IMG/VR virus record: IMGVR_UViG_3300020594_000001
Location: 45,600-109,599 of that record
DNA from: a virus
Taxonomy: Duplodnaviria; Heunggongvirae; Uroviricota; Caudoviricetes
Strand: one strand, 5' to 3'
Length of the DNA stretch: 64,000 nt
Below the pieces are notes generated by a model. It had not been told where the DNA came from, made no database searches, and was given only the letters and a program-made list of their open reading frames with translations. How positions within the stretch are numbered: position 1 is the stretch's first letter; each line of letters opens with the position of its first letter. This document shows, piece after piece, positions 1-64,000 of the stretch. The position numbers and the translations under genes were made by a program.

Positions 1-116
1 GCGCAGGTTCAACGATTGCAGCGCGGTGCATGGTAAGAGTAGGGCTTTTGATTTGAAGCGCGGTAGCGCTCGATTTAGCGATTGCAGCGCTGAAATTGAA
101 GTTAAGCTTTTGCATG
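1..116 (-). CDS. hypothetical protein; only the N-terminal 38 codons are in the window
   Basis: ATG at 114..116 follows the conserved AGGTAAACATC leader. The N-terminus MQKLNFNFSAAIAK resembles the start of the 190..849 product, so the two may be paralogs. Confidence 0.4.
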
Positions 117-189
117 ATGTTTACCTTGTCGTTTTTGGTTTGTGTGTCGGGTTAGGTAGCGGGTTAGCTGCCCGCTACCTGATGCATGC

Positions 190-849
190 TTAGTTACCTG
201 CCCAGATATCGAACGTTGCATCGCTTGCGCTTTCGATCATGGCAATGAGCGCCCGTGTCGCGGGTGAATCGATAATTTCAGGGGTTTCGCCCTTGCGTGC
301 CATGGTTCCCGTGATACCCAGTGCGGGCAAGATACCGCCCTTGCTGTATGCCACGCTGATTTGCGTCGGGGCAGTTGCGGGGCTCATGTGTTCGCCCCCA
401 TTCAAAGCCCTAACCAGTGAAGTAGCGCGTTCAATAGCGGGCAAGTCATACCCGTTGCCCACAGCGGTTGAATGGGCTTTACGGGTAAGCCCTTGAAATA
501 TGCCCGCACGGTTTTTGGCATGGCACAGCGTGACTGCAAACGCCAGCAAAGCGCATTTAGCTGAGCCCTTAAGGTATGCAGCATCGCCCGACGTCATGAA
601 ACCGAGAAACTGCGACACGCGCAAAACCTTTTTAACGTTTGTGCTGGTTTCAATGTCTTTGGCAAGGGCGTCAAAATCGATGTTAAGGGCTTTTGCAGCG
701 TCGAATTGAGCGCCCGAGAAACCTTCGAGAACTTTGATACCGCGTTCGATATCTTGCTGCATGCCCTCAGCGTTGCGACGCACGTTATAAGCGGTGTTTG
801 CTTTGATCGCTGCGTTAATCAGGGTTTTTTGTGCTTTGATGTTTTGCAT
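190..849 (-). CDS. hypothetical protein, 219 aa (start trimmed to MQNIKAQ)
   Basis: ORF track 190..933. The internal ATG at 849 is directly preceded by the conserved leader AAAGGTAAACACC. Confidence 0.5.
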   Translation of the reverse strand: MQNIKAQKTLINAAIKANTAYNVRRNAEGMQQDIERGIKVLEGFSGAQFDAAKALNIDFDALAKDIETSTNVKKVLRVSQFLGFMTSGDAAYLKGSAKCALLAFAVTLCHAKNRAGIFQGLTRKAHSTAVGNGYDLPAIERATSLVRALNGGEHMSPATAPTQISVAYSKGGILPALGITGTMARKGETPEIIDSPATRALIAMIESASDATFDIWAGN

Positions 850-912
850 GGTGTTTACCTTTGTGTGTAGTGGTTTGTGTGCTGGCTTTGTTTTGAGCCA
901 GTAATGACATTT

Positions 913-947
913 TAATGCAAACGTTTTTTTCAATGCAAACGTTTTTT
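913..947. repeat. tandem direct repeat 2 x AATGCAAACGTTTTTTT upstream of the 849 gene start
   Basis: Two adjacent 17-18 nt copies are visible in the sequence. Each contains the self-complementary core AAACGTTT. Confidence 0.6.
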
Positions 948-1145
948 TAGTGTTTTAACGAAAAAACTTCAAATCTAGGGGTTTTCACTGATACCGGGGC
1001 GCTTTGCTTGCCCGGGCATGCTTGACCCTACGGGGCGCGGTCAGGACGCGCTTTCCCGCCCCGCTGAGCGGTCTAGGATGGGCTCGCCCCGGTGCGGCCC
1101 GGTCGGGCGTGGCGGGGTGCTGCGCCTAAACCGATGACCAGGGTT

Positions 1146-1207
1146 GTCGCCGAACATGCTGACCAGCGAAATGGCCGAATACGTGACCGTTTGGCGAGCC
1201 GAACACA
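1146..1207. repeat. cluster A of GCCGAACA(C/T)(G/A) repeats, 3 copies
   Basis: GCCGAACATG (1149), GCCGAATACG (1174) and GCCGAACACA (1198) match a second cluster at 3279..3377. Confidence 0.55.
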
Positions 1208-1587
1208 AAATGCATTTGGGATCAGGTCGGCGCTAGGCTCATCAACTCGTGGGATAAAAAATAGGCCCGTCAGCGCTTCAGAACTTCAAAGCGCTTCGGG
1301 GCCATAAGGAGGCTCACATCATGCCAATGTGATCGGACAGACATCTTCATTCGGGGGGCAGTTTCTCTTCATGCCCCAGGAAGTTGGAGTCTTCAGCACT
1401 TACCGCTTGCGCCCTTCGCGTTTTGGGTCAGTAGCGCGGGGCAAGCAGCGAATCGAAGAAACCGAAGTATGTGCGCCCGGGGCAGGATGCGCCCTTTCCC
1501 GCCCGTGGCTGCGTTTAAATGGGTCGGTCCATACCCTCATGACCCTGGAGGGTCTAAAACGCGTGGCGGGCGGGGAAAATGCAGGGC

Positions 1588-1707
1588 CTAGCGAAGTTGG
1601 CGAGCGATGCGTTTGTTGTAGGCACGCTCGCGCAGCAACCGCTGCGATCGGATCATCGTCACCTCAGCGTGCTCTTGCATAATTTCGAATCGTTCAATGG
1701 TCGTCAT
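1588..1707 (-). CDS. small hypothetical protein, 39 aa (MTTIERFEIMQEHAEV...)
   Basis: ATG at 1705..1707 is preceded by a GGAAG Shine-Dalgarno. It falls below the 60-aa ORF-track cutoff. Confidence 0.35.
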   Translation of the reverse strand: MTTIERFEIMQEHAEVTMIRSQRLLRERAYNKRIARQLR

Positions 1708-2233
1708 GGTGGGCTTCCTTTCACTTTGGAGTGAGTCATAAAAATTGAAGCTTGAGTGTCAGTTGTTACGGTAGGCACGCCAAACCCCTGTCAACCCCCG
1801 GGGTGGTGCTAGGTCGGTTTGCCTGAACCTGATCGACCGCAACCTCTTCGCTTTGCTGACCCTTGAAAGACCCTAAGACAAAAGACCCCTCGGGCGCGCG
1901 TGCGCGTTATATATATAAAGGAACTTATTTTTAAGAATTAGAAAGTTGTATATATAGAGGGGAAGCCAAAATCGTGCTAAGTCTGAATTTAGAACGCCTA
2001 CAACTTAGAAAATAATGCTGCGGCACAACGACTTACGTTAATTTTTACTAAGAAAGGAGGCGCGGCAAAGGAGCGCCGCTCTTAACCCTTTAAAAGCACT
2101 AAGGATGAAGCCTGCGGGAGTGAAACTGAGTGCGGCTTTTTCTTTTAAAGCACTAAGAGTTGCTTTTCTGGTCCTAAAGGCGGTCCTAAGCTCGCGGGAA
2201 AAGAAAAGCCCCTTTTCAGAGGCTTAGTTCTTT

Positions 2234-2470
2234 TTAATTGGTAAGGAGCTCGTCTGTCACCAACACCAAGTCCATCCAAGGACGCGTTGCGTCAGACTTG
2301 ACCATGAGTTGGTAGTCGAGTTGTTTACCGTCCTGGTAAAACTGGGTGAAATCGTGGTGGTCATCCGCTTCGATGGTGATGATGCGCCCATTGGGTAATT
2401 CCACTCGCAGGTTGTCGCCGGTCTGCATTTTGAGGGTGGTGGTGCCGTTGTTGTGTTCGAAGTAGCGCAT
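2234..2470 (-). CDS. hypothetical protein, 78 aa
   Basis: ATG at 2468..2470 with GGAGA Shine-Dalgarno; start trimmed from ORF 2234..2650. Confidence 0.45.
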   Translation of the reverse strand: MRYFEHNNGTTTLKMQTGDNLRVELPNGRIITIEADDHHDFTQFYQDGKQLDYQLMVKSDATRPWMDLVLVTDELLTN

Positions 2471-2481
2471 GATTGTTCTCC

Positions 2482-2583
2482 TTACCAGGGTTTGCCATGA
2501 ACCAGGGCGTGCAAAAGGATCGTCCCGCACGTCATGACTGCGATGCCGATAACGGTGAAGGCAATCAGTTTCAGGTTTTGCAT
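2482..2583 (-). CDS. small hydrophobic membrane peptide, 33 aa (MQNLKLIAFTVIGIAVMTCGTILLHALVHGKPW)
   Basis: ATG at 2581..2583. The product is a single predicted transmembrane helix. It lies between two minus-strand genes. Confidence 0.4.
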   Translation of the reverse strand: MQNLKLIAFTVIGIAVMTCGTILLHALVHGKPW

Positions 2584-2906
2584 GAGGCCACCCCTTGGTG
2601 AAAAGGCATCGGGGCGATAAACCCAATCTGGAACCCCACCCGCTCAGCATGCGTTAACGCAGCCCACTGCTGCGGACTCATCTGGAACGCTTCGCAAATT
2701 GCATCGACCAGATCAGCGTCACCCAACAACCGCCCGAACTCCAGGCAGATCAAATCACCCTCCACCAGCTTGCTGGGCCAGTAATCGTGCTTACGATCAA
2801 ATGCTAGGAGCTCTTCAACCGCTCGGTCATACGCGGGGTTGTTCAAGTCATAGTCTTTGGTGAAGGCGAGAACCCTCTGCGCGATCACCTTTCGTTGTGC
2901 TTGCAT
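2571..2906 (-). CDS. hypothetical protein, 111 aa
   Basis: Start at 2906 is preceded by the conserved leader ...CACACAAGGTAAACATCATG. Confidence 0.55.
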   Translation of the reverse strand: MQAQRKVIAQRVLAFTKDYDLNNPAYDRAVEELLAFDRKHDYWPSKLVEGDLICLEFGRLLGDADLVDAICEAFQMSPQQWAALTHAERVGFQIGFIAPMPFHQGVASCKT

Positions 2907-2966
2907 GATGTTTACCTTGTGTGCTGTCGTTATGAGGTGTCATCATGAGCGCCCAAAAGAGGCACT

Positions 2967-3097
2967 TTTCCCACTTTCGTTTCTTTACCCCCGGTTTTTC
3001 GGATACTTTTCTAAAAAATTTCCCACTTGAAGCGCCTAAATCCGATAGATATTGGGCGATCTTTCCCACTTTGCTAGGCGCGCAAAACCCACTTTTG
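2967..3097. repeat. four direct iteron-like repeats TTTCCCACTT(T/G)
   Basis: Copies at 2967, 3018, 3062 and 3086 lie inside a 1.1-kb non-coding region. Confidence 0.6.
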
Positions 3098-3278
3098 GGG
3101 CTAAAACGGGGTTTTCGGGGTGTAGGCGGGTCAAACCGAGGGGGGTTCGATTGCCTAAAGAGGGAGATAGGCCCGAGCACCAGGACAGGACGCCCAGCCC
3201 GTTAGGCAGTCTCTGGCGGTTGATACGCCTACACCTCTATACACGCGCAAAGGGGGCCTAATCGCTTACCAGGGATCT

Positions 3279-3377
3279 GGCCGAACACGTAGGCTGGGGG
3301 TGAGCCGAACATGAAAAAGGCTTATGGGCATTGGGGAAGGCGAGCCTTTCTATATACGGAAAGCTGGCCGAACACGA
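3279..3377. repeat. cluster B of GCCGAACA(C/T)G repeats, 3 copies
   Basis: GGCCGAACACG (3279), GAGCCGAACATG (3302) and GGCCGAACACG (3367). Confidence 0.55.
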
Positions 3378-4000
3378 AAGGAACTGGGCGCTAGGACGGC
3401 TTAGGCACGTTGACGTTTAAAGGCTTAGGAAGCGGAAAAATCTCTTATACGTCCGGTTATTGTTGTCATACGTCTGGTCCTATATCCGGTTATGTGGTTG
3501 CTTGTATATTCGGTTTATATGGTGTGTTTAAGCATCCTCTGTTTGTGTTGTTGATGAACCTCTCTATGGATTCCTTTCTCTATTCATTAACCGTCTCTTC
3601 TTTCTATCTGTTGTAGCTGTCGATATTGTTGTTGCTGGTCTTATCCGCACACTTTCTCTTTTCGTCATACGTTCTTTTTGGATTCGAGCTCGCCTGGTCA
3701 GTCTCTGTCTTCTCTTTCCCTCACGTCGAAATAGATTCGTTTTGCTTTGGTTGCTTTGCTTGAATCGCGCTTGCTTGCGCTTTTGGCGATCGACCTATGC
3801 CAGGGTATCGGTTTTGCTGAAAATCGCTTGTAGCGCGTTTAATCGGTTCTCTCGATACAATCGCGGGCGAAATTGCGGGGTTGCCTATGCTTGAAAAACC
3901 CCTTTAAAATCAATAGCTTACAATACGAGATTAACCCTTGCAAAAAAGACCCTTAAAATCAATGGGTTACGAGGGGTTTTCCTATAGGCTTTGCGGGCAT

Positions 4001-4030
4001 AAAAAAGACCCCACCTGTGAGGGGGTGGGG
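4001..4030 (-). terminator. rho-independent terminator for minus-strand transcription
   Basis: On the minus strand the hairpin CCCCACCC..GGGTGGGG is followed by TCTTTTTTAT. It closes the tmRNA-containing transcription unit. Confidence 0.6.
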
Positions 4031-4227
4031 CCGTGAAGAGTCTGTTTCCAGACTTAGGTAAACACCGATGCAAAGCGGTGTCTGGGTGAGGATAGCACAG
4101 CAGCTTTCGCTATAGGCTGATGGTTGCGCAAGGGCCTAGGGTTCCCTTCCGTTGTTCGGTCCCGCATAGTAGCCCGGGCGGGTTTGCAGCCCTTTGTCCC
4201 GGCGTTGCTTTCTGCTAAGAGGCAACC

Positions 4228-4314
4228 ATCATGTCTGCCAACGAGAAGGAATCGAACCTTCGCCTTCGACCTCGCGAGTCGTTGCTCTACCAAACGCGCA
4301 TCGTTGGCAGACAT
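4228..4314 (-). other. tRNA-like element, a degenerate cloverleaf with anticodon GCG (Arg-like), enclosed in a 16-bp inverted repeat
   Basis: On the minus strand: acceptor GCCAACG/CGTTGGC, D-arm GCGC-GTTTGGTA-GAGC, anticodon loop TCGCGAG, T-arm GAAGG-TTCGATT-CCTTC. Defects are C at position 33, one extra nt before the 3' acceptor strand, and no encoded CCA. The stem is extended by ATCATGTCT/AGACATGAT. Confidence 0.4.
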
Positions 4315-4595
4315 GATGATCCTGGTCTTTCTCTTCGCCAGGGCAGAAGCTGATGGTGTCGCACGCTCTACATCAGGGAGGGCCTACGCCATCACCCGGT
4401 ATCGGTCCAACCGCCAGCGGTCGGTGCGAAACTCCGTCAGGTTTTCACCTTCACCATCATGAAAAAGAGCGGTCCTCACCCTTGCACGTCTGGCGCACGT
4501 CCGGCCTTTCGTAATACTCGCCAGCAGGGTTGATACGGTTTTGAACGGGCCGCGCTCTTTCATGATGGCCCCGGGCATTCCCGGGGAACCTTTAC

Positions 4596-4925
4596 TTAGC
4601 AGTATTGTTCCTCTAATTCTTCAGCGAGTTTGGTTGCGCCTTCCAGCAGCGGTTCAAGCGAAACGTGATAATCAGCGATGACGTCGAAGCCGTCGTTGCC
4701 GTAAACGAGATAGACGGTAGCGCCGGGGTCTTTGTCATCTTGGTGGACGATCAAGGTGTCCTCGCAGGTGAGTCCGATGGCCGCCATAATGTCAGCGACA
4801 TTGCGTGAACGCTTGAGCGCGTATGCCTCGCCATCAAAGACCGATATGCTACGACCCGCAGCGATGACGTCTTGGGCGAGTTTTCGAACGATCTTGCGCT
4901 CGATTTGTTCGGTAGTCGGTGACAT
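4596..4925 (-). CDS. hypothetical protein, 109 aa
   Basis: ATG at 4923..4925; trimmed from ORF 4596..5111. Confidence 0.45.
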   Translation of the reverse strand: MSPTTEQIERKIVRKLAQDVIAAGRSISVFDGEAYALKRSRNVADIMAAIGLTCEDTLIVHQDDKDPGATVYLVYGNDGFDVIADYHVSLEPLLEGATKLAEELEEQYC

Positions 4926-4959
4926 GATTGTTTGCCCGTTGTTTGTTGATATGGCTCTA

Positions 4960-5220
4960 TCATGCGCCCGCAGATGAGGATGCGACATCGCGCAACAGCG
5001 CCTTGAATTGCTCTTCAGACAGAGGCTCTCCCGACAGCTCGCCCGGCTCAATGGTTGAATCCATGTAAGACCATCCGTTCCACCAGTCAGCGACATACCA
5101 TTTCGTTCCATCGCCGGGAACCGACCTGTCTAGCTTCACGAGCTCGCCATGCACGTTGCGGAAGATCATGCCCTCTTCGAGCTCGTATCGGCGCTCATAC
5201 CAGTCAATTTCCTTGCTCAT
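4960..5220 (-). CDS. hypothetical protein, 86 aa
   Basis: A strong AGGGGGAA Shine-Dalgarno lies immediately 3' of the tmRNA coding piece. Confidence 0.5.
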   Translation of the reverse strand: MSKEIDWYERRYELEEGMIFRNVHGELVKLDRSVPGDGTKWYVADWWNGWSYMDSTIEPGELSGEPLSEEQFKALLRDVASSSAGA

Positions 5221-5221
5221 G

Positions 5222-5662
5222 TGCTTCCCCCTACGTTGCGCTTCAATGATGGCCCCCGGCTTCTGTTGCCACCTGCCGGGGAAGGCCGTTACCGCTTAAG
5301 CAGCGGCACGGATGTAGTCGTCGTTGGCGTCTACAAGTTTTGCTTGGTTTATACGGCTCCGCTTGCCGAGTAGTTCGATTCGCTTCAGTATGTCTGTCGA
5401 AACCATGTCAGCCCCATCAGGAATTCCCTCGCCACTTTCGTCGGAGCAACCCGACTACTTGCTTCACTCACCAGTCCGTCGTTATGCGCACTTACGATAG
5501 GACTCGTGGGCCGTCTTGCCCCTCTATGGGCAGTCACGGAGGGAATTCCTGGTGGAGCTGGCGGGAGTCGAACCCGCGTCCAGACACCATTCACTGCACG
5601 TCTCGCGCCCCCCTCCGGCTAGAGGAAGTCGCACACTACCATCATCGAAGCGGGCCGGGCTT
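5222..5662 (-). ncRNA. ssrA: circularly permuted two-piece tmRNA gene: acceptor piece about 5550..5662, intervening hairpin 5416..5547, coding piece about 5222..5415
   Basis: The minus strand reads ...GGACGCGGGTTCGACTCCCGCCAGCTCCACCA (T-arm, acceptor 3' strand, CCA), ending at 5550. The tRNA-like 5' end GGGGCTGACATGGTTTCGACAG starts at 5415, after the CCA. A tag frame GCC AAC GAC GAC TAC ATC CGT GCC GCT GCT TAA (ANDDYIRAAA) lies at 5296..5328. A 14-bp complement links the coding-piece 3' end to the acceptor-piece 5' end. Confidence 0.7.
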
Positions 5663-5966
5663 GATACCGGCTTGTGCGTTATTTTGTTTTCGGGGTGGCC
5701 TGCCCCTCAAGCTAAAGGCTCGTATGCCTACGACACCACTGCACACAGTCTCGCGTTTCCTTCAACGCCGCCGCTTCGATGATGGTCCTGGTGCTTGACG
5801 TTTTCACAAGAGGCGCACCAGGAATACCCCTTGCTATGCTTCGGTTACATGACGGTCTCCGGTTCGTTCATTGTTCACCTTAAAGTTGTGTTGTCAGTAT
5901 AGGTATTGTGCGCTTTAGGTCTCGGAACGAACGCTCTTTACAACCACGGTGATCTGATTCTTCACG

Positions 5967-6200
5967 TCAATACCCCTGTTCAAGTGCCCATGCCTCAATG
6001 GCGTCGATGGTTTGTTGATCGACCTTGTGCCATTCACCCCGGACGTTTTCCAGCCCGCCCTCTCCCATCAGCAGCTCCAGGCTCCCGGTGTATTCACCAT
6101 GAACACCCTTCTTGCTGATAAAGCAGGATGGCCCGAACTCTTCGTTGCCCGCCTCGAATTCGACGGTAAAACCGTCAATCACAGTTTTTGCGTCCTTCAT
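5967..6200 (-). CDS. hypothetical protein, 77 aa
   Basis: ATG at 6198..6200 with a GGGGGAAAG Shine-Dalgarno. Confidence 0.5.
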   Translation of the reverse strand: MKDAKTVIDGFTVEFEAGNEEFGPSCFISKKGVHGEYTGSLELLMGEGGLENVRGEWHKVDQQTIDAIEAWALEQGY

Positions 6201-6436
6201 TCACTTTCCCCCAGTGGCCCAACTAAGTCGGTGAACGGATCAACAAGATCGTCGAATCGTTCAGCAAAGTGAGGCTCATCGAAAAGCCCGCAGTAGAACG
6301 CGGTTTCGATCGCCTCGCGCAGCGCTCGCAGCGCCTGCTTTTGGGCTGGGTCAAGATCGCATTCAAATCCGCCACCATTGGGTTGCGACGATACGCTGAC
6401 ATACGTATCGTTTTCTTGGTCATATTGAAGCTGCAT
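6197..6436 (-). CDS. hypothetical acidic protein, 79 aa
   Basis: Start trimmed to MQLQYDQ, ATG at 6434..6436, preceded by the leader GGCACTATGCACATAACTACATCAAAACAGGTAAATACG. Confidence 0.5.
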   Translation of the reverse strand: MQLQYDQENDTYVSVSSQPNGGGFECDLDPAQKQALRALREAIETAFYCGLFDEPHFAERFDDLVDPFTDLVGPLGESE

Positions 6437-6508
6437 CGTATTTACCTGTTTTGATGTAGTTATGTGCATAGTGCCCGCGACAGTCAGGCGCGTTTTGTGC
6501 TAAAACAA

Positions 6509-6528
6509 TACTGTATATTTAAACAGTA
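6509..6528 (+). promoter_or_regulatory. LexA (SOS) box, beta/gamma-proteobacterial type
   Basis: TACTGTATATTTAAACAGTA fits CTGT-N8-ACAG with palindromic flanks. It lies 11 bp upstream of the ATG at 6537. Confidence 0.6.
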
Positions 6529-6536
6529 TCAAGGCC

Positions 6537-6839
6537 ATGCCCAGATGCACTCTACAAACCTCCCACTCGTTCGGCCAACCCCGCATAGCGTGGTCTGCCC
6601 CGGTCGAGGTGCCTATCAAGCTGTCGACGCGAGAGCACGATAGGCTCAAGCGCGTCGTGTCATACCTGCATGTTCCCTACCAGGGCGACGGCAACCTAGA
6701 CGCCAGCCAGAAAATCGCTGCGCTGTATGAGCCTTACGTGCTTGCGTTCAACTCTGACAAAAGCATCGTCTTTGGTGGGTTCGAGGAAATCACCGGCTCA
6801 CGCTTCTACCAAAGCTGGCTTGTGAAATGGCTCGACTAG
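6537..6839 (+). CDS. hypothetical protein, 100 aa, plus-strand, probably SOS-regulated
   Basis: One of very few plus-strand genes. A LexA box overlaps its promoter and RBS region. Confidence 0.5.
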   Translation: MPRCTLQTSHSFGQPRIAWSAPVEVPIKLSTREHDRLKRVVSYLHVPYQGDGNLDASQKIAALYEPYVLAFNSDKSIVFGGFEEITGSRFYQSWLVKWLD

Positions 6840-6986
6840 CGTAGCGATGATATCCAGGTTCGCCTCGATATCCCGCAGGCAGTCAGCCGCTTGGGCGATT
6901 GCGCCAGCGGGCGACTTTGCCCGAAAGTTTCCGACCTCTGTGAGTCGCCCACCGTTCACACGGCACTGCACGATGTAGCTGTTCAT
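6798..6986 (-). CDS. hypothetical protein, 62 aa
   Basis: ATG at 6984..6986 with an AGGGAG Shine-Dalgarno. Confidence 0.4.
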   Translation of the reverse strand: MNSYIVQCRVNGGRLTEVGNFRAKSPAGAIAQAADCLRDIEANLDIIATLVEPFHKPALVEA

Positions 6987-7150
6987 ACCGCAATCTCCCT
7001 TATCCGAGACTCGAACCACTCTGCCCGCCCGTATGGGTCAACGCCAAGGCAAGGGTATAGCATCGCCAGCAGTTCACACATGCCACGTATGTATTCTGCG
7101 TTTGAAAAATCGCCCGCGAGAAGGGCGGCGTTCTTGATCGCGATTTCCAT
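6983..7150 (-). CDS. hypothetical protein, 55 aa
   Basis: ATG at 7148..7150; trimmed from ORF 6983..7231. Confidence 0.35.
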   Translation of the reverse strand: MEIAIKNAALLAGDFSNAEYIRGMCELLAMLYPCLGVDPYGRAEWFESRIREIAV

Positions 7151-7151
7151 G

Positions 7152-7556
7152 TCAGTCCTCAAAAGAAAGCGTTTCAAGCATGGCGATACACTCTTTGTCA
7201 GGCCCGCCATTGGATGCGATGTAAGCGTCATACCTGGCTTGATCCATCCAGTCTGCCTTGTTTATGCCAGCCAAGAAGGACAGATAGCTCGTCATGTGTT
7301 TTGCCAGATCAGGCGTCTCAACTTCCCAATGCTTTAGGTCGTAAGTCCCTTTGTAGGTTTGGCCGTTCTCCCACTCGACGACAAAGTCGGTCTTGTCGTA
7401 GGCACCATTCTTGGGCGCAGTGCCAGACCAAGTTTGAAGCAATGCATTGGCCTGCTTGAAAGTCGGAACGGTCAAAGGCAGGGCATCGCTCTGGTAGGTA
7501 TAACCCTCTTTGTAGGTGAAGGTGATGGCCTTGACTTTGATTTTTTCTGTTTGCAT
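7152..7556 (-). CDS. hypothetical protein, 134 aa
   Basis: Start at 7556 is preceded by the leader GGGCTCACTATAGAACCATCACATAACAAAACAGGTAAACACGA. Confidence 0.55.
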   Translation of the reverse strand: MQTEKIKVKAITFTYKEGYTYQSDALPLTVPTFKQANALLQTWSGTAPKNGAYDKTDFVVEWENGQTYKGTYDLKHWEVETPDLAKHMTSYLSFLAGINKADWMDQARYDAYIASNGGPDKECIAMLETLSFED

Positions 7557-7587
7557 TCGTGTTTACCTGTTTTGTTATGTGATGGTT

Positions 7588-7800
7588 CTATAGTGAGCCC
7601 GCAACGTAGGCGTCGACATAGCGCTCGCCATCCCAGACCTGTAAGCGGCGCGGGTCAATTGGCTGCGACGCGCTTCGTTTTGCCTCTTTCAGCGCGTCGT
7701 CATGGCTTGATGCGCCGATCATGACCCATCCAAAACTGCCTCGGTAGCGGTAGCTGGTCAGTCCCGGCGATGCCATAGGTCTGTCAGTGTGAGCGGCCAC
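7588..7800 (-). CDS. hypothetical protein, 70 aa
   Basis: Minus-strand ORF in the operon array. Confidence 0.4.
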   Translation of the reverse strand: MAAHTDRPMASPGLTSYRYRGSFGWVMIGASSHDDALKEAKRSASQPIDPRRLQVWDGERYVDAYVAGSL

Positions 7801-8114
7801 TACCCCTCGCAGTCGTCAATTTGGACATTGTGGAACTTCAGGCCGTTGATCGTGAAACTGCCACTCACAACAAACAGGATGCACTCATCCACAGACGTCT
7901 TACCGGGGTCAAGAAACTTTCCCGGATTGCCTATCTCCAGGGTCTCGCCGTTGGATGCCCTATAGAGGCCAGTCGAGTAGGCGCAATTGCGCAGCGCCGC
8001 TTCGTTATCCACCGTGAAGTAGCAGCTCAGAACGAGCATCTGACCGATGTTAGTTGACATATCCGATTCCATAAATGAAGTTGCTGCAGAATACAAATTG
8101 CGGACGTCACGCAA
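7800..8114 (-). CDS. hypothetical protein, 104 aa
   Basis: Minus-strand ORF contiguous with its neighbours. Confidence 0.4.
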   Translation of the reverse strand: MRDVRNLYSAATSFMESDMSTNIGQMLVLSCYFTVDNEAALRNCAYSTGLYRASNGETLEIGNPGKFLDPGKTSVDECILFVVSGSFTINGLKFHNVQIDDCEG

Positions 8115-8328
8115 GCTTCAATGGCGCTTGCATAGAATATGTGCCGTCGGGTCTAAGGTAAATTTCCAGCTTCGGATCGCCACCGTCAACGCTCAAGCAC
8201 AGTTCTACCGTCGCGTTCCCGGGCTCGCCATGTCGCACGAAATGATATGGCACCCCGAAGGCATCCATGGAATTTAGAATGTCGTTAAGACAGCCCTTAA
8301 TCTCAACCATCGGCGCTACTTTCATCAT
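8107..8328 (-). CDS. hypothetical protein, 73 aa
   Basis: Start trimmed to MMKVAPM; preceded by the leader GCGCACTATACAACCATCAACACAAGACAAGGGAG. Confidence 0.45.
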   Translation of the reverse strand: MMKVAPMVEIKGCLNDILNSMDAFGVPYHFVRHGEPGNATVELCLSVDGGDPKLEIYLRPDGTYSMQAPLKLA

Positions 8329-8669
8329 GAAACTCCCTTGTCTTGTGTTGATGGTTGTATAGTGCGCCCCAGCGCACGGCGCGCGCAGCAAAGCACTAAG
8401 TAGTCCAAATGAAAAGCCCGGGGTTCTCCCGGGCCTACCAGCTGTTCATAGATTCTTGGCGGGATGACGCTTCCGTCTCAGCAATCACCCCGATTCATCG
8501 GGGCCAGCGCCTTGGCGCAGCGTCTTGCGCAGTTCGGTCGCGCTGTGCTGTTCCATGCCGCTCGCAGACGGGCGCTGGCAAGGACAGACGAAGTGCGACG
8601 ACGATCACGAAAAGGATTGGTATCACTCGATTCCTTGGTGCAGAAGCGTGTCGTGAAGTGGTGCGGCCA

Positions 8670-8921
8670 TTAATCTGTCTCCCGCTCAATTAGATATCGG
8701 ATCAAGTCGCGGTCGTTTTCGATCATGCCTGCGACAGCCTTGTGAACGCTCAGTTCCAGCTGTTGCTGCGCTCGAACCTGTGCCATGGTGCCTAAGTTTG
8801 CCCCCGCATATGTGCAAGCTTTCGCATCAACAAGTATGGCTTCCAGGTTGCCGTCTGTGCACCTGGAAATGAAGCCGAACAGAATTCGGCCCAGCGCTTC
8901 GCTTGAAAGTTGTTTGCTCAT
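8670..8921 (-). CDS. hypothetical protein, 83 aa
   Basis: Minus-strand ORF. Confidence 0.4.
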   Translation of the reverse strand: MSKQLSSEALGRILFGFISRCTDGNLEAILVDAKACTYAGANLGTMAQVRAQQQLELSVHKAVAGMIENDRDLIRYLIERETD

Positions 8922-9112
8922 GATGCTTGCAAGTTCTCCACAATAAAGAAACGCTCTTCTTCACCGCGCCTGGGAACATACCCCTGGGTTGAACGCCCCA
9001 AAAGTCGCCCAGTCCGACAGCACTTCCAGTTCGTTTGGTCGCGCTCGGGGCTAGGATGCACATTCATCTTGCCGACCGTGGCATAGAATTCGTCCTTGGT
9101 AACTTCTCTCAT
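8918..9112 (-). CDS. hypothetical protein, 64 aa
   Basis: Start trimmed to MREVTKDEFY, ATG at 9110..9112. Confidence 0.35.
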   Translation of the reverse strand: MREVTKDEFYATVGKMNVHPSPERDQTNWKCCRTGRLLGRSTQGYVPRRGEEERFFIVENLQAS

Positions 9113-9315
9113 GACTTCTCGCCCTTGACCACGTCCATGACATCGAAGATCAAACCGTTCTTGACTGCGGCAGAACCAGGGTTGTTCTCGCACAAGTTGA
9201 TGATGTAGGCAACGCCGCCCATGTCGGGAATTCTGGCGTTGTGGCAGAGGGTGTCGTAGATTCCGAGCTCTTTGGCACGCTTGATGATTCTGTCGATACG
9301 CTTAACTTTCTGCAT
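9109..9315 (-). CDS. hypothetical protein, 68 aa
   Basis: Start at 9315 is preceded by the leader ...GACAAGCAAGGTAAACATCATG. Confidence 0.5.
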   Translation of the reverse strand: MQKVKRIDRIIKRAKELGIYDTLCHNARIPDMGGVAYIINLCENNPGSAAVKNGLIFDVMDVVKGEKS

Positions 9316-9376
9316 GATGTTTACCTTGCTTGTCGTTCTTGATGGCTCCCATTGTGCTCACGGGAAACAGGCGTGC

Positions 9377-9622
9377 TCAGTCGATACGCTTGCTATTACC
9401 TAAGATCGCTGCGTTGATGCACTCGCGCTCGTTAGGCCCACGCACGATGCGTCGACCAGATACGCCGTCAGGAGACCCACGCTCGCTTTCCCAGAAGGTA
9501 AGCCACATGCCGTTTCGATCGAAGTCGAATTCGGCGCTTCGGTGCATAATCAGCCACTCCAGGCGCTCAGATTCGGTAACCTCGCGAGTAACCATCATCG
9601 CTTCCCTTTTCGGAACATCCAC
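9377..9622 (-). CDS. hypothetical protein, 81 aa
   Basis: Minus-strand ORF. Confidence 0.4.
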   Translation of the reverse strand: MDVPKREAMMVTREVTESERLEWLIMHRSAEFDFDRNGMWLTFWESERGSPDGVSGRRIVRGPNERECINAAILGNSKRID

Positions 9623-10131
9623 GCTTCAGTCGAAAGCGTCGGGATCACTTCATCGTCGACGTAGGGCTCAAGGACAATCGACTTATCAGTGAAAGTCTTG
9701 TATTCGTCGAACAGCACGACCGCGCCTTTGGCAAAGATGATCGAGTGGATTTCATCGCTTTGCATGCCATAGTGTGTGCCCGCCTTATAGACCCGGGATT
9801 GTGAGAAGCATCGGCGCACCCCTGCTTTCTCCTTGTTGTAGTGCCCCTGCTTGCCCTCATAATGAATGGCGGAAGCCATATAGGCGTCACCCGCACCACT
9901 TTCACCACTTTCATACCAAAGAATCTGATTCACCTCGCCCTGCAAGACCTTACATTTGAAGGCAAAGCGATGCGAGTGGGGTGTGATCAGCGTGTCCTGG
10001 TTGCGCGTCATTTCAAAGAGGCGCACGCAGCTGCCATCCGCAGCAGGGTCGCGCACCATCCACGACACCAAGCCAGGAACGATGTAGTTGTAGATGGGCG
10101 AATGCAGATCGTCGAGTCGTAAATCAATCAT
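9595..10131 (-). CDS. hypothetical protein, 178 aa
   Basis: Start trimmed to MIDLRLDD, ATG at 10129..10131. Confidence 0.45.
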   Translation of the reverse strand: MIDLRLDDLHSPIYNYIVPGLVSWMVRDPAADGSCVRLFEMTRNQDTLITPHSHRFAFKCKVLQGEVNQILWYESGESGAGDAYMASAIHYEGKQGHYNKEKAGVRRCFSQSRVYKAGTHYGMQSDEIHSIIFAKGAVVLFDEYKTFTDKSIVLEPYVDDEVIPTLSTEAWMFRKGKR

Positions 10132-10441
10132 GGGCGCTCCGAAGGGCTTCGAGCATCTGGCGCTTTTCAGCTTCGAGCTTGTTCTGGTCGATGCCAAAGA
10201 AGCCCGCGATCAGGTCTTCCTTGGATTTATAGATGGGGAAGAGCGCATCGCCCTCGCCCCATTTGGAAAGGATGACGTTGTCTTCTTCCAGCCATTCCAA
10301 GAATTCGCCCACCGTTTGGTTTGCGCCTTTTAGCGCCTGGAGTTTTTCGTGTTCTGGATATTGCACGGTCAATCCCCTTTTGCTTCGAACTCTTTGATAA
10401 GCGAATTCATCCAGGCGTGACGTCCCGGTTGAAAGCTGCAA
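10124..10441 (-). CDS. hypothetical protein, 105 aa
   Basis: Minus-strand ORF. Confidence 0.4.
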   Translation of the reverse strand: MQLSTGTSRLDEFAYQRVRSKRGLTVQYPEHEKLQALKGANQTVGEFLEWLEEDNVILSKWGEGDALFPIYKSKEDLIAGFFGIDQNKLEAEKRQMLEALRSAHD

Positions 10442-10689
10442 TCCGCCTGTCTGACGCTTCGGAAGAAATCGCGATGATGGGAAAGCAGCCAGTCTTCATA
10501 AAAGTTGAAGCGGCCAAGCCGACACCCAATGAGTCGACGCAATCTGTGTCCGAGTTCGACCTGCTTCGCCTCCTGCGCCGCAGCTGCGATTGCGAAGCAG
10601 ATAAATTTTTGAGAATCGCCGCGTTCATGTTGCTTGCGCGTATGAGCCAGTCTTTTCTTGGCACGCCGCAATAGCTCTGATGATTTCAT
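10369..10689 (-). CDS. hypothetical basic protein, 106 aa
   Basis: Minus-strand ORF. Confidence 0.35.
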   Translation of the reverse strand: MKSSELLRRAKKRLAHTRKQHERGDSQKFICFAIAAAAQEAKQVELGHRLRRLIGCRLGRFNFYEDWLLSHHRDFFRSVRQADCSFQPGRHAWMNSLIKEFEAKGD

Positions 10690-10943
10690 GCGGATATCTC
10701 CTGCTCGGGCTTACGCTGCCTCTTAACAGTCAGCGCCGCCACGAACTCGCTCGGGTTTGCGACCATATAGTCGATCAAACCCATAGAGGCCATTTCATCG
10801 ACATATCGCTCGTCAAACTGTTCGTTCAGGAGCGCGTATAGCTGCCCGGTGATGATCACCTTGTCGTCGTAGGCTTTTGCCTCAGCTTTGGACCTGAAGA
10901 CGGTGCCGTCGTGGCCCAGATATGCGGTAATTCGTTGTGCCAT
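10686..10943 (-). CDS. hypothetical protein, 85 aa
   Basis: Start trimmed to MAQRITAYL, ATG at 10941..10943. Confidence 0.4.
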   Translation of the reverse strand: MAQRITAYLGHDGTVFRSKAEAKAYDDKVIITGQLYALLNEQFDERYVDEMASMGLIDYMVANPSEFVAALTVKRQRKPEQEISA

Positions 10944-10954
10944 GGTTTTCTCTG

Positions 10955-11296
10955 CTACCTTTTGAGCGGTGGTAATGAACCGTGATGGTCTCGAAACTGC
11001 ATCGGCGTAGCGAATACCGAATCGGTATCGCGTGGAAGCCTGAACTGGTCGAACCGGGGCGACTTTGCTACGTTTGCACGGTAGATGGCAGCACCCGCGC
11101 AGTGAGCGCCGTTGATGGTGTGGCATGGCATTTCGTGGTCGCCATGCGCGGTAAATATCCAATCGTCGATAGACGCGCCGCCCAGCCAGCCATTCAGTGC
11201 TTTGCGCGACCACGGGCAGTCACTGCAAGGCGTTGTGTGCTGGCACTTTGCCTCGACCGCTTCGTCGCTGGTGATCAGTTGGCGCATGGGGTTCAT
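10955..11296 (-). CDS. Cys/His-rich, probably zinc-binding hypothetical protein
   Basis: Start trimmed to MNPMRQ. Motifs visible: CQHTTPCSDCPW, HGDHEMPCH, NGAHCAG. Confidence 0.4.
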   Translation of the reverse strand: MNPMRQLITSDEAVEAKCQHTTPCSDCPWSRKALNGWLGGASIDDWIFTAHGDHEMPCHTINGAHCAGAAIYRANVAKSPRFDQFRLPRDTDSVFATPMQFRDHHGSLPPLKR

Positions 11297-11433
11297 CCGA
11301 CGTGGTGTAGAGTCTTGAACATGCGCAGGATGCGCTCGGCTCCCACGGTCTGGATGATCTTGCGAATCGCTGCGACCTCGGCTTCCAGTTTGACCAGCTG
11401 TTCTTGAGCTTGGGTTCTGTTCATGAATTTCCT

Positions 11434-11661
11434 CTACTTGTTGAACCAAACGATGTGCGTGGCCCATTTGGGCCGTTCGCCAAAGCAGTCGTGGCTTCGG
11501 TGGTAACCGATTTGCCCATCCTCATAGACGCTGCAGGCCCAATAGCCAGAGCCATCGTCAGGAGTAATTGCGCCGACCTTCACATGGGCATGGAACTCGC
11601 CTGGAGTAAATAGCTCGCCATAGTCGGGGAGCGGCCAGAAGTTGCACGGGTTCAGGTTCAT
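11434..11661 (-). CDS. hypothetical protein, 75 aa
   Basis: Minus-strand ORF. Confidence 0.4.
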   Translation of the reverse strand: MNLNPCNFWPLPDYGELFTPGEFHAHVKVGAITPDDGSGYWACSVYEDGQIGYHRSHDCFGERPKWATHIVWFNK

Positions 11662-11673
11662 GACTCGGATACC

Positions 11674-12171
11674 TCAGTGGAACTTGACGAAGCCGCCCTT
11701 ACTGGCGAGCAGGAACGCTTGCTTGAACGAGCGGTATGTGTCATGGAAGTATTCACTTTCTCGCAAACTGGCAGGCCCGTATGTAAGAAAGTCGTTGTGC
11801 AGCTTCGCACTGGTGTCGGGGCCGACTAGACCTTCGCAGTCGCTGAAGTTGATCAACTCCCAGAAAGGCCCACCATTCGCTTCCCACGCGCCCCTGTCAT
11901 GTCTGCCATTGCTCGGCGCTGGATAGCCTGCAATTCTGGCCAGATCGTTGCGCCAAGCGTTGTAGCCGCTATACGAGCCAGCGCGGAAGCGAGTCTTTTC
12001 GCAGTCATCGACAACCCTGTATGCGCCTGTCTTGATGCCATCAGATTGATTCGAAGATTCAGGCTTGTGGACGAACAGGAATATGAACCCGCCCTCGTCT
12101 TCCATTTCTTCGGAAACCTCTGGAGCAACAAATTCGCCTAACTTCGAGTGCGCAGTGATACTCAGCCCCAT
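11674..12171 (-). CDS. hypothetical protein, 165 aa
   Basis: Minus-strand ORF. Confidence 0.45.
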   Translation of the reverse strand: MGLSITAHSKLGEFVAPEVSEEMEDEGGFIFLFVHKPESSNQSDGIKTGAYRVVDDCEKTRFRAGSYSGYNAWRNDLARIAGYPAPSNGRHDRGAWEANGGPFWELINFSDCEGLVGPDTSAKLHNDFLTYGPASLRESEYFHDTYRSFKQAFLLASKGGFVKFH

Positions 12172-12178
12172 GATTCCC

Positions 12179-12427
12179 TCAGATGCTGATGGTTTCGATA
12201 CCGTCGTCCGCTTGCGTAGCGGGCGCTGGCGCTTGTTTCTTGGCGTGACGCTTACTCAGGTTCACGTTCAGCGAGAAGCTCATGCCGGGGCGTTCCTCGA
12301 TCTTCTCGAAGCCCTCGCTGGATGCGATCACAAAACTGCGGCCCGTCGATGACTCGCCAAAGTTTTGGTTCAGATCGATTTCAAGGATGAGCTTGTCACC
12401 CTCAACGCGCTTGTTAACGCCTTTCAT
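12179..12427 (-). CDS. hypothetical protein, 82 aa
   Basis: Minus-strand ORF. Confidence 0.4.
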   Translation of the reverse strand: MKGVNKRVEGDKLILEIDLNQNFGESSTGRSFVIASSEGFEKIEERPGMSFSLNVNLSKRHAKKQAPAPATQADDGIETISI

Positions 12428-12660
12428 AGTTGTTCCTTTGGGTCAGATCCCGGTTTGTAGAAGTGCCCACCCGTCGTCCTACGGAACAGATCGACATCGC
12501 CAATGACGTGGTAGGTTTCAGCGCACAGAATGTTCGCTTTGCTGCGGCCCGTCACCATCACCGCGTCCATCGCTTCTTTGATCGCTTCGTCGAGCGTTTC
12601 GGCGCGCATGCGGCGACAGATACCGTCGCAAAACGAAATAATGAAAGGGCCGGTTTTCAT
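12424..12660 (-). CDS. hypothetical protein, 78 aa
   Basis: Minus-strand ORF with ATGA overlap to its neighbour. Confidence 0.4.
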   Translation of the reverse strand: MKTGPFIISFCDGICRRMRAETLDEAIKEAMDAVMVTGRSKANILCAETYHVIGDVDLFRRTTGGHFYKPGSDPKEQL

Positions 12661-13190
12661 GCAGCCACCTCTTCGCCCCTGCGCAGCAGGTTTTCCAGAC
12701 CCTCTTTGACCTGCCGCGAAGTCATGCGAAAAATCGCACCATCAGGCAGTCGCGAAGCCATCCAGCCCCGCCTTGCCAGGTCACGGGTCAGTCGATAGCT
12801 GTGCGGGCCGTAGGGCACGACGAGACCTGCCTTTGCAGGGCTGTCTTTGAGCTTCCGCTTCCATTCGTGGTGGGCAATAACTCGCTTGCGCCATTCGGCA
12901 GACGAGTCGTTCTGTGCGGGGTGCGCCGCGTTCAGAAGTGACATCGGGCAGTCGTAGTAATGCGGGTGCGCGGTCTCGTTCACGCCTTTGTAGCCCCAGC
13001 CATGACGCCCGCCCGAGCTCATGAGACACAGCCCGATCAGGCGGGTGCCGTCAGGACGGCTGAAAAGCTGCCAGAGGTGGTTGCCGACTACAGAGTGCTT
13101 GATAAGCGTGTAGCCTGGTGAGAGCGAAGTGTTCAGATACGCGACAAGTTGCGCCTTTGTGCGCCATTCGCTGCAGAACGTGGTGCCCAT
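12657..13190 (-). CDS. hypothetical protein, 177 aa
   Basis: Start at 13190 is preceded by the leader GCGCATCATTACACCATCGATAACGACACAAGGTAAACATCATG. Confidence 0.55.
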   Translation of the reverse strand: MGTTFCSEWRTKAQLVAYLNTSLSPGYTLIKHSVVGNHLWQLFSRPDGTRLIGLCLMSSGGRHGWGYKGVNETAHPHYYDCPMSLLNAAHPAQNDSSAEWRKRVIAHHEWKRKLKDSPAKAGLVVPYGPHSYRLTRDLARRGWMASRLPDGAIFRMTSRQVKEGLENLLRRGEEVAA

Positions 13191-13195
13191 GATGT

Positions 13196-13465
13196 TTACC
13201 TTGTGTCGTTATCGATGGTGTAATGATGCGCGTTCGATGCAGGCGCTACTGGCCCAGCGAACGGCACCACCTTCTCGTTCAAGCGCTGCCACGCGATGCG
13301 AGCGTTGCCTATCGCGAGCACAGGCGGTATCACTACCGCTTTGAGCAATCGAATCCCCATGCTGTCCAGAACCTGTTCCATCGCCTCTTGCAGGGTGTTG
13401 CCCTGCACCTGCGCGACCCCACGGTCTTGGAATCCGAATAAATACGTGTTCATGACGCCCCTCAT
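13196..13465 (-). CDS. hypothetical protein, 89 aa
   Basis: Minus-strand ORF. Confidence 0.4.
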   Translation of the reverse strand: MRGVMNTYLFGFQDRGVAQVQGNTLQEAMEQVLDSMGIRLLKAVVIPPVLAIGNARIAWQRLNEKVVPFAGPVAPASNAHHYTIDNDTR

Positions 13466-13554
13466 TGCAGTAAGTGCTTACTACAAGTATCATCCAAAGA
13501 AAGAGGCGCAACTGCGCCCCTTGCCTTGAATTTATAGTGCCGAGCGACTTAGTG

Positions 13555-13704
13555 CTATTGGCGTTCTGCTCGCTGCTGCTCGTAGTAGGGCCGTGCCCAC
13601 ACAACGTCGATGAACGCGCACACGATCATGGCAACCGCCATGAACCAGCCGCTGCCCGTGATGCCCAGAATTACGCCAAAGACAATCAGAAGAAACCAAA
13701 TCAT
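13555..13704 (-). CDS. small membrane protein, 49 aa (MIWFLLIVFGVILGITGSGWFMAVAMIVCAF...)
   Basis: ATG at 13702..13704; two hydrophobic segments; trimmed from ORF 13555..14022. Confidence 0.4.
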   Translation of the reverse strand: MIWFLLIVFGVILGITGSGWFMAVAMIVCAFIDVVWARPYYEQQRAERQ

Positions 13705-13711
13705 GGGTGAG

Positions 13712-14047
13712 TCAGTCCTGGGGAAAGAAGTCGCGAGGGGTGAAGCTTGCCTTTGGTTCGAGAATGATCGGTGCTGGCTGGCTCTGCGCAGGCACAGAGT
13801 ATCCATACCCCTGGCCCCGCCCGCTAAATGTCGGGTCGGGCGCAACATAGGGCGCTGGCTTGCGTGCTTCGCGCTCAATCCTCGATAGGATTTTATTGTT
13901 CTGCTTGACCATGGCGCATGATGCGCTGTTATCATGGCACACGAAACGCCCGCCTCCGACGTAGCGCGCGCCCCCATCTGCATATACGGGCAGTCCCGCT
14001 GCCGCCAACATCGCAGCGGCAATAGCCCTGTTAAGTGCTCTGTTCAT
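13712..14047 (-). CDS. secreted or lipoprotein-like hypothetical protein, 111 aa
   Basis: N-terminal signal-peptide-like segment MNRALNRAIAAAMLAAAGLPVYA. Confidence 0.4.
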   Translation of the reverse strand: MNRALNRAIAAAMLAAAGLPVYADGGARYVGGGRFVCHDNSASCAMVKQNNKILSRIEREARKPAPYVAPDPTFSGRGQGYGYSVPAQSQPAPIILEPKASFTPRDFFPQD

Positions 14048-14652
14048 TTTCGTGCGCCCCCTACAATAATGGCAAAGATTTGCTTTGCCTGTTCATAGTC
14101 TACCTCTGTTTCTATCCTGATCGTGTGGTTCGAATTCACTCGGGCATCCACGAATCTTCCGTCGCTATAGCAGTAGGCGGTGAACTCGTCGTTGTGACGC
14201 GTGCGGTGGACAAGCCCTGCATCGGTCAGAATGTCGCGCAGCCCTTCGGCAATGTCAGTTCTGGCCCGCGTGGCATTGTCGGTTTCCTCTACTGCCACTT
14301 CCATCGCCTGAAGCCATTCGAGGTAACCGGGCAGCAAACGCCGCTGAATGTCGCGGGCGATATGCTCAGGCTTCTTCTGAGCGGACACCTTGATTTCGCC
14401 ATTCAAGGTCAGGTGACTTTGCCCGCGCGGCAGAAAGTAGTTATTGAGCGCTTTTGTGTGCGCAAAACTGATGCCGAACTTGCCCTCCAGGCGGTATTGC
14501 CCAAAGCGCATCATGATGCCCGCCCACTTGTGCAGGCCGGGAAGCGCGATCACGCGATGCCCCCTTGACTCGGGGCCATAAAACTCGCTGACAGGCTGGG
14601 GCTCACCCCCGAGAATTTCCGCCACTTTTACGATTTTATCGTCGTAGTTCAT
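14044..14652 (-). CDS. hypothetical protein, 202 aa
   Basis: Start at 14652 is preceded by the leader ...ACACCATAGCAAATCTAGGTAAACAGCG. Confidence 0.5.
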   Translation of the reverse strand: MNYDDKIVKVAEILGGEPQPVSEFYGPESRGHRVIALPGLHKWAGIMMRFGQYRLEGKFGISFAHTKALNNYFLPRGQSHLTLNGEIKVSAQKKPEHIARDIQRRLLPGYLEWLQAMEVAVEETDNATRARTDIAEGLRDILTDAGLVHRTRHNDEFTAYCYSDGRFVDARVNSNHTIRIETEVDYEQAKQIFAIIVGGARK

Positions 14653-14658
14653 CGCTGT

Positions 14659-14949
14659 TTACCTAGATTTGCTATGGTGTATGCATTGTGTTCGACCCTT
14701 GACGGCACAAATCACGTCATGAAGATCAGCTTCCTTACCATCGTCTTCAAGGCCAATAAGTTCAATAAAAACGTCAAACGCCTGTTCATTGGTAAGTTCA
14801 ACATCTGTGTAGAAATACATGCCGAAGTCTTCGATCGGAATTCCGGGGTCATCGCCAACAGGGTCGACCCAGCCGTCTTCAGTAATTTCGGCCCAGCGAC
14901 AATGTGGTCTTATGCTGTTGTGCCCCATAGCCCAAAGAAACTTTTTCAC
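14659..14949 (-). CDS. hypothetical protein, 96 aa
   Basis: Minus-strand ORF. Confidence 0.4.
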   Translation of the reverse strand: MKKFLWAMGHNSIRPHCRWAEITEDGWVDPVGDDPGIPIEDFGMYFYTDVELTNEQAFDVFIELIGLEDDGKEADLHDVICAVKGRTQCIHHSKSR

Positions 14950-15266
14950 TTGATTACCCCCGCTGCGCGAAGCGCCTTACCCCAATATCGCTGACTACGC
15001 GCATCTTTACCCGGGTGTAAGCTGTCACTGATGACGTCGCCCGTCGACGGATCGGCGTAGGGACCATTCGATACCCAGCGCGGCACGCCACTTGGCTCAG
15101 ACGGGTATACGTAGCCGTCCCACTTAAGCTTGTGGACGAGCTCTTTGAAGGTGATTTCGGCATCCTCGAAAACAAAACCCCGCTCTTCGGCTTCGCCCGC
15201 CTCGATGCTCTCTTCGGTGTAAACCTCATAGGTTTGGCTGATGATTATTGGCATTGCGCGGGCCAT
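14946..15266 (-). CDS. hypothetical protein, 106 aa
   Basis: Minus-strand ORF. Confidence 0.4.
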   Translation of the reverse strand: MARAMPIIISQTYEVYTEESIEAGEAEERGFVFEDAEITFKELVHKLKWDGYVYPSEPSGVPRWVSNGPYADPSTGDVISDSLHPGKDARSQRYWGKALRAAGVIK

Positions 15267-15580
15267 TACTCGACGATTTCATAACCAAAGACTGCAGGCC
15301 ACTTGTCAACGGGCGTTGTCGACGATGCAAGGTAGAAGTCACCCGATATGTTTTGAACTTCCAGGCGCATGGTGGCCGCCCATACTTCGTCCTTGACAAT
15401 GGCGACATCCAGCCCGTAGCCCATCTGCGGCAGACCGAACTGGCCGCAGAGCATTGAGGCGGTGCGCTTGGATACCTTGCGCATGTGGTCCTTGCCATAG
15501 CTCCAGTGATTACCAACTGGGGGCAGGCCCGTCTGCTTGATCTTCATAGCCATGGCGTCACCTAGGCGTTCTTTGCACAC
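15266..15580 (-). CDS. hypothetical protein, about 95-104 aa
   Basis: Minus-strand ORF. A possible 49-aa gene (about 15562..15711, ATG after the leader GCGCGCACCATACAGGTATCAACAACGAAACAGGTAAACACA) lies just upstream. Confidence 0.4.
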   Translation of the reverse strand: MCKERLGDAMAMKIKQTGLPPVGNHWSYGKDHMRKVSKRTASMLCGQFGLPQMGYGLDVAIVKDEVWAATMRLEVQNISGDFYLASSTTPVDKWPAVFGYEIVE

Positions 15581-15753
15581 CAGCGGTATGCACGAATTAG
15601 CGGGCCTGATATGGATAGATCCCTCACTGCCGCAGCCAGGATTACTTCTTGGTCAGCACGCGACTGCAAAATGAAGTGCGCAAGTAGCCTGCGCTCATGC
15701 GATGTAAGCATTGTGTTTACCTGTTTCGTTGTTGATACCTGTATGGTGCGCGC

Positions 15754-16011
15754 TCAGGTGCGGCGCTCATAAAGCATCTTCCAGACGCGACCTTGCACAG
15801 CCTTAATATCCCGTTGTGCCCGCTCCAGGTCTTCCGTAAGTGCCATCAACTCCAAGTCTGTAGGCTTAACACCGGGCGTGGCAACCTTGCTTCCCACAGC
15901 CTCAAGCGAAGTCGCGACATAGACGCTCAGGAAATGCGCGAGCCTATCGAACTCGGCCTCAAGCGCCTTCCAGTCGTCGTCGTTCATGTCTTGCATTTCT
16001 TCAAGCGTCAA
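15754..16011 (-). CDS. hypothetical protein, 85 aa
   Basis: Minus-strand ORF. Confidence 0.4.
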   Translation of the reverse strand: MTLEEMQDMNDDDWKALEAEFDRLAHFLSVYVATSLEAVGSKVATPGVKPTDLELMALTEDLERAQRDIKAVQGRVWKMLYERRT

Positions 16012-16087
16012 AGCGGTCTCCTGTGCCAGGAAACCGCCCCTGGCGCGTTAAAATGGTGATGGGTATGCTTGGGTATGGGTAAGCCCG

Positions 16088-16444
16088 CTATGCGCCCAGA
16101 TTCGCTTCCTTGAGCGCGCTCAGCGCGTCGCGAAGTTCGCTTGCGCCATACTCAGCACTCTGGCGTGCCTCCGACACTTCCTCGTCAAGCAACTCGACCA
16201 GTCCGAGTAGTTCGTCTTTTGTCGCACTTGCACGCATCGCCTTGACCAGGGCCCTGAGCGCGTTCAGATGCTCAGAAAGAAAGTCTTCGCCGATAAAGCA
16301 GCCTTTTGCCTCCTTGATCTTGACGTCGACATGCTCCAGCTTTGTGAGCGATTGGCGTCCGTCAAGTAGCGACTCGATGACCCGACTTGGCAGCGTGCCA
16401 TGGATTCGGAACTGCTCTTCTGGCGTCAGTGAAGTCTGAAACAT
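16088..16444 (-). CDS. hypothetical protein, 118 aa
   Basis: Minus-strand ORF. Confidence 0.4.
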   Translation of the reverse strand: MFQTSLTPEEQFRIHGTLPSRVIESLLDGRQSLTKLEHVDVKIKEAKGCFIGEDFLSEHLNALRALVKAMRASATKDELLGLVELLDEEVSEARQSAEYGASELRDALSALKEANLGA

Positions 16445-16453
16445 GTCGCGCCC

Positions 16454-16678
16454 TTAGCAAGCGTAGAACTCTGGAAGGCCGTAGCCGCGATCTTGCGAAA
16501 GCTTGTGTTCAGCCCATGATTGCAGGACGGGCATGGAGAAACTGCCGTCCAGGGCGCGAATTTCGATGACGTCGCGTCCTGCCCAGTCTTTGCTGGGTGG
16601 CATTGCGACCGCATCGAGCTCACCACGCACGGTGACAAGGATGCAGCGACGCGCGGGGTCAATTTGTTGTGTTTGCAT
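16454..16678 (-). CDS. hypothetical protein, 74 aa
   Basis: Start at 16678 is preceded by the leader GGGCGCATCATAACCATACCGACATCAGAACAGGTAAACATCATG. Confidence 0.5.
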   Translation of the reverse strand: MQTQQIDPARRCILVTVRGELDAVAMPPSKDWAGRDVIEIRALDGSFSMPVLQSWAEHKLSQDRGYGLPEFYAC

Positions 16679-16741
16679 GATGTTTACCTGTTCTGATGTC
16701 GGTATGGTTATGATGCGCCCGTCGGTGAGGCGTTTTGCGCT

Positions 16742-16924
16742 TCAGAAAGCGTCCGGGTGGAATGCATCGGCAATCTGCTTACACATTTCGATCAACCGAT
16801 CGGCAGCACGGGCTTCTTCCTTGGACAGTTCTGCCAGATTGCCTTCGATGTTCTCAAGCTCGTCGCCACAGTCGCGCAACGCCGCGAGGGTGTTCTGGAA
16901 TCGGCAGTAGCTCATGTTCGCCAT
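16742..16924 (-). CDS. hypothetical protein, 60 aa
   Basis: Minus-strand ORF. Confidence 0.35.
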   Translation of the reverse strand: MANMSYCRFQNTLAALRDCGDELENIEGNLAELSKEEARAADRLIEMCKQIADAFHPDAF

Positions 16925-16935
16925 ATCTTTCTCCG

Positions 16936-17160
16936 TTAATTGGGGAGTTTGTCGAGCCAGCTTTCAAACCGGCCCCAAAGTTCGGGCCTGCGTTCGATGT
17001 TGCGGGCAAGCTCAGAGCGGGTGAGCCCGTCCTTCACGAGCTCTAAAAACAGCTCGGCCACACCAGCGACTTTTGCGTGCTCTTCGTAAAACATCTGCAT
17101 CTGGGTTTTCATGCTTCCTCGCTCCGAGCGCCGATTCGCTCCAGGTGCATGGCCTTGCAC
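16936..17160 (-). CDS. hypothetical protein, 74 aa
   Basis: Minus-strand ORF. Confidence 0.4.
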   Translation of the reverse strand: MQGHAPGANRRSERGSMKTQMQMFYEEHAKVAGVAELFLELVKDGLTRSELARNIERRPELWGRFESWLDKLPN

Positions 17161-17345
17161 TGGTCGCGATGAGCCTGGTAAAACTCCACGAGTGAGGGAT
17201 AAACCGGGCTGATTGCCTTGAGCTCTCCAGTTTTCTGCCAGTGCTCGGTATCAAACAGAAAGCAGCCTGTTTGGCCCGAGGTCACGTCGAGGCACTGAGT
17301 TGTGTAATTCGACACGCAGTATCCTGATTTCATGCGTAGCTCCAT
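17109..17345 (-). CDS. hypothetical protein, 78 aa
   Basis: Minus-strand ORF. Confidence 0.35.
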   Translation of the reverse strand: MELRMKSGYCVSNYTTQCLDVTSGQTGCFLFDTEHWQKTGELKAISPVYPSLVEFYQAHRDQCKAMHLERIGARSEEA

Positions 17346-17863
17346 GCACTAGGCTGAACCGCTTCGATCGCCGCTTTTTCCAGCGCCTGCAGCGCGACGA
17401 ATGCGTTCAGCGGGTGGTTTGTGTAGGGCAGAGCCTCAGTAATGCTTCCTGAAAACCCCCTGGCGAACCTCTCATTGATGAAGAAGTGCTTCACGCCCGC
17501 CGCTTCAAGAACCCGGATGGCATAGCGGGCGAATCCATTCGATTCGTCGACGTAGCCACCATCGCCGAGCTTCTTGTTGATCTTGCGCATGACTTTTACC
17601 GCCTGCTCCATTTCGCGCAGTGTCATCATGTCGCTGTGATTGCCCGACATGCCATGCCTGAACGCGTAGAGCTTTGGAGTCGCTTGGGTTTTGCAAACAC
17701 TATCGCCGCCACCTTGGCTGGTAATCTCCAGCTTGAGCCGGTCGAAATAGTCAGTCCCGAGATTGAAAACCCGCACATATACATGCGAGTATTCGCCCGA
17801 CTTCTCGCCCCAAATGTAGGCGTAGACATCTTTGTCTTGATCGAAATTGTCTGGCTTTTGCAT
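17330..17863 (-). CDS. hypothetical protein, 177 aa
   Basis: Start at 17863 is preceded by the leader ...CATTGATTACATAACGGGTAAACC. Confidence 0.5.
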   Translation of the reverse strand: MQKPDNFDQDKDVYAYIWGEKSGEYSHVYVRVFNLGTDYFDRLKLEITSQGGGDSVCKTQATPKLYAFRHGMSGNHSDMMTLREMEQAVKVMRKINKKLGDGGYVDESNGFARYAIRVLEAAGVKHFFINERFARGFSGSITEALPYTNHPLNAFVALQALEKAAIEAVQPSAWSYA

Positions 17864-17922
17864 GGTTTACCCGTTATGTAATCAATGACTCTATTGTGGG
17901 CGTTAGAATGCGGCGCGTGTCG

Positions 17923-18138
17923 TCATTCGCATTCGTCGCTCTGCGGGTTCGGATGGAGTCGCCCGCCCTGCCAAGCCTTTATCCAAGCTTTGACACGTCG
18001 GTAATCCTGCTCGCTGTAGCCCTGTTCCGCCATGACTTCTGCGACACGCGCCAGCCCTTGAACGAGCGGGCCGCGCTTGTTGCGCCACGCCCACCTGCGA
18101 AGCTGTCGCGCGTATTTGTAGGCGTCGTTCGCAGTCAT
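17923..18138 (-). CDS. hypothetical protein, 71 aa
   Basis: Start trimmed to MTANDAYKYA, ATG at 18136..18138. Confidence 0.35.
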   Translation of the reverse strand: MTANDAYKYARQLRRWAWRNKRGPLVQGLARVAEVMAEQGYSEQDYRRVKAWIKAWQGGRLHPNPQSDECE

Positions 18139-18140
18139 GC

Positions 18141-18371
18141 TCAACTGACGAAGCTCCAGCAAGTCCAGCCTTTGTCGTCGCTCATGACTTCGATTGTTTT
18201 GCCGACGTCGCGGTGGGTGAACTGGCAAGTTTTGTGGTTCTTACCGCCCCAGTGAGGCTTTCTGGTGTTGATGTCCTCTGTTGTGACTTCAAACCGCTGC
18301 ACGTAAATGTCATCGCAGCCGCCCCAAGCGTTGTTGCGCCTTGTAAGTTGCTTTTCAGTCAGTTTTCTCAT
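18141..18371 (-). CDS. hypothetical protein, 76 aa
   Basis: Minus-strand ORF. Confidence 0.4.
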   Translation of the reverse strand: MRKLTEKQLTRRNNAWGGCDDIYVQRFEVTTEDINTRKPHWGGKNHKTCQFTHRDVGKTIEVMSDDKGWTCWSFVS

Positions 18372-18553
18372 TTTTCACCCACTATCTTGATGCCCAGTTC
18401 CTTCGCAAGGGCAAGCGCTTGGCCCTTTGTGTTGCTCCACGGCTGAACCATATCCACGCAGTATTCGTCCACAATGCGCCACGCATTGACGAACCAGCCT
18501 CGCTTCATGTTGAAGCGCTCTTGGCGGTCTTTCTTGATGTATCCGACCTTCAT
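18368..18553 (-). CDS. hypothetical protein, 61 aa
   Basis: Start trimmed to MKVGYIKK. Confidence 0.35.
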   Translation of the reverse strand: MKVGYIKKDRQERFNMKRGWFVNAWRIVDEYCVDMVQPWSNTKGQALALAKELGIKIVGEK

Positions 18554-18765
18554 TACTCGCCCCCGTTGTATGCACGATTCATATAGGCATAGAAATACCT
18601 GGCCCGGGAGCCGTTCGCGTTCATGGGCTTGCGATACTTCCACTCGTCTGCAGCCGCGATGATGCGCTCGACCATCACAATGCCCAGCGTATGGAAGTCA
18701 GCGTTCAGGATGATGCGGTAGCGAGAGGCCAGATCGCTGGCTTGGCCCTTTGTCATGTGTGCCAT
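18553..18765 (-). CDS. hypothetical protein, 70 aa
   Basis: ATG at 18763..18765. The palindrome AATTGACTGATATGTCAATT (18781..18800) lies just upstream. Confidence 0.4.
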   Translation of the reverse strand: MAHMTKGQASDLASRYRIILNADFHTLGIVMVERIIAAADEWKYRKPMNANGSRARYFYAYMNRAYNGGE

Positions 18766-18774
18766 GGTTCGCCC

Positions 18775-19110
18775 TTACAGAATTGACTGATATGTCAATT
18801 GGACGCCCAGCGCGTCGGACAGGTCTTTGGTAATGGCGTGATGCGCATCAAACCCCAGGCCGTGATAGATCAAGGAATACCCACGCTCCCGGTTCGACAG
18901 CTTATGGCGGGTTGCTTTCGCAGCAGGCGCTGTAATCTCGACCAATTGGCGGTTGGCAGCGTCAAACAAAAACACGGCCAGATAGCGCGTGGTTCCTGGC
19001 GGACTGACCCACCGTGTCATGACATAGACGCGGCAAAACCCGTCGTATTGGGCGATCAGGTTTTTGATATCCTCTATCGCCCCTTCGCGGGCGCGGTCGG
19101 TCTGGCTCAT
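18775..19110 (-). CDS. hypothetical protein, 111 aa
   Basis: Start at 19110 is preceded by the leader GACGCGCACTATACACCTATTGAAAGCAAACCAATAGGTAAACCC. Confidence 0.5.
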   Translation of the reverse strand: MSQTDRAREGAIEDIKNLIAQYDGFCRVYVMTRWVSPPGTTRYLAVFLFDAANRQLVEITAPAAKATRHKLSNRERGYSLIYHGLGFDAHHAITKDLSDALGVQLTYQSIL

Positions 19111-19168
19111 GGGTTTACCTATTGGTTTGCTTTCAATAGGTGTATAGTGCGCGTCGAGCTACGGCGTG

Positions 19169-19381
19169 TTAGTGAAAAGCCCTAAGAACCTTTACGGTGC
19201 ATAGTTCGCGGTAGAGCGCGCTATTCAATACGGCGAACAAACTGAAATGCTCCCTTCTGCCGTCAGCATGCTCAATCTCCAGGCGACAAGAGCAATGACC
19301 GTCGCACAGGCGCGCCAAGAAACACACCCACGCGACGTAGCCTTCGCTGGGCTGAACGATGGGAATCTCGCTCAGCTTCAT
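19169..19381 (-). CDS. hypothetical protein, 70 aa
   Basis: Minus-strand ORF. Confidence 0.35.
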   Translation of the reverse strand: MKLSEIPIVQPSEGYVAWVCFLARLCDGHCSCRLEIEHADGRREHFSLFAVLNSALYRELCTVKVLRAFH

Positions 19382-20037
19382 TTGGATAGGCGCTCCAACA
19401 GCACGCTGTCGGGATTGGGATAGAACGTGTGCGGTTCCCTGCCCTCAACCATATCGAGCACTTTGAACGCCGCGACCGTGTTACCCGCCATTGTTCGGGC
19501 AGTTGCTGGGGTTTTGCCGCCCGCGACCAGCGCTTTAACCAAGTTACCATCGTTGCCCGTAGTCAGCTTTCCGTCAGCTTTGAGCACGTCGAGCGCGGTC
19601 TGCATCACGTTATTGAGCTTGGCAGTCTTGCCCTGGGCATACTCGATGAGGAACGTCACCCGGTTTTGCACCTTCACGCCCACGCCTTTGATGCGCTTGG
19701 CGGTCTCGAATTGCTTGTCAGCCCGGGCTTTACCTTGCAGCTTGAGGTCTGCCTTGCTCAAAAGCATGGCGTCGTCAAACCCATCAGCGAGGGTGTCGCG
19801 CAGCCGGTCGACCTTATTCGCGTAATGGCGACGAGGTTTCGCTACCCGCTTCTCGATAGGCTTGGCGGTTTCGTCGCCCGCTTCTTTACCCGGTGCATCC
19901 TCGATAACGACTTGCTCAAGGGGGGCAGCGCTGGCCTGGCTCATTAGGTCGGTCAGTTCGTCGCCATCGACGCCCAATGACCGCATCAGTTCGGTGAGGG
20001 TCGAATCCTCGATATTCTCGGTGGTGTTCAGTTGCAT
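19378..20037 (-). CDS. hypothetical protein, 219 aa
   Basis: Minus-strand ORF. Confidence 0.45.
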   Translation of the reverse strand: MQLNTTENIEDSTLTELMRSLGVDGDELTDLMSQASAAPLEQVVIEDAPGKEAGDETAKPIEKRVAKPRRHYANKVDRLRDTLADGFDDAMLLSKADLKLQGKARADKQFETAKRIKGVGVKVQNRVTFLIEYAQGKTAKLNNVMQTALDVLKADGKLTTGNDGNLVKALVAGGKTPATARTMAGNTVAAFKVLDMVEGREPHTFYPNPDSVLLERLSK

Positions 20038-20090
20038 CGTTTGCCCCTAAAAGTTCAATTTGACTGGAGTTTGCACCCCCGCTGTCGGCG

Positions 20091-20531
20091 CTACCACGAG
20101 CCCGCAATCTCGCTCGCTGCGCTACCCTGCTCTATAACAGGCACATCTGGATCGGGCGGGGTAAGCTGATTGCCAATTTCTTTGATCAGTGCCCCATCGC
20201 CCGTGGCCGCGCCATTGGCAAGCAAGAATCGCGAATAGCCAGCGACGCCTTCTTCAATCGTTCTGAAGTGTCGGGTCTCGGTGATGTCCTCAATTTGCTG
20301 TGGCTTGATTGGGTTGCCTTCAGGGTCAGTCGCTACATGGTTGAACACCCGAAGAACCACAGGCTTTGCAACCGAGTCTGGCGCTTCTTCCGCTATCTCG
20401 ACGCTGACTTTGACGCGCAGTTCGACCACAAAGCGATCATTCGCGAACTGCTTCAATGTGCGTTCAGTGTCAGCCATAGCCTCTACCATTTCGCAGGGGA
20501 TTGCTTTGCCGTTAAAGTAAAGTGTTTTCAT
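20091..20531 (-). CDS. hypothetical protein, about 146 aa
   Basis: Start trimmed to MKTLYF, ATG at 20529..20531. Confidence 0.4.
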   Translation of the reverse strand: MKTLYFNGKAIPCEMVEAMADTERTLKQFANDRFVVELRVKVSVEIAEEAPDSVAKPVVLRVFNHVATDPEGNPIKPQQIEDITETRHFRTIEEGVAGYSRFLLANGAATGDGALIKEIGNQLTPPDPDVPVIEQGSAASEIAGSW

Positions 20532-21198
20532 ATGCCTTATTTGCATCCGGTAATTCACGTCTGAATAGCTGCGTGACAGGATCGTTAAACACAACCTGCT
20601 GCCCGCGCAGCATGAAATTATTACGCTTCAAATCAAGGCGATACCCGCTTTTCTCAATGAACTCGGCAAGGTAAAACAGCGCCTCACAAATCGGGGTATA
20701 GTCGTCGATCGCCGCCAGCGACCGTAGGATGCGCGCCTCTAATAGCCAGCCTTGCAGGTAGGCGACGTCGGAGCGCGGCTGGCGTGCCGCTATCTCGTTG
20801 GCGCAGGCCATCAGCCTACCCACCCAGTCGGATTGCTCTACGCCAATACCCTGCCGAACACAAAAATCCCCTACGCCAGGGGCTTGCCGAATAGAAATTG
20901 CTGGGCGCTTGCCAGTAGCTGGCCGAATATCAGTCAGTCGCTCACAGCGCAGCAAGTAGCTATCACCAGAAATCTTGCCGTATGCGTCCAGCAGCACGGG
21001 AAAGAAGTCGAACCGCCCGTCGCACAACTCATTGAAGAACCTGTATTGGGCGATGTCGCAGGTGATCTTGTAGACACTGGCTTCGTCGCACTCGAACGTT
21101 GCCCCCATCAGCCCCCTGCCCACCATGCGTCGCCCCTTGAGCAAGGGGTGCTGCAATAGCTGGCGGTCGGGGTTGCTCCGAAAGTTGTAGAACGACAT
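20512..21198 (-). CDS. putative protein-kinase-like protein, 228 aa
   Basis: N-terminal Gly-rich GRGLMGATFECDEASVYKI, and LDLKRNNFML resembling the HRDLKxxN catalytic loop. The resemblance is weak and needs profile confirmation. Confidence 0.35.
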   Translation of the reverse strand: MSFYNFRSNPDRQLLQHPLLKGRRMVGRGLMGATFECDEASVYKITCDIAQYRFFNELCDGRFDFFPVLLDAYGKISGDSYLLRCERLTDIRPATGKRPAISIRQAPGVGDFCVRQGIGVEQSDWVGRLMACANEIAARQPRSDVAYLQGWLLEARILRSLAAIDDYTPICEALFYLAEFIEKSGYRLDLKRNNFMLRGQQVVFNDPVTQLFRRELPDANKAYENTLL

Positions 21199-21521
21199 TA
21201 AAACGTCCCTGTGACGCCAAATGTGTGCAGCGCTTCCTTAATAGTTCCGCACTCAGATGCTTTCAGAGAAAGAAACAAATCCAGCACGTCTTGAGGTAGC
21301 TCCTTGTAATATCCAGAGCCCCACAGAATTGAGCCACCAATGCCTTCAGTTGTTGACCAGTATTGGACAACCTTCGTGGCCCCAAGCTTATGAAGTTCTG
21401 GTATCGGCCAATAATTACCTCTGAAGAGCTCAGTTTCGTCTTCGTATTCACAGAAGTCGCTTCTGCCCGGACATTCCCTAACCGCTTCTATGCAAGATCG
21501 ATTGATGTATTTCGCGTCCAT
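21198..21521 (-). CDS. hypothetical protein, 107 aa
   Basis: Start trimmed to MDAKYINRS. Confidence 0.4.
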   Translation of the reverse strand: MDAKYINRSCIEAVRECPGRSDFCEYEDETELFRGNYWPIPELHKLGATKVVQYWSTTEGIGGSILWGSGYYKELPQDVLDLFLSLKASECGTIKEALHTFGVTGTF

Positions 21522-21552
21522 CACTGGTTCGCCTCGAAAAGAAAGACCTGGG

Positions 21553-21951
21553 TTATTCGTCGACCGAGAACATGGTGAAGCGCGGAAACATGAACTCGTA
21601 TTCTGCGACCGAGCCAAACGTGCCACCGTCCGTGCGCTGTCGCGATTTCATCCTTTCGAACACCTTCTGAATCTGCTCGCGCTCCGCTGCTTCCCGCGTC
21701 GTGTTCGGGATCGGACCGCCCTGGGCCCGGCGCTGCTTTGTCATAAGTGCACCGCACTTCACCGTGCTCAGGGACTTAATCTGCTCTGCGCACAAAGACA
21801 TTGTCGTTGCGCCCAGATACTTGGCATTTGCGGCGTCAACCATAAGCTTCGTGAGCCAGCCAGGGCGTGAAGCATTCTGATAAAGATGTTCGTCAGCGAG
21901 GGCGCTGACACGCTCGATTTCGCTAATGCTGATGGTGCTGTATGCATTCAT
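21553..21951 (-). CDS. hypothetical protein, 132 aa
   Basis: Minus-strand ORF. Confidence 0.45.
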   Translation of the reverse strand: MNAYSTISISEIERVSALADEHLYQNASRPGWLTKLMVDAANAKYLGATTMSLCAEQIKSLSTVKCGALMTKQRRAQGGPIPNTTREAAEREQIQKVFERMKSRQRTDGGTFGSVAEYEFMFPRFTMFSVDE

Positions 21952-21960
21952 TGCGCGTCC

Positions 21961-22197
21961 TTAAGTGGCAATAATTAAAACTTTGTGCTCTTCGTCAAGG
22001 TGAAAGACCAGACCACTTGACGGGCTCGGGGTAACTTCGTCGGTGGTCAAGGTGCATTTGCCACCAAGCTTCTTCACCAATGCCCAGATGATCTGCGAGT
22101 TATCATCCCAGTCCAGTCCCTGGATTGTTATTTCATTCGGCGGAATGCTCACGCTGCGTCGACCTCCCGATGAGTTATTGACTGGAAGTATCCCCAC
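21961..22197 (-). CDS. hypothetical protein, 78 aa
   Basis: Minus-strand ORF. Confidence 0.4.
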   Translation of the reverse strand: MGILPVNNSSGGRRSVSIPPNEITIQGLDWDDNSQIIWALVKKLGGKCTLTTDEVTPSPSSGLVFHLDEEHKVLIIAT

Positions 22198-22715
22198 TTT
22201 CTGGCGGCGAAGAATGCCTGCATCATCACGTCGACGTCATAGTCTGCCGCGTGGGCAGCGCCGGGGTCGTAGCTCACTTCAGTCGCAAAACAAAGCTCGC
22301 CCAGGTTTGGCAGCTTGCCCATGGGTGTCGCCCAGCGACCGTCGACCATCGTGTCGTAGCAATGATGCAGGCAACTTGGTAGCGAAAGACCCTCTCGCTT
22401 GAACTCGTGCGCCAAAAATGGCACGTCGAACCCAATACCGTTGTGAGCAACCACTTGATCACAGCGCGAAAGAACCGCATGCAGCTTGGGCGCAATCTCG
22501 CTCCATTTTGGCTCCATCGCCAAGTCCTCGAAACTGATCCCGTGAACCGCATGTGCCTTGGGGTCGATTGCGCGCTCAGGGTTGATGCGCTTGACGAACC
22601 CGCCCATCTTGGTGCCGTCATCGCTATAAAGAATTGCGGCGACTTCGATTATTCGGTGCCCAGTCGCCCAATCCAGCCCCGTAGTTTCCAGGTCAAGGCC
22701 CGCAATGATCGTCAT
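22149..22715 (-). CDS. DEDDh-family 3'-5' exonuclease (DnaQ-like)
   Basis: Exo I motif IIAGLDLETTGLD, Exo II HNGIGFDVPFL, Exo III HAADYDVD. Confidence 0.65.
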   Translation of the reverse strand: MTIIAGLDLETTGLDWATGHRIIEVAAILYSDDGTKMGGFVKRINPERAIDPKAHAVHGISFEDLAMEPKWSEIAPKLHAVLSRCDQVVAHNGIGFDVPFLAHEFKREGLSLPSCLHHCYDTMVDGRWATPMGKLPNLGELCFATEVSYDPGAAHAADYDVDVMMQAFFAARKWGYFQSITHREVDAA

Positions 22716-23113
22716 TTCAGATTGCCCTCTTTGTCGTATTTGCTCGATGGCATGCCGCGCATTGCGCCATACTTGTCAATGACGTCAGAAGCTGCTGCGC
22801 TGAACTCGTCGCAAATCTTTTCTGCAGGGTCTTCCTTGCAGTGGTCACCAGCGCGGTCCACGAACCTAAGTGCGACTTTGGCAAGCTCAGCGTCGCATGC
22901 TGAACGCCGTCGAGTTTCTGCCTCTTGTCGCAGCAGTGCCTTCGTTTCAGACAACAACGGGTCAGCACCGATATAGCACTCGATTGGCGCTTCGGGCCAT
23001 TCACGACGGCATACTTCGAAGCTGCCCTCGTTCCAAAGACGAAGCCAGACCTCGCCCTCATCGATGTCATGGCGCAGGGCAAACTGGATCGCATGAACTG
23101 CTGCATCGGTCAT
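22712..23113 (-). CDS. hypothetical protein, 133 aa
   Basis: Minus-strand ORF. Confidence 0.4.
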   Translation of the reverse strand: MTDAAVHAIQFALRHDIDEGEVWLRLWNEGSFEVCRREWPEAPIECYIGADPLLSETKALLRQEAETRRRSACDAELAKVALRFVDRAGDHCKEDPAEKICDEFSAAASDVIDKYGAMRGMPSSKYDKEGNLK

Positions 23114-23517
23114 TCTATTTTCTCCAAGAATTTGCGTTCGCCCGCCCTCATTGCTGCTTTCAGCAACCGTATATCGACAGGCATACCCTTGGACGCAAAG
23201 AAGCCAACAACACCCCTTGCTTCCCAGAGCGTGACGTGCTTACGCCCCATTTCCAGCGACGAAAGCTCAGCAGGCGTCATACCAAGCTCCCGTGACATTT
23301 CCATCAAGGTGGTGCCAGCGATGCAGCGTAACGCCCTGATAAGCAGCCCGATGGGTGCTAGTGGGCTTTTCATCCGCTCCAGGGGCTCTTGCGCCTTCGT
23401 GTAGCCCGCGATGAAAAATTGATCAACGCTCATATCAATGTATTCGTTCGACTCGGTGTCGTATCCGCTACTCCACTCTTTGAACGCTTCGTTCGCAAGC
23501 TTAGTCAGTTCATGCAT
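23110..23517 (-). CDS. putative helix-turn-helix DNA-binding protein
   Basis: Start trimmed to MHELTKL. The segment TLMEMSRELGMTPAELSSLEMGRK resembles an XRE-type HTH. Confidence 0.4.
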   Translation of the reverse strand: MHELTKLANEAFKEWSSGYDTESNEYIDMSVDQFFIAGYTKAQEPLERMKSPLAPIGLLIRALRCIAGTTLMEMSRELGMTPAELSSLEMGRKHVTLWEARGVVGFFASKGMPVDIRLLKAAMRAGERKFLEKIE

Positions 23518-23519
23518 TG

Positions 23520-25037
23520 CTATTCCTTCTCTTTGACCGCAACGGGCAACGGGCTGTATTTCGGTTTCGCTGCCTGCTTTGCCCGGATCACCTCGATCTT
23601 CGTCCACACCCTGGCAAGTTCAGCGTCGCCAGCATCGTGCATATTCAACGCATTGGCGAGGCACAGCGCTGCCAGCGTTGTCATAACCCCGCCAACCTCT
23701 TGGAAGGGCTCTCCCTTTGGGCGTCCGTAGACGTAATCGACCAGGGCGTGGGCGTCCTGGGCGGTGCAGCCCAGCGCTTGCACGAGCTCAAGAGACTCTT
23801 CGAGAAAGCGATGGTTACGCTCTTCACGATCGCCCGCGACAACTGGCCCAAAGCACTCCATGAGCCAGGGCTGAACGCGATTCTGGAAGGGTTCGCCAGT
23901 CTCCCAGATTGGCGAGCCCGCAGCCTTGTGCGCACAGCCTTCTGCGCGACAGTGGTCGCCGCGATCCTCGCAAACTTGATCGGATTTCAGCTTTAGCGCC
24001 ACACAATCATCCTGGGCTCTATACTCATACGCTGAGAAGCGTTCACGCCAAGCCTGCACTTCGCCAGAGGGCTGTGCGGCAACGGGGGCGATGTAGAGTT
24101 TTGACCCAGCCGGAACATGCTTGGCGTCGAACACGCAGTGAGTAAACGCGCCCGCAGTGACATTCGGCTCAAATGGCTGCGCCTCTCCCACCGGATCGAC
24201 GGGTTGTAGGCACGCCTCTTTAAATTGACGGATACCTTCGGCCTGATCGGCGAATGGAACACCGCCCTTGGTTACGACCAATTCAGGCACGGGTTTCACC
24301 GGCTCGGCAGTTTTCACAGCATCTTTGAACGCATCGCGGGTCTTGGCCATCCAATCATGCACTTCGTCTAAAGACGTCATTCCTCGACGTTTAGCAAATT
24401 CCCATTTCAACGGGTGGCTGGTCAGCGTTCCACGCTCAAGCTCCTCTTTACAAATAGCGAGAAAGTCAGCAGACATCGAATGTGACTTCACCGGCTCGGC
24501 GGGTTGTTGAAAAACAGGATCAGTAGAAACTGACACATGCCAATCTACCAATGCCTTTACCGCTTCTTTAGCATTTGGAAAACTATCAGCCGTGGAGTGT
24601 ATGTTTGTCAGCTCACGGTCTACAGCGTCTTTCCATTCGTTTGGCTCGGCGGGCTGTGGGGTGGTGTAAACCCTCACCGGCGACATAGAAGGTTGCAGCA
24701 TTGCGCCGTTATGGACTTCCACCTCAATGTCCGGGTATGTGTCGGTTGATGTGATATGTAGGGTTGCGCAAGCCTCCCCGCGCTGCTTAACCAGTTCACG
24801 GTATTTCTCAGCATCTTCCTTATCCAAAGCGTTGCGGGATCGAGCAAAATCAAACCCGTGCTTGAATGTTGCACGCTGCTGCCGGGCGTGGGCGATGAGA
24901 CGTAATACCGTGCTCTTGCGATACGCGGGTTCTTGGTCAATGAATCCGCTATCGTTGGTGGTCTCATACAAGCAGTCATGTTCAGGCAGTTCTATTTGCG
25001 CCTCGAACTCGGCGCGGTCTTTGTCTTGTTGGGTCAT
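23520..25037 (-). CDS. large hypothetical protein, 505 aa, with PAEP-type internal repeats and an all-alpha NTP-pyrophosphohydrolase-like C-terminus
   Basis: Repeated QPAEP/AEPVKP segments. The C-terminal FLEESLELVQAL...YGRPKGEPFQE is MazG/dUTPase-like; this is a weak call. Confidence 0.4.
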   Translation of the reverse strand: MTQQDKDRAEFEAQIELPEHDCLYETTNDSGFIDQEPAYRKSTVLRLIAHARQQRATFKHGFDFARSRNALDKEDAEKYRELVKQRGEACATLHITSTDTYPDIEVEVHNGAMLQPSMSPVRVYTTPQPAEPNEWKDAVDRELTNIHSTADSFPNAKEAVKALVDWHVSVSTDPVFQQPAEPVKSHSMSADFLAICKEELERGTLTSHPLKWEFAKRRGMTSLDEVHDWMAKTRDAFKDAVKTAEPVKPVPELVVTKGGVPFADQAEGIRQFKEACLQPVDPVGEAQPFEPNVTAGAFTHCVFDAKHVPAGSKLYIAPVAAQPSGEVQAWRERFSAYEYRAQDDCVALKLKSDQVCEDRGDHCRAEGCAHKAAGSPIWETGEPFQNRVQPWLMECFGPVVAGDREERNHRFLEESLELVQALGCTAQDAHALVDYVYGRPKGEPFQEVGGVMTTLAALCLANALNMHDAGDAELARVWTKIEVIRAKQAAKPKYSPLPVAVKEKE

Positions 25038-25213
25038 CAACCTTCCTTTAAATCACGAAGTTGCCCTTGCCAATCACAACCCATGCAGCAGCATTCGGCA
25101 TCGTCATCATGGGCTTTGCTGGAGTGGCAATAAAAACTGCCCGTGTTCACGTCATACGCAGTTCGCTCGTAGACCAGCAAATTGTCCGATCCGCAGTTAG
25201 GACATGTTTTCAT
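25037..25213 (-). CDS. zinc-ribbon protein, 58 aa (CPNCG...CHSS...CCCMGC)
   Basis: ATG at 25211..25213. Its TGA stop overlaps the downstream ATG, suggesting translational coupling. Confidence 0.4.
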   Translation of the reverse strand: MKTCPNCGSDNLLVYERTAYDVNTGSFYCHSSKAHDDDAECCCMGCDWQGQLRDLKEG

Positions 25214-25670
25214 GACTCCCCTCGATACGGCGGCGGGTAACTTCCCAGATCTCTACCGGGCCGTCCTGCGAATACACGGCGGCGTAATGCTGGATTTCCT
25301 CCCACGCCCGGTCACGCGTGCCTTCTGCCGCTGCCACAATGATTCCGTCTTGGGTAATCTGAAATTCAGCGTCCGCAGACATGGCGGTCTGGCAATCCGC
25401 AGACTCATACGTCGCTGCGAAGATTTCAGGCTTGCAGGGGTAGTGCTCGCCCTTAACACCGCGAATGATCCAATCACCGATACTGGCAACCATAAGACCC
25501 TCCAGCGTGCCTATCTCGACGTAAGAGCCTTTTACCCATCCGTCTGCTGCGTGTGCATGACCGTTGTGAAGGAACGCCTGCACCTCGTCAGCATTCTCGC
25601 CAGTCCACTGAATGGCTTCGATCACTACAGGCTTCTTGCGAAAGCGAACGGGTGCGTTATCCGTTGTCAA
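25197..25670 (-). CDS. hypothetical protein, 157 aa, probable TTG start
   Basis: A strong AAGGAG Shine-Dalgarno lies 7 nt upstream of TTG at 25668..25670. Confidence 0.45.
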   Translation of the reverse strand: MTTDNAPVRFRKKPVVIEAIQWTGENADEVQAFLHNGHAHAADGWVKGSYVEIGTLEGLMVASIGDWIIRGVKGEHYPCKPEIFAATYESADCQTAMSADAEFQITQDGIIVAAAEGTRDRAWEEIQHYAAVYSQDGPVEIWEVTRRRIEGSHENMS

Positions 25671-25935
25671 CGATCTTCTCCTTTACAGTGCCCACAGGGC
25701 CAGCCAACTCCAATCCGAGCAGGTCTTCAACGCGGGCGTCGCGCCATCGCATGTAGGTTCGCGAATAAAAGTTGTAAGGGTCGGGCGAGAACTGAGTAGT
25801 TTCCTCTTGGACCTGGAGCACGAGGGTGACCCGCTTATGAATGAGGCCGCGCACGTCAGGGCGATATCGCGTTTCGCCAGTGAGCTTGTCAGTCATCGCC
25901 TTTATCTCCGTTGTCGCCCCAGAACATGTAACCAA
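25657..25935 (-). CDS. hypothetical protein, 92 aa
   Basis: Minus-strand ORF. Confidence 0.4.
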   Translation of the reverse strand: MVTCSGATTEIKAMTDKLTGETRYRPDVRGLIHKRVTLVLQVQEETTQFSPDPYNFYSRTYMRWRDARVEDLLGLELAGPVGTVKEKIVDNG

Positions 25936-25980
25936 TGAGAATTCCCATGAACAGCGCGACCACCACCGACAGATCGCTCA

Positions 25981-26421
25981 TTACTGCACCTCAACCTTCG
26001 CGCAATACTTACCCTTCCAGCTGCGGTAAGCTTCCCGAAGTGCGGTCGGCGGCTTCGGGTTCGACTCTTTGTAGTCTCGACGGCGACGTGCAGCCACGGC
26101 GATCTTCTCCGAGACACACATGATGATCACTATCAGTGCATACGCGACTGCTAACAACGCAGCCACCCCAAGTGGTGGAATCAGAAATGCCCCGAGAATT
26201 GGGTATGGGAAGCCATCCGTCGAAAGCGCCATATAGAGAGAGAATGTAATCCCGCTATACATCGCCAGGAATAACCCAGCCAACAAGAGCACCTTGAACC
26301 CGCCCCAGATCAGCGCGCGGGTGAACGCGCAGATATCAGGCTTGGCGATGTATCTCCAATTTCCCCAACTCACAGCGAAGCGAAACGTCTTAGAGTTGCG
26401 GTCAATTTTGATGGTCTTCAT
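25981..26421 (-). CDS. integral membrane protein, 146 aa
   Basis: Several hydrophobic helices, for example LLLAGLFLAMYSGITFSLYMAL and LGAFLIPPLGVAALLAVAYALIVIIM. Confidence 0.45.
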   Translation of the reverse strand: MKTIKIDRNSKTFRFAVSWGNWRYIAKPDICAFTRALIWGGFKVLLLAGLFLAMYSGITFSLYMALSTDGFPYPILGAFLIPPLGVAALLAVAYALIVIIMCVSEKIAVAARRRRDYKESNPKPPTALREAYRSWKGKYCAKVEVQ

Positions 26422-26436
26422 GGTGTCCCTTGTTGA

Positions 26437-26850
26437 TTATTTGAATTGTGCAGCCCGCATGTCGGCTTGGTAATGAGTGCGCCAGTTTTTGGGCAAGTTC
26501 CCTGCTTCGACCAGATAGCGCAGCACCTCGCTATCGTCGTATTCGGTGTAAGGCGTGCCCCACTGGATCAGGTGTGCGTCTTTGTGAATCTTTCGTAGAA
26601 TGAACGTGTATCGACGCTTTTCATTGATCCACGGCGCGCGCTCCCAGCTTTGAGGCCGGGGTTCTTTGGCGCTGGAGCCCTTGGGCCACTTAAATGGCGT
26701 GCCACCGCGATTACCGCCGATCGCGACTTCGTGCCAGCGCTCGCCATCCCAGTAGCGGTTCGTCGTGTATCTGGAGTAGCCACGCCGGGTTACGTAAACG
26801 TCGGGCTTCGGTGGCGTTTCGGAATGCCAGTCGTATCGAATGGTGCTCAT
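26437..26850 (-). CDS. hypothetical protein, 137 aa
   Basis: Minus-strand ORF. Confidence 0.45.
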   Translation of the reverse strand: MSTIRYDWHSETPPKPDVYVTRRGYSRYTTNRYWDGERWHEVAIGGNRGGTPFKWPKGSSAKEPRPQSWERAPWINEKRRYTFILRKIHKDAHLIQWGTPYTEYDDSEVLRYLVEAGNLPKNWRTHYQADMRAAQFK

Positions 26851-27077
26851 GGTGTCTCGGGCTGCTTTGATGGGAACGGAAGAACGTCGTCGTGAAGGAT
26901 CTTTGCTTGGCTGAGGTTGTCGAGCGCCTTGATGACGTGGTCATCACCAAAGCGACCGCATTCATCAGCCAGAATCCCCACAACCTGATAGGCTTCAGCG
27001 CAGATTCGCTCCAGTTCAGCGATGCGTTTCAAAGCGCTGCCAGAGACGTAGCCCTTAACCTTTCGGGTTATCTTCAT
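26847..27077 (-). CDS. hypothetical protein, 76 aa
   Basis: Minus-strand ORF. Confidence 0.4.
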   Translation of the reverse strand: MKITRKVKGYVSGSALKRIAELERICAEAYQVVGILADECGRFGDDHVIKALDNLSQAKILHDDVLPFPSKQPETP

Positions 27078-27283
27078 TTCAACGCCCTCACCCGCTCGAC
27101 AAACTCTTCGGGCTGAACAGGAAATCCCCCTTCGCCCGTGAAGCTCAGTTGGCCCGCTTCGAACAGTTTGTCGAATTCGCGCTTGGCCTTGGCTTTGTTG
27201 AAGCCCATTTCTTCAGCGAAGATTTGCACCGCTTTCTGGTAGTCCAGCGCGGTAAGAAGCTGTTTCTCGTAGTTCATAGTCAA
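27074..27283 (-). CDS. hypothetical protein, 69 aa
   Basis: The palindromic motif at 27309..27327 lies upstream. Confidence 0.4.
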   Translation of the reverse strand: MTMNYEKQLLTALDYQKAVQIFAEEMGFNKAKAKREFDKLFEAGQLSFTGEGGFPVQPEEFVERVRALK

Positions 27284-27308
27284 GTAGAAAGAGTGGTGTC
27301 CAAGCCAG

Positions 27309-27327
27309 TATAGTGAGCGCTTACTTT
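27309..27327 (-). promoter_or_regulatory. palindromic phage motif AGTAAGCGCTCACTATA
   Basis: The minus strand reads AAGTAAGCGCTCACTATACTGG. Intergenic. Confidence 0.5.
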
Positions 27328-27682
27328 AGTTTTGGCGCAAATATTCATAAGCGAGTTTGCGAATTTCCCAATAGTGATCGGGGGCCGCTGGCCCGGTGCT
27401 CACGTCGTGGGCAAGATCACCGATGTTGCGCAACACTTCTTGCATCCGCTCATTCTCTTTCTTGAGCTTAGTCACGTAGTTGCCGTAACCATCCAGCACA
27501 TGGCGGCAGTCAGGGTTATCACAAATGTGGTCGGCGGTCTCCCAAAGCACACCCATCAGATAGACGTCCTTACGGCGCAGATTGCGCTTGCCCAGCTGGT
27601 GGGCAAGGTCGCTGGGCGCTGAGATAACTGCCTGGACTTGCATACGCATGGAATACCCACACTTGGGGCAGGAATAGGTCAT
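27326..27682 (-). CDS. Cys-rich hypothetical protein, 118 aa (CPKCG ... CDNPDC)
   Basis: Start trimmed to MTYSCPKCG. Confidence 0.4.
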   Translation of the reverse strand: MTYSCPKCGYSMRMQVQAVISAPSDLAHQLGKRNLRRKDVYLMGVLWETADHICDNPDCRHVLDGYGNYVTKLKKENERMQEVLRNIGDLAHDVSTGPAAPDHYWEIRKLAYEYLRQN

Positions 27683-27695
27683 CGGCAGTATCTCG

Positions 27696-28004
27696 TCAAT
27701 CCAGCCCGGTTTCGGGCGGTGCCACGCGGTAAAGGCGCGCAATTTCTTCGAACGCCAGCGCCATCTGCTCGCGACGCGCTTGCGACCTCGGAAGCCAGAA
27801 CGTAATGGCTGAGCGGTCATCATCCATGGGGGGGTGATGCAGTCGCTCAGACGAATGCAGGATCAGCTGAACCCCGTGGTAATCGATACCTGTGTTCGAG
27901 CGCTTCACGGTCGTGAGCACTTCACTGGTTTGCTCTTGGCTGTAAACGTTTATACGCATGGTTTGATCCCTTTCACCACGATTCAGTGACGACTTCACTG
28001 CCAC
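27696..28004 (-). CDS. hypothetical protein, 102 aa
   Basis: Minus-strand ORF. Confidence 0.4.
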   Translation of the reverse strand: MAVKSSLNRGERDQTMRINVYSQEQTSEVLTTVKRSNTGIDYHGVQLILHSSERLHHPPMDDDRSAITFWLPRSQARREQMALAFEEIARLYRVAPPETGLD

Positions 28005-28167
28005 ACTGAGCGCAGTTAAAGCCCTTCGTTACTTCGGTGCTGCCCGAAATGTCTTTGCCCTGGTAAAGCACCCGCACCTCATGCGGCATGTATTCGTTTA
28101 CACCGCCACAGTTTCGACACGTAATGCGTTTTGCAAGACTCATATCTTGCGCTACGATTTTCGGCAT
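27973..28167 (-). CDS. zinc-ribbon protein, 64 aa (CRNCG ... CAQCG)
   Basis: Two CxxC pairs; lies immediately downstream of rtcB. Confidence 0.45.
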   Translation of the reverse strand: MPKIVAQDMSLAKRITCRNCGGVNEYMPHEVRVLYQGKDISGSTEVTKGFNCAQCGSEVVTESW

Positions 28168-29367
28168 CTATGCCCCCTTCACGCAAAGAATCTGCTTCAG
28201 GACGTGAACCACTTCAACCAGGTCGCGCTGGTTTTCCATCACTACGTCGATGTCTTTGTAGCTACTGGGAATTTCATCCAGAACCGCATCATCTTTTCGG
28301 CACTCGACGCCACGCGTTTGCTCTTCGAGGTCAGCGACGCTGAAAAGCTTGCGTGCTTTACTGCGCGACATCTTCCGCCCTGCCCCGTGTGAACATGAGC
28401 AATACGAATCCAGATTGCCCTTTCCACGCACGATATAGCTCTTCTGGCCCATCGAACCAGGAATGATGCCCAGATCACCCTCACGAGCTCGAATCGCACC
28501 CTTGCGAGTCACCCAAAGGTTCTTGCCGAAGTGGTTTTCGCGTGCCACGTAGTTGTGATGGCAGTTGATCGCTTCCTGGGTAATGGTGAACTCAACGGGA
28601 ATGTGTCGTCGCAGGGCTGCGATTACCGCTACCATCATTTCAGCCCGATTTTCCAAGGCGTATGCTTGGGCCCACTCAACTGCCTCCATGTAATCGTTGA
28701 AGTCGTCGGTGTCTTCAGGAAGGTATGCCAAATCGCCATCAGGCAAGTGAATAAAGAACCGCTCCATCGTGCGCTTAGCCTTTGCGATGTAGTGGTTACC
28801 GATCATGTTGCCGATACCACGCGAGCCCGAGTGCAGCATGATCCAGACATCGTCATTCTCGTCAATGCAGAGCTCAACGAAGTGGTTGCCGCTACCCAGA
28901 GTGCCAAGCTGCGCGGTAGCTTTCTTCGCAGCTTTGTGGGCGCTTTCGCTGCCCCGCTCGCCGAAAACTTCCTGAACACTTGGAGGGACATCAAGTATCG
29001 TGGCTGGCCCCCTGCCCTGCTTGTGCGCGCCACCGGCACCCAGCGGCACGTCGCGCTCAATCTGATGACGAATGCTCACCAGTGAATCGGGCAGATCAGA
29101 CGCCTTCAGAGACAGGCGCACAGCGTTCATGCCGCAGCCGATGTCAACACCGACAGCGGCGGGGATAATTGCCTTATCAGTGGCAATAACCGAACCAATC
29201 GTCGAGCCCTTCCCTGCATGAACATCGGGCATCAACGCAACGCCATTGCCAGCGATGAACGGGAGCCGCGCGAGGTTCTTGGCTTGGTTCAGCGCTTCTT
29301 CCTCGATATCGTCGGTCCATACTTTAATGGGGCGAGGCAGGGTCTCGTCGTGAATCACTTTCATCAA
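28168..29367 (-). CDS. rtcB: RtcB-family RNA 3'-phosphate ligase
   Basis: Family motifs MPDVHAGKGSTIGSV, CHHNYV and SHGAGR; 399 aa. Confidence 0.8.
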   Translation of the reverse strand: MMKVIHDETLPRPIKVWTDDIEEEALNQAKNLARLPFIAGNGVALMPDVHAGKGSTIGSVIATDKAIIPAAVGVDIGCGMNAVRLSLKASDLPDSLVSIRHQIERDVPLGAGGAHKQGRGPATILDVPPSVQEVFGERGSESAHKAAKKATAQLGTLGSGNHFVELCIDENDDVWIMLHSGSRGIGNMIGNHYIAKAKRTMERFFIHLPDGDLAYLPEDTDDFNDYMEAVEWAQAYALENRAEMMVAVIAALRRHIPVEFTITQEAINCHHNYVARENHFGKNLWVTRKGAIRAREGDLGIIPGSMGQKSYIVRGKGNLDSYCSCSHGAGRKMSRSKARKLFSVADLEEQTRGVECRKDDAVLDEIPSSYKDIDVVMENQRDLVEVVHVLKQILCVKGA

Positions 29368-29539
29368 TTATTTCTCCATGAATTGCGTCATACCACTGTC
29401 TATGCTCATCATATTGAGCACACCAAGGCATATGCGGGTGCGACTCAGGGCGACCGTTTAGCGACCACGCATGACCGCCGCAATTGCAAAAGTTCTTAAA
29501 CGTCCGCAGCTTTAATGCGTCATCCCTGGTCATTACCAA
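29324..29539 (-). CDS. hypothetical protein, 71 aa; overlaps the rtcB start so its own start is uncertain
   Basis: ORF track only. Confidence 0.25.
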   Translation of the reverse strand: MVMTRDDALKLRTFKNFCNCGGHAWSLNGRPESHPHMPWCAQYDEHRQWYDAIHGEIIDESDSRRDPASPH

Positions 29540-29874
29540 GCGCCCCAGTTTGGATCGGAAGCTGATTCGTGCACACGAATATCAACGAGTATTTCGGCAT
29601 CGTTATCATCCACGTCAACACGCGCTATTCGCTGAACAAGATAGGGTTTCAACCCCGAGCCCACGAAAAAGCGAAATACGAATCCGCAGAACACCATGTC
29701 GATATAGTCAGCATGCTTCCAGTCTGCGTCCGAGGCGATGAACGTTGCGCGCCCTGATTCATCTGCTTGTCGTAGGTAATCAAGCGCTTCGTGGATCAGA
29801 CCGAAACACGTAATCGATCTTATGTCATCAGGCCAGTCGAAAAGTTGCTTCGCTAGATGCACCCGAAACGTCAC
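29533..29874 (-). CDS. hypothetical protein, 113 aa
   Basis: Minus-strand ORF. Confidence 0.4.
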   Translation of the reverse strand: MTFRVHLAKQLFDWPDDIRSITCFGLIHEALDYLRQADESGRATFIASDADWKHADYIDMVFCGFVFRFFVGSGLKPYLVQRIARVDVDDNDAEILVDIRVHESASDPNWGAW

Positions 29875-30161
29875 TGTGTCGCTCCGTCGCCTCGGTAAAC
29901 AATCTGGCTGTTCTTGGCGGGAAACTCAATCTCGTCTGCTGTCTTGAGTATGGCTTGCGCCAAGAGGCGCATGTATGGCGCAGGGTGAGAAATGCGGACT
30001 TCGCCAAACCACTCTTTAGAAGCAGAGTCTGTGGTGCGAATAATGACGCTACCCGGAAAATCAGGACAAGGCCCTACGTCGATCGACACATCTTCCTTAT
30101 CGACATAGACCTTTCGAACCACTTCAATTACATAGTCGCTTTTGCTCATGCCTGCCACCAC
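29871..30161 (-). CDS. hypothetical protein, 96 aa
   Basis: Minus-strand ORF. Confidence 0.4.
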   Translation of the reverse strand: MVAGMSKSDYVIEVVRKVYVDKEDVSIDVGPCPDFPGSVIIRTTDSASKEWFGEVRISHPAPYMRLLAQAILKTADEIEFPAKNSQIVYRGDGATQ

Positions 30162-30586
30162 TCGACTTTCTTCATCCGTTTGGTCATTCCGTTCTCCAGC
30201 ATCAGGTGTGATCCATAGTCATGACACACAAGCTTGCCATTGAGTAACCCGTAGTTCTGACGTTTGAAATCAGTTAAGAACACGGGCATCTTTTCTGGAT
30301 ATTGACGGTCTTGGGCAGGCACTGTGCGCTTCATAATTAGCACCGAGCCACACGGGCTAATCTGCTCGCATGGCGCAAACCAGCGCTCGAACTCGGTGCC
30401 CTGAACTCGGTGCCATGTCTCCCATTCGACGACGTTCTGAAAGTTTCCCGCGCTGTCTTCGACCTTGATGACGCTGTTAGGCAGCAAGCGACTGCTGAAC
30501 GTCGTCCTGCTCATGCCTGAGCCTAGCTCCTGGTCGCACAGAAGACGAAACGCCTCTTTGTGTATAAAGCTGTTCTCACTCACCAC
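30146..30586 (-). CDS. hypothetical protein, 146 aa
   Basis: Minus-strand ORF. Confidence 0.4.
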   Translation of the reverse strand: MVSENSFIHKEAFRLLCDQELGSGMSRTTFSSRLLPNSVIKVEDSAGNFQNVVEWETWHRVQGTEFERWFAPCEQISPCGSVLIMKRTVPAQDRQYPEKMPVFLTDFKRQNYGLLNGKLVCHDYGSHLMLENGMTKRMKKVEWWQA

Positions 30587-30855
30587 AAATCCTCCGAGAA
30601 CAAACAGTGTTCGGGGCCAGTTTTGACTTTAATCTGGCCCGCAGCTTTGGCAATCTGGCCTCCCTCGTATCGGTCGACAAATCGCCCATAGCTTGTTAGA
30701 AAGCCCTGGTCTGCAGCGTTCTCGCTGCTCTCGCCATTGCGCCCGTTATCTTCATGCATCATCCAAATGACATGGTGATGGCGGTTTGGCGCGGGAAGCG
30801 CATAGAGTTCGCCGTCTGGGTGCCTGATTGCGGCAGCGACGATCACCTCAGCCAT
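30580..30855 (-). CDS. hypothetical protein, 91 aa
   Basis: Minus-strand ORF. Confidence 0.4.
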   Translation of the reverse strand: MAEVIVAAAIRHPDGELYALPAPNRHHHVIWMMHEDNGRNGESSENAADQGFLTSYGRFVDRYEGGQIAKAAGQIKVKTGPEHCLFSEDLW

Positions 30856-31072
30856 AGAAGAACCCCATCAAGAACATTGCGACAACCCCGCCTCCAATCC
30901 ACGCAGGAACCACCGCGAAGGGAATGCGGTCTTTCAAAATCGCGAGGTGCATCACCAGAAAACCGCCCGCGACCCAAGTGAGCCACATTATTGGGAAAAC
31001 AGCGTGCGCCATTTCAGACATACCTCGTTTTGGACAAAAGATACCAGCGACGCCCATCAGCGTCCTTGCCAT
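30848..31072 (-). CDS. small membrane protein, 74 aa
   Basis: Hydrophobic segments GFLVMHLAIL and VVPAWIGGGVVAMFLMGFFYG. Confidence 0.4.
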   Translation of the reverse strand: MARTLMGVAGIFCPKRGMSEMAHAVFPIMWLTWVAGGFLVMHLAILKDRIPFAVVPAWIGGGVVAMFLMGFFYG

Positions 31073-31475
31073 TGCCGTTCTGGGAATGCAACGCCAAATA
31101 AGCGCTTACTTTCCACCCGTCGGTTGCGTGGCCCTGCTCGGTGGCTGCAGCAATAAGCATCGCTTCTGCCGCCTCTTCCCCTCCCTTGCTCCACCTGGGT
31201 GGCAGGTCAACTTCGGTGTAAAACTTGAACAACTCTCGCTCCATGGTTTTGCCAACGCGATCAAGACCACGCACCGTGCATTCGATAGCGGGGCGAGCCT
31301 GAAGCGCCGAAAGCGCCCGAGAAAACTCCTTATGGCTGATACGCAGTTCCACGAACTCGGTTCTACTACTTCTGTCTTCAATTCTGATGGTTACGCCGTC
31401 TTCACCGTCTTCGCACCCACCGATCTTCGGATAACTAATACTTAGGGTTGCATCTATTTCTTTGCTAAAAGACAC
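31014..31475 (-). CDS. hypothetical protein, 153 aa
   Basis: Minus-strand ORF. Confidence 0.4.
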   Translation of the reverse strand: MSFSKEIDATLSISYPKIGGCEDGEDGVTIRIEDRSSRTEFVELRISHKEFSRALSALQARPAIECTVRGLDRVGKTMERELFKFYTEVDLPPRWSKGGEEAAEAMLIAAATEQGHATDGWKVSAYLALHSQNGNGKDADGRRWYLLSKTRYV

Positions 31476-31695
31476 CGTAGCTCTCCTGTGTTTTCTTTGC
31501 TTGAAACTCGCGCTCTTGCTCGATCATTTCGCAAGCTGCGGTATTCATCATTTCATCAACCGTGTCCAGGCTGAACGAGTGGTGTCTACGCTCACCACCC
31601 CAGCCCATACCACCGCTAATAAGCGATGCGGCCTTTTCCACCGCGCTCATGCGCTCCGACATGATCAGCTCTTCGAGCTCTGCCAGGGCGTCCAT
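31465..31695 (-). CDS. hypothetical protein, 76 aa
   Basis: Minus-strand ORF. Confidence 0.4.
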   Translation of the reverse strand: MDALAELEELIMSERMSAVEKAASLISGGMGWGGERRHHSFSLDTVDEMMNTAACEMIEQEREFQAKKTQESYGVF

Positions 31696-31922
31696 CAGTC
31701 TGCTTCTCCGACAATGCAGCCCATTCCGGTCTTGAAACCTAACTCGTTCTCGACCCCGAAGATGATTACGCGGTCACAAACAATTTTCTTTTTAATGGGC
31801 TCGCTGTATAGCAACTTGCCGTTATACGAGACGTTCAGGGTGTCATTCAGGCGCAGGTGTATGGGCCCCACCTGCGCGTCCCTGAGTATCTTGAAGCCCC
31901 TGCTTTCGAGAAGAGAAACCAT
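31695..31922 (-). CDS. hypothetical protein, 75 aa
   Basis: Minus-strand ORF. Confidence 0.4.
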   Translation of the reverse strand: MVSLLESRGFKILRDAQVGPIHLRLNDTLNVSYNGKLLYSEPIKKKIVCDRVIIFGVENELGFKTGMGCIVGEAD

Positions 31923-31963
31923 GCCTGCACCTCATGAAGCCCGGGCGAACCCGGGTTTGATCG

Positions 31964-32821
31964 CTACCTTACGTTGACAAAGGGCAGTGCCGACCCAGGG
32001 ACCATGGTTGCGGGCAATTTTCCGTCCCACTTATCGACCGCGTTCAGGCTGACCAGATTGGTGTTTGCCGCCAATGCTTTCGCCCGCGCTTCGATTGCAT
32101 ACGCTTCAGCGTCGCCCATAACCTTGATTGCCTCCGCTTCTGCATTTGCTTCTTTAAGTCGGGATGTGGCGCGTCCCTCTGCTTGGGCTACCGCAATCTG
32201 GGCATTCACCAATTCACTCTGGAGGTTCTGGTTCTTGGTGGCGATTTGGACTTCTGCCAACATGCGCTGCTCGACCGAATCTTCGTATGCTTGAGAAAAA
32301 GCGATTTCCTCAATCTGAACTCCCGCTAGTTGAATGGCGGGCACCGACTTAAAATCAGCCTTGAGTGCTTCAAGCACCTGTCGCCCGAAGCTTTCTCGCT
32401 CCTTAATCGCGTTCATGGCCGTGAATTTGCCAAAGACGTTTTTAACCACGTCATAGGTCTTCGGTTCGACCACCCGCGCTTGTAAGTTCCCAGCGGTGCC
32501 ATACTTCGTGTAGACATCGGCAACATGCGCGTCGATCACACTCCACGTAACCGACACGCGCATGGTCGCAGGCTGTTGGTCAGCACTGTAACCTTCGAGA
32601 TCTGTGAAGGTCAGCTTGGTGTCTCGTGTTGAAATGAACTTGACGTCTTCGATGAATGGCGTCTTGAAGTGCAAGCCCGGGTCGGCTACGTCGGTTACCT
32701 TGCCATAGCGTAGCTGCACCGCCCTTTCACCCTGGTCGACGGTGTAGAAGCTCCCGAACGATGCTGCTGCGATGATTAGACCTGCCAGAATGGCGAAGCC
32801 TGCGATCAGATGTGCTCTCAT
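31964..32821 (-). CDS. SPFH/band-7 family membrane protein (HflC/prohibitin-like)
   Basis: N-terminal transmembrane segment, then the SPFH core (YTVDQGERAVQLRYGKV ... ) and a C-terminal coiled-coil-like region. Confidence 0.65.
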   Translation of the reverse strand: MRAHLIAGFAILAGLIIAAASFGSFYTVDQGERAVQLRYGKVTDVADPGLHFKTPFIEDVKFISTRDTKLTFTDLEGYSADQQPATMRVSVTWSVIDAHVADVYTKYGTAGNLQARVVEPKTYDVVKNVFGKFTAMNAIKERESFGRQVLEALKADFKSVPAIQLAGVQIEEIAFSQAYEDSVEQRMLAEVQIATKNQNLQSELVNAQIAVAQAEGRATSRLKEANAEAEAIKVMGDAEAYAIEARAKALAANTNLVSLNAVDKWDGKLPATMVPGSALPFVNVR

Positions 32822-32823
32822 TT

Positions 32824-32937
32824 ACGTTTTGTTCCCTTATTACGGTTGTTGAATAGACCAATGACGCGCACCGCACCCACGACAAGTAGCGCCGTGAATA
32901 CAGCGAGCCCGATGATTTGAAGAATGACTCCCATAAC
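32824..32937 (-). CDS. small membrane peptide, 37 aa (MGVILQIIGLAVFTALLVVGAVRVIGLFNNRNKGTKR), probably coupled to the SPFH gene
   Basis: Its TAA stop overlaps the SPFH ATG in a TAAATGA arrangement. Confidence 0.4.
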
Positions 32938-32955
32938 TCACCTTATAGTAAGTGC

Positions 32956-33534
32956 TTACTCTAATTCGGAGACGAAAAGATCGCTGGTTTTGTCGAGGGC
33001 TTCCCCGCAGAACGTCGCCAGCTTGCCAAGCTTTATAGTCTCGTCTTTGTTAAGGAAGTATGCAGACCTATTGATGACCAGCTTTGTCACCAATTTGCCC
33101 TCAATAAGCACCAAGCTGGCTTCAATCTGGACTCCCCCTGGCGCGTCACTGACGACTTCAAGTGGGGCTACTTCGGACTGAATGGGCTTTGAAGGTGGCT
33201 TCGTGGGTGCGTTCTTGGTGTAACCACCGTTGATACTCCCGAGCGGAAATTCGTGCTTAACCGCTTCTGTCACGAACGCCTCCAGACTGTCCTCGCTGAC
33301 GTAGACAGCCCCATCGGGCAGCTTCGTAGTGGTCATCTTGGCCCATGCGGGCGTGTTCGTTCGTGTTGACCGTTTGCCGCGTGAGTAGTTGTGTATGAAC
33401 GCGGTCCAGTAACCCTGGGGTAGGTCGCTATCGAGCGTGGACTTGATCAGCGTGGCGCTTTCAACAACGGTATACCAGCGCTTGCCATCCTTGTCAGTAA
33501 TCATGATTGGAACTCGGGTTGGGTCAGCATCCAA
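32956..33534 (-). CDS. hypothetical protein, 192 aa
   Basis: The palindromic motif at 32945..32961 lies in the short gap after its stop (towards the SPFH operon), not upstream of its start. Confidence 0.45.
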   Translation of the reverse strand: MDADPTRVPIMITDKDGKRWYTVVESATLIKSTLDSDLPQGYWTAFIHNYSRGKRSTRTNTPAWAKMTTTKLPDGAVYVSEDSLEAFVTEAVKHEFPLGSINGGYTKNAPTKPPSKPIQSEVAPLEVVSDAPGGVQIEASLVLIEGKLVTKLVINRSAYFLNKDETIKLGKLATFCGEALDKTSDLFVSELE

Positions 33535-33860
33535 TCAATCCAGCGCAGACGCACTGCCCTGAAGTCGACCTCATACTCATTCGCCCACACTTCATCATGG
33601 CGCACATACCCCTGATCCGCTATCCACCTCTCCAGGGTATTGACCCGGGGCCAACCAAGCAGGCCATTAATGAAACCCCTGACGCTATCTTTAGCCGCCC
33701 TGGTTTTAACCTGATTGTCCAAAGAAGTTTGCGGATGCCCCAAATACTTGGAGACGACCGCTTCAGCTGCGAGACATATGTAGCGCTCGCGTCCGCTTTC
33801 GATTAGCTTTCGCGCGCGAAGCAGAATTTCGCGCTTGGTTAATGGTCGACCACGACTCAT
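33501..33860 (-). CDS. hypothetical protein, 119 aa
   Basis: Minus-strand ORF. Confidence 0.4.
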   Translation of the reverse strand: MSRGRPLTKREILLRARKLIESGRERYICLAAEAVVSKYLGHPQTSLDNQVKTRAAKDSVRGFINGLLGWPRVNTLERWIADQGYVRHDEVWANEYEVDFRAVRLRWIDWMLTQPEFQS

Positions 33861-34174
33861 TGCGTTACTCCTTTCTCGACTTGCGATGCCATGAAGCTCA
33901 AAAGCTCTTTGGCGCTCATTTGGCCTGATTCGAATTCGTCGGGTATCGGGCCAGCGTATTTGATTCGAACGGCAGTGCCACCCCGCGTAATGCCCTTGAT
34001 CAGCGCGATGCTTTTGCGCGGATGAAGCTCGTAAGTGATGGTGGTGCCGTTAAGCGTAACGACGTCGTAGCTACCGTCACCATTGTCAGTTTCGACCCGA
34101 AACGCAATCGACAGCACATTGGTTTCGGGGGAGCCACCCCCGATGACTTGGCCTACCTTGAAGTCTGTCAGCAT
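33857..34174 (-). CDS. hypothetical protein, 105 aa
   Basis: Minus-strand ORF. Confidence 0.4.
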   Translation of the reverse strand: MLTDFKVGQVIGGGSPETNVLSIAFRVETDNGDGSYDVVTLNGTTITYELHPRKSIALIKGITRGGTAVRIKYAGPIPDEFESGQMSAKELLSFMASQVEKGVTQ

Positions 34175-34183
34175 GACGCCCTC

Positions 34184-34882
34184 TTACGCTGCGTCAGCAA
34201 CCGATTCGGGCGTGTCTTCGTCGTTCGCAGCGCCCTTGGGTGGCAGACCTGCTTTCTTCAGTTCTGCAAGAATGTTTGTCGTTACCGGAACGAGCGCGAA
34301 GCCACGCACGTCGTCATTCAGATCGCTGATGCCGACGATTTCCTTCAGTTCGGGGATTGCGATGTAGAAGTCGCGAAGCGTTTTAGCGGCATGAAGGTTC
34401 GACCGCATTTGGCTGATGAACTCTGGCAGGCTGTCACATATCTCTTTCAGCCGACGTTCCAGCGCTTTAAGACGACGCCCCTCGTTGGCGGTCAGGGTGA
34501 CAGGAAGGAGTTTGCTGTAACTGCCTGACGGTCCCGAAACCTCAATGTAGTCTCGATACCCGCATGTGAGCTTAATATTCAGTTGTGCGCCCGACCGCTC
34601 AAACCGCAAGGTGGGAAACTCAAGCTCTTCAGATTGACGTTCCTTCGCGGTGCGGTAGGTGAAGGTCGCAACGGTGTCGCTCACGAGATACTTCTGTATC
34701 GCTTCGTCTTTTCGCGCTTCGAAGTAGGCTGCGTGGTGCTTGGCAACCATTTCTTGCGCAAAAGTCCGGAATTGCGCTTGCAGGTCTTCAATACGCTTCT
34801 GGAAAGTGGTTCGGACCACTTTCTCAAGAATGCTGTTGCGCAACTCAGCGGACATCCGCTTCAGGGATTCTTTGACTGCCAT
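34184..34882 (-). CDS. hypothetical protein, 232 aa
   Basis: Minus-strand ORF. Confidence 0.45.
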   Translation of the reverse strand: MAVKESLKRMSAELRNSILEKVVRTTFQKRIEDLQAQFRTFAQEMVAKHHAAYFEARKDEAIQKYLVSDTVATFTYRTAKERQSEELEFPTLRFERSGAQLNIKLTCGYRDYIEVSGPSGSYSKLLPVTLTANEGRRLKALERRLKEICDSLPEFISQMRSNLHAAKTLRDFYIAIPELKEIVGISDLNDDVRGFALVPVTTNILAELKKAGLPPKGAANDEDTPESVADAA

Positions 34883-34906
34883 GCTTGCTCCTGGTGTGAA
34901 GATGGA

Positions 34907-35341
34907 TTACGCGCCGCGACGCAGCTTTGTCACGGTGTCGATCAGTTGGGCGGTGCCCATTTCTTTAAGTCTGACGTGTCGCTCCCGGCCCCCGTCAAAC
35001 AGCGCAAACGAGTCGTTGACCGTCATCGTTGCAGCTTTGATTTCACGTATGAGGTCGATACGAAGGAGCATCAGGTTCCAACGCGAATCGAATATCGACG
35101 TGGCGACATACAGCGAGGTGATCGAGTCCTCTTTGCTGCCCGCAACGTATTCAATGACCTTGCCTGGGAAAGCGTGGTGCCCGAACAGGCAAACATGCCC
35201 GCCCTCGTAGCTACGAACCCAGAAGCCCTCCTGGGCAGCGTCAGGCACCTCAACCAGGTAGCGCAACATCGACTCGACGGTCTTTTCGTCGCTCAAGGGC
35301 TTGATGTCGCGGTTAGCGCGAATCAACAGATTTTCAACCAT
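34907..35341 (-). CDS. hypothetical protein, 144 aa
   Basis: The motif at 35343..35365 lies upstream. Confidence 0.45.
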   Translation of the reverse strand: MVENLLIRANRDIKPLSDEKTVESMLRYLVEVPDAAQEGFWVRSYEGGHVCLFGHHAFPGKVIEYVAGSKEDSITSLYVATSIFDSRWNLMLLRIDLIREIKAATMTVNDSFALFDGGRERHVRLKEMGTAQLIDTVTKLRRGA

Positions 35342-35365
35342 TGTAAGTAAGCTCTCACTACAAGT

Positions 35366-35791
35366 TTAGAGTAAAGAAAAGCCCTTTGAATTCAGGGTTT
35401 TGATGATTTCGCGCAACTTTGCGCGCACCGCTTCGAGCGGGTTTACCTCGTCTTTATAGTCAAAGACATGGTTGATTGCGTTCTGGCCAGACCTAAACAT
35501 GGTGTAGGTAAGCCTGCCGGCATGATTGTTCACCAAGCGAACAAGCGCCCCGCTCGTTTCGTGCCAGAACACGATCTTGGTTTCTGGCGCTCGGCGGTTC
35601 TCGTTCATCTGCTCAATGGCAACCAGAAAGTCGCCGTCGACCAGACCGCCTACAGCTGACCATAGGGTGTCAATCCCGCACCCATACTGCGCGGCGGTGA
35701 TCTTCCCAGAGGTGCGATCGAGCTCCAAGCGCTCAATCGTTTCATAGGTCTTGCGCACGATTTCCTCGTGCAGGGTCGGGGTTTCGCTCAT
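35366..35791 (-). CDS. hypothetical protein, 141 aa
   Basis: Minus-strand ORF. Confidence 0.4.
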   Translation of the reverse strand: MSETPTLHEEIVRKTYETIERLELDRTSGKITAAQYGCGIDTLWSAVGGLVDGDFLVAIEQMNENRRAPETKIVFWHETSGALVRLVNNHAGRLTYTMFRSGQNAINHVFDYKDEVNPLEAVRAKLREIIKTLNSKGFSLL

Positions 35792-36432
35792 CAGTGATAA
35801 ATAACGGGTTGCCCCGTGTATTCCTCGGTAAGTTTCATCTTCGCAGCATGCTCAACCGCACGCTTCTCGACAATGCTGCATAGTGACTCCACCCGATCGG
35901 CAATGTCGACCTGGAAGCGCGGAATTCGGTAGACCTTGGGCGCGACCTGGGGCATGAGGCATAGCCCCTCAATGACCAGGGCCAGATGGTCGATGAACGG
36001 GCGCGACAGCGAAGCCTTGCCCTCTTCTGCGATCAGAGGGATTGCTGGGCTAACCAGCACCACCGTAGAGAAGTGGCGATTCAGCACCTGCATACAGTCG
36101 TCGGTATAGTCGTAAAGCGCGCGCTCGTCCTTGGGGGTGAGCATCGCTTGACCAATCTCGACCATGGTGTAGGCCATCAGGTCGATGGGGGTTCTATCTG
36201 TAACGAACAGCTGCGCGCCAGCATTGCTGTATAAGCGGTCAAATTCGTCAAGAATTCGACGCTGAACCTCCAGTCGCTTGCCCATGGGCAAGGTTTCGCT
36301 TGGGGAAACCCCCATGGCTTTAAAAACCGCAGACGCGGTAGTTTGCACAAAGGGAATGCCCTCGTATTCTGCAAACGCCCGCGCCAGGGTGGATTTGCCT
36401 GTGCGATGCGAACCTGACAAGCCAAGACTCAT
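35791..36432 (-). CDS. P-loop NTPase, putative nucleotide or nucleoside kinase-like
   Basis: Walker A motif GSHRTGKSTLA near the N-terminus. Confidence 0.5.
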   Translation of the reverse strand: MSLGLSGSHRTGKSTLARAFAEYEGIPFVQTTASAVFKAMGVSPSETLPMGKRLEVQRRILDEFDRLYSNAGAQLFVTDRTPIDLMAYTMVEIGQAMLTPKDERALYDYTDDCMQVLNRHFSTVVLVSPAIPLIAEEGKASLSRPFIDHLALVIEGLCLMPQVAPKVYRIPRFQVDIADRVESLCSIVEKRAVEHAAKMKLTEEYTGQPVIYH

Positions 36433-36851
36433 TTTGCAGCCACTTCCTCGCCAGTCCAGCCGTGCTCACGCAGCACCCGAGCAATGTCGGGTTTGCGGTA
36501 GCCCTCGGGCTTGAGAATCTTCCCATCTTCGCGACGAATGACCTTGCCGTCGACCACTTTGCTCATGTTCGAGCGGTGAACCTCGTCCCATAGCTCTTGC
36601 ATGGGAAAGCCACAGCTTTCGCCATACTCGGTAATGACCTTGATCATGTCGATCAAGCCATCAGCAACCTCGACAATGTCGCCCGCTTCGCGCGCAAGAC
36701 GCGTTTCTTTAAACTCTTCCTTGATCAGTTCCCACTGCATTTCCTCGCTTGGATAGACCAAGGTAGGTGAATCAGGGAACGGCTTGTCGCACGCCTCCAT
36801 GAATTCGATGTTGTCTTCGAAGGGGTTGTTAGCGTAGTGTTCGCTGCCCAT
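36429..36851 (-). CDS. mazG: MazG-like nucleotide pyrophosphohydrolase
   Basis: The EExxE...D array EEFKETRLAREAGDIVEVADGLIDMI is typical of all-alpha NTP-PPases. Confidence 0.6.
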   Translation of the reverse strand: MGSEHYANNPFEDNIEFMEACDKPFPDSPTLVYPSEEMQWELIKEEFKETRLAREAGDIVEVADGLIDMIKVITEYGESCGFPMQELWDEVHRSNMSKVVDGKVIRREDGKILKPEGYRKPDIARVLREHGWTGEEVAAK

Positions 36852-37696
36852 TATTTGTTCCAGTGAATGATTTCAAGCTCTTTTCGATGTTGTATCCACC
36901 CTTCCAGATTTCCGTGCAGGTGGGGGTTGCACCATGAACCGTCGGGGTTCTTTCGGTCGGGGGTTGCAACGTGTTCAGCGGGTGATGCGTGCAGCGGGCG
37001 CGAGCCCACAAGACGGTCGTAAAGCGCCATGTCCTTGTCGGCGCTAGGCGTCTTTCCGTCGTGGGTCATATATGAGACCCGTGCGTTGCGAGCGGTCGAA
37101 ATGCCCTTAAGCGTCGCGATGTCATGTTCTAGCTGAACTCGCTCACGGGCGCTTACGTAGGGCAGGTGCCACTGTCCCGGTTTCAGTAACTTAGGCTTGC
37201 TGGCGGCCAATGCTTCGCGAAAACTGCGCGCCTCTACCTGGATTTCGGGCTGGGCGTCGGAGTGGTCCCGAAGCTCAAAAAAGTTATCCCAATTGGTGGA
37301 TGAAACCACCACGCAAATGTTCGAGAACCACTCAGTTGGTCGATTCGCCCATTGCTTGTGCAGACCTAGCTCTGCGAGCTCCTGGCAACCCCGCATCACA
37401 TACTCAGCCATGTCGTGCCAGATGAAGCGGGCGCGTTCCAGAGCCTCCCCAGTCAAACACTCTTCTGAAGCCTGCATCCCGGGCTGGTTAAGTCCATACC
37501 GAATGGGCTCCACAATCGCCTCTTTAGCCCGTCTTATCTGTCGCGCCACTGGGATCGCTCGCGACGAAGATGCATTTCTGCTGAACACCCGATGGGTCAT
37601 AAAGTCAGCATGCACGAACCGTGGGTGTTCCGTTTCCAGAGTCGTCATACGGTGACCGTATTCTGAGACGCTGTCCTCGATAACTTTCACATACAT
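36851..37696 (-). CDS. thyX: flavin-dependent thymidylate synthase ThyX
   Basis: ThyX signature RHRxxxxxxS is present as THRVFSRNASSSR; 281 aa. Confidence 0.7.
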   Translation of the reverse strand: MYVKVIEDSVSEYGHRMTTLETEHPRFVHADFMTHRVFSRNASSSRAIPVARQIRRAKEAIVEPIRYGLNQPGMQASEECLTGEALERARFIWHDMAEYVMRGCQELAELGLHKQWANRPTEWFSNICVVVSSTNWDNFFELRDHSDAQPEIQVEARSFREALAASKPKLLKPGQWHLPYVSARERVQLEHDIATLKGISTARNARVSYMTHDGKTPSADKDMALYDRLVGSRPLHASPAEHVATPDRKNPDGSWCNPHLHGNLEGWIQHRKELEIIHWNK

Positions 37697-37980
37697 TACG
37701 CAGCCACCTCGTCACGAACCTGCTTGGCGGGCTTGAAGGTGATAACCTTCTTCTCGGCGATTTCAACAGCTTCACCCGTGCGGGGGTTGCGCCCGGTGCG
37801 GGCAGCACGGGTCTTTTGCTCGAACTTGCCAAAGCCCTGAAGGTTCACGAGATTGCCCTGAGCGACCTCGACGCGAATGCGGTCGCACAGATCGCCCACC
37901 AGCTTCTCGGCAAACGCTCGATTGGTGCCACTTACGCTCGCAAGATACGCTGCAAGCTCCTTCTTGGTAATGACTGCCAT
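37696..37980 (-). CDS. HU/IHF-family DNA-binding protein, phage-encoded
   Basis: Motifs [14 protein letters not shown] and FKPAK are HU-family arm sequences. Confidence 0.7.
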   Translation of the reverse strand: MAVITKKELAAYLASVSGTNRAFAEKLVGDLCDRIRVEVAQGNLVNLQGFGKFEQKTRAARTGRNPRTGEAVEIAEKKVITFKPAKQVRDEVAA

Positions 37981-38000
37981 TGTTGGTCCTTTCAAGTGTT

Positions 38001-38024
38001 AAAAAAGCCAGCCAAAGGGCTGGC
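38001..38024 (-). terminator. rho-independent terminator after nrdB
   Basis: On the minus strand the hairpin GCCAGCCCTTTGGCTGGC is followed by TTTTTT. Confidence 0.6.
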
Positions 38025-38075
38025 GTTACGGGATTTATAGTTAGCGACGACTATCGCCCTTCGCACAAGGCATCG

Positions 38076-39071
38076 TCACCACTGCAGAGCGCCCACCTGA
38101 TACGTCTTGACCTTGCCTTCGAAGAAATTGGTCTCGTTCTTGTTGACCTTGGCGAACTCTTCGACCCACTCGCACGGGTGTTTCACGCCCGGGTAGATTG
38201 GCGACATCCCAATGAGGCCCGCGCAGGTATTCGCGCGCACCTTGATGTAGTCACTGACAATCTGGTCTGTCAGCCCCAGAACCCCGCCCTTGATCGTGTA
38301 GCAGCCCCAGGTCGTTTCGAGCTCGACCGCAGCTTTGAATAGCTCGACCGCGTCTCGATAGAACTGCATATCGAAGATTTCGGGGCACTCTTGCTTAAGC
38401 CCATGGAACATCGCGGCGAAAAAATGAAGGTGGCAGACTTCGTCCTTTTGGATGAACTTGATCATGTCCGAGCTGCCCAGCATCTTGCCGCGCTTGGCCA
38501 GGGTGTAGAAGTCCAGAAAGCCCGAGTAGAAATACACCCCTTCGAGGATGACGTTGGCCACTACTGCCAAAGCAAAGTTTCGGGGGGAATACTCTTCACG
38601 CAAGATGCGCGACTGGCGCATGATGTATTCGTTCTTCGCTGCCAGCACCCCGTCGCGCTCGAACGTCATGTAGACAGCCATAGGATCAAGACTCACCGTC
38701 TCGATGAGTGTTGCGTAGCTGTTGACGTGGTTCACTTCTTCGAACGCTTGGCGAGCAAGCCCCATCGACACTTCGGGGCTCGTGATCACTGCGCCGATGT
38801 TGTTGGAAAGGTTGTTGAACTGAATGCCATCCAGGTTCGACAGGAACGCCAGCGCCTTGTCATACATGTTGCGCTCAGCTTCGGTCAGGTCGTTGTTGTA
38901 GCACTGGCGCTCTTTGGACAGATCGACCTCTGCGGGGAACCATGTGTTCGCGCACATCTGATCGTAGTAGTCCTTCGCCCACGCATGCTTCAGGGGTGAA
39001 ACCATCATCAGGTCAGACCGTGGGCCATCGATGATGCGTCGGGCGTTTACGATGTCTTGATACTTGTTCAC
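38076..39071 (-). CDS. nrdB: ribonucleotide reductase small subunit (class I, NrdB-like)
   Basis: Iron-ligand ExxH motifs and EGVYFYSGF; 331 aa; adjacent to nrdA. Confidence 0.8.
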   Translation of the reverse strand: MNKYQDIVNARRIIDGPRSDLMMVSPLKHAWAKDYYDQMCANTWFPAEVDLSKERQCYNNDLTEAERNMYDKALAFLSNLDGIQFNNLSNNIGAVITSPEVSMGLARQAFEEVNHVNSYATLIETVSLDPMAVYMTFERDGVLAAKNEYIMRQSRILREEYSPRNFALAVVANVILEGVYFYSGFLDFYTLAKRGKMLGSSDMIKFIQKDEVCHLHFFAAMFHGLKQECPEIFDMQFYRDAVELFKAAVELETTWGCYTIKGGVLGLTDQIVSDYIKVRANTCAGLIGMSPIYPGVKHPCEWVEEFAKVNKNETNFFEGKVKTYQVGALQW

Positions 39072-39075
39072 CTCG

Positions 39076-39333
39076 CTACTCTCCCGGTCGGGCTACGGCG
39101 CGCACAAGGGCCATGAAGCCAGTTTGGATGTCAGTCTTGGCGATTGCTGCCCAACGGTAGGGCTCGCCATTCAACACTCCACCTGATTGTGCTGCCGTCT
39201 CGCGAAGATGGTCGAGCACACGTTCGTGCAGTGCCAGAATCTCCGCTTCCTTCTGCTTGACTTCGTTCATCAGGTCGATTTCAGCCTGAGTCAACTCGCG
39301 ATACCCATTGATTTGTCGGTGCTGGTTGTCCAC
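39076..39333 (-). CDS. hypothetical protein, 85 aa
   Basis: Lies between nrdA and nrdB. Confidence 0.4.
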   Translation of the reverse strand: MDNQHRQINGYRELTQAEIDLMNEVKQKEAEILALHERVLDHLRETAAQSGGVLNGEPYRWAAIAKTDIQTGFMALVRAVARPGE

Positions 39334-39337
39334 TGCG

Positions 39338-39553
39338 TTACTCCATGAATGCGCTGACGCGCTCGTTTAAGCACTGAACGAGCAGCGCCATAAGAAAGTG
39401 CTGACGCGCAAGGCGCATCTGTTCTGGTATAGGAACGCTGTCAAACTCGTCACTCTCGACGAATGCATTCAAGCTGTGCAGCCGGCAGCTGGCTTCGCTA
39501 AGCTCAGCAACAACCCTCTGTTGATATGGGGCTAAGTCTTTGTATGACTTCAT
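39338..39553 (-). CDS. hypothetical protein, 71 aa
   Basis: Minus-strand ORF. Confidence 0.4.
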   Translation of the reverse strand: MKSYKDLAPYQQRVVAELSEASCRLHSLNAFVESDEFDSVPIPEQMRLARQHFLMALLVQCLNERVSAFME

Positions 39554-39572
39554 GTATTCCTCAGTAAGAAAC

Positions 39573-39613
39573 GGGGCGTCATACGCCCCTTTATAGTGAG
39601 TGCTTACTTACGT
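39573..39613 (-). promoter_or_regulatory. phage motif (AAGTAAGCACTCACTATAAAGG) followed by hairpin GGGGCGTATGACGCCCC
   Basis: It lies between the nrdA stop and the next gene. The motif-plus-hairpin arrangement recurs at 43098..43140. Confidence 0.5.
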
Positions 39614-39614
39614 T

Positions 39615-41900
39615 TCACTGACAAGATTCGCAATCAGGATCGGAGATAGAGCAAAACTTCGCTTCTTCCTGAACAGGCTTTTCAGCCTTTGCAGCAACCT
39701 CGTCGACGTCGACCACCTTCCTACGCAAGTAGTAGGTCGTTTTCAGACCACTACGCCATGCATCCAAGTAGATATCCGACAAATCACGCCCGCGCATGTC
39801 GTTGCCCACGAAGATGTTCACGCTCTGCGACTGATCGATCCATTTCTGGCGCTTTGCGGCAGTTGCGATTACCCACTTGGCAGCAACTTCGAACGCGTGC
39901 TTGACGAGAAAGCCATGCAGCGCGCTGGGCGCGATGACGGTGAAGTCGCCCGACAGGTTCTCTTTCGTGTATTCGAGCTCGTAAGGCGGCTCGATGCTGG
40001 GAGTTACGCCCGCGATGTTGGCAATGGTCGCGGTCGGAGCAATCGCCATGACGTTGCTGTTACGCATGCCATTGCGCATCACTTTAGATCGCAGCCGAGC
40101 CCAGTCAAGACGTTGGGTATCATCGCGCGCGGTATTGATCGGAAGAATACCAAGCGACCACTTGCTACCCTCGAAAGTCTCGTATGCACCTCGCTCCAGG
40201 GCGAGGTCGCAAGACGCTTCAATTGCGTAATATGAAATTCGCTCAAAGAGCGCGTCTTGCAACTCGACGTTCTCAGCACTTTCCCAGTCGATCTTCAGCT
40301 TAGCAAGCATGTCGGAAAGACCCATCACGCCCAAACCAATGGGGCGATGCTTCAGGTTCGACGTGCGCGCCCGCTCACTCGGGTAAAAGTTCAGGTCAAC
40401 CACGTTGTCGAGCATTCGCACTGCAGTGCGAGTTGTCTCGCGAAGCTTTTCGTAGTCGATCATGCCGTGCGCGACATGCCTGGACAGATTGATGGAGCCC
40501 AGGTTGCACACCGCGCTTTCTTCATCGCTGGTGTTCAGCGTGATTTCGGTGCACAGGTTTGAATTGTGGACTACGCCGACGTGTGATTGGGGATTGCGAC
40601 GGTTCGACTCGTCTTTGAAGGTGACCCAGGGGTGCCCCGTTTCCCATAAGCTGGTGATGACCTTGCGCCATACCTCTGCAGCGGGCAGCTGGTTCACATA
40701 CGCGCCTTTCTGCTCCAATTCCACGTAGCGCGCCTCGAACGCGTCGCCATATAGTTCGTGAAGCTCGGGATAGAGGTTTGGCGAGAAGAATGACCACATG
40801 CCGCCCTCTTCGACCCGCTTGAAGAACAGGTCAGGCATCCACCCAGCAGGGAAGATGTCATGGGCGCGCCGACGTTCGTCACCAGAATTCTTCTTGATAT
40901 CGCAGAAGTCCATGAAGTCAGGGTGCCAGGGCTCAAGGTAAGCTGCGAATGCGCCATTGCGCTTGCCGCCCTGGTTGACGGCTACCGCTGTGTCATTGAA
41001 GATTTTCAGGTAAGGAACGACGCCCGCTGACTTACCGTTGGTGCCCTTGATGACGTCGCCCGCGCCACGAACGCGGGTCCAGTCGGTGCCAATACCGCCC
41101 GCCCACTTGGAGAAGATCGCGCACTCGGTGATGGTTCCGAAGATCGATGCGTATTCGTTCTGCCCGTGCTCAGCCACCAGGGTGTCGCTCACGGTATTTA
41201 GGTAGCACGAGCTCATTTGGCTGTGTGGCGTGCCCGAGTTGAACAACGTAGGGGTCGAGCTCAGAAAATCGAACTTCGAAAGAACGTTGTAGAACTCGAT
41301 TGCCTGCTCGGTTACTGACGAACAATTGAATGGCGTATCGGGCGTGCGATGCAGGGGGTCACGAAGCGCCAAGCCCATCGCCACACGCATGAGAAAGTGC
41401 TGCGGCATTTCGATAATGGGGGCTTTCTTCTGGCCGGGCTTCTGTGCAGCGCGAATAAGGTAACGGTCAGCAACGGTTTGGAGGCCCAGGTAGTCAAACT
41501 GGTAGTCCCGGCCAGGAACAATCGCACCATTCAAAGCATCTAGGTCGAAAAATGCGAGCGTGCTGTTCAGCCTGCCTTCTCGAATGCCTTTGGCGATGTA
41601 ATCGCGCAGGTGGGGGTATTCGACCGCTCCACCCGTGACTTCTTTGTAGACTTTCATCAGCAGCAATCGCGCTGCGACGTAGGTGTAATCGGGTTGCGCC
41701 CGGGAAATGAGCGAAGCAGCAGAAATAATCTGTGCGTCGTGGATGTCGCTTGTTTTGATGCCATCGAAGAACTGGGTGCTGATCTTGACTTCAAGCTCGC
41801 TTTGCGAGACATCCAGACCCTCGCAGGCAAAGGCGCTTAGGCGCTGAATCTTTGCGATATCCAGCGGCTGCGTGCTGCCATCGCGCTTAGTGACGTGCAT
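39615..41900 (-). CDS. nrdA: ribonucleotide reductase large subunit (class I, NrdA-like) with N-terminal ATP-cone
   Basis: ATP-cone VTKRDGSTQPLDIAKI, the RNR catalytic core, and a C-terminal CESC pair; 761 aa. Confidence 0.85.
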   Translation of the reverse strand: MHVTKRDGSTQPLDIAKIQRLSAFACEGLDVSQSELEVKISTQFFDGIKTSDIHDAQIISAASLISRAQPDYTYVAARLLLMKVYKEVTGGAVEYPHLRDYIAKGIREGRLNSTLAFFDLDALNGAIVPGRDYQFDYLGLQTVADRYLIRAAQKPGQKKAPIIEMPQHFLMRVAMGLALRDPLHRTPDTPFNCSSVTEQAIEFYNVLSKFDFLSSTPTLFNSGTPHSQMSSCYLNTVSDTLVAEHGQNEYASIFGTITECAIFSKWAGGIGTDWTRVRGAGDVIKGTNGKSAGVVPYLKIFNDTAVAVNQGGKRNGAFAAYLEPWHPDFMDFCDIKKNSGDERRRAHDIFPAGWMPDLFFKRVEEGGMWSFFSPNLYPELHELYGDAFEARYVELEQKGAYVNQLPAAEVWRKVITSLWETGHPWVTFKDESNRRNPQSHVGVVHNSNLCTEITLNTSDEESAVCNLGSINLSRHVAHGMIDYEKLRETTRTAVRMLDNVVDLNFYPSERARTSNLKHRPIGLGVMGLSDMLAKLKIDWESAENVELQDALFERISYYAIEASCDLALERGAYETFEGSKWSLGILPINTARDDTQRLDWARLRSKVMRNGMRNSNVMAIAPTATIANIAGVTPSIEPPYELEYTKENLSGDFTVIAPSALHGFLVKHAFEVAAKWVIATAAKRQKWIDQSQSVNIFVGNDMRGRDLSDIYLDAWRSGLKTTYYLRRKVVDVDEVAAKAEKPVQEEAKFCSISDPDCESCQ

Positions 41901-41977
41901 TTTGTTCCTTCTTAAACGTGGAGGTGTGTCGGTCGATTGTAAGTAAGCGCTCGCTTACACTTCAAACCAAAAGATTG

Positions 41978-42493
41978 CTACCAGATGCCAGCGTTGTCTC
42001 CGTGCGGGACACACAAGTCATCGTCTTTCTCAGACAGCGGTGACCCTGGATCGTCGCATGCCTCGTCGAAAATCATTGTGGTGAATTCTCCTCCAGTTAA
42101 AGCGGCGTCGTGGCGAAACTTGACTCGCCCACCACATTCACAAATCTTTCGAAGAAGTTCTGCCGATCCTTTATCTGTGATTAAGTTCAGAGTGACCTCT
42201 ATTTCGCCGCCAGCATTTCTGACGGAACATTCAGAACGCATAATAACGGCACTAGCTTCGGCGCTAGACGCAGCTATCAAGCCCGGTAACACAGACTTTC
42301 CCATTCTTCTTGCAGTGTAGGTGCTACCAGAAATGGCGTGAAATTCTTTAGGCTTTGTGGAGGAAAGATCCAACCACGACGGAAACGGCTCATGTCGCGG
42401 TGACGGCGAATAATAAGTCAATTCATCATCTTCCTTCGCGCTCCCCAGGATACTCTCGATCGAGCCATCAAAGATGCTAGGTTTCTTGATCAT
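41978..42493 (-). CDS. hypothetical protein, 171 aa
   Basis: Minus-strand ORF. Confidence 0.4.
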   Translation of the reverse strand: MIKKPSIFDGSIESILGSAKEDDELTYYSPSPRHEPFPSWLDLSSTKPKEFHAISGSTYTARRMGKSVLPGLIAASSAEASAVIMRSECSVRNAGGEIEVTLNLITDKGSAELLRKICECGGRVKFRHDAALTGGEFTTMIFDEACDDPGSPLSEKDDDLCVPHGDNAGIW

Positions 42494-42495
42494 AG

Positions 42496-43071
42496 TTAAG
42501 CTGTCACTCTCATTGCGCGATACATGGCGATCGCAGCCTTGAATTGCTCGGTTTGGATTCCTGCGTTAATGACTGCAACCGCGTCCGCAAGGTGTTCGTT
42601 CGCCTTGGTGGGCACCATCTTCCCGCCCCGCTTAGTCATCAGCCAGGGCGCTGCCGGAAAGCGAGTCATGGCTTCCTCGATCATTTCTTCTTTGGCAGCG
42701 TGGCGTGATCCGCAAAATAGTTGCTTTACGTCTTGGGGAAATACTTGGATGAGCGGGACCGGGCAGTTGGTTAGCACACCCGTAACAAGCCCTGAGTTGA
42801 AGTTCGCGCTCGCGTAGCCCTTGGGGTCGCAGAATGGGATTTCACTGATTACGAACGACGCGCCTTCGCATGCTTTCACAAAGCCATTTCGCACAATATT
42901 TGCCCTGCGAAGGTCGTCGGAGTCTTTGCGCACCCCTTTCTTGGTTTCGGGCTCAGTCTTGATCAGAATCAAGTCTTCCACGTCGTAACTCTCACTGGCA
43001 ATATCGACCTGGGCGATGGCAATGCCAAAGTTGGCCGTCGACGGGTCAACACCCACAACTCGAATCTTCAA
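42496..43071 (-). CDS. RuvC-like Holliday junction resolvase
   Basis: N-terminal RVVGVDPSTANFGIAIA matches the RuvC catalytic Asp motif. Confidence 0.55.
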   Translation of the reverse strand: MKIRVVGVDPSTANFGIAIAQVDIASESYDVEDLILIKTEPETKKGVRKDSDDLRRANIVRNGFVKACEGASFVISEIPFCDPKGYASANFNSGLVTGVLTNCPVPLIQVFPQDVKQLFCGSRHAAKEEMIEEAMTRFPAAPWLMTKRGGKMVPTKANEHLADAVAVINAGIQTEQFKAAIAMYRAMRVTA

Positions 43072-43087
43072 AACAATCTCCGTTAAG

Positions 43088-43531
43088 TTACCAACTGCCC
43101 CAATTGGGGTTTTCCTTATTTATAGTGAGCGCATCACTCGCTTGTGCCTCGGACTCAGCGCGCTCACGCTCCAGGGAAGCGCCAAGGTGTTCGCGAGATT
43201 CAAAGCTGTTAATCGCTTGGAGCAGAACGTCTTTTAGACTGGAATCGAAGATGTCCAGCGCATTGTTCGGCCCAACCCATATAGTCGACCCATCCGAGTA
43301 ATCGGCAAAGCAAAGCCTCCACCCGACTATCGATGCGTCAAGCTCGGCACTCTGTAGATCGAGAGCTTCTTCCCCAATGTATGAATGAAGGGTAGTTGCG
43401 CCATACCTTGTCGTCGCCGAAAGACGACAAGGGCAGGCAAGGCGAAATTTAAACGGTTTGGCGTCGAGAAGCCTGGTTATTTCACCGACCCATTGTTCTG
43501 GCGTTAATGCCCCAAGAATTTCGTCACGCAA
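43088..43531 (-). CDS. hypothetical protein, 147 aa
   Basis: The motif at 43121..43140 lies just 3' of its stop. Confidence 0.4.
   Translation of the reverse strand: MRDEILGALTPEQWVGEITRLLDAKPFKFRLACPCRLSATTRYGATTLHSYIGEEALDLQSAELDASIVGWRLCFADYSDGSTIWVGPNNALDIFDSSLKDVLLQAINSFESREHLGASLERERAESEAQASDALTINKENPNWGSW
43098..43140 (-). promoter_or_regulatory. phage motif (GCGCTCACTATAAATAAGG) followed by hairpin CCCCAATTGGGG
   Basis: Intergenic, between 43088..43531 and the RuvC-like gene. Confidence 0.5.
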
Positions 43532-45491
43532 CGAGCGCCCCTTCTGCGTATGAGCCGTCAGCTTCCTTTGTCATTGTGGCTACTGTATCTATCCAGTCGC
43601 GCAAATCGTGGTGCGATATGACCAGCACCGTGCCTTTTTCCCGCGCGCGACGCTCCAGCACCACCATCAATCGCTCCAACCCCGCCACGTCCAGGGCTTG
43701 GTCGATTTCGTCACCAATGAAGAGGTTGATGGGCTTAACCGCCCGCGAAGCCTGCAAGTCTTGCAGCGCCATCACAGTCGCCAGTCTGGTTCTACGCTTT
43801 TCACCGCCAGACAAGAGCCCGAATGTGCCCCCGCCATTGATATGGCTCACCGCGATGTTGAACTTCTCGCGAACCTCGCCCTTAGCAGTCTCGCCCAGCG
43901 TCGACCAGACTGCGTTGATCTCGCCGTCAGACATGATCGACAGGTAATCTTGCGTGCGCTCGTTCAGGAAGGGTGTCACCGTGTCAAGAATCTGGGCGCG
44001 CACCCCTGCAGGGCTAAAGACCTGCGCGACACATTTCGCCACCTCCAGCTTTGCTTCGAGCGCCCCGGTGGCGACGTCTGCCTTGCTAATGTTTTCCAGC
44101 GTCTTCGCAATTCGCTTTTCGAGCATTTCGAGCGCTGTGGTGCCAGGGTTTGCCTCGGTCATGAATGTCTCGGCCTGCGCGACCATACCCTTATATCGCG
44201 TCATATGCGAGCCAAGGGTCGCTTTCATGTCACCCGCTTGGCGAAGCAGCGCACTGATGCGCGAATACTCAGCGGACACCTCTGAGACGTCAGGAATCGC
44301 CCGCTGCGCCACCGCAACGCCCTCTTCAAGCGCAACCACCTCATTGGCGATCTGGGCGTGCTCCTCGCGTTTTACGCGCACCTGCTCAAGCTGCGCTTTC
44401 AATCGTGTGGTCGCGTGTGCCACGTATTCGCCAAGCTCTTCCTCGGTGTGGGGCTTGCCACACTCTGGGCAGGGCTTCTTCATTTCTTCAGGCGCATTCT
44501 TAACCTGCTCTTGTGTGCGCTTGGCTTGCTCAGCGTGCTGGCGAAGACTGTTAGTGACGTTCGATAGTCGTATCTGTGCGTTGTGCAGCGCTTTCTGAGC
44601 GTCCTGGTATGCTTGCTGCGCGGGCTTTGCGCCCTCCAGGGCCAGCGAGCATTCCTGCAGCTTGTCATTGAGCTCATCGACATTGATGGCTTTATATTGA
44701 GCGCCCAGGGTTGTGATTGTTATCTTGAGAGTTTCTGCCTCCCTTAATGCCTCTGCTTTGCGCGTCGCCCTTCCCTTTTCGAATTCGTCGACCTCTGCCT
44801 TAATCGACTCAAGCGATCGCTCGTCACTACGCAGGGAGGTCACATTGGCTTCCTTCGACGATTGAACGACGTCCATTTCCCGCTTGACGTCATTCAGTTC
44901 ATCGCGCGCCAACTCATACGCCTGTTCAAAGCGGTTTATGCCTGCCGCCTCTTCGATGATCGCCTTCAGAGCCTTGTCAGTCATGTTGGGCAGGTCAGGG
45001 GTAGCCTCCTGGCCCGCGTAAATTGCCGCCACGAAGACCTCGCGCGAGCACCCAAGAATTTCCTCGATGAGGCCCTGGGTATCTTTGTCTGTCGCCAGGG
45101 TGATGTCTGCCCAGCCATCAGCACCAAATTTCTCGACACGCACCGCGTTCTTGTGGACTTTGTGCTTGCGGTAGCGACTCACGCGGTAAAGTTGTCCGCC
45201 GTCATCCAGCTCGACAACCACCTCGCAGTTTTTCTTGGCTTTGTTGTTGATGACTGAGTCGCCCGTTTCACCCCGCGCGGTCGCGTTGAACAGACACCAG
45301 CTGAGCGCGTCGACGATGCTGGACTTGCCCGCGCCGTTCGGGCCTTCGATAAGCACAAGCCCGCGCTCGCACAGATTCAGGGGCGGACATTTCCCGCCAA
45401 TCGCGAGAAAGTTCTTTATTATCAGAGTATTAATGTTCATTCGAGCGGGCTTCCCCAGATTGTTTTTGCCACCATAGCCACCTGTCGACAT
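43524..45491 (-). CDS. sbcC: SbcC/Rad50-like recombination ATPase
   Basis: N-terminal Walker A GPNGAGKSS, a long coiled-coil middle, and a C-terminal Walker B/D-loop LFIGDEIDQALD. Confidence 0.75.
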   Translation of the reverse strand: MSTGGYGGKNNLGKPARMNINTLIIKNFLAIGGKCPPLNLCERGLVLIEGPNGAGKSSIVDALSWCLFNATARGETGDSVINNKAKKNCEVVVELDDGGQLYRVSRYRKHKVHKNAVRVEKFGADGWADITLATDKDTQGLIEEILGCSREVFVAAIYAGQEATPDLPNMTDKALKAIIEEAAGINRFEQAYELARDELNDVKREMDVVQSSKEANVTSLRSDERSLESIKAEVDEFEKGRATRKAEALREAETLKITITTLGAQYKAINVDELNDKLQECSLALEGAKPAQQAYQDAQKALHNAQIRLSNVTNSLRQHAEQAKRTQEQVKNAPEEMKKPCPECGKPHTEEELGEYVAHATTRLKAQLEQVRVKREEHAQIANEVVALEEGVAVAQRAIPDVSEVSAEYSRISALLRQAGDMKATLGSHMTRYKGMVAQAETFMTEANPGTTALEMLEKRIAKTLENISKADVATGALEAKLEVAKCVAQVFSPAGVRAQILDTVTPFLNERTQDYLSIMSDGEINAVWSTLGETAKGEVREKFNIAVSHINGGGTFGLLSGGEKRRTRLATVMALQDLQASRAVKPINLFIGDEIDQALDVAGLERLMVVLERRAREKGTVLVISHHDLRDWIDTVATMTKEADGSYAEGALVA

Positions 45492-45820
45492 GTCTCAACA
45501 TCGAACATACCTATGTGACAATCGGATTTTGGAATGTTCAGCTTCTGTGCCAGTAGCTCATATGCCCGGCTGCGGGTGAATGCGCCCGTCTTCCAGAGTG
45601 GGTCGAACGCAGCATGCGCCCGCATCTTTGCACTTCGCAGAGCCCCGTTTGCCAGTCGACCCAAGGGCTTATCAGTGCCTTTATGGCAACCGACATACGC
45701 ATCGCACGGCGCGCACAGATAGAAAAGTTGCTCGAACAAGTCTGGACGATGCGGGTATATCTTGCGCCCCGTCACAAGGCTGCTTGGCCCCCTGCAGTAT
45801 GAGCACTGAACAATTCTCAT
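45437..45820 (-). CDS. zinc-finger protein, 127 aa
   Basis: Start trimmed to MRIVQCSYC. Cys clusters CSYC ... CAPC. Confidence 0.4.
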   Translation of the reverse strand: MRIVQCSYCRGPSSLVTGRKIYPHRPDLFEQLFYLCAPCDAYVGCHKGTDKPLGRLANGALRSAKMRAHAAFDPLWKTGAFTRSRAYELLAQKLNIPKSDCHIGMFDVETCRQVAMVAKTIWGSPLE

Positions 45821-46026
45821 AGTTGGACCTTCATCAGCGCAATTGCGCCCGCCAGTGGGCAACAAACATGAAACAGCACGACGAGCATTTCTCTCGTGCT
45901 TCCCGGGGGTGCTTCCACCCACAATTGCAAGTCAAAGAAGGCGAATGCAAAAAGCGATAAGAGCGGAAGCGCGATGAACACCAAGGCGAAGCCGTTGATA
46001 ACTCCCTCTTTAAACGCATTGCTCAT
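45817..46026 (-). CDS. small membrane protein, 69 aa
   Basis: Hydrophobic segment GFALVFIALPLLSLFAFAFF. Confidence 0.35.
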   Translation of the reverse strand: MSNAFKEGVINGFALVFIALPLLSLFAFAFFDLQLWVEAPPGSTREMLVVLFHVCCPLAGAIALMKVQL

Positions 46027-47105
46027 AGCGATACCCCCGCGACTGAAAGAATTCGAGCGCACGCATCATTGACAGCCTTCTTGTCACTGAATGCCTGTGC
46101 CGCAATGTAGTGTTCTACGCTCTTGAAGATCGATGCTCCACCGCTGACGGATGCGCTGACCCCGCCCTCACGCGTCACCCTCGCTTTTGGCATTGATCGA
46201 ATCAGAACGCCCTTGGCTCCCCAGGAGATAAGTTCTGCACGAATTGCCTCGATTTCGCTATGGGCAGACTTTTCAGTCTTTACCCTCACGTAGTTGCCGT
46301 CGACCATCAGAGGGACGTCCTCTGACTCGAACTCAGCCAGCTGATCGAGGTCGAGAAACTCGGGAAGGTGCGATTTGAAGAACTTGACCGTATCGTCATG
46401 CACTAGCAGAAAGCCCGCCTTAGTGCCCACGTCGGACCAGGTGTGATGCGCCAGCGCACCAATCGAATAGACCTCGCCGGGGAATTGTTTGTAGTTGTGG
46501 TAATGACCTGACAGAATACGCTTGAAGCCGCGCTCTGCAAGCCAAGCGGGGTCAATTCCGGTGTCAGGCAAGCCCTGGATCACTCCGTTTACCGGAGCGT
46601 GAATGATCAGCGTATATTCGCCAACGTTTGGCCCCAGAAGCTCTGCGACACGAACAATTTCAGCGTGTAACGAAGACACCTTGTCATACCAGGGAATCAT
46701 CGCAACCTTGTCGTCGGTAAAGACTTCGGTCGCATTGACGATTTCGACCGCTTCAGTCTCCAATGCAGTCACCGCACTGGAAAGGCGCTCTGAGTCACGG
46801 CGCGCAAGGTCATGGTTGCCCGAGATAATTCGAAACTCGAAACCCCGCTCCGTCAATTCGGTAAGCGTGTCGAGCACCGGGTTGAGCACCAAAGGTGACA
46901 CCTGGCCGCGAGTGTGGAATACATCGCCACCACAGTAGATGCGGTTTCCCCCCGCCTTGCGAGTTTCTTCCGCGCAGCGCTTGAGCTCGCCAAGCAACCC
47001 ACGCAGGCGCAGACTCACCCCATCAGGGTCATCCTCACTGAAGCTACTCCAAGCGTGGAAGTGCGGGTCAGAGAACAGGCCAAATGGCTTTTTCATAGTA
47101 AGCAC
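46023..47105 (-). CDS. sbcD: SbcD/Mre11-like nuclease
   Basis: Calcineurin-like phosphoesterase motifs DPHF, GGDVFH and GNHD; adjacent to sbcC. Confidence 0.75.
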   Translation of the reverse strand: MLTMKKPFGLFSDPHFHAWSSFSEDDPDGVSLRLRGLLGELKRCAEETRKAGGNRIYCGGDVFHTRGQVSPLVLNPVLDTLTELTERGFEFRIISGNHDLARRDSERLSSAVTALETEAVEIVNATEVFTDDKVAMIPWYDKVSSLHAEIVRVAELLGPNVGEYTLIIHAPVNGVIQGLPDTGIDPAWLAERGFKRILSGHYHNYKQFPGEVYSIGALAHHTWSDVGTKAGFLLVHDDTVKFFKSHLPEFLDLDQLAEFESEDVPLMVDGNYVRVKTEKSAHSEIEAIRAELISWGAKGVLIRSMPKARVTREGGVSASVSGGASIFKSVEHYIAAQAFSDKKAVNDACARILSVAGVSL

Positions 47106-47115
47106 TTACTCCAAA

Positions 47116-47517
47116 TCACTTGTAAAAAATATGACCGCCATGGGTCGCTACCACCGTATAGTGACTCGCCCAATAAGGACGCACATTCTGCGCATGGAAG
47201 TGCGTCGCACCTCCGACCACGCGGGGCAGCAAACCCCAAAGCGCCAACTGGGCGAGAACCAAAGACCTGCCCCACGCTTCGGGCTCTTTGCGTAGATGTT
47301 TCTTATTGACCCATGCGCCCCGCTCTGTTGCCCTTACGCGCGTCACAGTCCATGAGAACTGCTTTCGCTTCAAGACCACCGCGCACACTTGATCAGGGCG
47401 GTATTGCGCTCGATTCAAAGTGACATTTGCCACTGCAATTTGGCCGACCAGAGGTTCGCCCCGGCTTTCAAAGAATAGATTGCTTGCCAAACACAGCAGC
47501 GCGCTTGTTAAGAACAT
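47116..47517 (-). CDS. SleB-type cell-wall hydrolase (Hydrolase_2 family), possible lysis or peptidoglycan-remodelling enzyme
   Basis: ESRGEPLVGQIAVANVTLNR and THFH resemble the SleB/CwlJ family. Confidence 0.5.
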   Translation of the reverse strand: MFLTSALLCLASNLFFESRGEPLVGQIAVANVTLNRAQYRPDQVCAVVLKRKQFSWTVTRVRATERGAWVNKKHLRKEPEAWGRSLVLAQLALWGLLPRVVGGATHFHAQNVRPYWASHYTVVATHGGHIFYK

Positions 47518-47559
47518 TGTGGTTCGCCCGTTGTTTTGGTTAGTTATAGTGTCCCGCGA

Positions 47560-48033
47560 CTAAGTCGGAACCCTAAGCATCCACTCCAGGCGCTCTTTCT
47601 CAGTCAATCGGTCGATCGTCTGCATAAACATTGGATCGATCAACCATTGGCGCGAACCGCCCTTGCGCTTTGCGCCGCTATGGCCTGTGAAATCCCAGGG
47701 GTCTTTTCTGCGGTGGGCGAAGTAGTCGTTGACGCTAATTAGGTAATACATTGCGACGTTCTTAGGGTCGATATTGCGGCTTTCCCGCTTCGACACCGCA
47801 ACCCCTAGAAACTCAGCGCCCAGCATCTTGAGCCAGCCATCTAACACAGCGTCAAGCGCCCAAGCGCCTTGCATCTTGTGAACTTGTTCATCGGGTAAGC
47901 GAGCGGCAAAATAGACTTTCTTGCCGCTCGCATATACCCGAAACTCCCCGTAGAATGCGCCACGATTGGTCATTCTCTTGGACTTGTAAGCACCTGATTT
48001 GTGCGTTTTGTAGTCAGCGGAGAGCTTATACAT
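47560..48033 (-). CDS. hypothetical protein, 157 aa
   Basis: Minus-strand ORF. Confidence 0.4.
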   Translation of the reverse strand: MYKLSADYKTHKSGAYKSKRMTNRGAFYGEFRVYASGKKVYFAARLPDEQVHKMQGAWALDAVLDGWLKMLGAEFLGVAVSKRESRNIDPKNVAMYYLISVNDYFAHRRKDPWDFTGHSGAKRKGGSRQWLIDPMFMQTIDRLTEKERLEWMLRVPT

Positions 48034-48036
48034 GCC

Positions 48037-48381
48037 TTACCAGCTTCCCCACGCAGGATGCTGGGACGAGGCGGGCGGGCGAGCTACTGGCGCATGCGCT
48101 TTGGCTGGCCCTGTTCCAGACACTTCGCCCAACTCCTTCTGGCGCTTATGTCGGGCCTTCTCGCCAGAGAGAATTGCCCGCTCAGCGTCTTCATGGTTGT
48201 CAGCAACCCAGGCGGCGATCAGTTCCTCCACCTTCTCGTCGACCGAAACAACGTTGGCAGCGACGCACCAGACCAGATAGCCCGGGTCTTTCTTTGCAAG
48301 CTGCGCGCCAGACAATCGCTCGCTCTTGTATTTCCCGAAAGAAACGATCCCATCGCTCAGTATGCGGTTAAACGGGCGCAT
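48037..48381 (-). CDS. hypothetical protein, 114 aa
   Basis: Minus-strand ORF. Confidence 0.4.
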   Translation of the reverse strand: MRPFNRILSDGIVSFGKYKSERLSGAQLAKKDPGYLVWCVAANVVSVDEKVEELIAAWVADNHEDAERAILSGEKARHKRQKELGEVSGTGPAKAHAPVARPPASSQHPAWGSW

Positions 48382-48730
48382 GCTCGATAATCTCCAAATA
48401 TATGACAGTCACCTTAGAATCTTCGCTGCACTTGTGCGGCCCGTAGCGCTTGATCATGCTTTGCGTTATGCGCTGGGCTGCAATGTCGGGGCTAAACTCT
48501 GAATGATTGTGGTTTTGACTGCCGTGCTTGATTGCCATATCGCGAAGTGAGCCAGAGTCGACGTCGGTGATTCTTGCCCTTGCTATGACCAGCGACCGAG
48601 CGGTATTGACCATTAGCACACGGTCGCCCGCCTTTACACGCTTAGTCCAAGCGACGCCCAGGCGAAATGTGTTGAAATTGCCGGTGAACCCAATCAGTGG
48701 CGGCGAGAAATCCAAAGCATACTTTTCCAT
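48368..48730 (-). CDS. hypothetical protein, 120 aa
   Basis: Minus-strand ORF. Confidence 0.4.
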   Translation of the reverse strand: MEKYALDFSPPLIGFTGNFNTFRLGVAWTKRVKAGDRVLMVNTARSLVIARARITDVDSGSLRDMAIKHGSQNHNHSEFSPDIAAQRITQSMIKRYGPHKCSEDSKVTVIYLEIIEHAPV

Positions 48731-48783
48731 AGCTCCTCCTAGAGTAAAAAAGAAGTGCGCCCAAACGACGGGCGCACTCTATG

Positions 48784-49791
48784 CTACGGGGTTGCCAAAG
48801 CTTTCAATTCGCTTAACAGACCTTCACTTTCTATGTGCTTTATCAACGGCTTGCGGTGATACCTCTTGCCATCCGTCCATGTCAGGTAAGCGCCGCCCTG
48901 CTCGATCCGGCCAAGAGCGATCGCAGAATCCAATAGAGCACCCGTTACGTCGAAGTATGCAACCCCATCCTCTTCGAACATCATGTTCAGCTTGAACTCT
49001 TGAAACGGTCGAGTAAGCTTGTTCTTTACCGTCTTGATAGTGATGGTCTGGCCCACGAACTCTTTGCCTCCCTTAACCACCTCCATGATCTTGGAGCGCG
49101 TCAGCGACAGCCGGGTCGTTGCGTAGAACTCCATGCTAGAGCCCCCGGGCGTCGTAGTCGGGTCGCCATAGACCACACCGGGCTTCTGGCGAACTTGGTT
49201 CAGATACAGCACTGTGAAGTTGTATTGCTCAGCCAGCGCTGCCATCGACTTGAGCGTGGTCGAGGTGATCCGCGCCAGCGCGGTCGTGTCGTTCATGTTC
49301 AATTCGTCGAGGTCTTTACCGATAGTGCTTTCGGTATTGCACGAAGCAATAGAGTCCAAAACGAACAGAATGGGTGCGGTGGGCGGGATTGCCTTGCTGT
49401 TTCGAATAGCCTGTGCCGCCTTCGCAATGCCAGTATTGGACTTCTCCCAGGTCGTGGGCTGCTTGTAGATCCAGTAAGGAAATTCGTCTGACAACCCCAC
49501 GTTCTTTGCAAGGCGCAGATCGAACGTTTTTTCGTGATCGTGGAAGCCCGCGACACCGCCCGCTTTCTGAGCTTGTGCCATGATGTGCGTGGCGATTGCA
49601 GTTTTTCCCGCTGAGCTTGGGGCAAAGATTTCCATCAGCCTGCCTTGGGGGATTCCCCCCTCAGCTTTACCACTGATGATTTGGTTTAGCAAGGGGATGC
49701 CCATATCGATGTAATGGGTAACCCCCTGGTTCTCGTGGTTCTCACCTACCGCGCCAAGCAGGGCCTTGGCGAGGTCTTCGACTGCTGTCAT
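48784..49791 (-). CDS. RecA-superfamily ATPase (phage UvsX/RadA/Sak4-like recombinase)
   Basis: Walker A APSSAGKTA and Walker B ILFVLDS; 335 aa. Confidence 0.55.
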   Translation of the reverse strand: MTAVEDLAKALLGAVGENHENQGVTHYIDMGIPLLNQIISGKAEGGIPQGRLMEIFAPSSAGKTAIATHIMAQAQKAGGVAGFHDHEKTFDLRLAKNVGLSDEFPYWIYKQPTTWEKSNTGIAKAAQAIRNSKAIPPTAPILFVLDSIASCNTESTIGKDLDELNMNDTTALARITSTTLKSMAALAEQYNFTVLYLNQVRQKPGVVYGDPTTTPGGSSMEFYATTRLSLTRSKIMEVVKGGKEFVGQTITIKTVKNKLTRPFQEFKLNMMFEEDGVAYFDVTGALLDSAIALGRIEQGGAYLTWTDGKRYHRKPLIKHIESEGLLSELKALATP

Positions 49792-50063
49792 GCTTTATCC
49801 TTTTCAGGGGGTTGTTGGTGATTCAATGTCACCGCGTTCTTGGGCGAGTAGGTCATACTCTGCGTGTTGATGACGCACCCACTGAACTGAGGTTGCTCAC
49901 GAAGCGCGACCAGAATGTCGTGCAGCTTCATGTAGATCATCGTCACCGAAAAGCCAACTACGCCCGCCCCTGTAGTTATAGGATCAAGATCGGTCAGCTT
50001 CGCCACGATGACGTATGCCGCCATCATGAACACCACATAGTGATCGTCGAACAGTTTCTTCAT
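49788..50063 (-). CDS. small membrane protein, 91 aa
   Basis: Hydrophobic segments VVFMMAAYVIVA and GVVGFSVTMIYM. Confidence 0.4.
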   Translation of the reverse strand: MKKLFDDHYVVFMMAAYVIVAKLTDLDPITTGAGVVGFSVTMIYMKLHDILVALREQPQFSGCVINTQSMTYSPKNAVTLNHQQPPEKDKA

Positions 50064-50986
50064 TCTTTTCCTTCTAACCGTTTTTCAAGAGGCGCGAACC
50101 ACTCGTCGAAATCGCGTAATATGCTTTGAAAATTCAGCTTCTCGCACAACGCCCGGAAGTTGTGCTTGTTGAGCTCTGGCTTGAGCACTCTTACGTTGGC
50201 AGGAGGCGGTGCCTTGACGTCCTGCAGGCTCATCAGCTTCATGTTGCGCGCAAAGGTCGCCCTGCCCTCCGGTGACGCGAGATTCTTGTGCTTGACATAC
50301 TTCGGAACAAATATCCCTTCGTCAACCTGCCGAAAGAACTCGTCAACGGAGCCGAACTCAGCGAGAATTTCGGGTGCAGTCTTCTTACCTATCTTGGGCA
50401 CTCCATCGATGGAATCACTTTCATCGCCTATTAGCGCCTTGCCCTGGATGTAGGACATGCCATCTTTGTAGCCCGTCATTTCGAAGTAATTCAGGGGGGT
50501 GAATTTCTTGTCGTTGATGGGGTCGACCCACTGACAGTCCGGCCCAACCAGCTGCGACCAGTCAGTGTCTGACGACACGAGGCGCACCAGCGAACCACCA
50601 CTTGTGATGCGACGTGTAAAGTAACCCGCTAGGTCATCTGCTTCTTGGCAGGTCGCGTAAACTTGGTGAATGCCCATCCAGGTCAATGCCTTTCGCAGGT
50701 ATGGAATCTGCGCTTCGCGGGTTCGCTTGCGCTCTGCCGATTCGGGGTCGTCCAGCGCCTTCTTCTCCCTCCCCGATTTGTATTCAGGAAACAGGTCATA
50801 GCGCCACTGTGCACGCCCGTCCCATAACACCAGGGGCGACCATCCGGGATTACGAGTTACCAGCGCATGCACCTCTTTGGCAAAACCAAAGATCGCCTGA
50901 ACCTGGAAGTGCCCAGCGGTGAGTTTATTTGCGCTGTGATGAGCATAGACGCGGTTGCTTGCGTCTACGATGATCGTGTTCGTCAT
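50060..50986 (-). CDS. 5'-3' exonuclease / flap endonuclease (FEN-like)
   Basis: N-terminal PIN-like region with acidic residues, plus H3TH DGVPKIGKKTAPEIL. Confidence 0.65.
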   Translation of the reverse strand: MTNTIIVDASNRVYAHHSANKLTAGHFQVQAIFGFAKEVHALVTRNPGWSPLVLWDGRAQWRYDLFPEYKSGREKKALDDPESAERKRTREAQIPYLRKALTWMGIHQVYATCQEADDLAGYFTRRITSGGSLVRLVSSDTDWSQLVGPDCQWVDPINDKKFTPLNYFEMTGYKDGMSYIQGKALIGDESDSIDGVPKIGKKTAPEILAEFGSVDEFFRQVDEGIFVPKYVKHKNLASPEGRATFARNMKLMSLQDVKAPPPANVRVLKPELNKHNFRALCEKLNFQSILRDFDEWFAPLEKRLEGKE

Positions 50987-51041
50987 TCAAGTTCCGATAG
51001 AAATGGGCGGGCTTTCGCCCGCCCGGTTGCCCAGAGGGCGA

Positions 51042-51890
51042 TTACAGCCCTTCTATTTCCTTCAGCAGTTCGTCCATGCCCGATGCGTCGCTGTCAGCAG
51101 CGGTCGTTGCCGCCGCAGGCGCGTCCACCTTCGTTTCGGTCACCGTCTCGGGGATGTCATTGGTGCCGTCAGCACCCATGTCGTCCAGTTCAGCGGCAAC
51201 CGAAGCCAGGTCAGGCTTGGAGCTTGCGGGGCCAGACAGCAGACCCGCAACTTGCTTGAGATTCGCCAGCGCGCGGCGCTCTTGCTCGACGCTTTCTTGC
51301 TTCACGTAGTCGTCGAGGTCGGTCGCTTGCTTCATGATCGCTTCGGGAAGATCAGTCTTGCGACTGGAAGCCTGCAGCGAATACTTGGTCTGCAGACCCT
51401 TGCCCGTGCGTTCGATGGTGATCGCGCGGCCCTGCTTGAGCGCCAGAATCTCTTCGGTTCCCCACTCGCCCATGATGCTGAGCAACTGCGAGAACACATT
51501 GGGCGAAAGCTCCAGAATGGCAGCTTCGATCTTTTCGCCGCCCAGGTTGACCGCGTTCAGCAGAACACGACCAGCCGCCTTCGCGCCCTCGATGGTCTGC
51601 TTCACTTCGTCATTGGGCGAGGTCATGATGCCGTGCTGGATGGCATCACACACTTGGCAGGGTTGACCGAAGGTCTTGTCGGTGCAGACGTAGACCGCCT
51701 TCAGCTGGCCCTTCGTGTCTTTGATGAAGTGTTGGCCGAAGTCGTGCCAGAATTCGCCATCGGTATTGCCATCCCAACGGGGCAGAATGCGCCACGTCGA
51801 GGTGCCCTCGGGCGGTTTGACCGTGCGGCCACGGTTGTTGGACTGAATGGCTTGCTTCTTTTGGTTGATAAGGTCGAGCAGTTTGGACAT
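51042..51890 (-). CDS. putative single-stranded DNA-binding protein with acidic C-terminal tail
   Basis: CQVC Zn-like pair and acidic C-terminus DSDASGMDELLKEIEGL, in a replication-gene context. This is an inference only. Confidence 0.3.
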   Translation of the reverse strand: MSKLLDLINQKKQAIQSNNRGRTVKPPEGTSTWRILPRWDGNTDGEFWHDFGQHFIKDTKGQLKAVYVCTDKTFGQPCQVCDAIQHGIMTSPNDEVKQTIEGAKAAGRVLLNAVNLGGEKIEAAILELSPNVFSQLLSIMGEWGTEEILALKQGRAITIERTGKGLQTKYSLQASSRKTDLPEAIMKQATDLDDYVKQESVEQERRALANLKQVAGLLSGPASSKPDLASVAAELDDMGADGTNDIPETVTETKVDAPAAATTAADSDASGMDELLKEIEGL

Positions 51891-51932
51891 AGAGTGTTCT
51901 CCGTTCTGTGTCTTTTGGCGTGTTGTGCATCG

Positions 51933-51978
51933 TCGAAAGTGAGTGCTTACGAAGTATAGTAAGCACTCACTACGATAC
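51933..51978. promoter_or_regulatory. double (inverted) copy of the phage motif: AGTGAGTGCTTAC-N8-GTAAGCACTCACT
   Basis: A 13-bp inverted repeat in the intergenic gap upstream of the SSB-like gene. Confidence 0.5.
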
Positions 51979-51987
51979 AGACGCCCG

Positions 51988-52758
51988 CTAGGCTGCGCGC
52001 TGACGCATCGCTTCCATGATTGCCTCTTTCTGCGCCTTCAGTTCGAGCACTCGCACCTGCCCTTCTTTCTCTTTGCGGCGATCGCGCGCCACTTCAAGCA
52101 GCATGTCTTTGCGCTGATCCATGGCGCGCTCAGCGATATCGGCCAGTTTCCAGATGCTGTGCGCGTCGATCAGCTTTTGCTGCGCTGCAGCGTAGCGCGG
52201 GTCGGAGGTTACTTGGCTTTTCAGCTGGGCTTCGGTAGTCTTCTTGCCCTCGTCGTTCGCCTTGTTGCGGTAGTGCGCGTCCAGCTGTGCCTCAAGAATC
52301 TCGACCTGGCTCTTAACCCGGTCATACTGGCGACGCGCATTGACCGTCTGCTCTGCATAGTGCACGTAGAGGGCGGCGTGCTTGATCATGTCGTTGTCCA
52401 GGTCTGTCGGGCTGATCGCTACGTCCCGCTTAAGCTCGCTGGCATCGACGTAGGATTTCAGAGCGGTGCCATCCTTCTGCTCGACAGCTTTGCCGGTGTG
52501 GATGGTGGGCTCTTCAGCAGTTGCCTTTTCCCGCTCTTGCTGGGCAGCAAGTTTGGCTTTCTCCTGCAGCAGTTCCTCTTCGCGCTCTCGGGCTTTCACC
52601 TCTGCAGCAACTTCGAGCGCTTTCGCGTCTTCTGCCGGAGGCACTTCGACTGCCGCAGCCGTGGGCGTTTCCGCAGTGGTGTCGCTGCCCTTTATATGGG
52701 CGTCAACGCTGGACAGAAATTCGTCCAGTTCCATGTCAATATCCAGATTCTCGCTCAT
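51988..52758 (-). CDS. acidic coiled-coil protein, 256 aa
   Basis: Glu/Lys/Ala-rich heptad-like sequence. Confidence 0.4.
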   Translation of the reverse strand: MSENLDIDMELDEFLSSVDAHIKGSDTTAETPTAAAVEVPPAEDAKALEVAAEVKAREREEELLQEKAKLAAQQEREKATAEEPTIHTGKAVEQKDGTALKSYVDASELKRDVAISPTDLDNDMIKHAALYVHYAEQTVNARRQYDRVKSQVEILEAQLDAHYRNKANDEGKKTTEAQLKSQVTSDPRYAAAQQKLIDAHSIWKLADIAERAMDQRKDMLLEVARDRRKEKEGQVRVLELKAQKEAIMEAMRQRAA

Positions 52759-52766
52759 GCGATTCC

Positions 52767-55700
52767 TCAGTTGGTTAGTTCTGCGATTTGGGCGCAGGTT
52801 TGTTGAAGCAGCTTGATCTTGCTCGCGTCGAAGTAGATGGTGCTCGGATTCATTCCAAAGACGATGCTGGCGTCCAAGGCGGGATCGAAGATTGTCTTGC
52901 CCACTAACTCTGTGGGGTTACCCTTGGTCGACGGGGCAAAGTAGCGAATGGCATTACCACCCATGGCGACAATGACGGCGGGCTTGAGAATTTCAATTTC
53001 CCGAGCCAGATACTTTGAGCAACCATTGATTTGCTCTGTCGAAAGCACCTTCTGCTCTTTTGGTTTTACTGACTTCACCAGGGAAGTGTAGTAACCGTCG
53101 TTAGGACTGAGACCCGCGTCTTTGAGCGCCGCGCGAACCGCGTCACCAACGTCGCCCGACAGCATTTTTCCGTCTTGCGCTTCCTTCCAGTTGGGGGAGT
53201 CGAACACCATCATGAAGCGTGGCTTCTTACCCATGCTGGGCGTGGGGTGCTGCCCGCCAGACAACGAGCAACCGTCGCAAACACGCATTTCTCCGATGAT
53301 TTCTGCAATCTTCAGCTGAGCGATACGGTCGGCATTGAGCCCACGGTCCGCCTTCACTGCGTCAACGGTGTATCCCGGCATGAGTTCCAGGCGGTCTTTC
53401 AGTCGGTCAGGGTGCAGCGCAGGCAAGCCGTCGCCAAGCGATGCAAAAGCGCCCACCTTGCGTAGCACCTCTTTGTGGCGCACGTTGATTTTGCCCGCGA
53501 CGGTGCTCTTGGCGACCTCTTCAAACTGATCGAACGACTCGAAGGGTTTACCCTGGGCAGCGCGCACCTCAAGAATCTTCGCAGCCACGTTTACGCTGAT
53601 ACCCTTGATGGCCTGGAATGGCGCATAGAGTGTGCGTTCACCATCGATTGTGATTGTGTCGGACGACTTATTGATATCCGGTGGCAGCACGTCGATCCCG
53701 TGCGTCTTGGCGTCCATCATGATGGGCGCAAGCTTGTCGTCATCGTCGACCACCGACATAGACGCCGCATAGAACTCAGCTGGGTAATAGACCTTGAGCC
53801 ACATCATCTGATAGGAAATCAAGGTGTATGCGAACGCGTGGGACTTATTAAAGCAATACGCGGCAAAGCCCTCGATGTCGTTCCAAAGTGCCTGCGCATC
53901 AAGCTCACTCATGCCACTGGCGACTGCGCCATCGATGAACTGTTGGCCCATCGTTGCCATCTTGTCCTTGTCTTTCTTACCGATCGCTTTACGAAGCCCG
54001 TCAGCTTCTGCGCCGGTAAACCCGCAAAGGTCGACCGCGATTCGGGATACCTGCTCTTGGTAGACCGTAACCCCGAATGTTTCGCGCAGCGCGGGTTCGA
54101 CCAGCGGACTGATGTAGCTGGGCAGTTTCTTGCCTTGCTTAACTGCGATGTATTGATCCATCAGCCCCGCGTCGATTGGACCCGGACGAAACAGTGCTGT
54201 CGCGGCGGCGATATCCTCGAACGTCAGAGGCTCTAACACCGCCAAATCTTTCAGCAGCTTGCGCATGCCCGAGCCAGAAAACTGAAACACGCCCACCGTA
54301 TCGCCTCGACCAAATGCTTCAAGCACCTTACGATCGTCCAGCGGCAGCGCCAGCAGGTTGATCGTCTTATGATGGCGCTCTTTGATATAGCGACGGGCAT
54401 GCGCAAGCACGTCGAGCGTAGACAGACCCAGAATGTCCATCTTGACGAGGCCGAAGTCTTCAACCACGCTTTTATCCCAGTTCACCACCGGCAGCGCACC
54501 CTCTTGACGCTGCATCACCACCGCGCGGGTGTTGATGTCATCGTGCGCGACAATGACGCCCGCTGCGTGCTGCCCCAGGTTACGCATGTTCCCTTCGAGC
54601 GTCGTCGCATGGTTCCATATGACGGGATGCTCAGCCTTGAACTTTGCAATATCTGGCACGCTCGCCGCAGACTCTTCGAGCGGAAGCGAAACCCCGTGCT
54701 CCTTCTCCATTTGCTTGGAACACGAATATTCGTAGGGCTTCAGACCATGCACACGGGAGACGTCCCGAAGTGACGAAGCGGAGCCCAGGGTCGAATAGTT
54801 CGAAATGCCCGCGACTTTGGCGCGACCAAACCTGCCCACGATATACTCGACGACTTCGCCTCGTCGTGAGCTCATGAAGTCCATGTCCACGTCAGGCAGG
54901 TCGATACGGTCGGGATTGATGAAGCGTTCGAACAGAAGGCCAAACCGAATCGGGTCTAAGTCTGTAATGCCAAGCAGGTATGACACCAATGAGCCCGCAG
55001 CTGAACCGCGACCAGGGCCAACGATGACGTCTTGCGCTTTTGACCAACCGACAATCTCTTGAACAAGCAAGAAGTAGTTCGAGAACCCGAGGCGTCGCAG
55101 CACGCCAAGCTCATACGCCAAGCGCTCCTTATACCTCTGCATATCTTCGGGCGCGGGCTTGTGGCCCAGCACTTCACTACCAAAGCGTTTTACCCAGCCT
55201 TCTTTGCAGCGCTCTAGCAACGTCTTGAATGCGTCTTCAGCCATATGGGGCAGCGACGCAGGCATCTTCTCGAAGCGATAGAAGCACTGCTCGACAATCT
55301 GATCCATGGACGCGAAACTTTGCTTAACTTCATCGCCATTCATTCCGATACGGCGGGCGGTCGAAATCATTCGCGTCGCGAGCTCTTTGGGGTCATCGAA
55401 GCACCAATCCCGGGTAGCTGGCACAGGCAGCTGGGGAGAGCCCATGGTGTATGTTCCAGAGCTTGTGATGGCCCTGAGAACATCATGGCTTGCAGCTTGG
55501 TCGCTTGATGCATAAAAGCGCGGGTAGCCCGCAATCAGCGGTAGCCCACGACTGCGGGCGCATGCCAGCGCTTTGCGGTTGAGCGTGTCGAACAACATGC
55601 TCTGAACCGGCGTAATCTCGATATAGAGCGGGTGTTTCTCCGACAGCGCTTGGACGATTTCGCCTGCCTTGGGGTGATGAAACAGGCAGAATAGGTCACC

Positions 55701-56135
55701 CGTTGTGACAATCACGTCTTCAAGCGCCAGCACCTGTGAAAGCTCGGTGCGGGCATGGTAGTAAAACTGGTCAGCGCTGTTTGCCTTAGACAGCAAGCCC
55801 ATCAGCGACCGCAAACCCGTCTCGGTCTTTACGTAAACCTTGATTTGAAAAGAGTGGTTTCGAACCTCAACCGCGCCCTCTTTCTTCTTTTGCTGAGCGG
55901 TGGGCGGGCGATAAGTTGCGCTGTCATATACACGAAGCGTGCACCCAAGAACAGGGGTAATGTCGTGCTTCTTGCAAGCAGACGAGAATGCGGGCAAGCC
56001 CGATATCGTCATGGTGTCTGTGAGCGCGATCGATTTGAAGCCCAACTCTTTGGCGCGCTCAACCATCGGCACCACCTGCAAGATTGACTCCCCGACAGAG
56101 TGATCAGACCGAACAGACAGTGCATGTTGTAACAC
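52767..56135 (-). CDS. dnaE: DNA polymerase III alpha subunit (DnaE-type)
   Basis: N-terminal PHP domain and the palm region GPGRGSAAGSLVSYLLGITDLDPIRFGLLFERFINPDR; 1122 aa. Confidence 0.85.
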   Translation of the reverse strand: MLQHALSVRSDHSVGESILQVVPMVERAKELGFKSIALTDTMTISGLPAFSSACKKHDITPVLGCTLRVYDSATYRPPTAQQKKKEGAVEVRNHSFQIKVYVKTETGLRSLMGLLSKANSADQFYYHARTELSQVLALEDVIVTTGDLFCLFHHPKAGEIVQALSEKHPLYIEITPVQSMLFDTLNRKALACARSRGLPLIAGYPRFYASSDQAASHDVLRAITSSGTYTMGSPQLPVPATRDWCFDDPKELATRMISTARRIGMNGDEVKQSFASMDQIVEQCFYRFEKMPASLPHMAEDAFKTLLERCKEGWVKRFGSEVLGHKPAPEDMQRYKERLAYELGVLRRLGFSNYFLLVQEIVGWSKAQDVIVGPGRGSAAGSLVSYLLGITDLDPIRFGLLFERFINPDRIDLPDVDMDFMSSRRGEVVEYIVGRFGRAKVAGISNYSTLGSASSLRDVSRVHGLKPYEYSCSKQMEKEHGVSLPLEESAASVPDIAKFKAEHPVIWNHATTLEGNMRNLGQHAAGVIVAHDDINTRAVVMQRQEGALPVVNWDKSVVEDFGLVKMDILGLSTLDVLAHARRYIKERHHKTINLLALPLDDRKVLEAFGRGDTVGVFQFSGSGMRKLLKDLAVLEPLTFEDIAAATALFRPGPIDAGLMDQYIAVKQGKKLPSYISPLVEPALRETFGVTVYQEQVSRIAVDLCGFTGAEADGLRKAIGKKDKDKMATMGQQFIDGAVASGMSELDAQALWNDIEGFAAYCFNKSHAFAYTLISYQMMWLKVYYPAEFYAASMSVVDDDDKLAPIMMDAKTHGIDVLPPDINKSSDTITIDGERTLYAPFQAIKGISVNVAAKILEVRAAQGKPFESFDQFEEVAKSTVAGKINVRHKEVLRKVGAFASLGDGLPALHPDRLKDRLELMPGYTVDAVKADRGLNADRIAQLKIAEIIGEMRVCDGCSLSGGQHPTPSMGKKPRFMMVFDSPNWKEAQDGKMLSGDVGDAVRAALKDAGLSPNDGYYTSLVKSVKPKEQKVLSTEQINGCSKYLAREIEILKPAVIVAMGGNAIRYFAPSTKGNPTELVGKTIFDPALDASIVFGMNPSTIYFDASKIKLLQQTCAQIAELTN

Positions 56136-56145
56136 CTATAACCCC

Positions 56146-56772
56146 TTATGATTCGTTGTGGTAATACAGCTTTGTAGTATTGCTATCGATGCGAGGATTG
56201 AGCGTCATCAAGCCCGCAGCGTCTTCGACGCCTATCCCAAGCTCTTTGAAAACGCGCCAGATCAATGACGCCTGGACCGACGCTGAGCTCGATGCCCAGC
56301 CTAGGGCAGATTGGAGCGCTGCCTTCGCTTGTGCCTTGGAAACAGGAACACGGTTGGACAGCAGCAGATACATCGTGCTGGCGGTGCGTTGGCTGTCATT
56401 TGGGAATGGGTTCTCGCCATTGGCAAGCGCCTGGGCAATGAAAGTCTCTTTCCTGAACATTGCCCGCATCATCTTGCCCACCGCTGCAGGAACGCTGTCG
56501 ATCAGCGCTTTCTGTGTGGGCGTCGGTGCCCAGCGCGCGCGGGTCGCCCGCTCGACTTTCACCTCAAGAGGTCTGGGCTGCGCAACGCGTTCGACCGGGT
56601 CATTAACCGCGACCATTGTGCTGAAGGTCAGAATGAGCTCTGGATCGCCAATCCTCGATAGGACGGTGCGAGACACCGACACACACGCATTTGCGCTGGC
56701 GCATGTGTTGCATTTGGGCGACCGCACGCTAAACACGCTGGGAATGCCAAAGCACCCCGGTTGCCTAAGCAT
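56146..56772 (-). CDS. hypothetical protein with N-terminal Cys cluster; candidate anti-sigma partner
   Basis: Cys cluster CFG...KCNTCASANAC. It overlaps the sigma factor stop by 8 nt, suggesting translational coupling. Confidence 0.3.
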   Translation of the reverse strand: MLRQPGCFGIPSVFSVRSPKCNTCASANACVSVSRTVLSRIGDPELILTFSTMVAVNDPVERVAQPRPLEVKVERATRARWAPTPTQKALIDSVPAAVGKMMRAMFRKETFIAQALANGENPFPNDSQRTASTMYLLLSNRVPVSKAQAKAALQSALGWASSSASVQASLIWRVFKELGIGVEDAAGLMTLNPRIDSNTTKLYYHNES

Positions 56773-57448
56773 GAATCTTCACCCCCAACACGGTGTCGAA
56801 CTCCTGCGCGATGCCGCGCATTTGCTCGCGGGAATAGCCTAGGTAACGCCCGATAAGACGAACCGACAGCTTTTCGCTCGGATTGCGACGCTTAGCGCCA
56901 CCCGCAATGTGCTTGTGAATGGCAGCGAGATATTCTTCGTGCGCGTCCATAACCGCCTGGGTCGGGGCCATGATTTCACGAATGATGCGCCGGGCCTCTG
57001 CCGATAGGCACCTAATTCGCTCTGAAATTTCGACGCTACGCACTGCCAACTGCTCGACGCTCAGCGTGGTGTCGGCCAGGTATTGCTCGGGGGAAAACTC
57101 GTCTTCGTCGTCCTCCCCAGACATTTCGCTAAAAAGCATCACCCCATGCAGGGCTCGCTCTTCGATGCGCTTGTTGACATAGCGGTTCACGTTGTTAAGC
57201 ACCGCCCGCCCCATGTAAGCGCTGAATGTGATGCCCAGGCCAGGCTTATAGGTGCGCAGTGCCTCAGCGTAAGAAAGACACGCCTCTTGGAACAAGTCTT
57301 CGTATTGAATGTTGGTCTTTGTCGCAAGAACCCGCGTGTGGATGGTCCTGGCGAGCTTGTGGATTAAGCCTTTCTGGGCTTCGAAGCTGGTGTCAAAACC
57401 ACGCCCCACCCCGGGGCGTGATCCTGATTGTTGAAGTTGAGTGCTCAT
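56765..57448 (-). CDS. sigma-70 family RNA polymerase sigma factor (regions 2 and 4)
   Basis: Region 2-like EDLFQEACLSYAEALRTYKPGLGITFSAYMGRAVLNNV and a C-terminal HTH LSVRLIGRYLGYSREQMRGIAQ. Confidence 0.5.
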   Translation of the reverse strand: MSTQLQQSGSRPGVGRGFDTSFEAQKGLIHKLARTIHTRVLATKTNIQYEDLFQEACLSYAEALRTYKPGLGITFSAYMGRAVLNNVNRYVNKRIEERALHGVMLFSEMSGEDDEDEFSPEQYLADTTLSVEQLAVRSVEISERIRCLSAEARRIIREIMAPTQAVMDAHEEYLAAIHKHIAGGAKRRNPSEKLSVRLIGRYLGYSREQMRGIAQEFDTVLGVKIHA

Positions 57449-57465
57449 GAGGGCTCGATGAAGGG

Positions 57466-58629
57466 TTAGCCAAAAATGCGCGCAGCGACAGCGTCGACAG
57501 CTTCCTTATCCACGCGGGACAGTTTGTTGGCAAAGCAGACCGCGAGTCCTGCGCGGTAGCTACCCTTCATGAGACCGATACGCGATGCTGCGATCAGCGT
57601 GCGCGGGCTAATCGGGGCGCTGATCTTTGCGCCTTCGAACTGCTCGCGAACCCGGTTAGCGAAATCGACCATCTTCTTGGCGTCCGCCAGGGCGATGCCG
57701 CCCTGCTTGACCAGAATCTGCTCTTCGCGATCGGGGGCCATATACTTCATTTCCAGCACCATATGGAAACGGTCGTAGTTGGCGGCGTTCTGGATATTGG
57801 TGCCCTGATACAGCCCGGTTTCGTCGCCCGAGCCGTTGGTGTTGCCGGTCGCCACGAAGCGAAAGTTCGGGTGTGGGCGAATGATCCGGTTGGCAGCGTC
57901 CGCCTCTTTGATGACCAGGGGCTTTCCCTCAAGCACGGGCTGATACACTGCCAGCACCGATGGCAACGCGAAATCGTATTCGTCTGCCAGATACACCCAG
58001 CCGTTTTTCATGGCTACCGCCAAGGGGCCAAGCTCGAAGATTGTTTCGCCAGCGCGAGCGGTCCATTGGCCGACGATATGGGATTCTTCGGTGTTCAAGG
58101 TATGCTGAACACGAATCAGCGGTCGCTGGGTGCGGGCCGCGACTTGCTCGACCGCTGCAGTCTTGCCTACGCCCGCGTGGCCCCACGAATAGAGGGGGAT
58201 GCCAATTTCGAACGCCATCAGCATGTTGCGCAGCGTTTCGTTGTCGAACACGTAGTTCTTGTCGATGTCCGGTATCATTTCTGCGTCGTCGCCTCGATCG
58301 AAGACGGTGACAGGAATGGGCTCGCCGCGCTTGTTCAGAGCAGTCTTGTCGTCGCCCAGGTCAAACAGCACATGCATGGGCTGGCGGGTTACACCGCCCA
58401 CACTGGTCGTCATTTCCGTAACGGTGCTGGCCGCGCCCTCTTCCTTTGTCGCCCCGTCTTTAAGCGCTTGGCGACGTGCAATCTCTTCTTGCGCCTCACT
58501 GCTGAGCAATTCAGCGCCCGGGTAGGTGTCTTTGTATTCCTGCAGTGAGACCTCGGGATGCTCCTTCCTCAAGTGCGCCGAAATGACGTGGACCTTGGCA
58601 CCACAGATTTTGCAATCGATTTGAGACAT
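57466..58629 (-). CDS. MoxR/CobS-like AAA+ ATPase with N-terminal zinc ribbon
   Basis: Walker A GHAGVGKTAA and Walker B WVYLADE; N-terminal CKICG...H..H. Confidence 0.6.
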   Translation of the reverse strand: MSQIDCKICGAKVHVISAHLRKEHPEVSLQEYKDTYPGAELLSSEAQEEIARRQALKDGATKEEGAASTVTEMTTSVGGVTRQPMHVLFDLGDDKTALNKRGEPIPVTVFDRGDDAEMIPDIDKNYVFDNETLRNMLMAFEIGIPLYSWGHAGVGKTAAVEQVAARTQRPLIRVQHTLNTEESHIVGQWTARAGETIFELGPLAVAMKNGWVYLADEYDFALPSVLAVYQPVLEGKPLVIKEADAANRIIRPHPNFRFVATGNTNGSGDETGLYQGTNIQNAANYDRFHMVLEMKYMAPDREEQILVKQGGIALADAKKMVDFANRVREQFEGAKISAPISPRTLIAASRIGLMKGSYRAGLAVCFANKLSRVDKEAVDAVAARIFG

Positions 58630-58754
58630 GTTTGCTCCGTAAAAATAGCGTGAGCGCTCACTTACAATCTTTCTTATAGTAAACGCTTACTTCAAGACGT
58701 GGATATTATGCAGCAAAACCGAATTTGGAGATAGTGCTTACTCCAAATATTGGG

Positions 58755-60683
58755 CTAATTTTTCACAAGCAGCTTTTTGATTTCCCGTATCACTGTCCCG
58801 GGGAGGTCACTAACGTTATTTAACGTCACGCACTTCGGATAGTATTTCTTGGGGTCGCTGGTCTGAATGCCGATGCCCAAGACCTCGATTCCACCCTTCT
58901 CTGCATCCTTGACGGCACCCTTGAGGTGGGCGTGTAAAAGACCACTGTCATGGGCGCATGCGGGCTTGCCATCAGAAAGAACCATCAGTATCTTTCGTTT
59001 CTCGCGGCGCTGCGATAAGCGGGTTGCCGCAATCTGCACGCACTCGCCATCGACGTTATTGCGCAACAGTCCGTGCTGGTAAGAACGGTTGCCCAGATAA
59101 GCCAGCCGGTTCTTCACTGTTGGCGTCACACGCTCGGCAAAACCCTTAATAATGGGCATATTCAACGCTTCATACCGCGCATACGTAACGCCCAAGCGTC
59201 GGGCTTCCGAATGGGCTTCAGCACTAAAATCCCGCCCCGTGCTGAAGCCCAACACCTCAGTCGAGATTCTTATTCGTTCCAGCACAGAAGCCAGCGCATA
59301 AGCGGTTTCCGAAGCAACTCGAATGCGGTTGTTAGACGTCATCGAGCCAGAGCAATCGATCAACAGCGTCACCGCGACATCGTTTGCGGTGTGTTCATGC
59401 TTGCGTCGAAACGCTCGCTCATCGTTGAACGAGGTCAGGCGCGCCAGAGCGGTGGCGTTGATGCGCCCTGAGCGATGGCCTGCAGTCCAGATTGACTTGC
59501 TCATAGAGGCAATGGCGCGCTCCAGGTCTTTTTGCAGCGGACCCACCATATGGTCAACCCGATCCTGCATGTCTTTGACGCTCGCCTCGTGGAACTCGCC
59601 CGCATCAAGCGGCTCGATTTTGTCGTGATCGGTCGTCCACACTAGATACTTCGCATCACGCGCAGCGCGCGCGCTGACATTGCTCAGCACTTCGTCCAGC
59701 TTCTTATCAAAGCCTGAAAGCTCTGATGAGTCGGACAGTTTTTTCTTTGGCTTCTCTGACGGTTTTTCATCTTCGCCCGGCTTCTCGTCACCTTCAGAGC
59801 CTTCGTCGTCGTCGTCAGTGCTTTCGTCGCTTTCGTCAGAATCGTCGCTTTCGTCGCTTTCGTCAGAATCGTCAGAGTTGTCTTCCCCGTCCGTTGACTC
59901 CGCTTCTTCAGATTCCAAGTCTTCAGATTCCAAGTCTTCAGATTCCGGGGCCTCCTTTTCGCGCTCTTTCTCGCCACCCTTGGCAGATTTTTTCTTAGAC
60001 TTGTTGCCCTTGGCCGTCTTCTTGCTCTCGCTGGGCGAATCGCCATCAGCGTCGCCCTCTTCAGAGTCTTGATCGAGAAGCTTTGCTGCGTGCTTGGCTA
60101 CCCGTAAAGCATCGGCGCTGGAAGCGATCTTTGGAAGCTCGCGGGTCAAGTATTCGCCTACCTTGGACATCGGCTCTTCTACAATCGACCACTTGTCCTC
60201 CATGTAGTCTTTATAGATGGCCTGCCCCGCCAGCGCACGCACAGCAGGGACCATCACCGCCCCCACGACATCTTCGCCGCCTTCTGCAATTTTCTTGTCT
60301 GTATAGTTTTGCAGAAAGAAGCGACCGACGCTGGAAAGGTGATTTCCACTACCAGGGAATACCTCAGCCATCCTCCGCTCTACGAAGGTGTCTTCGATCA
60401 GGTTGTGTAAACCAGCAACACCCTGCTTACTGGCTTGATCAATAACGCTTACGTCTGAAAAGAGCGCGTGACCGACCTCATGGTCTAAGAACCCTTCGAT
60501 GGCATCCAAGAATTCTTGCGACGCGTCATCAGGGATATAGGGAATATTGATAAGCTCAATTTCCCCCGACCTTGTGTATTTTGTATATGCTTTACTACCT
60601 TGCTGCGTTACCTTTATTTTTTTCCGCGCCAGCATAGCCACTACCGCACTGACTTTTTCACGCACCAAGATAGATTTTTTCAT
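58755..60683 (-). CDS. CobT-like vWA-domain protein with long acidic Ser/Asp/Glu repeat linker
   Basis: C-terminal vWA MIDAS VTLLIDCSGSM, and a DSDESDESDDSDESDES / LESEDLESEDLESEE low-complexity region. Confidence 0.55.
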   Translation of the reverse strand: MKKSILVREKVSAVVAMLARKKIKVTQQGSKAYTKYTRSGEIELINIPYIPDDASQEFLDAIEGFLDHEVGHALFSDVSVIDQASKQGVAGLHNLIEDTFVERRMAEVFPGSGNHLSSVGRFFLQNYTDKKIAEGGEDVVGAVMVPAVRALAGQAIYKDYMEDKWSIVEEPMSKVGEYLTRELPKIASSADALRVAKHAAKLLDQDSEEGDADGDSPSESKKTAKGNKSKKKSAKGGEKEREKEAPESEDLESEDLESEEAESTDGEDNSDDSDESDESDDSDESDESTDDDDEGSEGDEKPGEDEKPSEKPKKKLSDSSELSGFDKKLDEVLSNVSARAARDAKYLVWTTDHDKIEPLDAGEFHEASVKDMQDRVDHMVGPLQKDLERAIASMSKSIWTAGHRSGRINATALARLTSFNDERAFRRKHEHTANDVAVTLLIDCSGSMTSNNRIRVASETAYALASVLERIRISTEVLGFSTGRDFSAEAHSEARRLGVTYARYEALNMPIIKGFAERVTPTVKNRLAYLGNRSYQHGLLRNNVDGECVQIAATRLSQRREKRKILMVLSDGKPACAHDSGLLHAHLKGAVKDAEKGGIEVLGIGIQTSDPKKYYPKCVTLNNVSDLPGTVIREIKKLLVKN

Positions 60684-60719
60684 TGTGAACTCAAAGCTTG
60701 ATTAACGAATAAACGTAGT

Positions 60720-60935
60720 CTATGAGTTAAGTGTAGGAACATCCCACTTACTAATAATGGCTGCAGAACCTAACGCGTCGAACATTACATAGAAGTCTTC
60801 GTTGGCGGCGGTTCGACACGGAACGAAGGCAGTGGAACCCGCATACACGGGTTGCCTGCTGCTGTCTTCGAACGCTTGAACAAACTCTGCCGCTACATCA
60901 TGGCTAACTGCTTGAATAAACACAAATGACTCCAA
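60720..60935 (-). CDS. hypothetical protein, 71 aa
   Basis: It is the last gene of the minus-strand array. A divergent motif pair lies upstream. Confidence 0.4.
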   Translation of the reverse strand: MESFVFIQAVSHDVAAEFVQAFEDSSRQPVYAGSTAFVPCRTAANEDFYVMFDALGSAAIISKWDVPTLNS

Positions 60936-61003
60936 AGGTTAAAGGGACTGCTGAAAGTGTAGTAAGACAAAATTAACAATTCTTTGGCAAATATGTTGGA
61001 CAA

Positions 61004-61046
61004 TTTATAGTTAGCGCTTGCTTTATCAAGTAAGCACTAACTATAC
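61004..61046. promoter_or_regulatory. divergent pair of the phage motif (TATAGTTAGCGCTTGC / GTAAGCACTAACTATA)
   Basis: It sits between the divergently transcribed genes 60720..60935 (-) and 61091..61420 (+). Confidence 0.5.
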
Positions 61047-61090
61047 TTCTACTACGTCATTCGACATGACTTTTTTATGGGAAGCCACCC

Positions 61091-61420
61091 ATGGCTTCCA
61101 GGGGAGCGCTTATGGCAAGTAAGAAAGGGGCTAACGTCCCGACCGCCGCTGACATCCTCAGCGAGGCGATAAAAAACTCGGGCGATAAGCTCAGCAGTGT
61201 GGGCCAAGCAATGGGCTTCAAAAGCCACTCTGCCATCTGGCAATATTGCAAGGGCACAACCGGCATACCGATATCAACAGCTATCAAACTTGGGCTCGCA
61301 GCCGGTATGACGCATGAGCAAGCCCAGGAATTCTTTCTCATCAACATGCGGGAACGTGACCCAGAATTATATGCAGCTGTAACAACTGTAATAAATTCTG
61401 CCATCGCGGCGCGGGGCTGA
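61091..61420 (+). CDS. helix-turn-helix transcriptional regulator (Cro/CI-like)
   Basis: LSSVGQAMGFKSHSAIWQYCKG resembles an XRE-type HTH. It is plus-strand, next to the int/xis module. Confidence 0.5.
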   Translation: MASRGALMASKKGANVPTAADILSEAIKNSGDKLSSVGQAMGFKSHSAIWQYCKGTTGIPISTAIKLGLAAGMTHEQAQEFFLINMRERDPELYAAVTTVINSAIAARG

Positions 61421-61425
61421 TTATA

Positions 61426-62073
61426 GTGCCAGTGGAGCCGCACATGAACATAAATCAGCTTCCAGGCAAGTGGCGTTGCACACTTTTACAACAATCTCCG
61501 ATCTGGGGCAGGCCGGTCGACAGCATTTCCCACCTCGATTTGCGCATTTTTCTGCGCCAACACTGGGGCACGCAGTCGTATAACCACGCTCTTGCCGAGG
61601 TGGGAGACCTTATCAGCGTGGTTTGGGACGCTATGCTTGCGGGCGCTATAGAGGGTGCCCCGAAGATCATTTATTTCGAGCCGCCCTCGCCCAGGTTGAC
61701 CGTCGACGAACTTATCGCATGGCTGAGCAATGCATCGATTGAGCGGCGTAGGGCAATTTTGTTCGCCCTGGAAGCAAAGCGCTCGATTAAAGAAACGGTG
61801 GAGCTTTGTCACGATGACCTGCGTTCAATGAAATTAAGCCCGTTGGCAAGTGACATAGTGCGCTCGATGGTTAGGAACCTGCATCTGGACTACGTCTTTT
61901 GGGAACGCTCGGCGCTTACGGGCAAGCCAATGCCTCTGATCGGGCTGGCAGATTCAGTCACCGACGTAAGCCAGGGGATCGGGTTTGATGCCCTACGACG
62001 CCTTTACGACGATCTTCTGGTTGTGGATCGGCATGCAGACCTTCGTAGCTTCGCCACGCTCGTATATCACTAA
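61426..62073 (+). CDS. hypothetical protein, 215 aa
   Basis: Plus-strand ORF 6 nt after the regulator. Confidence 0.4.
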   Translation: MPVEPHMNINQLPGKWRCTLLQQSPIWGRPVDSISHLDLRIFLRQHWGTQSYNHALAEVGDLISVVWDAMLAGAIEGAPKIIYFEPPSPRLTVDELIAWLSNASIERRRAILFALEAKRSIKETVELCHDDLRSMKLSPLASDIVRSMVRNLHLDYVFWERSALTGKPMPLIGLADSVTDVSQGIGFDALRRLYDDLLVVDRHADLRSFATLVYH

Positions 62074-62098
62074 AAGTAAGCACTTACTATAAATTGGG
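62073..62098 (+). promoter_or_regulatory. phage motif AAGTAAGCACTTACTATAAATTGGG in plus orientation upstream of the excisionase gene
   Basis: Intergenic, 21 bp before the ATG at 62119. Confidence 0.45.
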
Positions 62099-62118
62099 AT
62101 GTCCTGATTGGAGTCCCA

Positions 62119-62412
62119 ATGAGCCCTACCGAAATTGTTCTGAAGCAGTTCCCCAATCGTGTTTCTTTGTCTGTGGCAGAAGCGGGCGCGGCCCTGGGCT
62201 ACGCTCGCCAAACCACCTACAACCTGAAAGCGAAAGGGAAATTTCCCGTCAGGATCAGCTTCGCGGGCAAGACTCCGATCGTCCATCTGCACGACCTCAT
62301 CAGCTTCCTAGAGGGCTTTCCCGCTTCGAACGATTCCAACTTCACCCCAGCACCCAAGAAGAAAGGGCGTCCCTCGAAAGCGGACGCCCTTCGCAAAGCA
62401 GGGGTGATCTAA
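62119..62412 (+). CDS. AlpA/Xis-family excisionase or DNA-binding protein
   Basis: LSVAEAGAALGYARQTTYNLKAKGKFP is a MerR-like winged HTH of the AlpA type. It overlaps the int stop. Confidence 0.6.
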   Translation: MSPTEIVLKQFPNRVSLSVAEAGAALGYARQTTYNLKAKGKFPVRISFAGKTPIVHLHDLISFLEGFPASNDSNFTPAPKKKGRPSKADALRKAGVI

Positions 62413-63506
62413 GCGACTTTCGTTGCTTCGCTGCGGTTGGCGGCGACTCGCTCCGCCATCTTCTGAGCCAAGAATTTGGCGTTCAAATGAGTGTATCGCC
62501 TCAGCTGACGGTAGTCACGGTGCCCAGTAACTGCCGCTGCCTCCACTAAGCTCATACCCAAGTCTTCGAAAAGTCTGCTCGTCGCTTCATGGCGCGCGTC
62601 ATGCAGACGCAAATCTTTGAATAGTTGTGGGTCGGGGGCGATGCCCTGCTCCAGACACTCTTTCTCATAGATTTCTCGGGCACGCTTTCGCGCACGACCA
62701 AATGCCTGGGTAAGCGAGTCAGCTGCCACACCAAAAACCCTTCCTTCCTTGCGATCCCCGATAACTTCGCGTAGCACTTCTGCAACACCGGGCAGGATCG
62801 GAATCGTTCGATCATCGCCATTCTTGGTGTCGGGCAAAAACACTGTCGCGTCTCGTAGGTTAACGTGCGGGATTTCCATTTCAGCAGCTTCACCTCGGCG
62901 CATCGCGCTATTAACCGCCACATAGAGAAACGCTTTGAGCGCTGGTGAATTGCTTGCCTCGACGATCTTTGTATATTCATAGTCCGCCTCGTTCATTTCA
63001 CAAACGAAACGCCTGGTTCGCCCCTTTGGGGCGGCGGGGCGTTTAAGACCTTCTATGGGATTCTTGAGGCCCTTGAAGTCGTTGCATTCCGATATGGCGA
63101 AGTTATAGAACGACGAAATCATCCCTAACTCGCGAATGACTGTCCCTTTGGACACCGTCAGCAGTCGAGTGTTTCGGTATTCGCGAAAATCGGACAATCC
63201 ACAATCGAGCAACTCTTTGCGCGCCAAGGGCAATCTCTTCAGCCGCAAGATGAAGTTGAGCTCCTGCTTTGCACCCTTTTTGGACGGCACGGCCTTCTCC
63301 TGGCAATAGTCCAAAAGGTCGTAGAGCCGCTTTCCCTTAAGGTGCCGCATGTCGACAAAGGTCTTTTCCTTAATCGCCTTCTCAGTCTGTTCCGCCCATT
63401 CTTCTGCTTCGCGGCGGGTGGGGAAGGTTTCTGATAACGACGGGGTGCCCTTAACCCGCACCTTTGCCCTGAACTGGTATGGGCCACGCTCTTCAATGAC
63501 AGCCAT
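62409..63506 (-). CDS. int: tyrosine-type phage integrase
   Basis: C-terminal catalytic motifs LHDARHEA and TGHRDYRQLRRYTHL (R..H..R..Y); adjacent to a tRNA. Confidence 0.85.
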   Translation of the reverse strand: MAVIEERGPYQFRAKVRVKGTPSLSETFPTRREAEEWAEQTEKAIKEKTFVDMRHLKGKRLYDLLDYCQEKAVPSKKGAKQELNFILRLKRLPLARKELLDCGLSDFREYRNTRLLTVSKGTVIRELGMISSFYNFAISECNDFKGLKNPIEGLKRPAAPKGRTRRFVCEMNEADYEYTKIVEASNSPALKAFLYVAVNSAMRRGEAAEMEIPHVNLRDATVFLPDTKNGDDRTIPILPGVAEVLREVIGDRKEGRVFGVAADSLTQAFGRARKRAREIYEKECLEQGIAPDPQLFKDLRLHDARHEATSRLFEDLGMSLVEAAAVTGHRDYRQLRRYTHLNAKFLAQKMAERVAANRSEATKVA

Positions 63507-63590
63507 AGCTCAATCTCCGATAAAAAAGTCTTCGCTTTGTTATAGGAGTCGCTGTCCCAAAAGTGTCCCAAATAATGTGCTAACTGGCTC

Positions 63591-63630
63591 TAAAAGCAAA
63601 AATGCACTTAGGGGAATTAACCCTAAGTGC
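63591..63630 (-). terminator. rho-independent terminator downstream of tRNA-Val
   Basis: On the minus strand the perfect 10-bp hairpin GCACTTAGGG-TTAATTC-CCCTAAGTGC is followed by ATTTTTGCTTTTA. Confidence 0.55.
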
Positions 63631-63652
63631 ATGATTTTGCGTAACTTCTAAG

Positions 63653-63728
63653 TGGTGGGTGCTACAGGGGTCGAACCTGTGACCTACGCCTTGTAAGGGC
63701 GCCGCTCTACCAACTGAGCTAAGCACCC
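63653..63728 (-). tRNA. tRNA-Val (anticodon TAC)
   Basis: Manual cloverleaf on the minus strand, GGGTGCTTAGCTCAGTTGGTAGAGCGGCGCCCTTACAAGGCGTAGGTCACAGGTTCGACCCCTGTAGCACCCACCA, with an encoded CCA. Confidence 0.85.
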
Positions 63729-63887
63729 CGGGGCCATCTGCAGCGGGCAAACACGCAACGTGCCTGCCCGGCGATATTGCCATGCGAACCTGCCAAGGTT
63801 TACCCCGTTCAGGTTCGCCTTTTTGGGGCCACTTCGTGCCAAAAAAGCCTAAGGATTATAGCCCGCTGGCCCTAGGCACGCAAACGC

Positions 63888-64000
63888 TTAGTTGACGGCG
63901 TCTTTCAGGGCCTTGCCAGGACGGAACTTGGGCACGCGAGCCTTCTTGATCTTGATGGCTTCGCCGGTGCGCGGGTTGCGGCCGGTGCGGGCGGCGCGCT
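63888..64000 (-). CDS. host HU/IHF-family DNA-binding protein, C-terminal part (gene continues beyond the window)
   Basis: Translation ...[33 protein letters not shown] in a GC-rich, host-like flank. Confidence 0.6.

Follow-up and report, generated by a model that had tools for sequence, protein, structure and literature searches.

The window analysed here is a stretch of 64,000 nucleotides from an uncultured large phage, in which a repeated unit, made of a putative two-box promoter of a non-standard type, a short unstructured leader and a ribosome-binding site, heads about 15 small gene groups. The first-pass annotation had reported a conserved leader at 13 sites, and this observation is confirmed: all 13 are present on the minus strand, the single correction being that the ATG listed at 116 lies at 115-113. 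Our census holds 14 units within 2.9-20.1 kb and one at 26.4 kb, plus two further leaders (115 and 849) without promoter boxes; the units at 4925, 5871 (upstream of the tmRNA), 20037 (degenerate) and 26421 are additions to the earlier list. All units are co-oriented with their genes, and the motif does not occur on the opposite strand. They head operons of about 1 kb made of ORFans which are not paralogous to one another, and also the permuted tmRNA of the phage. The same units are present in two related metagenomic phages, L070 and L072 (about 63% protein identity; GC 48% and 55%).

All the features described below are on the minus strand; UTR lengths are counted from the predicted +1, and bit scores come, unless stated otherwise, from a PWM of 23 sites (11 of them in the relatives). 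Unit 1 (19108..19168; 32.6 bits) reads CGCC-N13-CACTAT, with a predicted +1 A at 19137, a 27-nt UTR and AGGTAAACCC-ATG; it heads the operon of a 111-aa ORFan, and both L070 (5642) and L072 (1317) have retained the orthologous promoter. Unit 2 (17861..17917; 31.8 bits) has CGCC-N13-CACAAT, a 23-nt UTR, GGGTAAACC-ATG and a 177-aa ORFan, and its orthologues L070_6658 and L072_2915 show the same CACAATA variant. Unit 3 (16676..16734; 24.3 bits), with CGCC-N13-CATCAT, a 25-nt UTR and AGGTAAACATC-ATG, precedes a 74-aa ORFan whose L070 orthologue has retained AAGGGAAACATCATG and lacks the promoter. In unit 4 (15709..15767; CGCC-N13-CACCAT, 25-nt UTR, AGGTAAACACA-ATG, 49-aa ORF; 31.3 bits; orthologue L070_7262) the -30 box falls within the 3' end of the upstream ORF. 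The weaker unit 5 (14650..14709; TGCC-N13-CACAAT, 26-nt UTR, AGGTAAACAGCG-ATG, 202-aa ORFan; 18.1 bits) was missed by leave-one-out; its orthologue L070_8785 is likewise TGCC/CACAAT. Unit 6 (13188..13247; CGCC-N13-CATCAT, 26-nt UTR, AAGGTAAACATC-ATG, 177-aa ORFan; 33.2 bits) is the best match of the relatives-only PWM, and unit 7 (9313..9375; CGCC-N13-CACAAT, 29-nt UTR, AAGGTAAACATC-ATG, 68-aa ORFan) scores 16.5 bits. At unit 8 (8326..8383; CGCC-N13-CACTAT, 24-nt UTR; 32.9 bits), start codon 8328, the promoter is present and the Shine-Dalgarno differs (AAGGGAG; AAGGGAGTTTC-ATG); a terminator-like hairpin (8436-8414) stands just upstream. Unit 9 (7554..7614; 32.4 bits) reads CGCC-N13-CACTAT-AGAACC-A, with a 27-nt UTR, AGGTAAACACGA-ATG and a 134-aa ORFan, and unit 10 (6434..6492; 25.7 bits) reads CGCC-N13-CACTAT, with a 25-nt UTR, AGGTAAATACG-ATG and a 79-aa ORFan. 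Two of the additions follow: unit 11 (5869..5929; TTCC-N13-CACAAT, 27-nt UTR, AAGGTGAACA-ATG), a non-training match of 17.9 bits above every shuffle, which opens on an 8-codon mini-ORF and has the permuted tmRNA gene (5296-5612) about 260 nt downstream of it, and unit 12 (4923..4983; ATCC-N13-CATGAT, 27-nt UTR, GGGCAAACAATC-ATG), a non-training match as well (nhmmer E = 0.007), before a 109-aa protein of PHROG 4158. Unit 13 (2904..2966; TGCC-N13-CATGAT, 29-nt UTR, AAGGTAAACATC-ATG, 111-aa ORFan) scores 21.1 bits.

Outside this series, a degenerate unit (20035..20092; CGCC-N13-CAAACT, SD AGGGG; 13.0 bits, 15.2 with the relatives-only PWM) precedes a conserved gene of 219 aa where the ORFan array has its border; the orthologous sites of L072 (CACAAT) and L070 (CAGAAT) are intact. 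The outlying unit (26419..26469; AGCC-N13-CACAAT, 17-nt UTR, AAGGGACACC-ATG, 146-aa gene) is a non-training match of 19.5 bits (19.6 with the relatives-only PWM). The two box-less leaders have a hairpin upstream in place of the boxes: at 847..901, CTGGCT..AGCCAG and then CACACAAACCACTACACACAAAGGTAAACACC-ATG of a 219-aa ORFan, with repeats D2 and D11; at 113..179, a 9-bp hairpin GGTAGCGGG..CCCGCTACC and then ..ACACACAAACC..ACAAGGTAAACATC-ATG of a 78-aa gene running off the window, with repeat D2 and an exact 20-nt match to the leader at 2901-2920.

For 115 predicted genes, we counted k-mers without bias in the upstream 60 nt. AGGTAAA(C) and CACTATA were top-ranked and exceeded the maximum of 200 shuffles. 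The string AGGTAAAC has 12 matches against 0.92 +/- 0.87 expected (at least 12 in 0 of 100 shuffles); 11 are on the minus strand, and 10 of those 11 stand before an ATG at or below 19.2 kb, 6-8 nt from the start codon. All 10 copies of CACTATA are on the minus strand and none is on the plus strand; as had been claimed, some occurrences of the palindromic motif AGTAAGCrCTyACTATA contain this box as well. With the 23-site PWM, every plus-strand match is below 8 bits while 14 minus-strand matches exceed the shuffle maximum, and two non-training sites are found in L070, at 12106 (27.1 bits) and 10175 (14.4 bits). Leave-one-out recovered 8 of 11 sites at E < 0.05, and a PWM built from the 11 sites of the relatives only gives its ranks 1-7 to seven window units, all above every shuffle.

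The upstream part of the unit is a bipartite motif, rCGCC-N13-CAynATa, whose 13-nt spacing is unvarying across 23 sites in three phages. Numbering the C of CAynAT as -12, one reads r-C-G-C-C from -30 to -26, a conserved G at -15, three bases 5' of CA, C-A-y-n-A-T from -12 to -7, with A at position 2 and T at position 6 of this -10-like box kept, a 6-nt discriminator (often aGAACC) and then Y(-1)A(+1), the Y-A dinucleotide being exactly 7 nt past the T. Over the 23 sites the information is 1.4-1.65 bits at -28 to -26, 1.39 at -15, 1.5/1.65 at -12/-11, 1.65/1.39 at -8/-7 and 1.07 for the A at +1, and just 0.00-0.22 bits at each spacer position from -24 to -19. Of the 15 window units, 13 have an A at the predicted +1. 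The GCGCACTATA box of the first-pass annotation does exist, but it is only the downstream half of bipartite YGCC-N13-CAYNAT, a pattern with 14 matches against 2.6 expected, 11 of which are leader sites; the distance from CAynAT to ATG, given there as about 40 nt, ranges over 35-41 nt, and at 115 and 849 the boxes are missing. The boxes frequently overlap the upstream coding sequence. Judged from these letters, the unit is built like a sigma-type promoter, with a box at -30, then an extended -10-like element, then an A at +1. The units have no hairpin and do not fit the sigma-70 consensus; in each of three scans, sigma-70-type matches were as frequent as expected by chance, and none of them falls on a unit.

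The predicted 5'UTR is 17-29 nt long and ends in AGGU-N5-8-AUG, the AGGU often as AGGUAAACAUC. The leader (A 47%, C 25%, G 14%, T 13%) is unusually unstructured, with a mean MFE (-28 to +20) of -2.7 kcal/mol against -7.0 in 97 other genes (p = 4e-7). The spacer between Shine-Dalgarno and start, which had been described as fixed, is not strictly so (AGGT-to-ATG distance 5-8 nt, mode 7). As this distance and that from box to ATG both vary, the promoter and the ribosome-binding region are two modules with a variable linker. Conservation reaches codon 2: 8 of 14 leader genes have Gln (CAA/CAG) there, against 4 of 97 others (Fisher p = 3e-6).

Orthologous promoters are kept in the relatives, and gene insertion, deletion and reordering occur at them. 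L072 keeps the orthologue of the 19149 promoter with its leader, and the 111-aa gene behind is missing; it also has two extra promoter-headed blocks with unrelated genes between conserved anchor genes. In L070, a 15711-like gene with its promoter lies directly in front of the 16678-like gene. The idea that the units are recombination sites for cassette shuffling gains indirect support from these indels and one reordering. However, identity among the units of the window is about 69% (the baseline for random 60-mers is 57%) and the longest exact run reported as common to them is 20 nt, so that they are weak substrates for homologous recombination.

We think it likely that the units are promoters of a phage-specific class, fused to a high-efficiency leader, and that the sigma-70-family protein encoded by the phage itself is their probable reader. 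Among the options first put forward, a dedicated promoter is the best supported, by the fixed-spacing blocks, the -10-like A/T, the Y-A, the co-orientation, the strand specificity and the presence in two diverged relatives. The candidate trans-acting factor is the 227-aa sigma-70-family protein encoded on the minus strand at 56765..57448 (Pfam Sigma70_r2 31 bits; TIGR02937 38 bits, residues 19-213). Its family profile matches SigA/RpoD regions 2-3, and its AF2 model (pLDDT 89.5) has only sigma factors in holoenzyme complexes as top Foldseek matches. The link of the units to this gene, suggested by the first-pass annotation, is plausible, as the gene does encode a sigma-70-family protein. Pfam finds region 4 in 0 of 60 members of this sigma family; the -30 box is separated from the -10-like box by 13 bp rather than the canonical sigma-70 spacing of about 17 bp, and recognition by sigma region 4 is therefore not assured. 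The one contig with an orthologous sigma, L066, has no units and covers only replication genes. The genes of such ORFan arrays are usually early ones, transcribed by the host holoenzyme, and an array dependent on a phage sigma would be unusual. Precedents for phage-sigma promoters are phage 7-11 gp47, with its own bipartite promoter GTAAtg-N16-aCTA, and phiEco32 gp36, with the single-box promoter tAATGTAtA, the start site lying 6-9 bp downstream (PMC8948821).

It is possible, though we consider it unlikely, that the host sigma-70 holoenzyme or a host alternative sigma reads the units, a phage activator on the GCGCC box near -30 replacing -35 recognition while the phage sigma serves another class, such as late genes outside the window. 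T4 MotA/AsiA appropriates sigma by replacing -35 recognition. The geometry is like that of T4 middle promoters, where the MotA box is 12 +/- 1 bp from the -10 and, at 13 bp upstream, spans -35 to -26 (PMC2988021); in the present units the last base of the box is at -26, with 13 bp between it and CAynAT. The kept A-11 and T-7 are bases which any sigma-70-family region 2 reads, and conservation across phages of 48% and 55% GC fits a highly conserved host reader equally well. However, T4 middle promoters require an excellent sigma-70 -10 element (PMC2988021), whereas -12 is C instead of the near-invariant T in 21 of 23 sites. Moreover, no MotA/AsiA homologue was identified, short of a systematic search, and the phage carries a dedicated sigma gene.

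It is very improbable that a T7/SP6-like single-subunit RNA polymerase, with its gene in the part of the genome outside the window (roughly 45 kb), starts directly after CACTATA. The strict strand specificity of CACTATA would suit it, and so would the core CACTATAGAA, found in several units (7595 in the window; 6617 and 8748 in L070; 1802, 2494 and 2876 with ATAGAACCAT in L072), which equals the SP6 promoter consensus from -7 to +3 and the T7 promoter consensus from -7 to +1. Yet the information is bipartite instead of filling some 20 contiguous bp, the would-be T7-type positions -5/-4 are the most variable, the GCC box, counted from such a start, would fall at -23 to -21, outside the T7-type span of -17 to +6, and only 3 of the 12 window units listed have a G after CAynATa. 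Among the window proteins scanned, there was no RNA polymerase, and the DnaE-defined relatives are large siphoviruses or phage-plasmids.

We give least credence to a non-promoter, that is an RNA processing site, an operator of a translational regulator or a purely recombinational site within long transcripts that begin far upstream. Read-through transcripts are probable, given how few terminators stand between the units, and the conservation of the AAACAUC spacer and of codon 2 is more than a Shine-Dalgarno would require. Yet the structure of the box region does not exceed that of shuffled controls (mean z = -0.47) and the leader is unusually unstructured, so that the RNA-processing option is not supported; the variable box-to-ATG distance means that the boxes do not form a single RNA element with the ribosome-binding region, the boxes frequently run into the preceding coding sequence, and rigid box spacing, an uninformative spacer, A-11/T-7 and Y-A at +1 are features of DNA recognition. 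The leaders at 115 and 849 and the L070 orthologue of 16678 have a ribosome-binding region without boxes, so the leader part can function alone; it may also exert translational control over and above providing a good ribosome-binding region.

Under the reading that we favour, a phage-specific promoter fused to a leader, the cassette would be a start of both transcription and translation in two modules, the bipartite promoter and the 5'UTR resulting from it. Host core RNA polymerase with the phage sigma would read the promoter, and the A/C-rich, nearly structure-free 5'UTR would present AGGU 5-8 nt before the AUG, commonly followed by a CAA/CAG codon. Fourteen units about 1 kb apart would thus fire in one direction into successive short ORFan operons and the tmRNA gene, and it can be expected that transcription accumulates along the array, because few terminators lie between units. 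Since the sigma gene sits in the replication-gene operon, without a unit-type promoter of its own, the array would be of a delayed (middle) class. In this hyperplastic ORFan array no sequence other than the units is repeated, and they may therefore also serve as boundaries, and perhaps as points of recombination, when gene cassettes are gained, lost or reordered. Finally, we suggest that the PeSL cassettes of T4 are a functional analogue of this promoter-leader unit.

All the leader sites listed in the first-pass annotation, which had reported a recurrent leader ahead of genes of the left 19 kb, are present on the minus strand, the sole correction being a start codon at 115 instead of 116. The leader motif is enriched over shuffled controls: AGGTAAAC occurs 12 times against 0.92 expected under dinucleotide shuffling, and 10 copies, at or below 19.2 kb, lie on the gene strand 6-8 nt 5' of an ATG. 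In the 60 nt upstream of the 115 predicted genes, AGGTAAA(C) and CACTATA are the top k-mers and exceed the maximum of 200 shuffles, and all 10 CACTATA copies of the window are on the gene strand. The motif finding is real and statistically strong.

The box GCGCACTATA, described earlier as lying about 40 nt before the ATG, is only half of a bipartite motif whose partner (C/T)GCC stands 13 nt upstream. The pattern (C/T)GCC-N13-CAynAT has 14 matches against 2.6 expected, and 11 of the 14 are leader sites. In an alignment of 23 sites, of which the window supplied 12 and two relatives 11, the C of CAynAT was set as -12. The distance from GCC to CA is 13 nt in every one of them, that is in three phages. 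The information peaks at G-28, C-27 and C-26 (1.4-1.65 bits) and at G-15 (1.39 bits), then within the hexamer at C-12 (1.48), A-11 (1.65), A-8 (1.65) and T-7 (1.39 bits), while the spacer from -24 to -19 carries 0.00-0.22 bits per position. The middle positions of the hexamer are variable (0.14 bits at position 4), with A at position 2 in 22/23 sites and T at position 6 in 21/23. The stretch 5' of the upstream box is uninformative and the segment directly before the -10-like box is G/C-rich. A predicted +1 A (1.07 bits), preceded by C or T, falls exactly 7 nt past this T in 13 of the 15 units of the window (predicted +1 at 19137, 13216, 8352 and 7583, for example) and in 19 of the 23 aligned sites; by unit we mean the two boxes rCGCC-N13-CAynAT with the short leader and ribosome-binding site that follow them.

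The pair of boxes stands 35-41 nt from the ATG. The spacer between Shine-Dalgarno sequence and start codon, said earlier to be fixed, is variable too, the distance from AGGT to ATG being 5-8 nt. Since both distances vary, the element is made of two modules with a variable linker between them. Scans by profile and PWM added three units, at 4925, 5871 (upstream of a permuted tmRNA) and 26421, and a fourth, degenerate one at 20037; the opposite strand of the window has no PWM match of at least 8 bits. Leave-one-out searches recovered 8 of 11 sites at E < 0.05. At 115 and 849, the leader is present and the boxes are absent.

The second module is the leader with its ribosome-binding site. The predicted 5'UTR is 17-29 nt long and made of 47% A, 25% C, 14% G and 13% T. 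From -28 to +20 its mean folding energy is -2.7 kcal/mol, against -7.0 in 97 other genes (Mann-Whitney p = 4e-7). The Shine-Dalgarno core AGGU commonly lies within AGGUAAACAUC-AUG, and codon 2 is Gln in 8/14 leader genes against 4/97 others (p = 3e-6); the genes internal to the operons have ordinary GGAG, AGGA or GAGG sites. The near-invariant AGGUAAACAUC-AUG-CAA is kept across non-homologous genes and across phages at about 60% protein identity. An origin of the repeats in gene duplication was rejected: an all-against-all BLASTP detected no paralogy among the leader genes, so the repeated units are not a by-product of such duplication.

The same arrangement is found in other phages. Starting from the conserved gene that borders the array (19378-20037), we reached three metagenomic relatives: L070/L071 (64% identity, GC 48%), L072 (63%, GC 55%) and L073 (55%), whose contig stops at the border gene. 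Relatives occur in ERZ27276850, ERZ23499817, SRR19631127, SRR29457800 and SRR11843831. L070 and L072 carry yGCC-N13-CAynATA-GAACCAT-, an A/C-rich linker and AGG(T/G)AA..ATG. When a PWM is built from the 11 sites of the relatives alone, seven units of the window take ranks 1-7, above every shuffle, and the PWM of the 23 sites finds further sites outside the training set in L070. A CACAATA variant precedes a 177-aa gene in all three phages, and among orthologous promoters CACTATACAyCTAwTGA is retained after a 70-aa gene; the spacers between the boxes diverge. That orthologs keep their own variants while spacers diverge points to vertical inheritance under selection and not to homogenisation. Beyond these relatives, a scan of IMG/VR with the motif pattern gave 65 single-copy matches in unrelated contigs and no multi-copy contig, as by chance, and alignment of the border gene gave no relative in IMG/VR or GTDB genomes. 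The concatenated proteins of 12 leader genes had no match at E <= 0.001 among the 8000 candidates collected, a list which the long query possibly filled. L068 and L069, which hold relatives of the protein 4596-4925 (41% identity, GC 46-48%), come from another phage and were discarded, the motif being absent from them.

The gene content of the relatives differs precisely at the units. L072 has its counterpart of the 19149 promoter and leader directly before the ortholog of the second gene of the window; the 111-aa gene is missing, and two extra promoter-headed blocks of unrelated genes stand between the same anchor genes. In L070, a 15711-like gene with its promoter comes directly before a 16678-like gene, which is a reordering; the latter has kept AAGGGAAACATCATG and its promoter is absent. 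Insertions, deletions and replacements are thus bounded by units, at about 60% protein identity, which is too diverged for breakpoints to be placed at the base level. Within the window, the units are about 69% identical against a baseline of 57%, with exact runs of up to 20 nt, so a role of the units as recombination substrates is suggestive only.

The left 20 kb of the window holds about 45 small genes, essentially without family matches, and 14 of the 15 units lie within this ORFan array, between 2.9 and 20.1 kb. All are directed leftward and spaced by 0.8-1.5 kb, except for gaps of 3.9 kb and 2.0 kb. Each heads the first gene of a tightly packed run of ORFs and often overlaps the last codons of the preceding ORF. 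Terminator-like hairpins are few in the array (8436-8414 is an example); hence transcription should accumulate along it. The array ends at a convergent intergenic region just past the left edge of the window. In L076, a sequence which reaches beyond this edge, the same convergent region holds five iteron-like direct repeats of ATCCTTATATTT at about 5900-6100, some 0.3-0.7 kb beyond the left end of the window; these may mark a replication or partition locus, which fits a kinship with phage-plasmids.

One unit, at 5869-5929, precedes, together with an 8-codon mini-ORF, a permuted two-piece tmRNA on the minus strand (5296-5612; Rfam RF04321, 106 bits; ARAGORN tag ANDDYIRAAA). The segment 5239-5419 has 88% identity to Bordetella phage PHB04 and Achromobacter phage Axy11, both otherwise unrelated, and this segment alone gives matches in a megablast against phage records. 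Judging from its unit, the phage tmRNA would belong to the same regulon as the ORFan array.

Several other features were observed in the same part of the window. Between 850 and 4600, confident genes are few, the GC content is lower (0.50-0.53) and dispersed repeats of 53 + 34 nt occur (1158-1231 against 3264-3400, about 72% identity). AT-rich TATATATA tracts lie near 1950-2010, and there are two good terminators, at 4032-4007 and 2225-2206. A weak tRNA-like gene at 4237-4307 (Rfam tRNA, 36.6 bits; missed by ARAGORN) is bracketed by a perfect 18-nt inverted repeat, CATCATGTCTGCCAACGA / TCGTTGGCAGACATGATG (4227-4318), and a second inverted repeat nearby (4454-4568) shares the CCATCATG end. Gene 849, whose leader lacks the promoter, has immediately 5' of this leader two tandem copies of an 18-mer, TTT(T/C)AATGCAAACGTTTT (910-945), which may serve as a binding site or belong to another promoter (TTGCAT-N18-TAAAAT).

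Almost all genes of the window are on the minus strand. A module for replication, recombination and nucleotide metabolism spans 20-61 kb and encodes a DnaE-type polymerase, an exonuclease subunit, an SSB and UvsX/UvsY-like proteins, as well as SbcCD, RuvC, RNR, ThyA, RtcB and CobS/CobT; an integrase and a tRNA-Val lie at the right end. Among isolates, the closest DnaE proteins, only about 40% identical, are those of Rhizobium phage RHEph10-like phages, Pseudomonas phage nickie, Stenotrophomonas phages and SSU5-like phage-plasmids. Three public sequencing runs (SRR7142032, SRR7142031 and SRR7976231) contain the phage at 100% identity, and a 109.6-kb contig appears in cluster data. A 14-bp palindrome AGTAAGCGCTTACT, often followed by ATAa, occupies at least 14 intergenic sites in the replication module (13.4-62.1 kb), for example 62088, 61035, 58742, 51964, 47110, 41948, 39608, 35352, 32960, 31110, 27325 and 13482, and sometimes overlaps the Shine-Dalgarno sequence or start codon (47110, 32960). 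Its imperfect copies produce CACTATA at 27315 and 39598, which bears out the remark that box and palindrome have this heptamer in common. The palindrome has the look of an operator for a dimeric DNA-binding regulator. Another perfect palindrome, with a 12-bp stem (ATGCACTTAGGG..CCCTAAGTGCAT), lies at 63602-63632 between the integrase and tRNA-Val; it may act as a terminator in both directions or be a feature of an attachment site.

What kind of element is the first module? Two features of bacterial two-element promoters are found in it, namely blocks at a fixed distance with an uninformative spacer and a -10-type A/T pattern. In established -10 recognition, A at position 2 and T at position 6 of the hexamer typify reading by the sigma-70 family. 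Taken with the extended -10-like G, the rigid second box and the purine 7 nt on, this hexamer makes a sigma-70-family promoter pattern. The units are best explained as phage-specific promoters fused to a high-efficiency leader and bounding ORFan cassettes in a small uncultured clade; of the roles proposed in the first-pass annotation, a dedicated promoter is the one that best agrees with the data.

A candidate reader is encoded at 56765-57448, a sigma-70-family protein of 227 aa which passed Pfam Sigma70_r2. Residues 19-213 match the sigma70-ECF superfamily model just under the cutoff, and there are weak group-3 matches. Its family (369 representatives at E <= 1e-3, about 200-230 aa) is uncharacterised, and Pfam detects only region 2; the family profile matches regions 2 to 3 of SigA/RpoD in solved structures, and the top structural matches of the AlphaFold model (pLDDT 89.5) are all sigma factors in holoenzyme complexes, over the full length. 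The protein and its relative P0007 have no match among the proteins of 50,697 phage records, and searches with it gave no exact contig and no IMG/VR relative. Its gene has no unit of its own. It lies inside a CobT-CobS-sigma-DnaE operon, and upstream of it stands the best sigma-70-like promoter pair of the window (60984-61029). This divergent pair, TTGGCA-16-TATAGT (+) and TTGATA-16-TAAATT (-), is situated between the CobT operon and three plus-strand genes adjacent to the integrase, overlaps two copies of the palindrome and resembles a lysogeny or early switch region. In the simplest model, the host holoenzyme would transcribe the replication operon including the sigma gene, and the sigma protein would then activate both the array of ORFans and the tmRNA.

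Chief among the rival readings is a MotA-like arrangement at the units, since the distance of 13 bp between box and hexamer is exactly that of T4 middle promoters (PMC2988021). In these, the MotA box (a/t)(a/t)(a/t)TGCTTtA precedes an excellent sigma-70 -10 element by 12 +/- 1 bp (PMC2988021). The likeness is that of a box near -30, 12-13 bp from the -10, which replaces the -35, and the genes would be delayed-early. The box here is rCGCC, with GCGCC in place of TGCTT, and the -10-like box begins with C and not T, so the units fall outside the definition of a MotA promoter; moreover no MotA/AsiA homologue was identified here, though not by a systematic search.

A promoter of T7/SP6 type fits poorly. 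Such a promoter is conserved contiguously over about 20 bp (-17 to +6), starts at a G directly after TATA and has a gene 10-type leader. The CACTATAGAA core suggests this type, and the CACTATA(G) core, the strict strand specificity and the strong conserved leader are all in its likeness. The units differ from it by an extra box beyond -20, bipartite information, variable central positions and a start which is not at G, a G following the box in 3 of the 12 listed units of the window. There is no gene for a single-subunit RNA polymerase among the window proteins scanned, about 45 kb of the genome lying outside the window.

Several further readings were rejected. No canonical sigma-70 promoter was found at the units; scans for TTGACA-17-TATAAT in three parts of the window are at chance (11 against 11.0, 8 against 9.0 and 8 against 10.3) with none on a unit. 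The box as an antisense plus-strand -10, TATAGT, was rejected because all units are gene-oriented at 35-41 nt from ATGs, the GCC box would fall past the start and there is no suitable -35. Pairing of CGCC with the GGCG/GCG before CAynAT into a hairpin was rejected too, the RNAfold z being the same as for shuffles or GC-matched controls (mean z = -0.47 against shuffles; mean MFE -6.2 against -5.7 kcal/mol in GC-matched controls). The RNA-processing element also put forward in the first-pass annotation has no support, the leader being significantly less structured than other translation starts, and the units have no Rfam match.

The phage-specific promoter reading has several consequences. For a group of large phages not yet cultured, the units yield a testable promoter consensus, rCGCC-N13-CAynAT with +1 A. 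As this group encodes a divergent sigma without a characterised relative, the units pair a candidate sigma with candidate promoters, a pairing which can be tested in vitro without phage or host. If it proves sigma-dependent, the compact unit of about 60 nt (promoter, unstructured A/C-rich leader and AGGU-N7-AUG) could be used as an orthogonal expression part. For annotation, the units set the true starts and operon boundaries of the about 45 small genes. In a bolder combination, which we regard as improbable, mobile PeSL-like cassettes in a non-T4 lineage would be joined to a promoter of the uncharacterised sigma family (369 cluster representatives), and a post-transcriptional regulator acting in trans (a RegA-like translational repressor or RegB-like nuclease) would have AGGUAAACAUC-AUG-CAA as its operator; if this were true, that regulator could switch the entire ORFan array on or off as a block.

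Among known systems, precedents for promoters of phage sigma factors are those of 7-11 gp47 (GTAAtg-N16-aCTA) and phiEco32 gp36 (tAATGTAtA) (PMC8948821). As in those phages, a small divergent sigma-70-family protein accompanies a non-host consensus, the motif was found by aligning sequences upstream of genes, and the start, predicted here, lies 6-9 bp past the -10-like box. The consensus is another one, the spacing is 13 bp here against 16 bp, and the candidate sigma would serve an ORFan array and a tmRNA instead of late structural genes. We found in the literature no described CACTATA-type promoter in DnaE/CobS/sigma phages.

The host-takeover module of SPO1 has about two dozen small genes of unknown function, with closely spaced strong promoters and unusually good ribosome-binding sites; its early promoters are those of host sigma-A and it lies within the terminal redundancy. 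The array resembles it as a cluster of small genes with many close promoters and good ribosome-binding sites, while host sigma-A promoters and a location in a terminal redundancy are features of SPO1 not evidenced here.

Finally, the PeSLs of T4-like phages consist of a sigma-70 consensus promoter with an AT-rich upstream region and always a stem-loop, a terminator or attenuator (PMC2839356, PMC4122927). Like them, the units are repeated composites of about 60-100 bp that finish with a Shine-Dalgarno sequence and a start codon, cluster in hyperplastic ORFan regions where each heads an ORFan cassette, and coincide with insertions, deletions and replacements among related phages. They differ from PeSLs in that the promoter is not sigma-70-like, the upstream region is not of the AT-rich type and the stem-loop is absent, and in that they belong to a large phage which encodes DnaE and not to a T4-like myovirus. 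The ORFan cassettes are thus headed here without stem-loop or host-type promoter, and the idea of repeated promoter-leader units organising, and perhaps mobilising, such cassettes is extended beyond T4-like phages. The units are a variety of known kinds, phage-sigma promoters and PeSL-like cassettes, and not a new category.

Follow-up and report, generated by a model that had tools for sequence, protein, structure and literature searches.

The 64-kb stretch of viral DNA analysed here (the window) combines a long array of DNA-metabolism genes, including a DNA polymerase, with an integrase, which raises the question of what kind of element it represents. The original prediction considered a virion-forming temperate phage of well over 100 kb and, alternatively, a different integrative replicon such as a phage-plasmid or a large satellite. 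The reading favoured here, with a probability of roughly 0.88, is that the window covers the ~64 kb nearest the integrase in a ~109-kb prophage of the SSU5/RHEph10/RHph_N1_15/Nickievirus/ANB28/AB family (SSU5 being a Salmonella phage, RHEph10 and RHph_N1_15 Rhizobium phages), located at the 3' end of a tRNA-Val gene by hupB in a Castellaniella-like betaproteobacterium.

Composition of the co-directional array

Gene calling by codon-usage log-odds across the whole 64-kb window, using a training set of 14 homology-confirmed genes, retained 89 minus-strand and five plus-strand ORFs. Between 116 and 60935, minus-strand ORFs covered 87.7% of the sequence and only two plus-strand ORFs were present, a gene at 6537–6839 and a 62-aa ORF at 29569–29757, the latter overlapping a minus-strand ORF and therefore probably spurious; the remaining three were located at 61091–62412, between the array and the integrase. 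Public contigs of identical sequence, whose genes were called separately, show this strand layout too, and the prediction that every credible gene from 116 to 60935 lies on the minus strand, except for 6537–6839, was borne out, with one credible plus-strand gene inside. The predicted lack of capsid, portal, terminase and tail genes also held: head, tail, portal and terminase families had no matches among the ~70 window proteins scanned against Pfam or PHROGs, and 80 ORFs of the phage RHph_N1_15 (structural, lysis, and DnaB–ligase block) had no tblastn match in the window or in a Logan contig (L001) that extends it to the left. The array probably consists of several units as opposed to a single operon.

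The array runs leftward on the minus strand and its first large gene encodes a CobT-like VWA protein (58755–60683; PF11775, 6.3e-40), collinear with the CobT of RHph_N1_15, followed by a CobS/MoxR-like AAA+ ATPase (57466–58629; AAA_5 and CbbQ_C; 44% identity to RHph_N1_15 CobS) and a sigma-70-family factor (region 2; 56765–57448; PF04542, 1.7e-7) at the position of the RHph_N1_15 ‘RNA polymerase sigma-70 factor’. The DnaE-type polymerase (52767–56135; 1122 aa; Pfam PHP, DNA_pol3_alpha, finger, HHH_6, and UDG) carries a UDG domain at residues 971–1101; with a UDG-superfamily domain making up its last ~150 aa, the protein is not a canonical full-length DnaE. Downstream are a conserved family protein that is weakly UvsY-like (51988–52758; PF11056, E = 0.008, under the Pfam cut-off) and present in 51 of 60 IMG/VR loci, a gp32-like single-stranded DNA-binding protein (SSB; 51042–51890; PF08804, 4e-18), a 5'–3' exonuclease (FEN; 50060–50986; PF02739 and PF01367), a RecA/UvsX-like recombinase (48784–49791; PF00154, 9.6e-46), and the Pfam-assigned SbcD (46023–47105) and SbcC (43524–45491; 655 aa), each collinear with a ‘DNA repair exonuclease’ subunit gene of RHph_N1_15 and separated by a gene for a DUF3268 zinc-finger protein. 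A DnaQ-like RNase_T 3'–5' exonuclease (22149–22715, minus strand; PF00929, 4.7e-21) has 50% identity to the RHph_N1_15 ‘Pol III epsilon’. Judged from these assignments, the UDG-extended DnaE, DnaQ-like exonuclease, gp32-like SSB, RecA/UvsX-like recombinase, FEN, and SbcCD make up a self-sufficient, T4-style set for recombination-dependent replication.

A nucleotide-supply block (35791–41900, minus strand) consists of NrdA (39615–41900; 761 aa), a 71-aa ORF, an Acb2/Tad1-like protein (39076–39333), NrdB (38076–39071), a phage HU (37696–37995), ThyX (36851–37696), a MazG-like (PRA-PH) protein (36429–36851), and an AAA_28 NTPase, with NrdA, NrdB, HU, ThyX, and the MazG-like protein assigned through Pfam. 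Further along the same strand are an SPFH/prohibitin-family protein (31964–32821; PF01145, 2.2e-35; 42% identity to RHph_N1_15 prohibitin) and an RtcB RNA ligase (28168–29367; PF01139, 1.8e-127). Towards the left end, a phage-borne two-piece (permuted) tmRNA gene occurs at 5296–5612 on the minus strand (Rfam RF04321, 106 bits compared to a gathering score of 47; ARAGORN tmRNA*), with the tag peptide ANDDYIRAAA, and a tRNA-like element at 4237–4307 (Rfam tRNA, 36.6 bits), for which ARAGORN makes no call, sits inside an inverted repeat with an 18-bp perfect stem (4227–4318, minus strand; fold z = −4.5). The arm also carries genes for dNTP supply (NrdAB, ThyX, and MazG-like) and for a sigma-like factor, along with HU, RtcB, tmRNA, and an Acb2-like sponge as accessories. 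From the gene list originally proposed, DnaQ-like, FEN, RecA, SbcCD, RNR, ThyX, MazG-like, and HU genes were recovered with Pfam, but the polymerase is not of canonical full length and the ‘RuvC-like resolvase’ was not confirmed by Pfam or PHROGs profile searches.

This array is the conserved early DNA-metabolism arm of SSU5/RHEph10/Nickievirus-like siphoviruses, a family of ~100–120 kb with the structural genes on the other arm. The best isolated-phage matches to the DnaE are RHph_N1_15 and RHEph10 (MN988506 and NC_034248; siphoviruses of 115–117 kb, RHph_N1_15 at 116.7 kb), and tblastn of the window ORFs against RHph_N1_15 returned ~20 shared genes in order, from CobT (window 60683; RHph_N1_15 64.2 kb) to DnaQ (window 22149; RHph_N1_15 100 kb). 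The collinear genes include CobT, CobS, sigma, DnaE, SSB, FEN, RecA, SbcD, SbcC, and RNR, and, with minor rearrangements, the region of thymidylate synthase, NTPase, prohibitin, DnaQ, and RtcB; in both, the arm continues as dozens of small co-directional unknowns that end at a converging opposite-strand UvsW cluster. The two differ in that RHph_N1_15 possesses a RepC-type replication gene and a ParA-like gene without an integrase, while int, xis, and attL occupy the RepC position in the window; in ThyA, dUTPase, and rIIA/B compared to ThyX, MazG-like, HU, Acb2-like, and tmRNA genes; and in their hosts (Alphaproteobacteria compared to Betaproteobacteria).

ANB28 and SSU5 share this replication-arm order, as do up to 60 IMG/VR loci, of which many lie on 100–114-kb contigs. 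DnaE identity to the window was 43% for RHph_N1_15 (residues 2–1122), 40–41% over full length for the Pseudomonas Nickievirus (nickie, psageB1, and hairong; ~112 kb) and Stenotrophomonas ANB28 (108 kb), and 37–39% over full length for the SSU5 supergroup and the Acinetobacter AB group (SSU5, 37%), which are ~100–120-kb phage-plasmids (PMC7969092). The UDG-like extension is shared, as the alignments extend to residues 1119–1122 in RHph_N1_15, nickie, and SSU5. SSU5 and the AB group have the order helicase, primase, ligase, CobT, CobS, DnaE, SSB, FEN, and RecA and a TerL family in common with relatives, though SSU5 has no sigma gene at the equivalent position, the hosts are enterobacteria or Acinetobacter, and maintenance is as a plasmid (RepA, IncFIB) without the integrase-directed chromosomal insertion of the window element. 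Nickievirus and ANB28 share the layout of a morphogenesis arm, lysis genes, a DNA-processing arm (RecA and exonucleases), and many small unknowns, but psageB1 was reported to be lytic, without lysogeny genes (PMC8537276), unlike the window element, and in ANB28 the ligase side directly meets CobT, with neither an integrase nor a replicon cassette. Three hallmarks of the family were present in the element, namely the succession of CobT-like, CobS-like, DnaE, gp32-like SSB, FEN, RecA, SbcD, and SbcC followed by RNR and DnaQ-like genes, the UDG-extended DnaE, and an opposite-strand UvsW cluster converging on the arm end. With 1,441 phage records matching the window DnaE, the polymerase is a signature gene of the family, and its earlier portrayal as an oddity was too strong. 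The element therefore adds an integrative member to a known family; it is large, but its replicon type is not new.

Integration site and extent of the element

At the right end, a tyrosine integrase (62409–63506, minus strand; PF00589, 5.6e-19) adjoins an intact tRNA-Val(TAC) gene (63653–63728, minus strand; ARAGORN; Rfam tRNA, 73.3 bits), the integration target on the attL side, next to which a terminator hairpin with a 12-bp stem is located (63602–63632). Beyond it, in host DNA, is the 3' end of a hupB-like HU gene (63891–64000, with the gene tail itself at 63891–63998; minus strand; Pfam Bac_DNA_binding, 4.5e-14). An excisionase-like gene on the plus strand (62119–62412; phrog_2790 and phrog_66, ‘excisionase and transcriptional regulator’) completes the anticipated int/xis/tRNA junction with the host, an arrangement typical of an integrative temperate prophage. 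The closest integrases among isolated phages are those of temperate phages of Ralstonia and Pseudomonas with ~45-kb genomes (35–37% identity). A 78-nt probe (integrase-side flank and the first 32 nt of the tRNA 3' end) found no second copy at up to three mismatches, a search that a short att core would escape. As read from the sequence, the element appears to have been inserted by its tyrosine integrase at the tRNA-Val 3' end next to hupB, forming a chromosomal junction.

As predicted, the element continues past the left edge of the window. Contig L001 is 100% identical to window positions 1–5579 and runs 3.3 kb further left, where the coding strand flips ~3 kb from the window and an opposite-strand cluster converges on the array; its terminal ORF (76 aa visible) has 51% identity to the C-terminus of RHph_N1_15 UvsW, in the same orientation and relative position. 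Searches for the left-flank proteins returned no matches. The leftmost complete array gene (190–849, minus strand; 219 aa, function unassigned), used as an anchor on longer public contigs, also occurs on ENA contig k141_28451 (ERZ27256382; 109,537 bp), on which position 45,450 matches the first window position and 45.4 kb lie to the left, leaving room for a block like the 44.7-kb block of RHph_N1_15. Identical sequence is also present on two ~93.4-kb contigs (93,335 and 93,446 bp), and the identical-sequence contigs extend 29–45 kb further left. From the single 109,537-bp contig, the element size may be put at about 109 kb. The unseen left part (40.5 kb) is comparable to the RHph_N1_15 block, which spans ParB-like and TerL genes through the ligase; the element was not among the entries of the TerL homologue lists, its TerL being expected outside the window. 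By family synteny and contig size, the unseen ~40–45 kb would hold packaging, head, lambda-like tail, and lysis genes, DnaB, primase, and ligase, and then attR, expected at about −45 kb. The attP site would lie between ligase and CobT, so that on integration the integrase and replication arm would bound the prophage on one side and the ligase on the other. The prophage could be incomplete or defective in its unseen part.

The proposal of a virion-forming temperate phage of well over 100 kb is therefore supported by the family synteny, the 93,335-, 93,446-, and 109,537-bp contigs, and integrase-bearing relatives of 103–111 kb, while an ordinary-sized prophage, with attR within ~40 kb, would be contradicted by the 45.4-kb leftward reach of the 109.5-kb contig and by the genome sizes in the family. 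The suggestion of a phage-plasmid, large satellite, or other integrative replicon was not supported, given the collinear siphovirus replication arm and the chromosomal junction. The phage-plasmid association was nonetheless a reasonable lead, as the family includes bona fide and suspected phage-plasmids, SSU5 and the AB group among them (PMC7969092). An integrated phage-plasmid, with a plasmid replicon and partition system and alternating between episomal and integrated states like SSU5, the AB group, and RHEph10, would be in keeping with the RepC and ParA/ParB-like genes of RHph_N1_15 and with the ParB-like genes expected in the unseen left part, yet it is unlikely. In a database made up of the DnaE-clade loci and three MAG loci, tblastn queries with RHph RepC and SSU5 RepA gave no homologue, and no plasmid-initiator-like protein occurred among the window proteins scanned. 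Only one of eight L001 proteins (the UvsW fragment) matched RHph_N1_15, and none of the four at the position of the RHph ParA-like gene had a PHROG match. Moreover, the RepC spot is taken by int, xis, and attL, and the host junction is present in all six assemblies of identical sequence that reach the right end. Phage-plasmids are extrachromosomal and without integrase-directed insertion, whereas this element has an integrase, a xis-like gene, a tRNA-Val/hupB junction, and a GC shift.

A defective phage remnant or a giant island resembling a satellite, with a replication arm only, no virion genes, and dependence on a helper, would account for the absence of structural genes from the 64-kb window and the 3.3 kb to its left, but is very improbable: the leftward extension of the identical contigs (29–45 kb) is as long as the block that the family has and the window lacks, a deletion-type break in synteny is absent at the UvsW cluster, long reading frames are uninterrupted (DnaE 1122 aa, NrdA 761 aa, and SbcC 655 aa) at a coding density of 88%, and the integrase-bearing relatives measure 103–111 kb, at least one of them with TerL. 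Satellites (PICI, P4-like, cf-PICI, and similar) are ~10–20 kb, have neither a replisome nor virion genes of their own, and exploit a helper, whereas here phage-family DNA runs uninterrupted for at least 68 kb, encodes a complete replisome, and continues on contigs of 93–110 kb. The chance that the window derives from a free, non-integrated phage genome carrying its own tRNA-Val and HU gene fragment beside int is slighter still. There are precedents in a 106-kb viral contig (L056) whose interior contains ligase, tRNA-Cys, int, and CobT, and in the tRNA-Asn of SSU5 at the same spot, and the element does carry its own HU gene, though one just 36% identical to the host HU fragment. GC content rises from 54.5% in the element to 62.5% right of the tRNA, and the HU fragment has 92% nucleotide identity to the chromosomal hupB flank of a Castellaniella MAG (locus L265), compared to 65–77% for the phage genes; in L265, on a 704-kb contig, housekeeping genes precede hupB.

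Putative regulatory sites along the array

Between the array and the excisionase-like gene of the proposed prophage, two rightward genes (61112–62073, plus strand; 102 and 209 aa, called on the identical ENA contig) are candidate lysogeny-control genes, with a match to phrog_4693 (unknown function) and no match in Pfam. They are separated from the array by a divergent control region (60936–61111) with back-to-back palindromic sites (61006–61022 and 61029–61045) and facing sigma-70-like promoter matches, and L265 has a palindromic site at the equivalent position. A further palindrome/promoter site is located just upstream of the excisionase-like gene (62075–62091). A palindrome of 14 bp, AGTAAG-N2-CTTACT, joined directly to a TATA-like element, occurs at 14 sites in the window (22 matches observed, 0.11 expected), all in or beside intergenic gaps with the exception of 31097–31113. 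The ATA extension points along the downstream gene at most sites, and the palindrome positions are kept in L265. With array units each headed by the same palindrome, a phage regulator probably binds there and would coordinate the arm, though the palindromes could alternatively be activator sites or promoters for the phage sigma factor.

A perfect LexA box (6509–6528; feature 6509–6839, plus strand) is located 8 nt (9 bp from the ACAGT core) upstream of the plus-strand gene 6537–6839, whose 100-aa product had no Pfam or PHROGs family match. ACTGT-N8-ACAGT occurs once in the window, with 0 occurrences expected by chance. The gene is a candidate SOS-controlled antirepressor, through which induction is probably linked to the SOS response; this role, like that of the palindromes as operators, is putative.

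Integrase-bearing relatives

The Castellaniella sp. MAG prophage L265 (NZ_JAUCCV010000002.1) occupies an identical hupB–tRNA-Val site, with the order SpoU methylase, Cys/Met PLP enzyme, HU, tRNA-Val, int, CobT, and DnaE. Protein identities to the window are 60% for the integrase, 74% for DnaE, and 82% for RecA, and it is a different phage species (65–77% nucleotide identity). An integrase between ligase and CobT was also found by homology in seven IMG/VR relatives, two of which (L005 and L056) were confirmed with PF00589, and in a Paraburkholderia MAG, beside tRNA-Cys. A literature search found no description of the Castellaniella, Paraburkholderia, or IMG/VR integrase-bearing relatives.

The balance tips slightly towards these relatives and the prophage being an undescribed integrase-directed branch of the SSU5/AB/RHEph10 family, in which the lysogeny-maintenance cassette is exchangeable at a fixed spot between ligase and CobT and the early arm is under lineage-specific, dispersed palindromic operators. 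If so, that spot would hold RepC in Rhizobium phages and int with attP/tRNA in phages of Burkholderiales, and would be empty in lytic members, which would contradict the recent view of the chromosomal relatives of phage-plasmids as rare integrase-less accidents (PMC12977533). The tRNA genes differ among the integrase-bearing members, with tRNA-Cys as the target or tRNA-Met carried, compared to tRNA-Val here; a further IMG/VR contig of 103,480 bp consists of tRNA-Met, CobT, DnaE (7 kb), TerL (63 kb), ligase (100 kb), and a PF00589 integrase (101.5 kb).

Strand, gene content and family of the array

Gene calls based on codon-usage log-odds, trained on 14 homology-confirmed genes of the window, retained 89 ORFs on the minus strand and five on the plus strand, with the minus-strand ORFs covering 87.7% of the array (116–60935). 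Three of the plus-strand ORFs occur at 61091–62412, between the array and the integrase, a fourth, probably spurious, ORF (29569–29757) overlaps one on the minus strand, and only 6537–6839 is a credible plus-strand gene inside the array. With consistent gene calls on identical public contigs, these counts bear out the co-directional array of the original prediction. Its description of the array as devoid of capsid, portal, terminase and tail genes also held, with no match to these families among the ~70 window proteins scanned. Further, RHph_N1_15 (hereafter RHph), a complete Rhizobium phage (116.7 kb), served as the reference for gene order, and the 80 ORFs taken from its structural, lysis and DnaB-ligase block returned no tblastn match in the window.

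Nearly all of the functions read from the sequence were recovered by Pfam, including an RNase_T/DnaQ-like exonuclease (22149–22715), FEN (50060–50986), RecA (48784–49791), SbcD (46023–47105), SbcC (43524–45491), NrdA (39615–41900), NrdB (38076–39071), ThyX (36851–37696), a MazG-like protein (36429–36851), and the element’s own HU (37696–37995). DnaE (52767–56135) was likewise identified by Pfam, but is not the full-length Pol III alpha first described, as its last ~150 residues are a UDG-superfamily domain (52767–53222; DnaE residues ~971–1101) that replaces the usual C-terminal region. Neither Pfam nor PHROGs supported the proposed RuvC-like resolvase for the candidate ORFs at 47116–48730 and 45437–45922, which instead correspond to a cell-wall hydrolase, a DUF3268 zinc-finger protein, and unknowns. 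Flanked by the recA-side genes and sbcD, the hydrolase (47116–47517; Hydrolase_2, phrog_938 endolysin-like) lies within the recombination block, far from the position of the family’s lysis genes. Between nrdA and nrdB, an 85-aa protein (39076–39333) has an Acb2/Tad1 hairpin domain (Pfam, 1.1e-18) and is likely a cyclic-nucleotide sponge directed against CBASS or Thoeris.

Homology shows that the arm encodes a self-contained replisome and recombination machinery resembling the logic of T4, with a polymerase and separate DnaQ-like proofreader, a gp32-like SSB, a RecA/UvsX-like recombinase, FEN, UvsW, SbcCD (analogous to T4 gp46/47), and possibly a UvsY-like protein, a weak assignment (E = 0.008). 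For dNTP supply, the arm encodes ThyX, the MazG-like protein, an NTPase, and a class I RNR that has an ATP-cone, and homology also reveals a sigma-like factor and a set of accessories (HU, SPFH, RtcB, a tmRNA, the Acb2/Tad1-like sponge, and the cell-wall hydrolase).

A megablast search of window positions 40–60 kb against phages found no close isolated relative, its only match being 50 bp within the gene for the CobS-like protein in SSU5-like phages of Klebsiella. DnaE also lacks a close isolated relative, and its best full-length matches were all in phages of 103–122 kb: the Rhizobium phages RHph and RHEph10 (43% identity), Pseudomonas nickie, hairong, and phiK7B1 (40–41%), Stenotrophomonas ANB28 (40%), and the SSU5-like phage-plasmids of Klebsiella, Escherichia, and Salmonella (37–39%). 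Sixty IMG/VR loci matched DnaE, many on contigs of 100–114 kb. The DnaE-UDG fusion is kept across the family, with alignments to RHph, nickie, and SSU5 running to the C-terminal end.

Comparing all window ORFs with the full RHph annotation revealed a collinear span from 60.7 kb down to 22 kb in the window and from 64 kb up to 104 kb in RHph. The matches occur in the order CobT-like, CobS-like, sigma factor, a conserved 208-aa protein, DnaE, a conserved protein, SSB, FEN, RecA, SbcD, SbcC, a conserved protein, RNR, NTPase, and prohibitin, followed by the DnaQ-like exonuclease and RtcB. The same arm in RHph is co-directional over ~54 kb and, as in the window, tails off in dozens of small unknown genes. 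Its other arm (21–50 kb) carries TerL, portal, capsid, tape measure, and the lambda-like tail genes M, L, K, I, and J, after which come lysis genes, PhoH, DnaB, primase, and ligase, and ANB28 and SSU5 have the same gene order. By this collinearity, the 60-kb co-directional DnaE array is the signature architecture and hallmark of an already known, very large family of phages, and the suspicion of a different kind of integrative replicon is not supported. A search with the family TerL found 5,019 clusters (90% identity) at E ≤ 1e-50 among 8,000 candidates scored, and none of the 120 matches listed lay on a contig of the lengths known to carry this element (109,537 or 93,4xx bp). How SSU5, the AB group, RHEph10, and Nickie are related has been published (PMC7969092). 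With its collinear arm, DnaE-UDG fusion, and convergent UvsW cluster, the element is a new species-level member of this SSU5/RHEph10/Nickievirus-like family.

Left flank and integration junction

To the left, a Logan contig (L001) identical to window positions 1–5579 (100%) runs 3.3 kb past the edge into genes on the opposite strand that converge on the array. Its last ORF, which is truncated, matches the C-terminus of the RHph UvsW helicase at 51% identity, and RHph has the same convergent arrangement. A homologue search with this 76-aa UvsW fragment recovered only fragments (≤81% identity; top match, 70%), and a 249-aa left-flank protein had no relative in scans of genome and metagenome contigs. 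IMG/VR scans with UvsW and with TerL (a single sequence and an alignment) returned other branches of the family in place of the integrase-bearing contigs, with the exception of one 103-kb contig. The 249-aa protein is among four consecutive proteins (134, 148, 79, and 249 aa; contig positions 6455–8287, ~0.9–2.7 kb left of the window) that have no family match and share a C-terminal tail, ...(Y/W/F)GTW*, suggesting a possible partner-binding motif.

A 219-aa protein (190–849) was found on three long contigs: ENA k141_101577 (93,446 bp), JGI 3300017553 Ga0182744_1000107 (93,335 bp), and ENA ERZ27256382 k141_28451 (109,537 bp). By coordinate arithmetic, position 1 of the window is position 45,450 of k141_28451, the right end of which falls 88 nt past the window, inside hupB. 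From the UvsW gene to the left end of this contig is ~40.5 kb, a stretch known by length only, and the RHph counterpart block, which starts with the ParB-like gene and TerL and runs through ligase and RepC, measures 44.7 kb. Counted from attL, the whole would be at most ~109.1 kb, inside the size range of the family. The tmRNA and tRNA-like genes at 4.2–5.6 kb were considered as host genes marking the left end of the element and rejected, because phage-family genes and identical contigs extend further left.

At the right, the int/xis/tRNA junction proposed from the sequence was confirmed, with a tyrosine integrase (62409–63506; PF00589), an excisionase-like gene (62119–62412), the only tRNA-Val of the window (TAC; 63653–63728, minus strand), and the 3' end (36 codons) of a host HU gene (63891–63998). 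The flank right of the tRNA has a GC content of 62.5%, compared to 54.5% for the element. On a 704-kb contig of a Castellaniella sp. MAG (NZ_JAUCCV010000002.1), a SpoU methylase, a Cys/Met PLP enzyme, HU, and tRNA-Val are followed by the integrase of a related prophage (60% identical; AAA ATPase, 69%; sigma, 51%; DnaE, 74%; RecA, 82%), then by CobT and further genes in the order of the window. The hupB of this MAG is 92% identical to the window fragment at the nucleotide level and the phage genes 65–77%, the pattern expected if a conserved host gene adjoins a diverged prophage.

A Paraburkholderia MAG has the order tRNA-Gly, tRNA-Gly, tRNA-Cys, integrase, CobT. Seven IMG/VR relatives possess an integrase homologue between ligase and CobT, two of which (L005 and L056) were confirmed as PF00589, and in L056 the integrase is located in the interior of a 106-kb contig, preceded by ligase, guanylate kinase, and tRNA-Cys and followed by CobT. 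An additional contig of 103,480 bp has tRNA-Met at 0.5 kb, CobT at 2.5 kb, DnaE at 7.3 kb, TerL at 62.8 kb, ligase at 99.8 kb, and a PF00589 integrase at 101.5 kb. This shared position of int places attP between ligase and CobT, and integration would leave ligase at one end of the prophage and int with the replication arm at the opposite end. In RHph, a RepC-type replication gene occupies the interval between ligase and CobT, which is empty in ANB28 and contains a tRNA-Asn in SSU5. The integrase itself is ordinary, its nearest isolated-phage relatives (35–37%) belonging to ~45-kb temperate phages of Ralstonia, Pseudomonas, and Burkholderia. Two independent ENA assemblies stop 88 and 102 nt past the window edge, inside hupB (~64000–64102), and a third, from JGI, stops ~8 nt short of it; such ends could arise from heterogeneity among strains or lysogens, or from a coverage step where the prophage stops.

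An integrated phage-plasmid has a low probability. Homologues of RepC and RepA were absent from the relatives compared, and the UvsW fragment was the only match between the L001 proteins and RHph. Insertion in the chromosome by an integrase departs from one defining feature of phage-plasmids. A remnant without structural genes, or a giant satellite, would agree with the gene content of the window but is unlikely, given that the identical contigs extend by the expected length, the window’s genes are intact, and similarly organised relatives are complete. The GC step at the tRNA and the chromosomal setting of the Castellaniella locus contradict the idea of a free phage genome that only happens to include a tRNA and part of an HU gene.

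As an integrated prophage, the element, together with its MAG and IMG/VR relatives, represents an integrative branch of the family, for which no description was found in the literature searched. Chromosomal relatives of phage-plasmids have been treated as rare and integrase-less (PMC12977533), and only P1-like cases discussed (PMC10879196). What had been suspected to be a new replicon type is a recognisable one, of modest interest as a family branch: in addition to lytic phages and plasmid-prophages, the family has integrative, tRNA-targeting members in the Burkholderiales, knowledge that can serve classifiers of prophages and phage-plasmids (geNomad, tyPPing) and the study of lifestyle-module swaps. 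Integrated prophages of ~110 kb are close to the upper size range and add a full replisome, RNR, tmRNA, RtcB, and an Acb2-like anti-defence gene to the host chromosome.

Dispersed palindromes and a LexA box

A 17-nt motif, AGTAAGCRCTYACTATA, consisting of a 14-bp palindrome (AGTAAG-N2-CTTACT) and a TATA-like extension (ATA), had 22 matches at 14 sites (13466–62091), compared to 0.11 expected. With one exception (31097–31113), the sites lie in or beside intergenic gaps (e.g., 27309–27325, 32944–32960, 39592–39608, 61006–61045, and 62075–62091), mostly ≤~70 nt upstream of a start codon, and at most of them the ATA extension points along the downstream gene. Two sites are back to back in the divergent region (60936–61111) between the array and the rightward genes. 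The Castellaniella prophage has sites at equivalent positions, and other family members have dispersed palindromes of their own (TCAATATTGA in RHph, AGTCAAAACTGACT in the Paraburkholderia prophage, and CACTACAGTG in SSU5).

This pattern suggests that the arm would be transcribed as several units, not as a single operon, and that the palindromes could be promoter-overlapping operators through which a phage regulator controls the arm coordinately, analogous to the dispersed C1 operators of phage P1. Activator sites, or promoters for the phage sigma factor, are possible alternatives. The HTH candidates at 23110–23607 and 61112–62073 might bind AGTAAGCGCTTACT. Scans of the window for sigma-70 promoters and terminators found no excess over the shuffled expectation.

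The LexA box of beta- and gammaproteobacteria is CTGT-N8-ACAG. A perfect box, TACTGTATATTTAAACAGTA, occurs as a single copy in the window (6509–6528), 8 nt upstream of 6537–6839 (100 aa, no family match), and because this unique box precedes the array’s one credible plus-strand gene, the gene product is suggested to be an SOS-controlled antirepressor. The dispersed palindrome and the LexA-box gene offer testable handles on the silencing, then induction, of a large early arm.

RNA genes and non-coding stretches

A two-piece (permuted) tmRNA gene is located inside the prophage (5240–5653, core ~5296–5612, minus strand), scoring 106 bits on RF04321 and 54 bits on the betaproteobacterial model (gathering score, 84), with the tag ANDDYIRAAA and a 133-nt insertion in the tRNA-like domain. 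Phage tmRNAs are already known from 79 unique sequences (PMC11915505). Three further structured RNA elements occur on the minus strand (4227–4318, 4454–4568, and 5638–5786), with fold z-scores of -2.6 to -4.5. Each of these elements, and the tmRNA, is closed by long stems of repeated CCAUCAUG/CAUGAUGG-type arms, which may be processing stems that free the ncRNAs from a long transcript. One element holds a degenerate tRNA-like sequence in an 18-bp perfect stem (Rfam, 36.6 bits), with C at position 33 and missed by ARAGORN.

Two non-coding stretches of unusual length close to the array’s end (850–2233 and 2907–4053) contain repeated GCCGAACA-bearing segments (1158–1231 and 3264–3400), a T-rich tract (3400–3800), tandem 28-nt repeats (3894–3970), and strong minus-strand terminators (4007–4032 and 2206–2225), and are possibly an origin or a regulatory RNA region. 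On the minus strand, three genes have almost the same translation-start region, ACAAGGTAAACAYCATGCAA (110–129, 844–863, and 2901–2920), and AGGTAAACA was found again in several other intergenic gaps.
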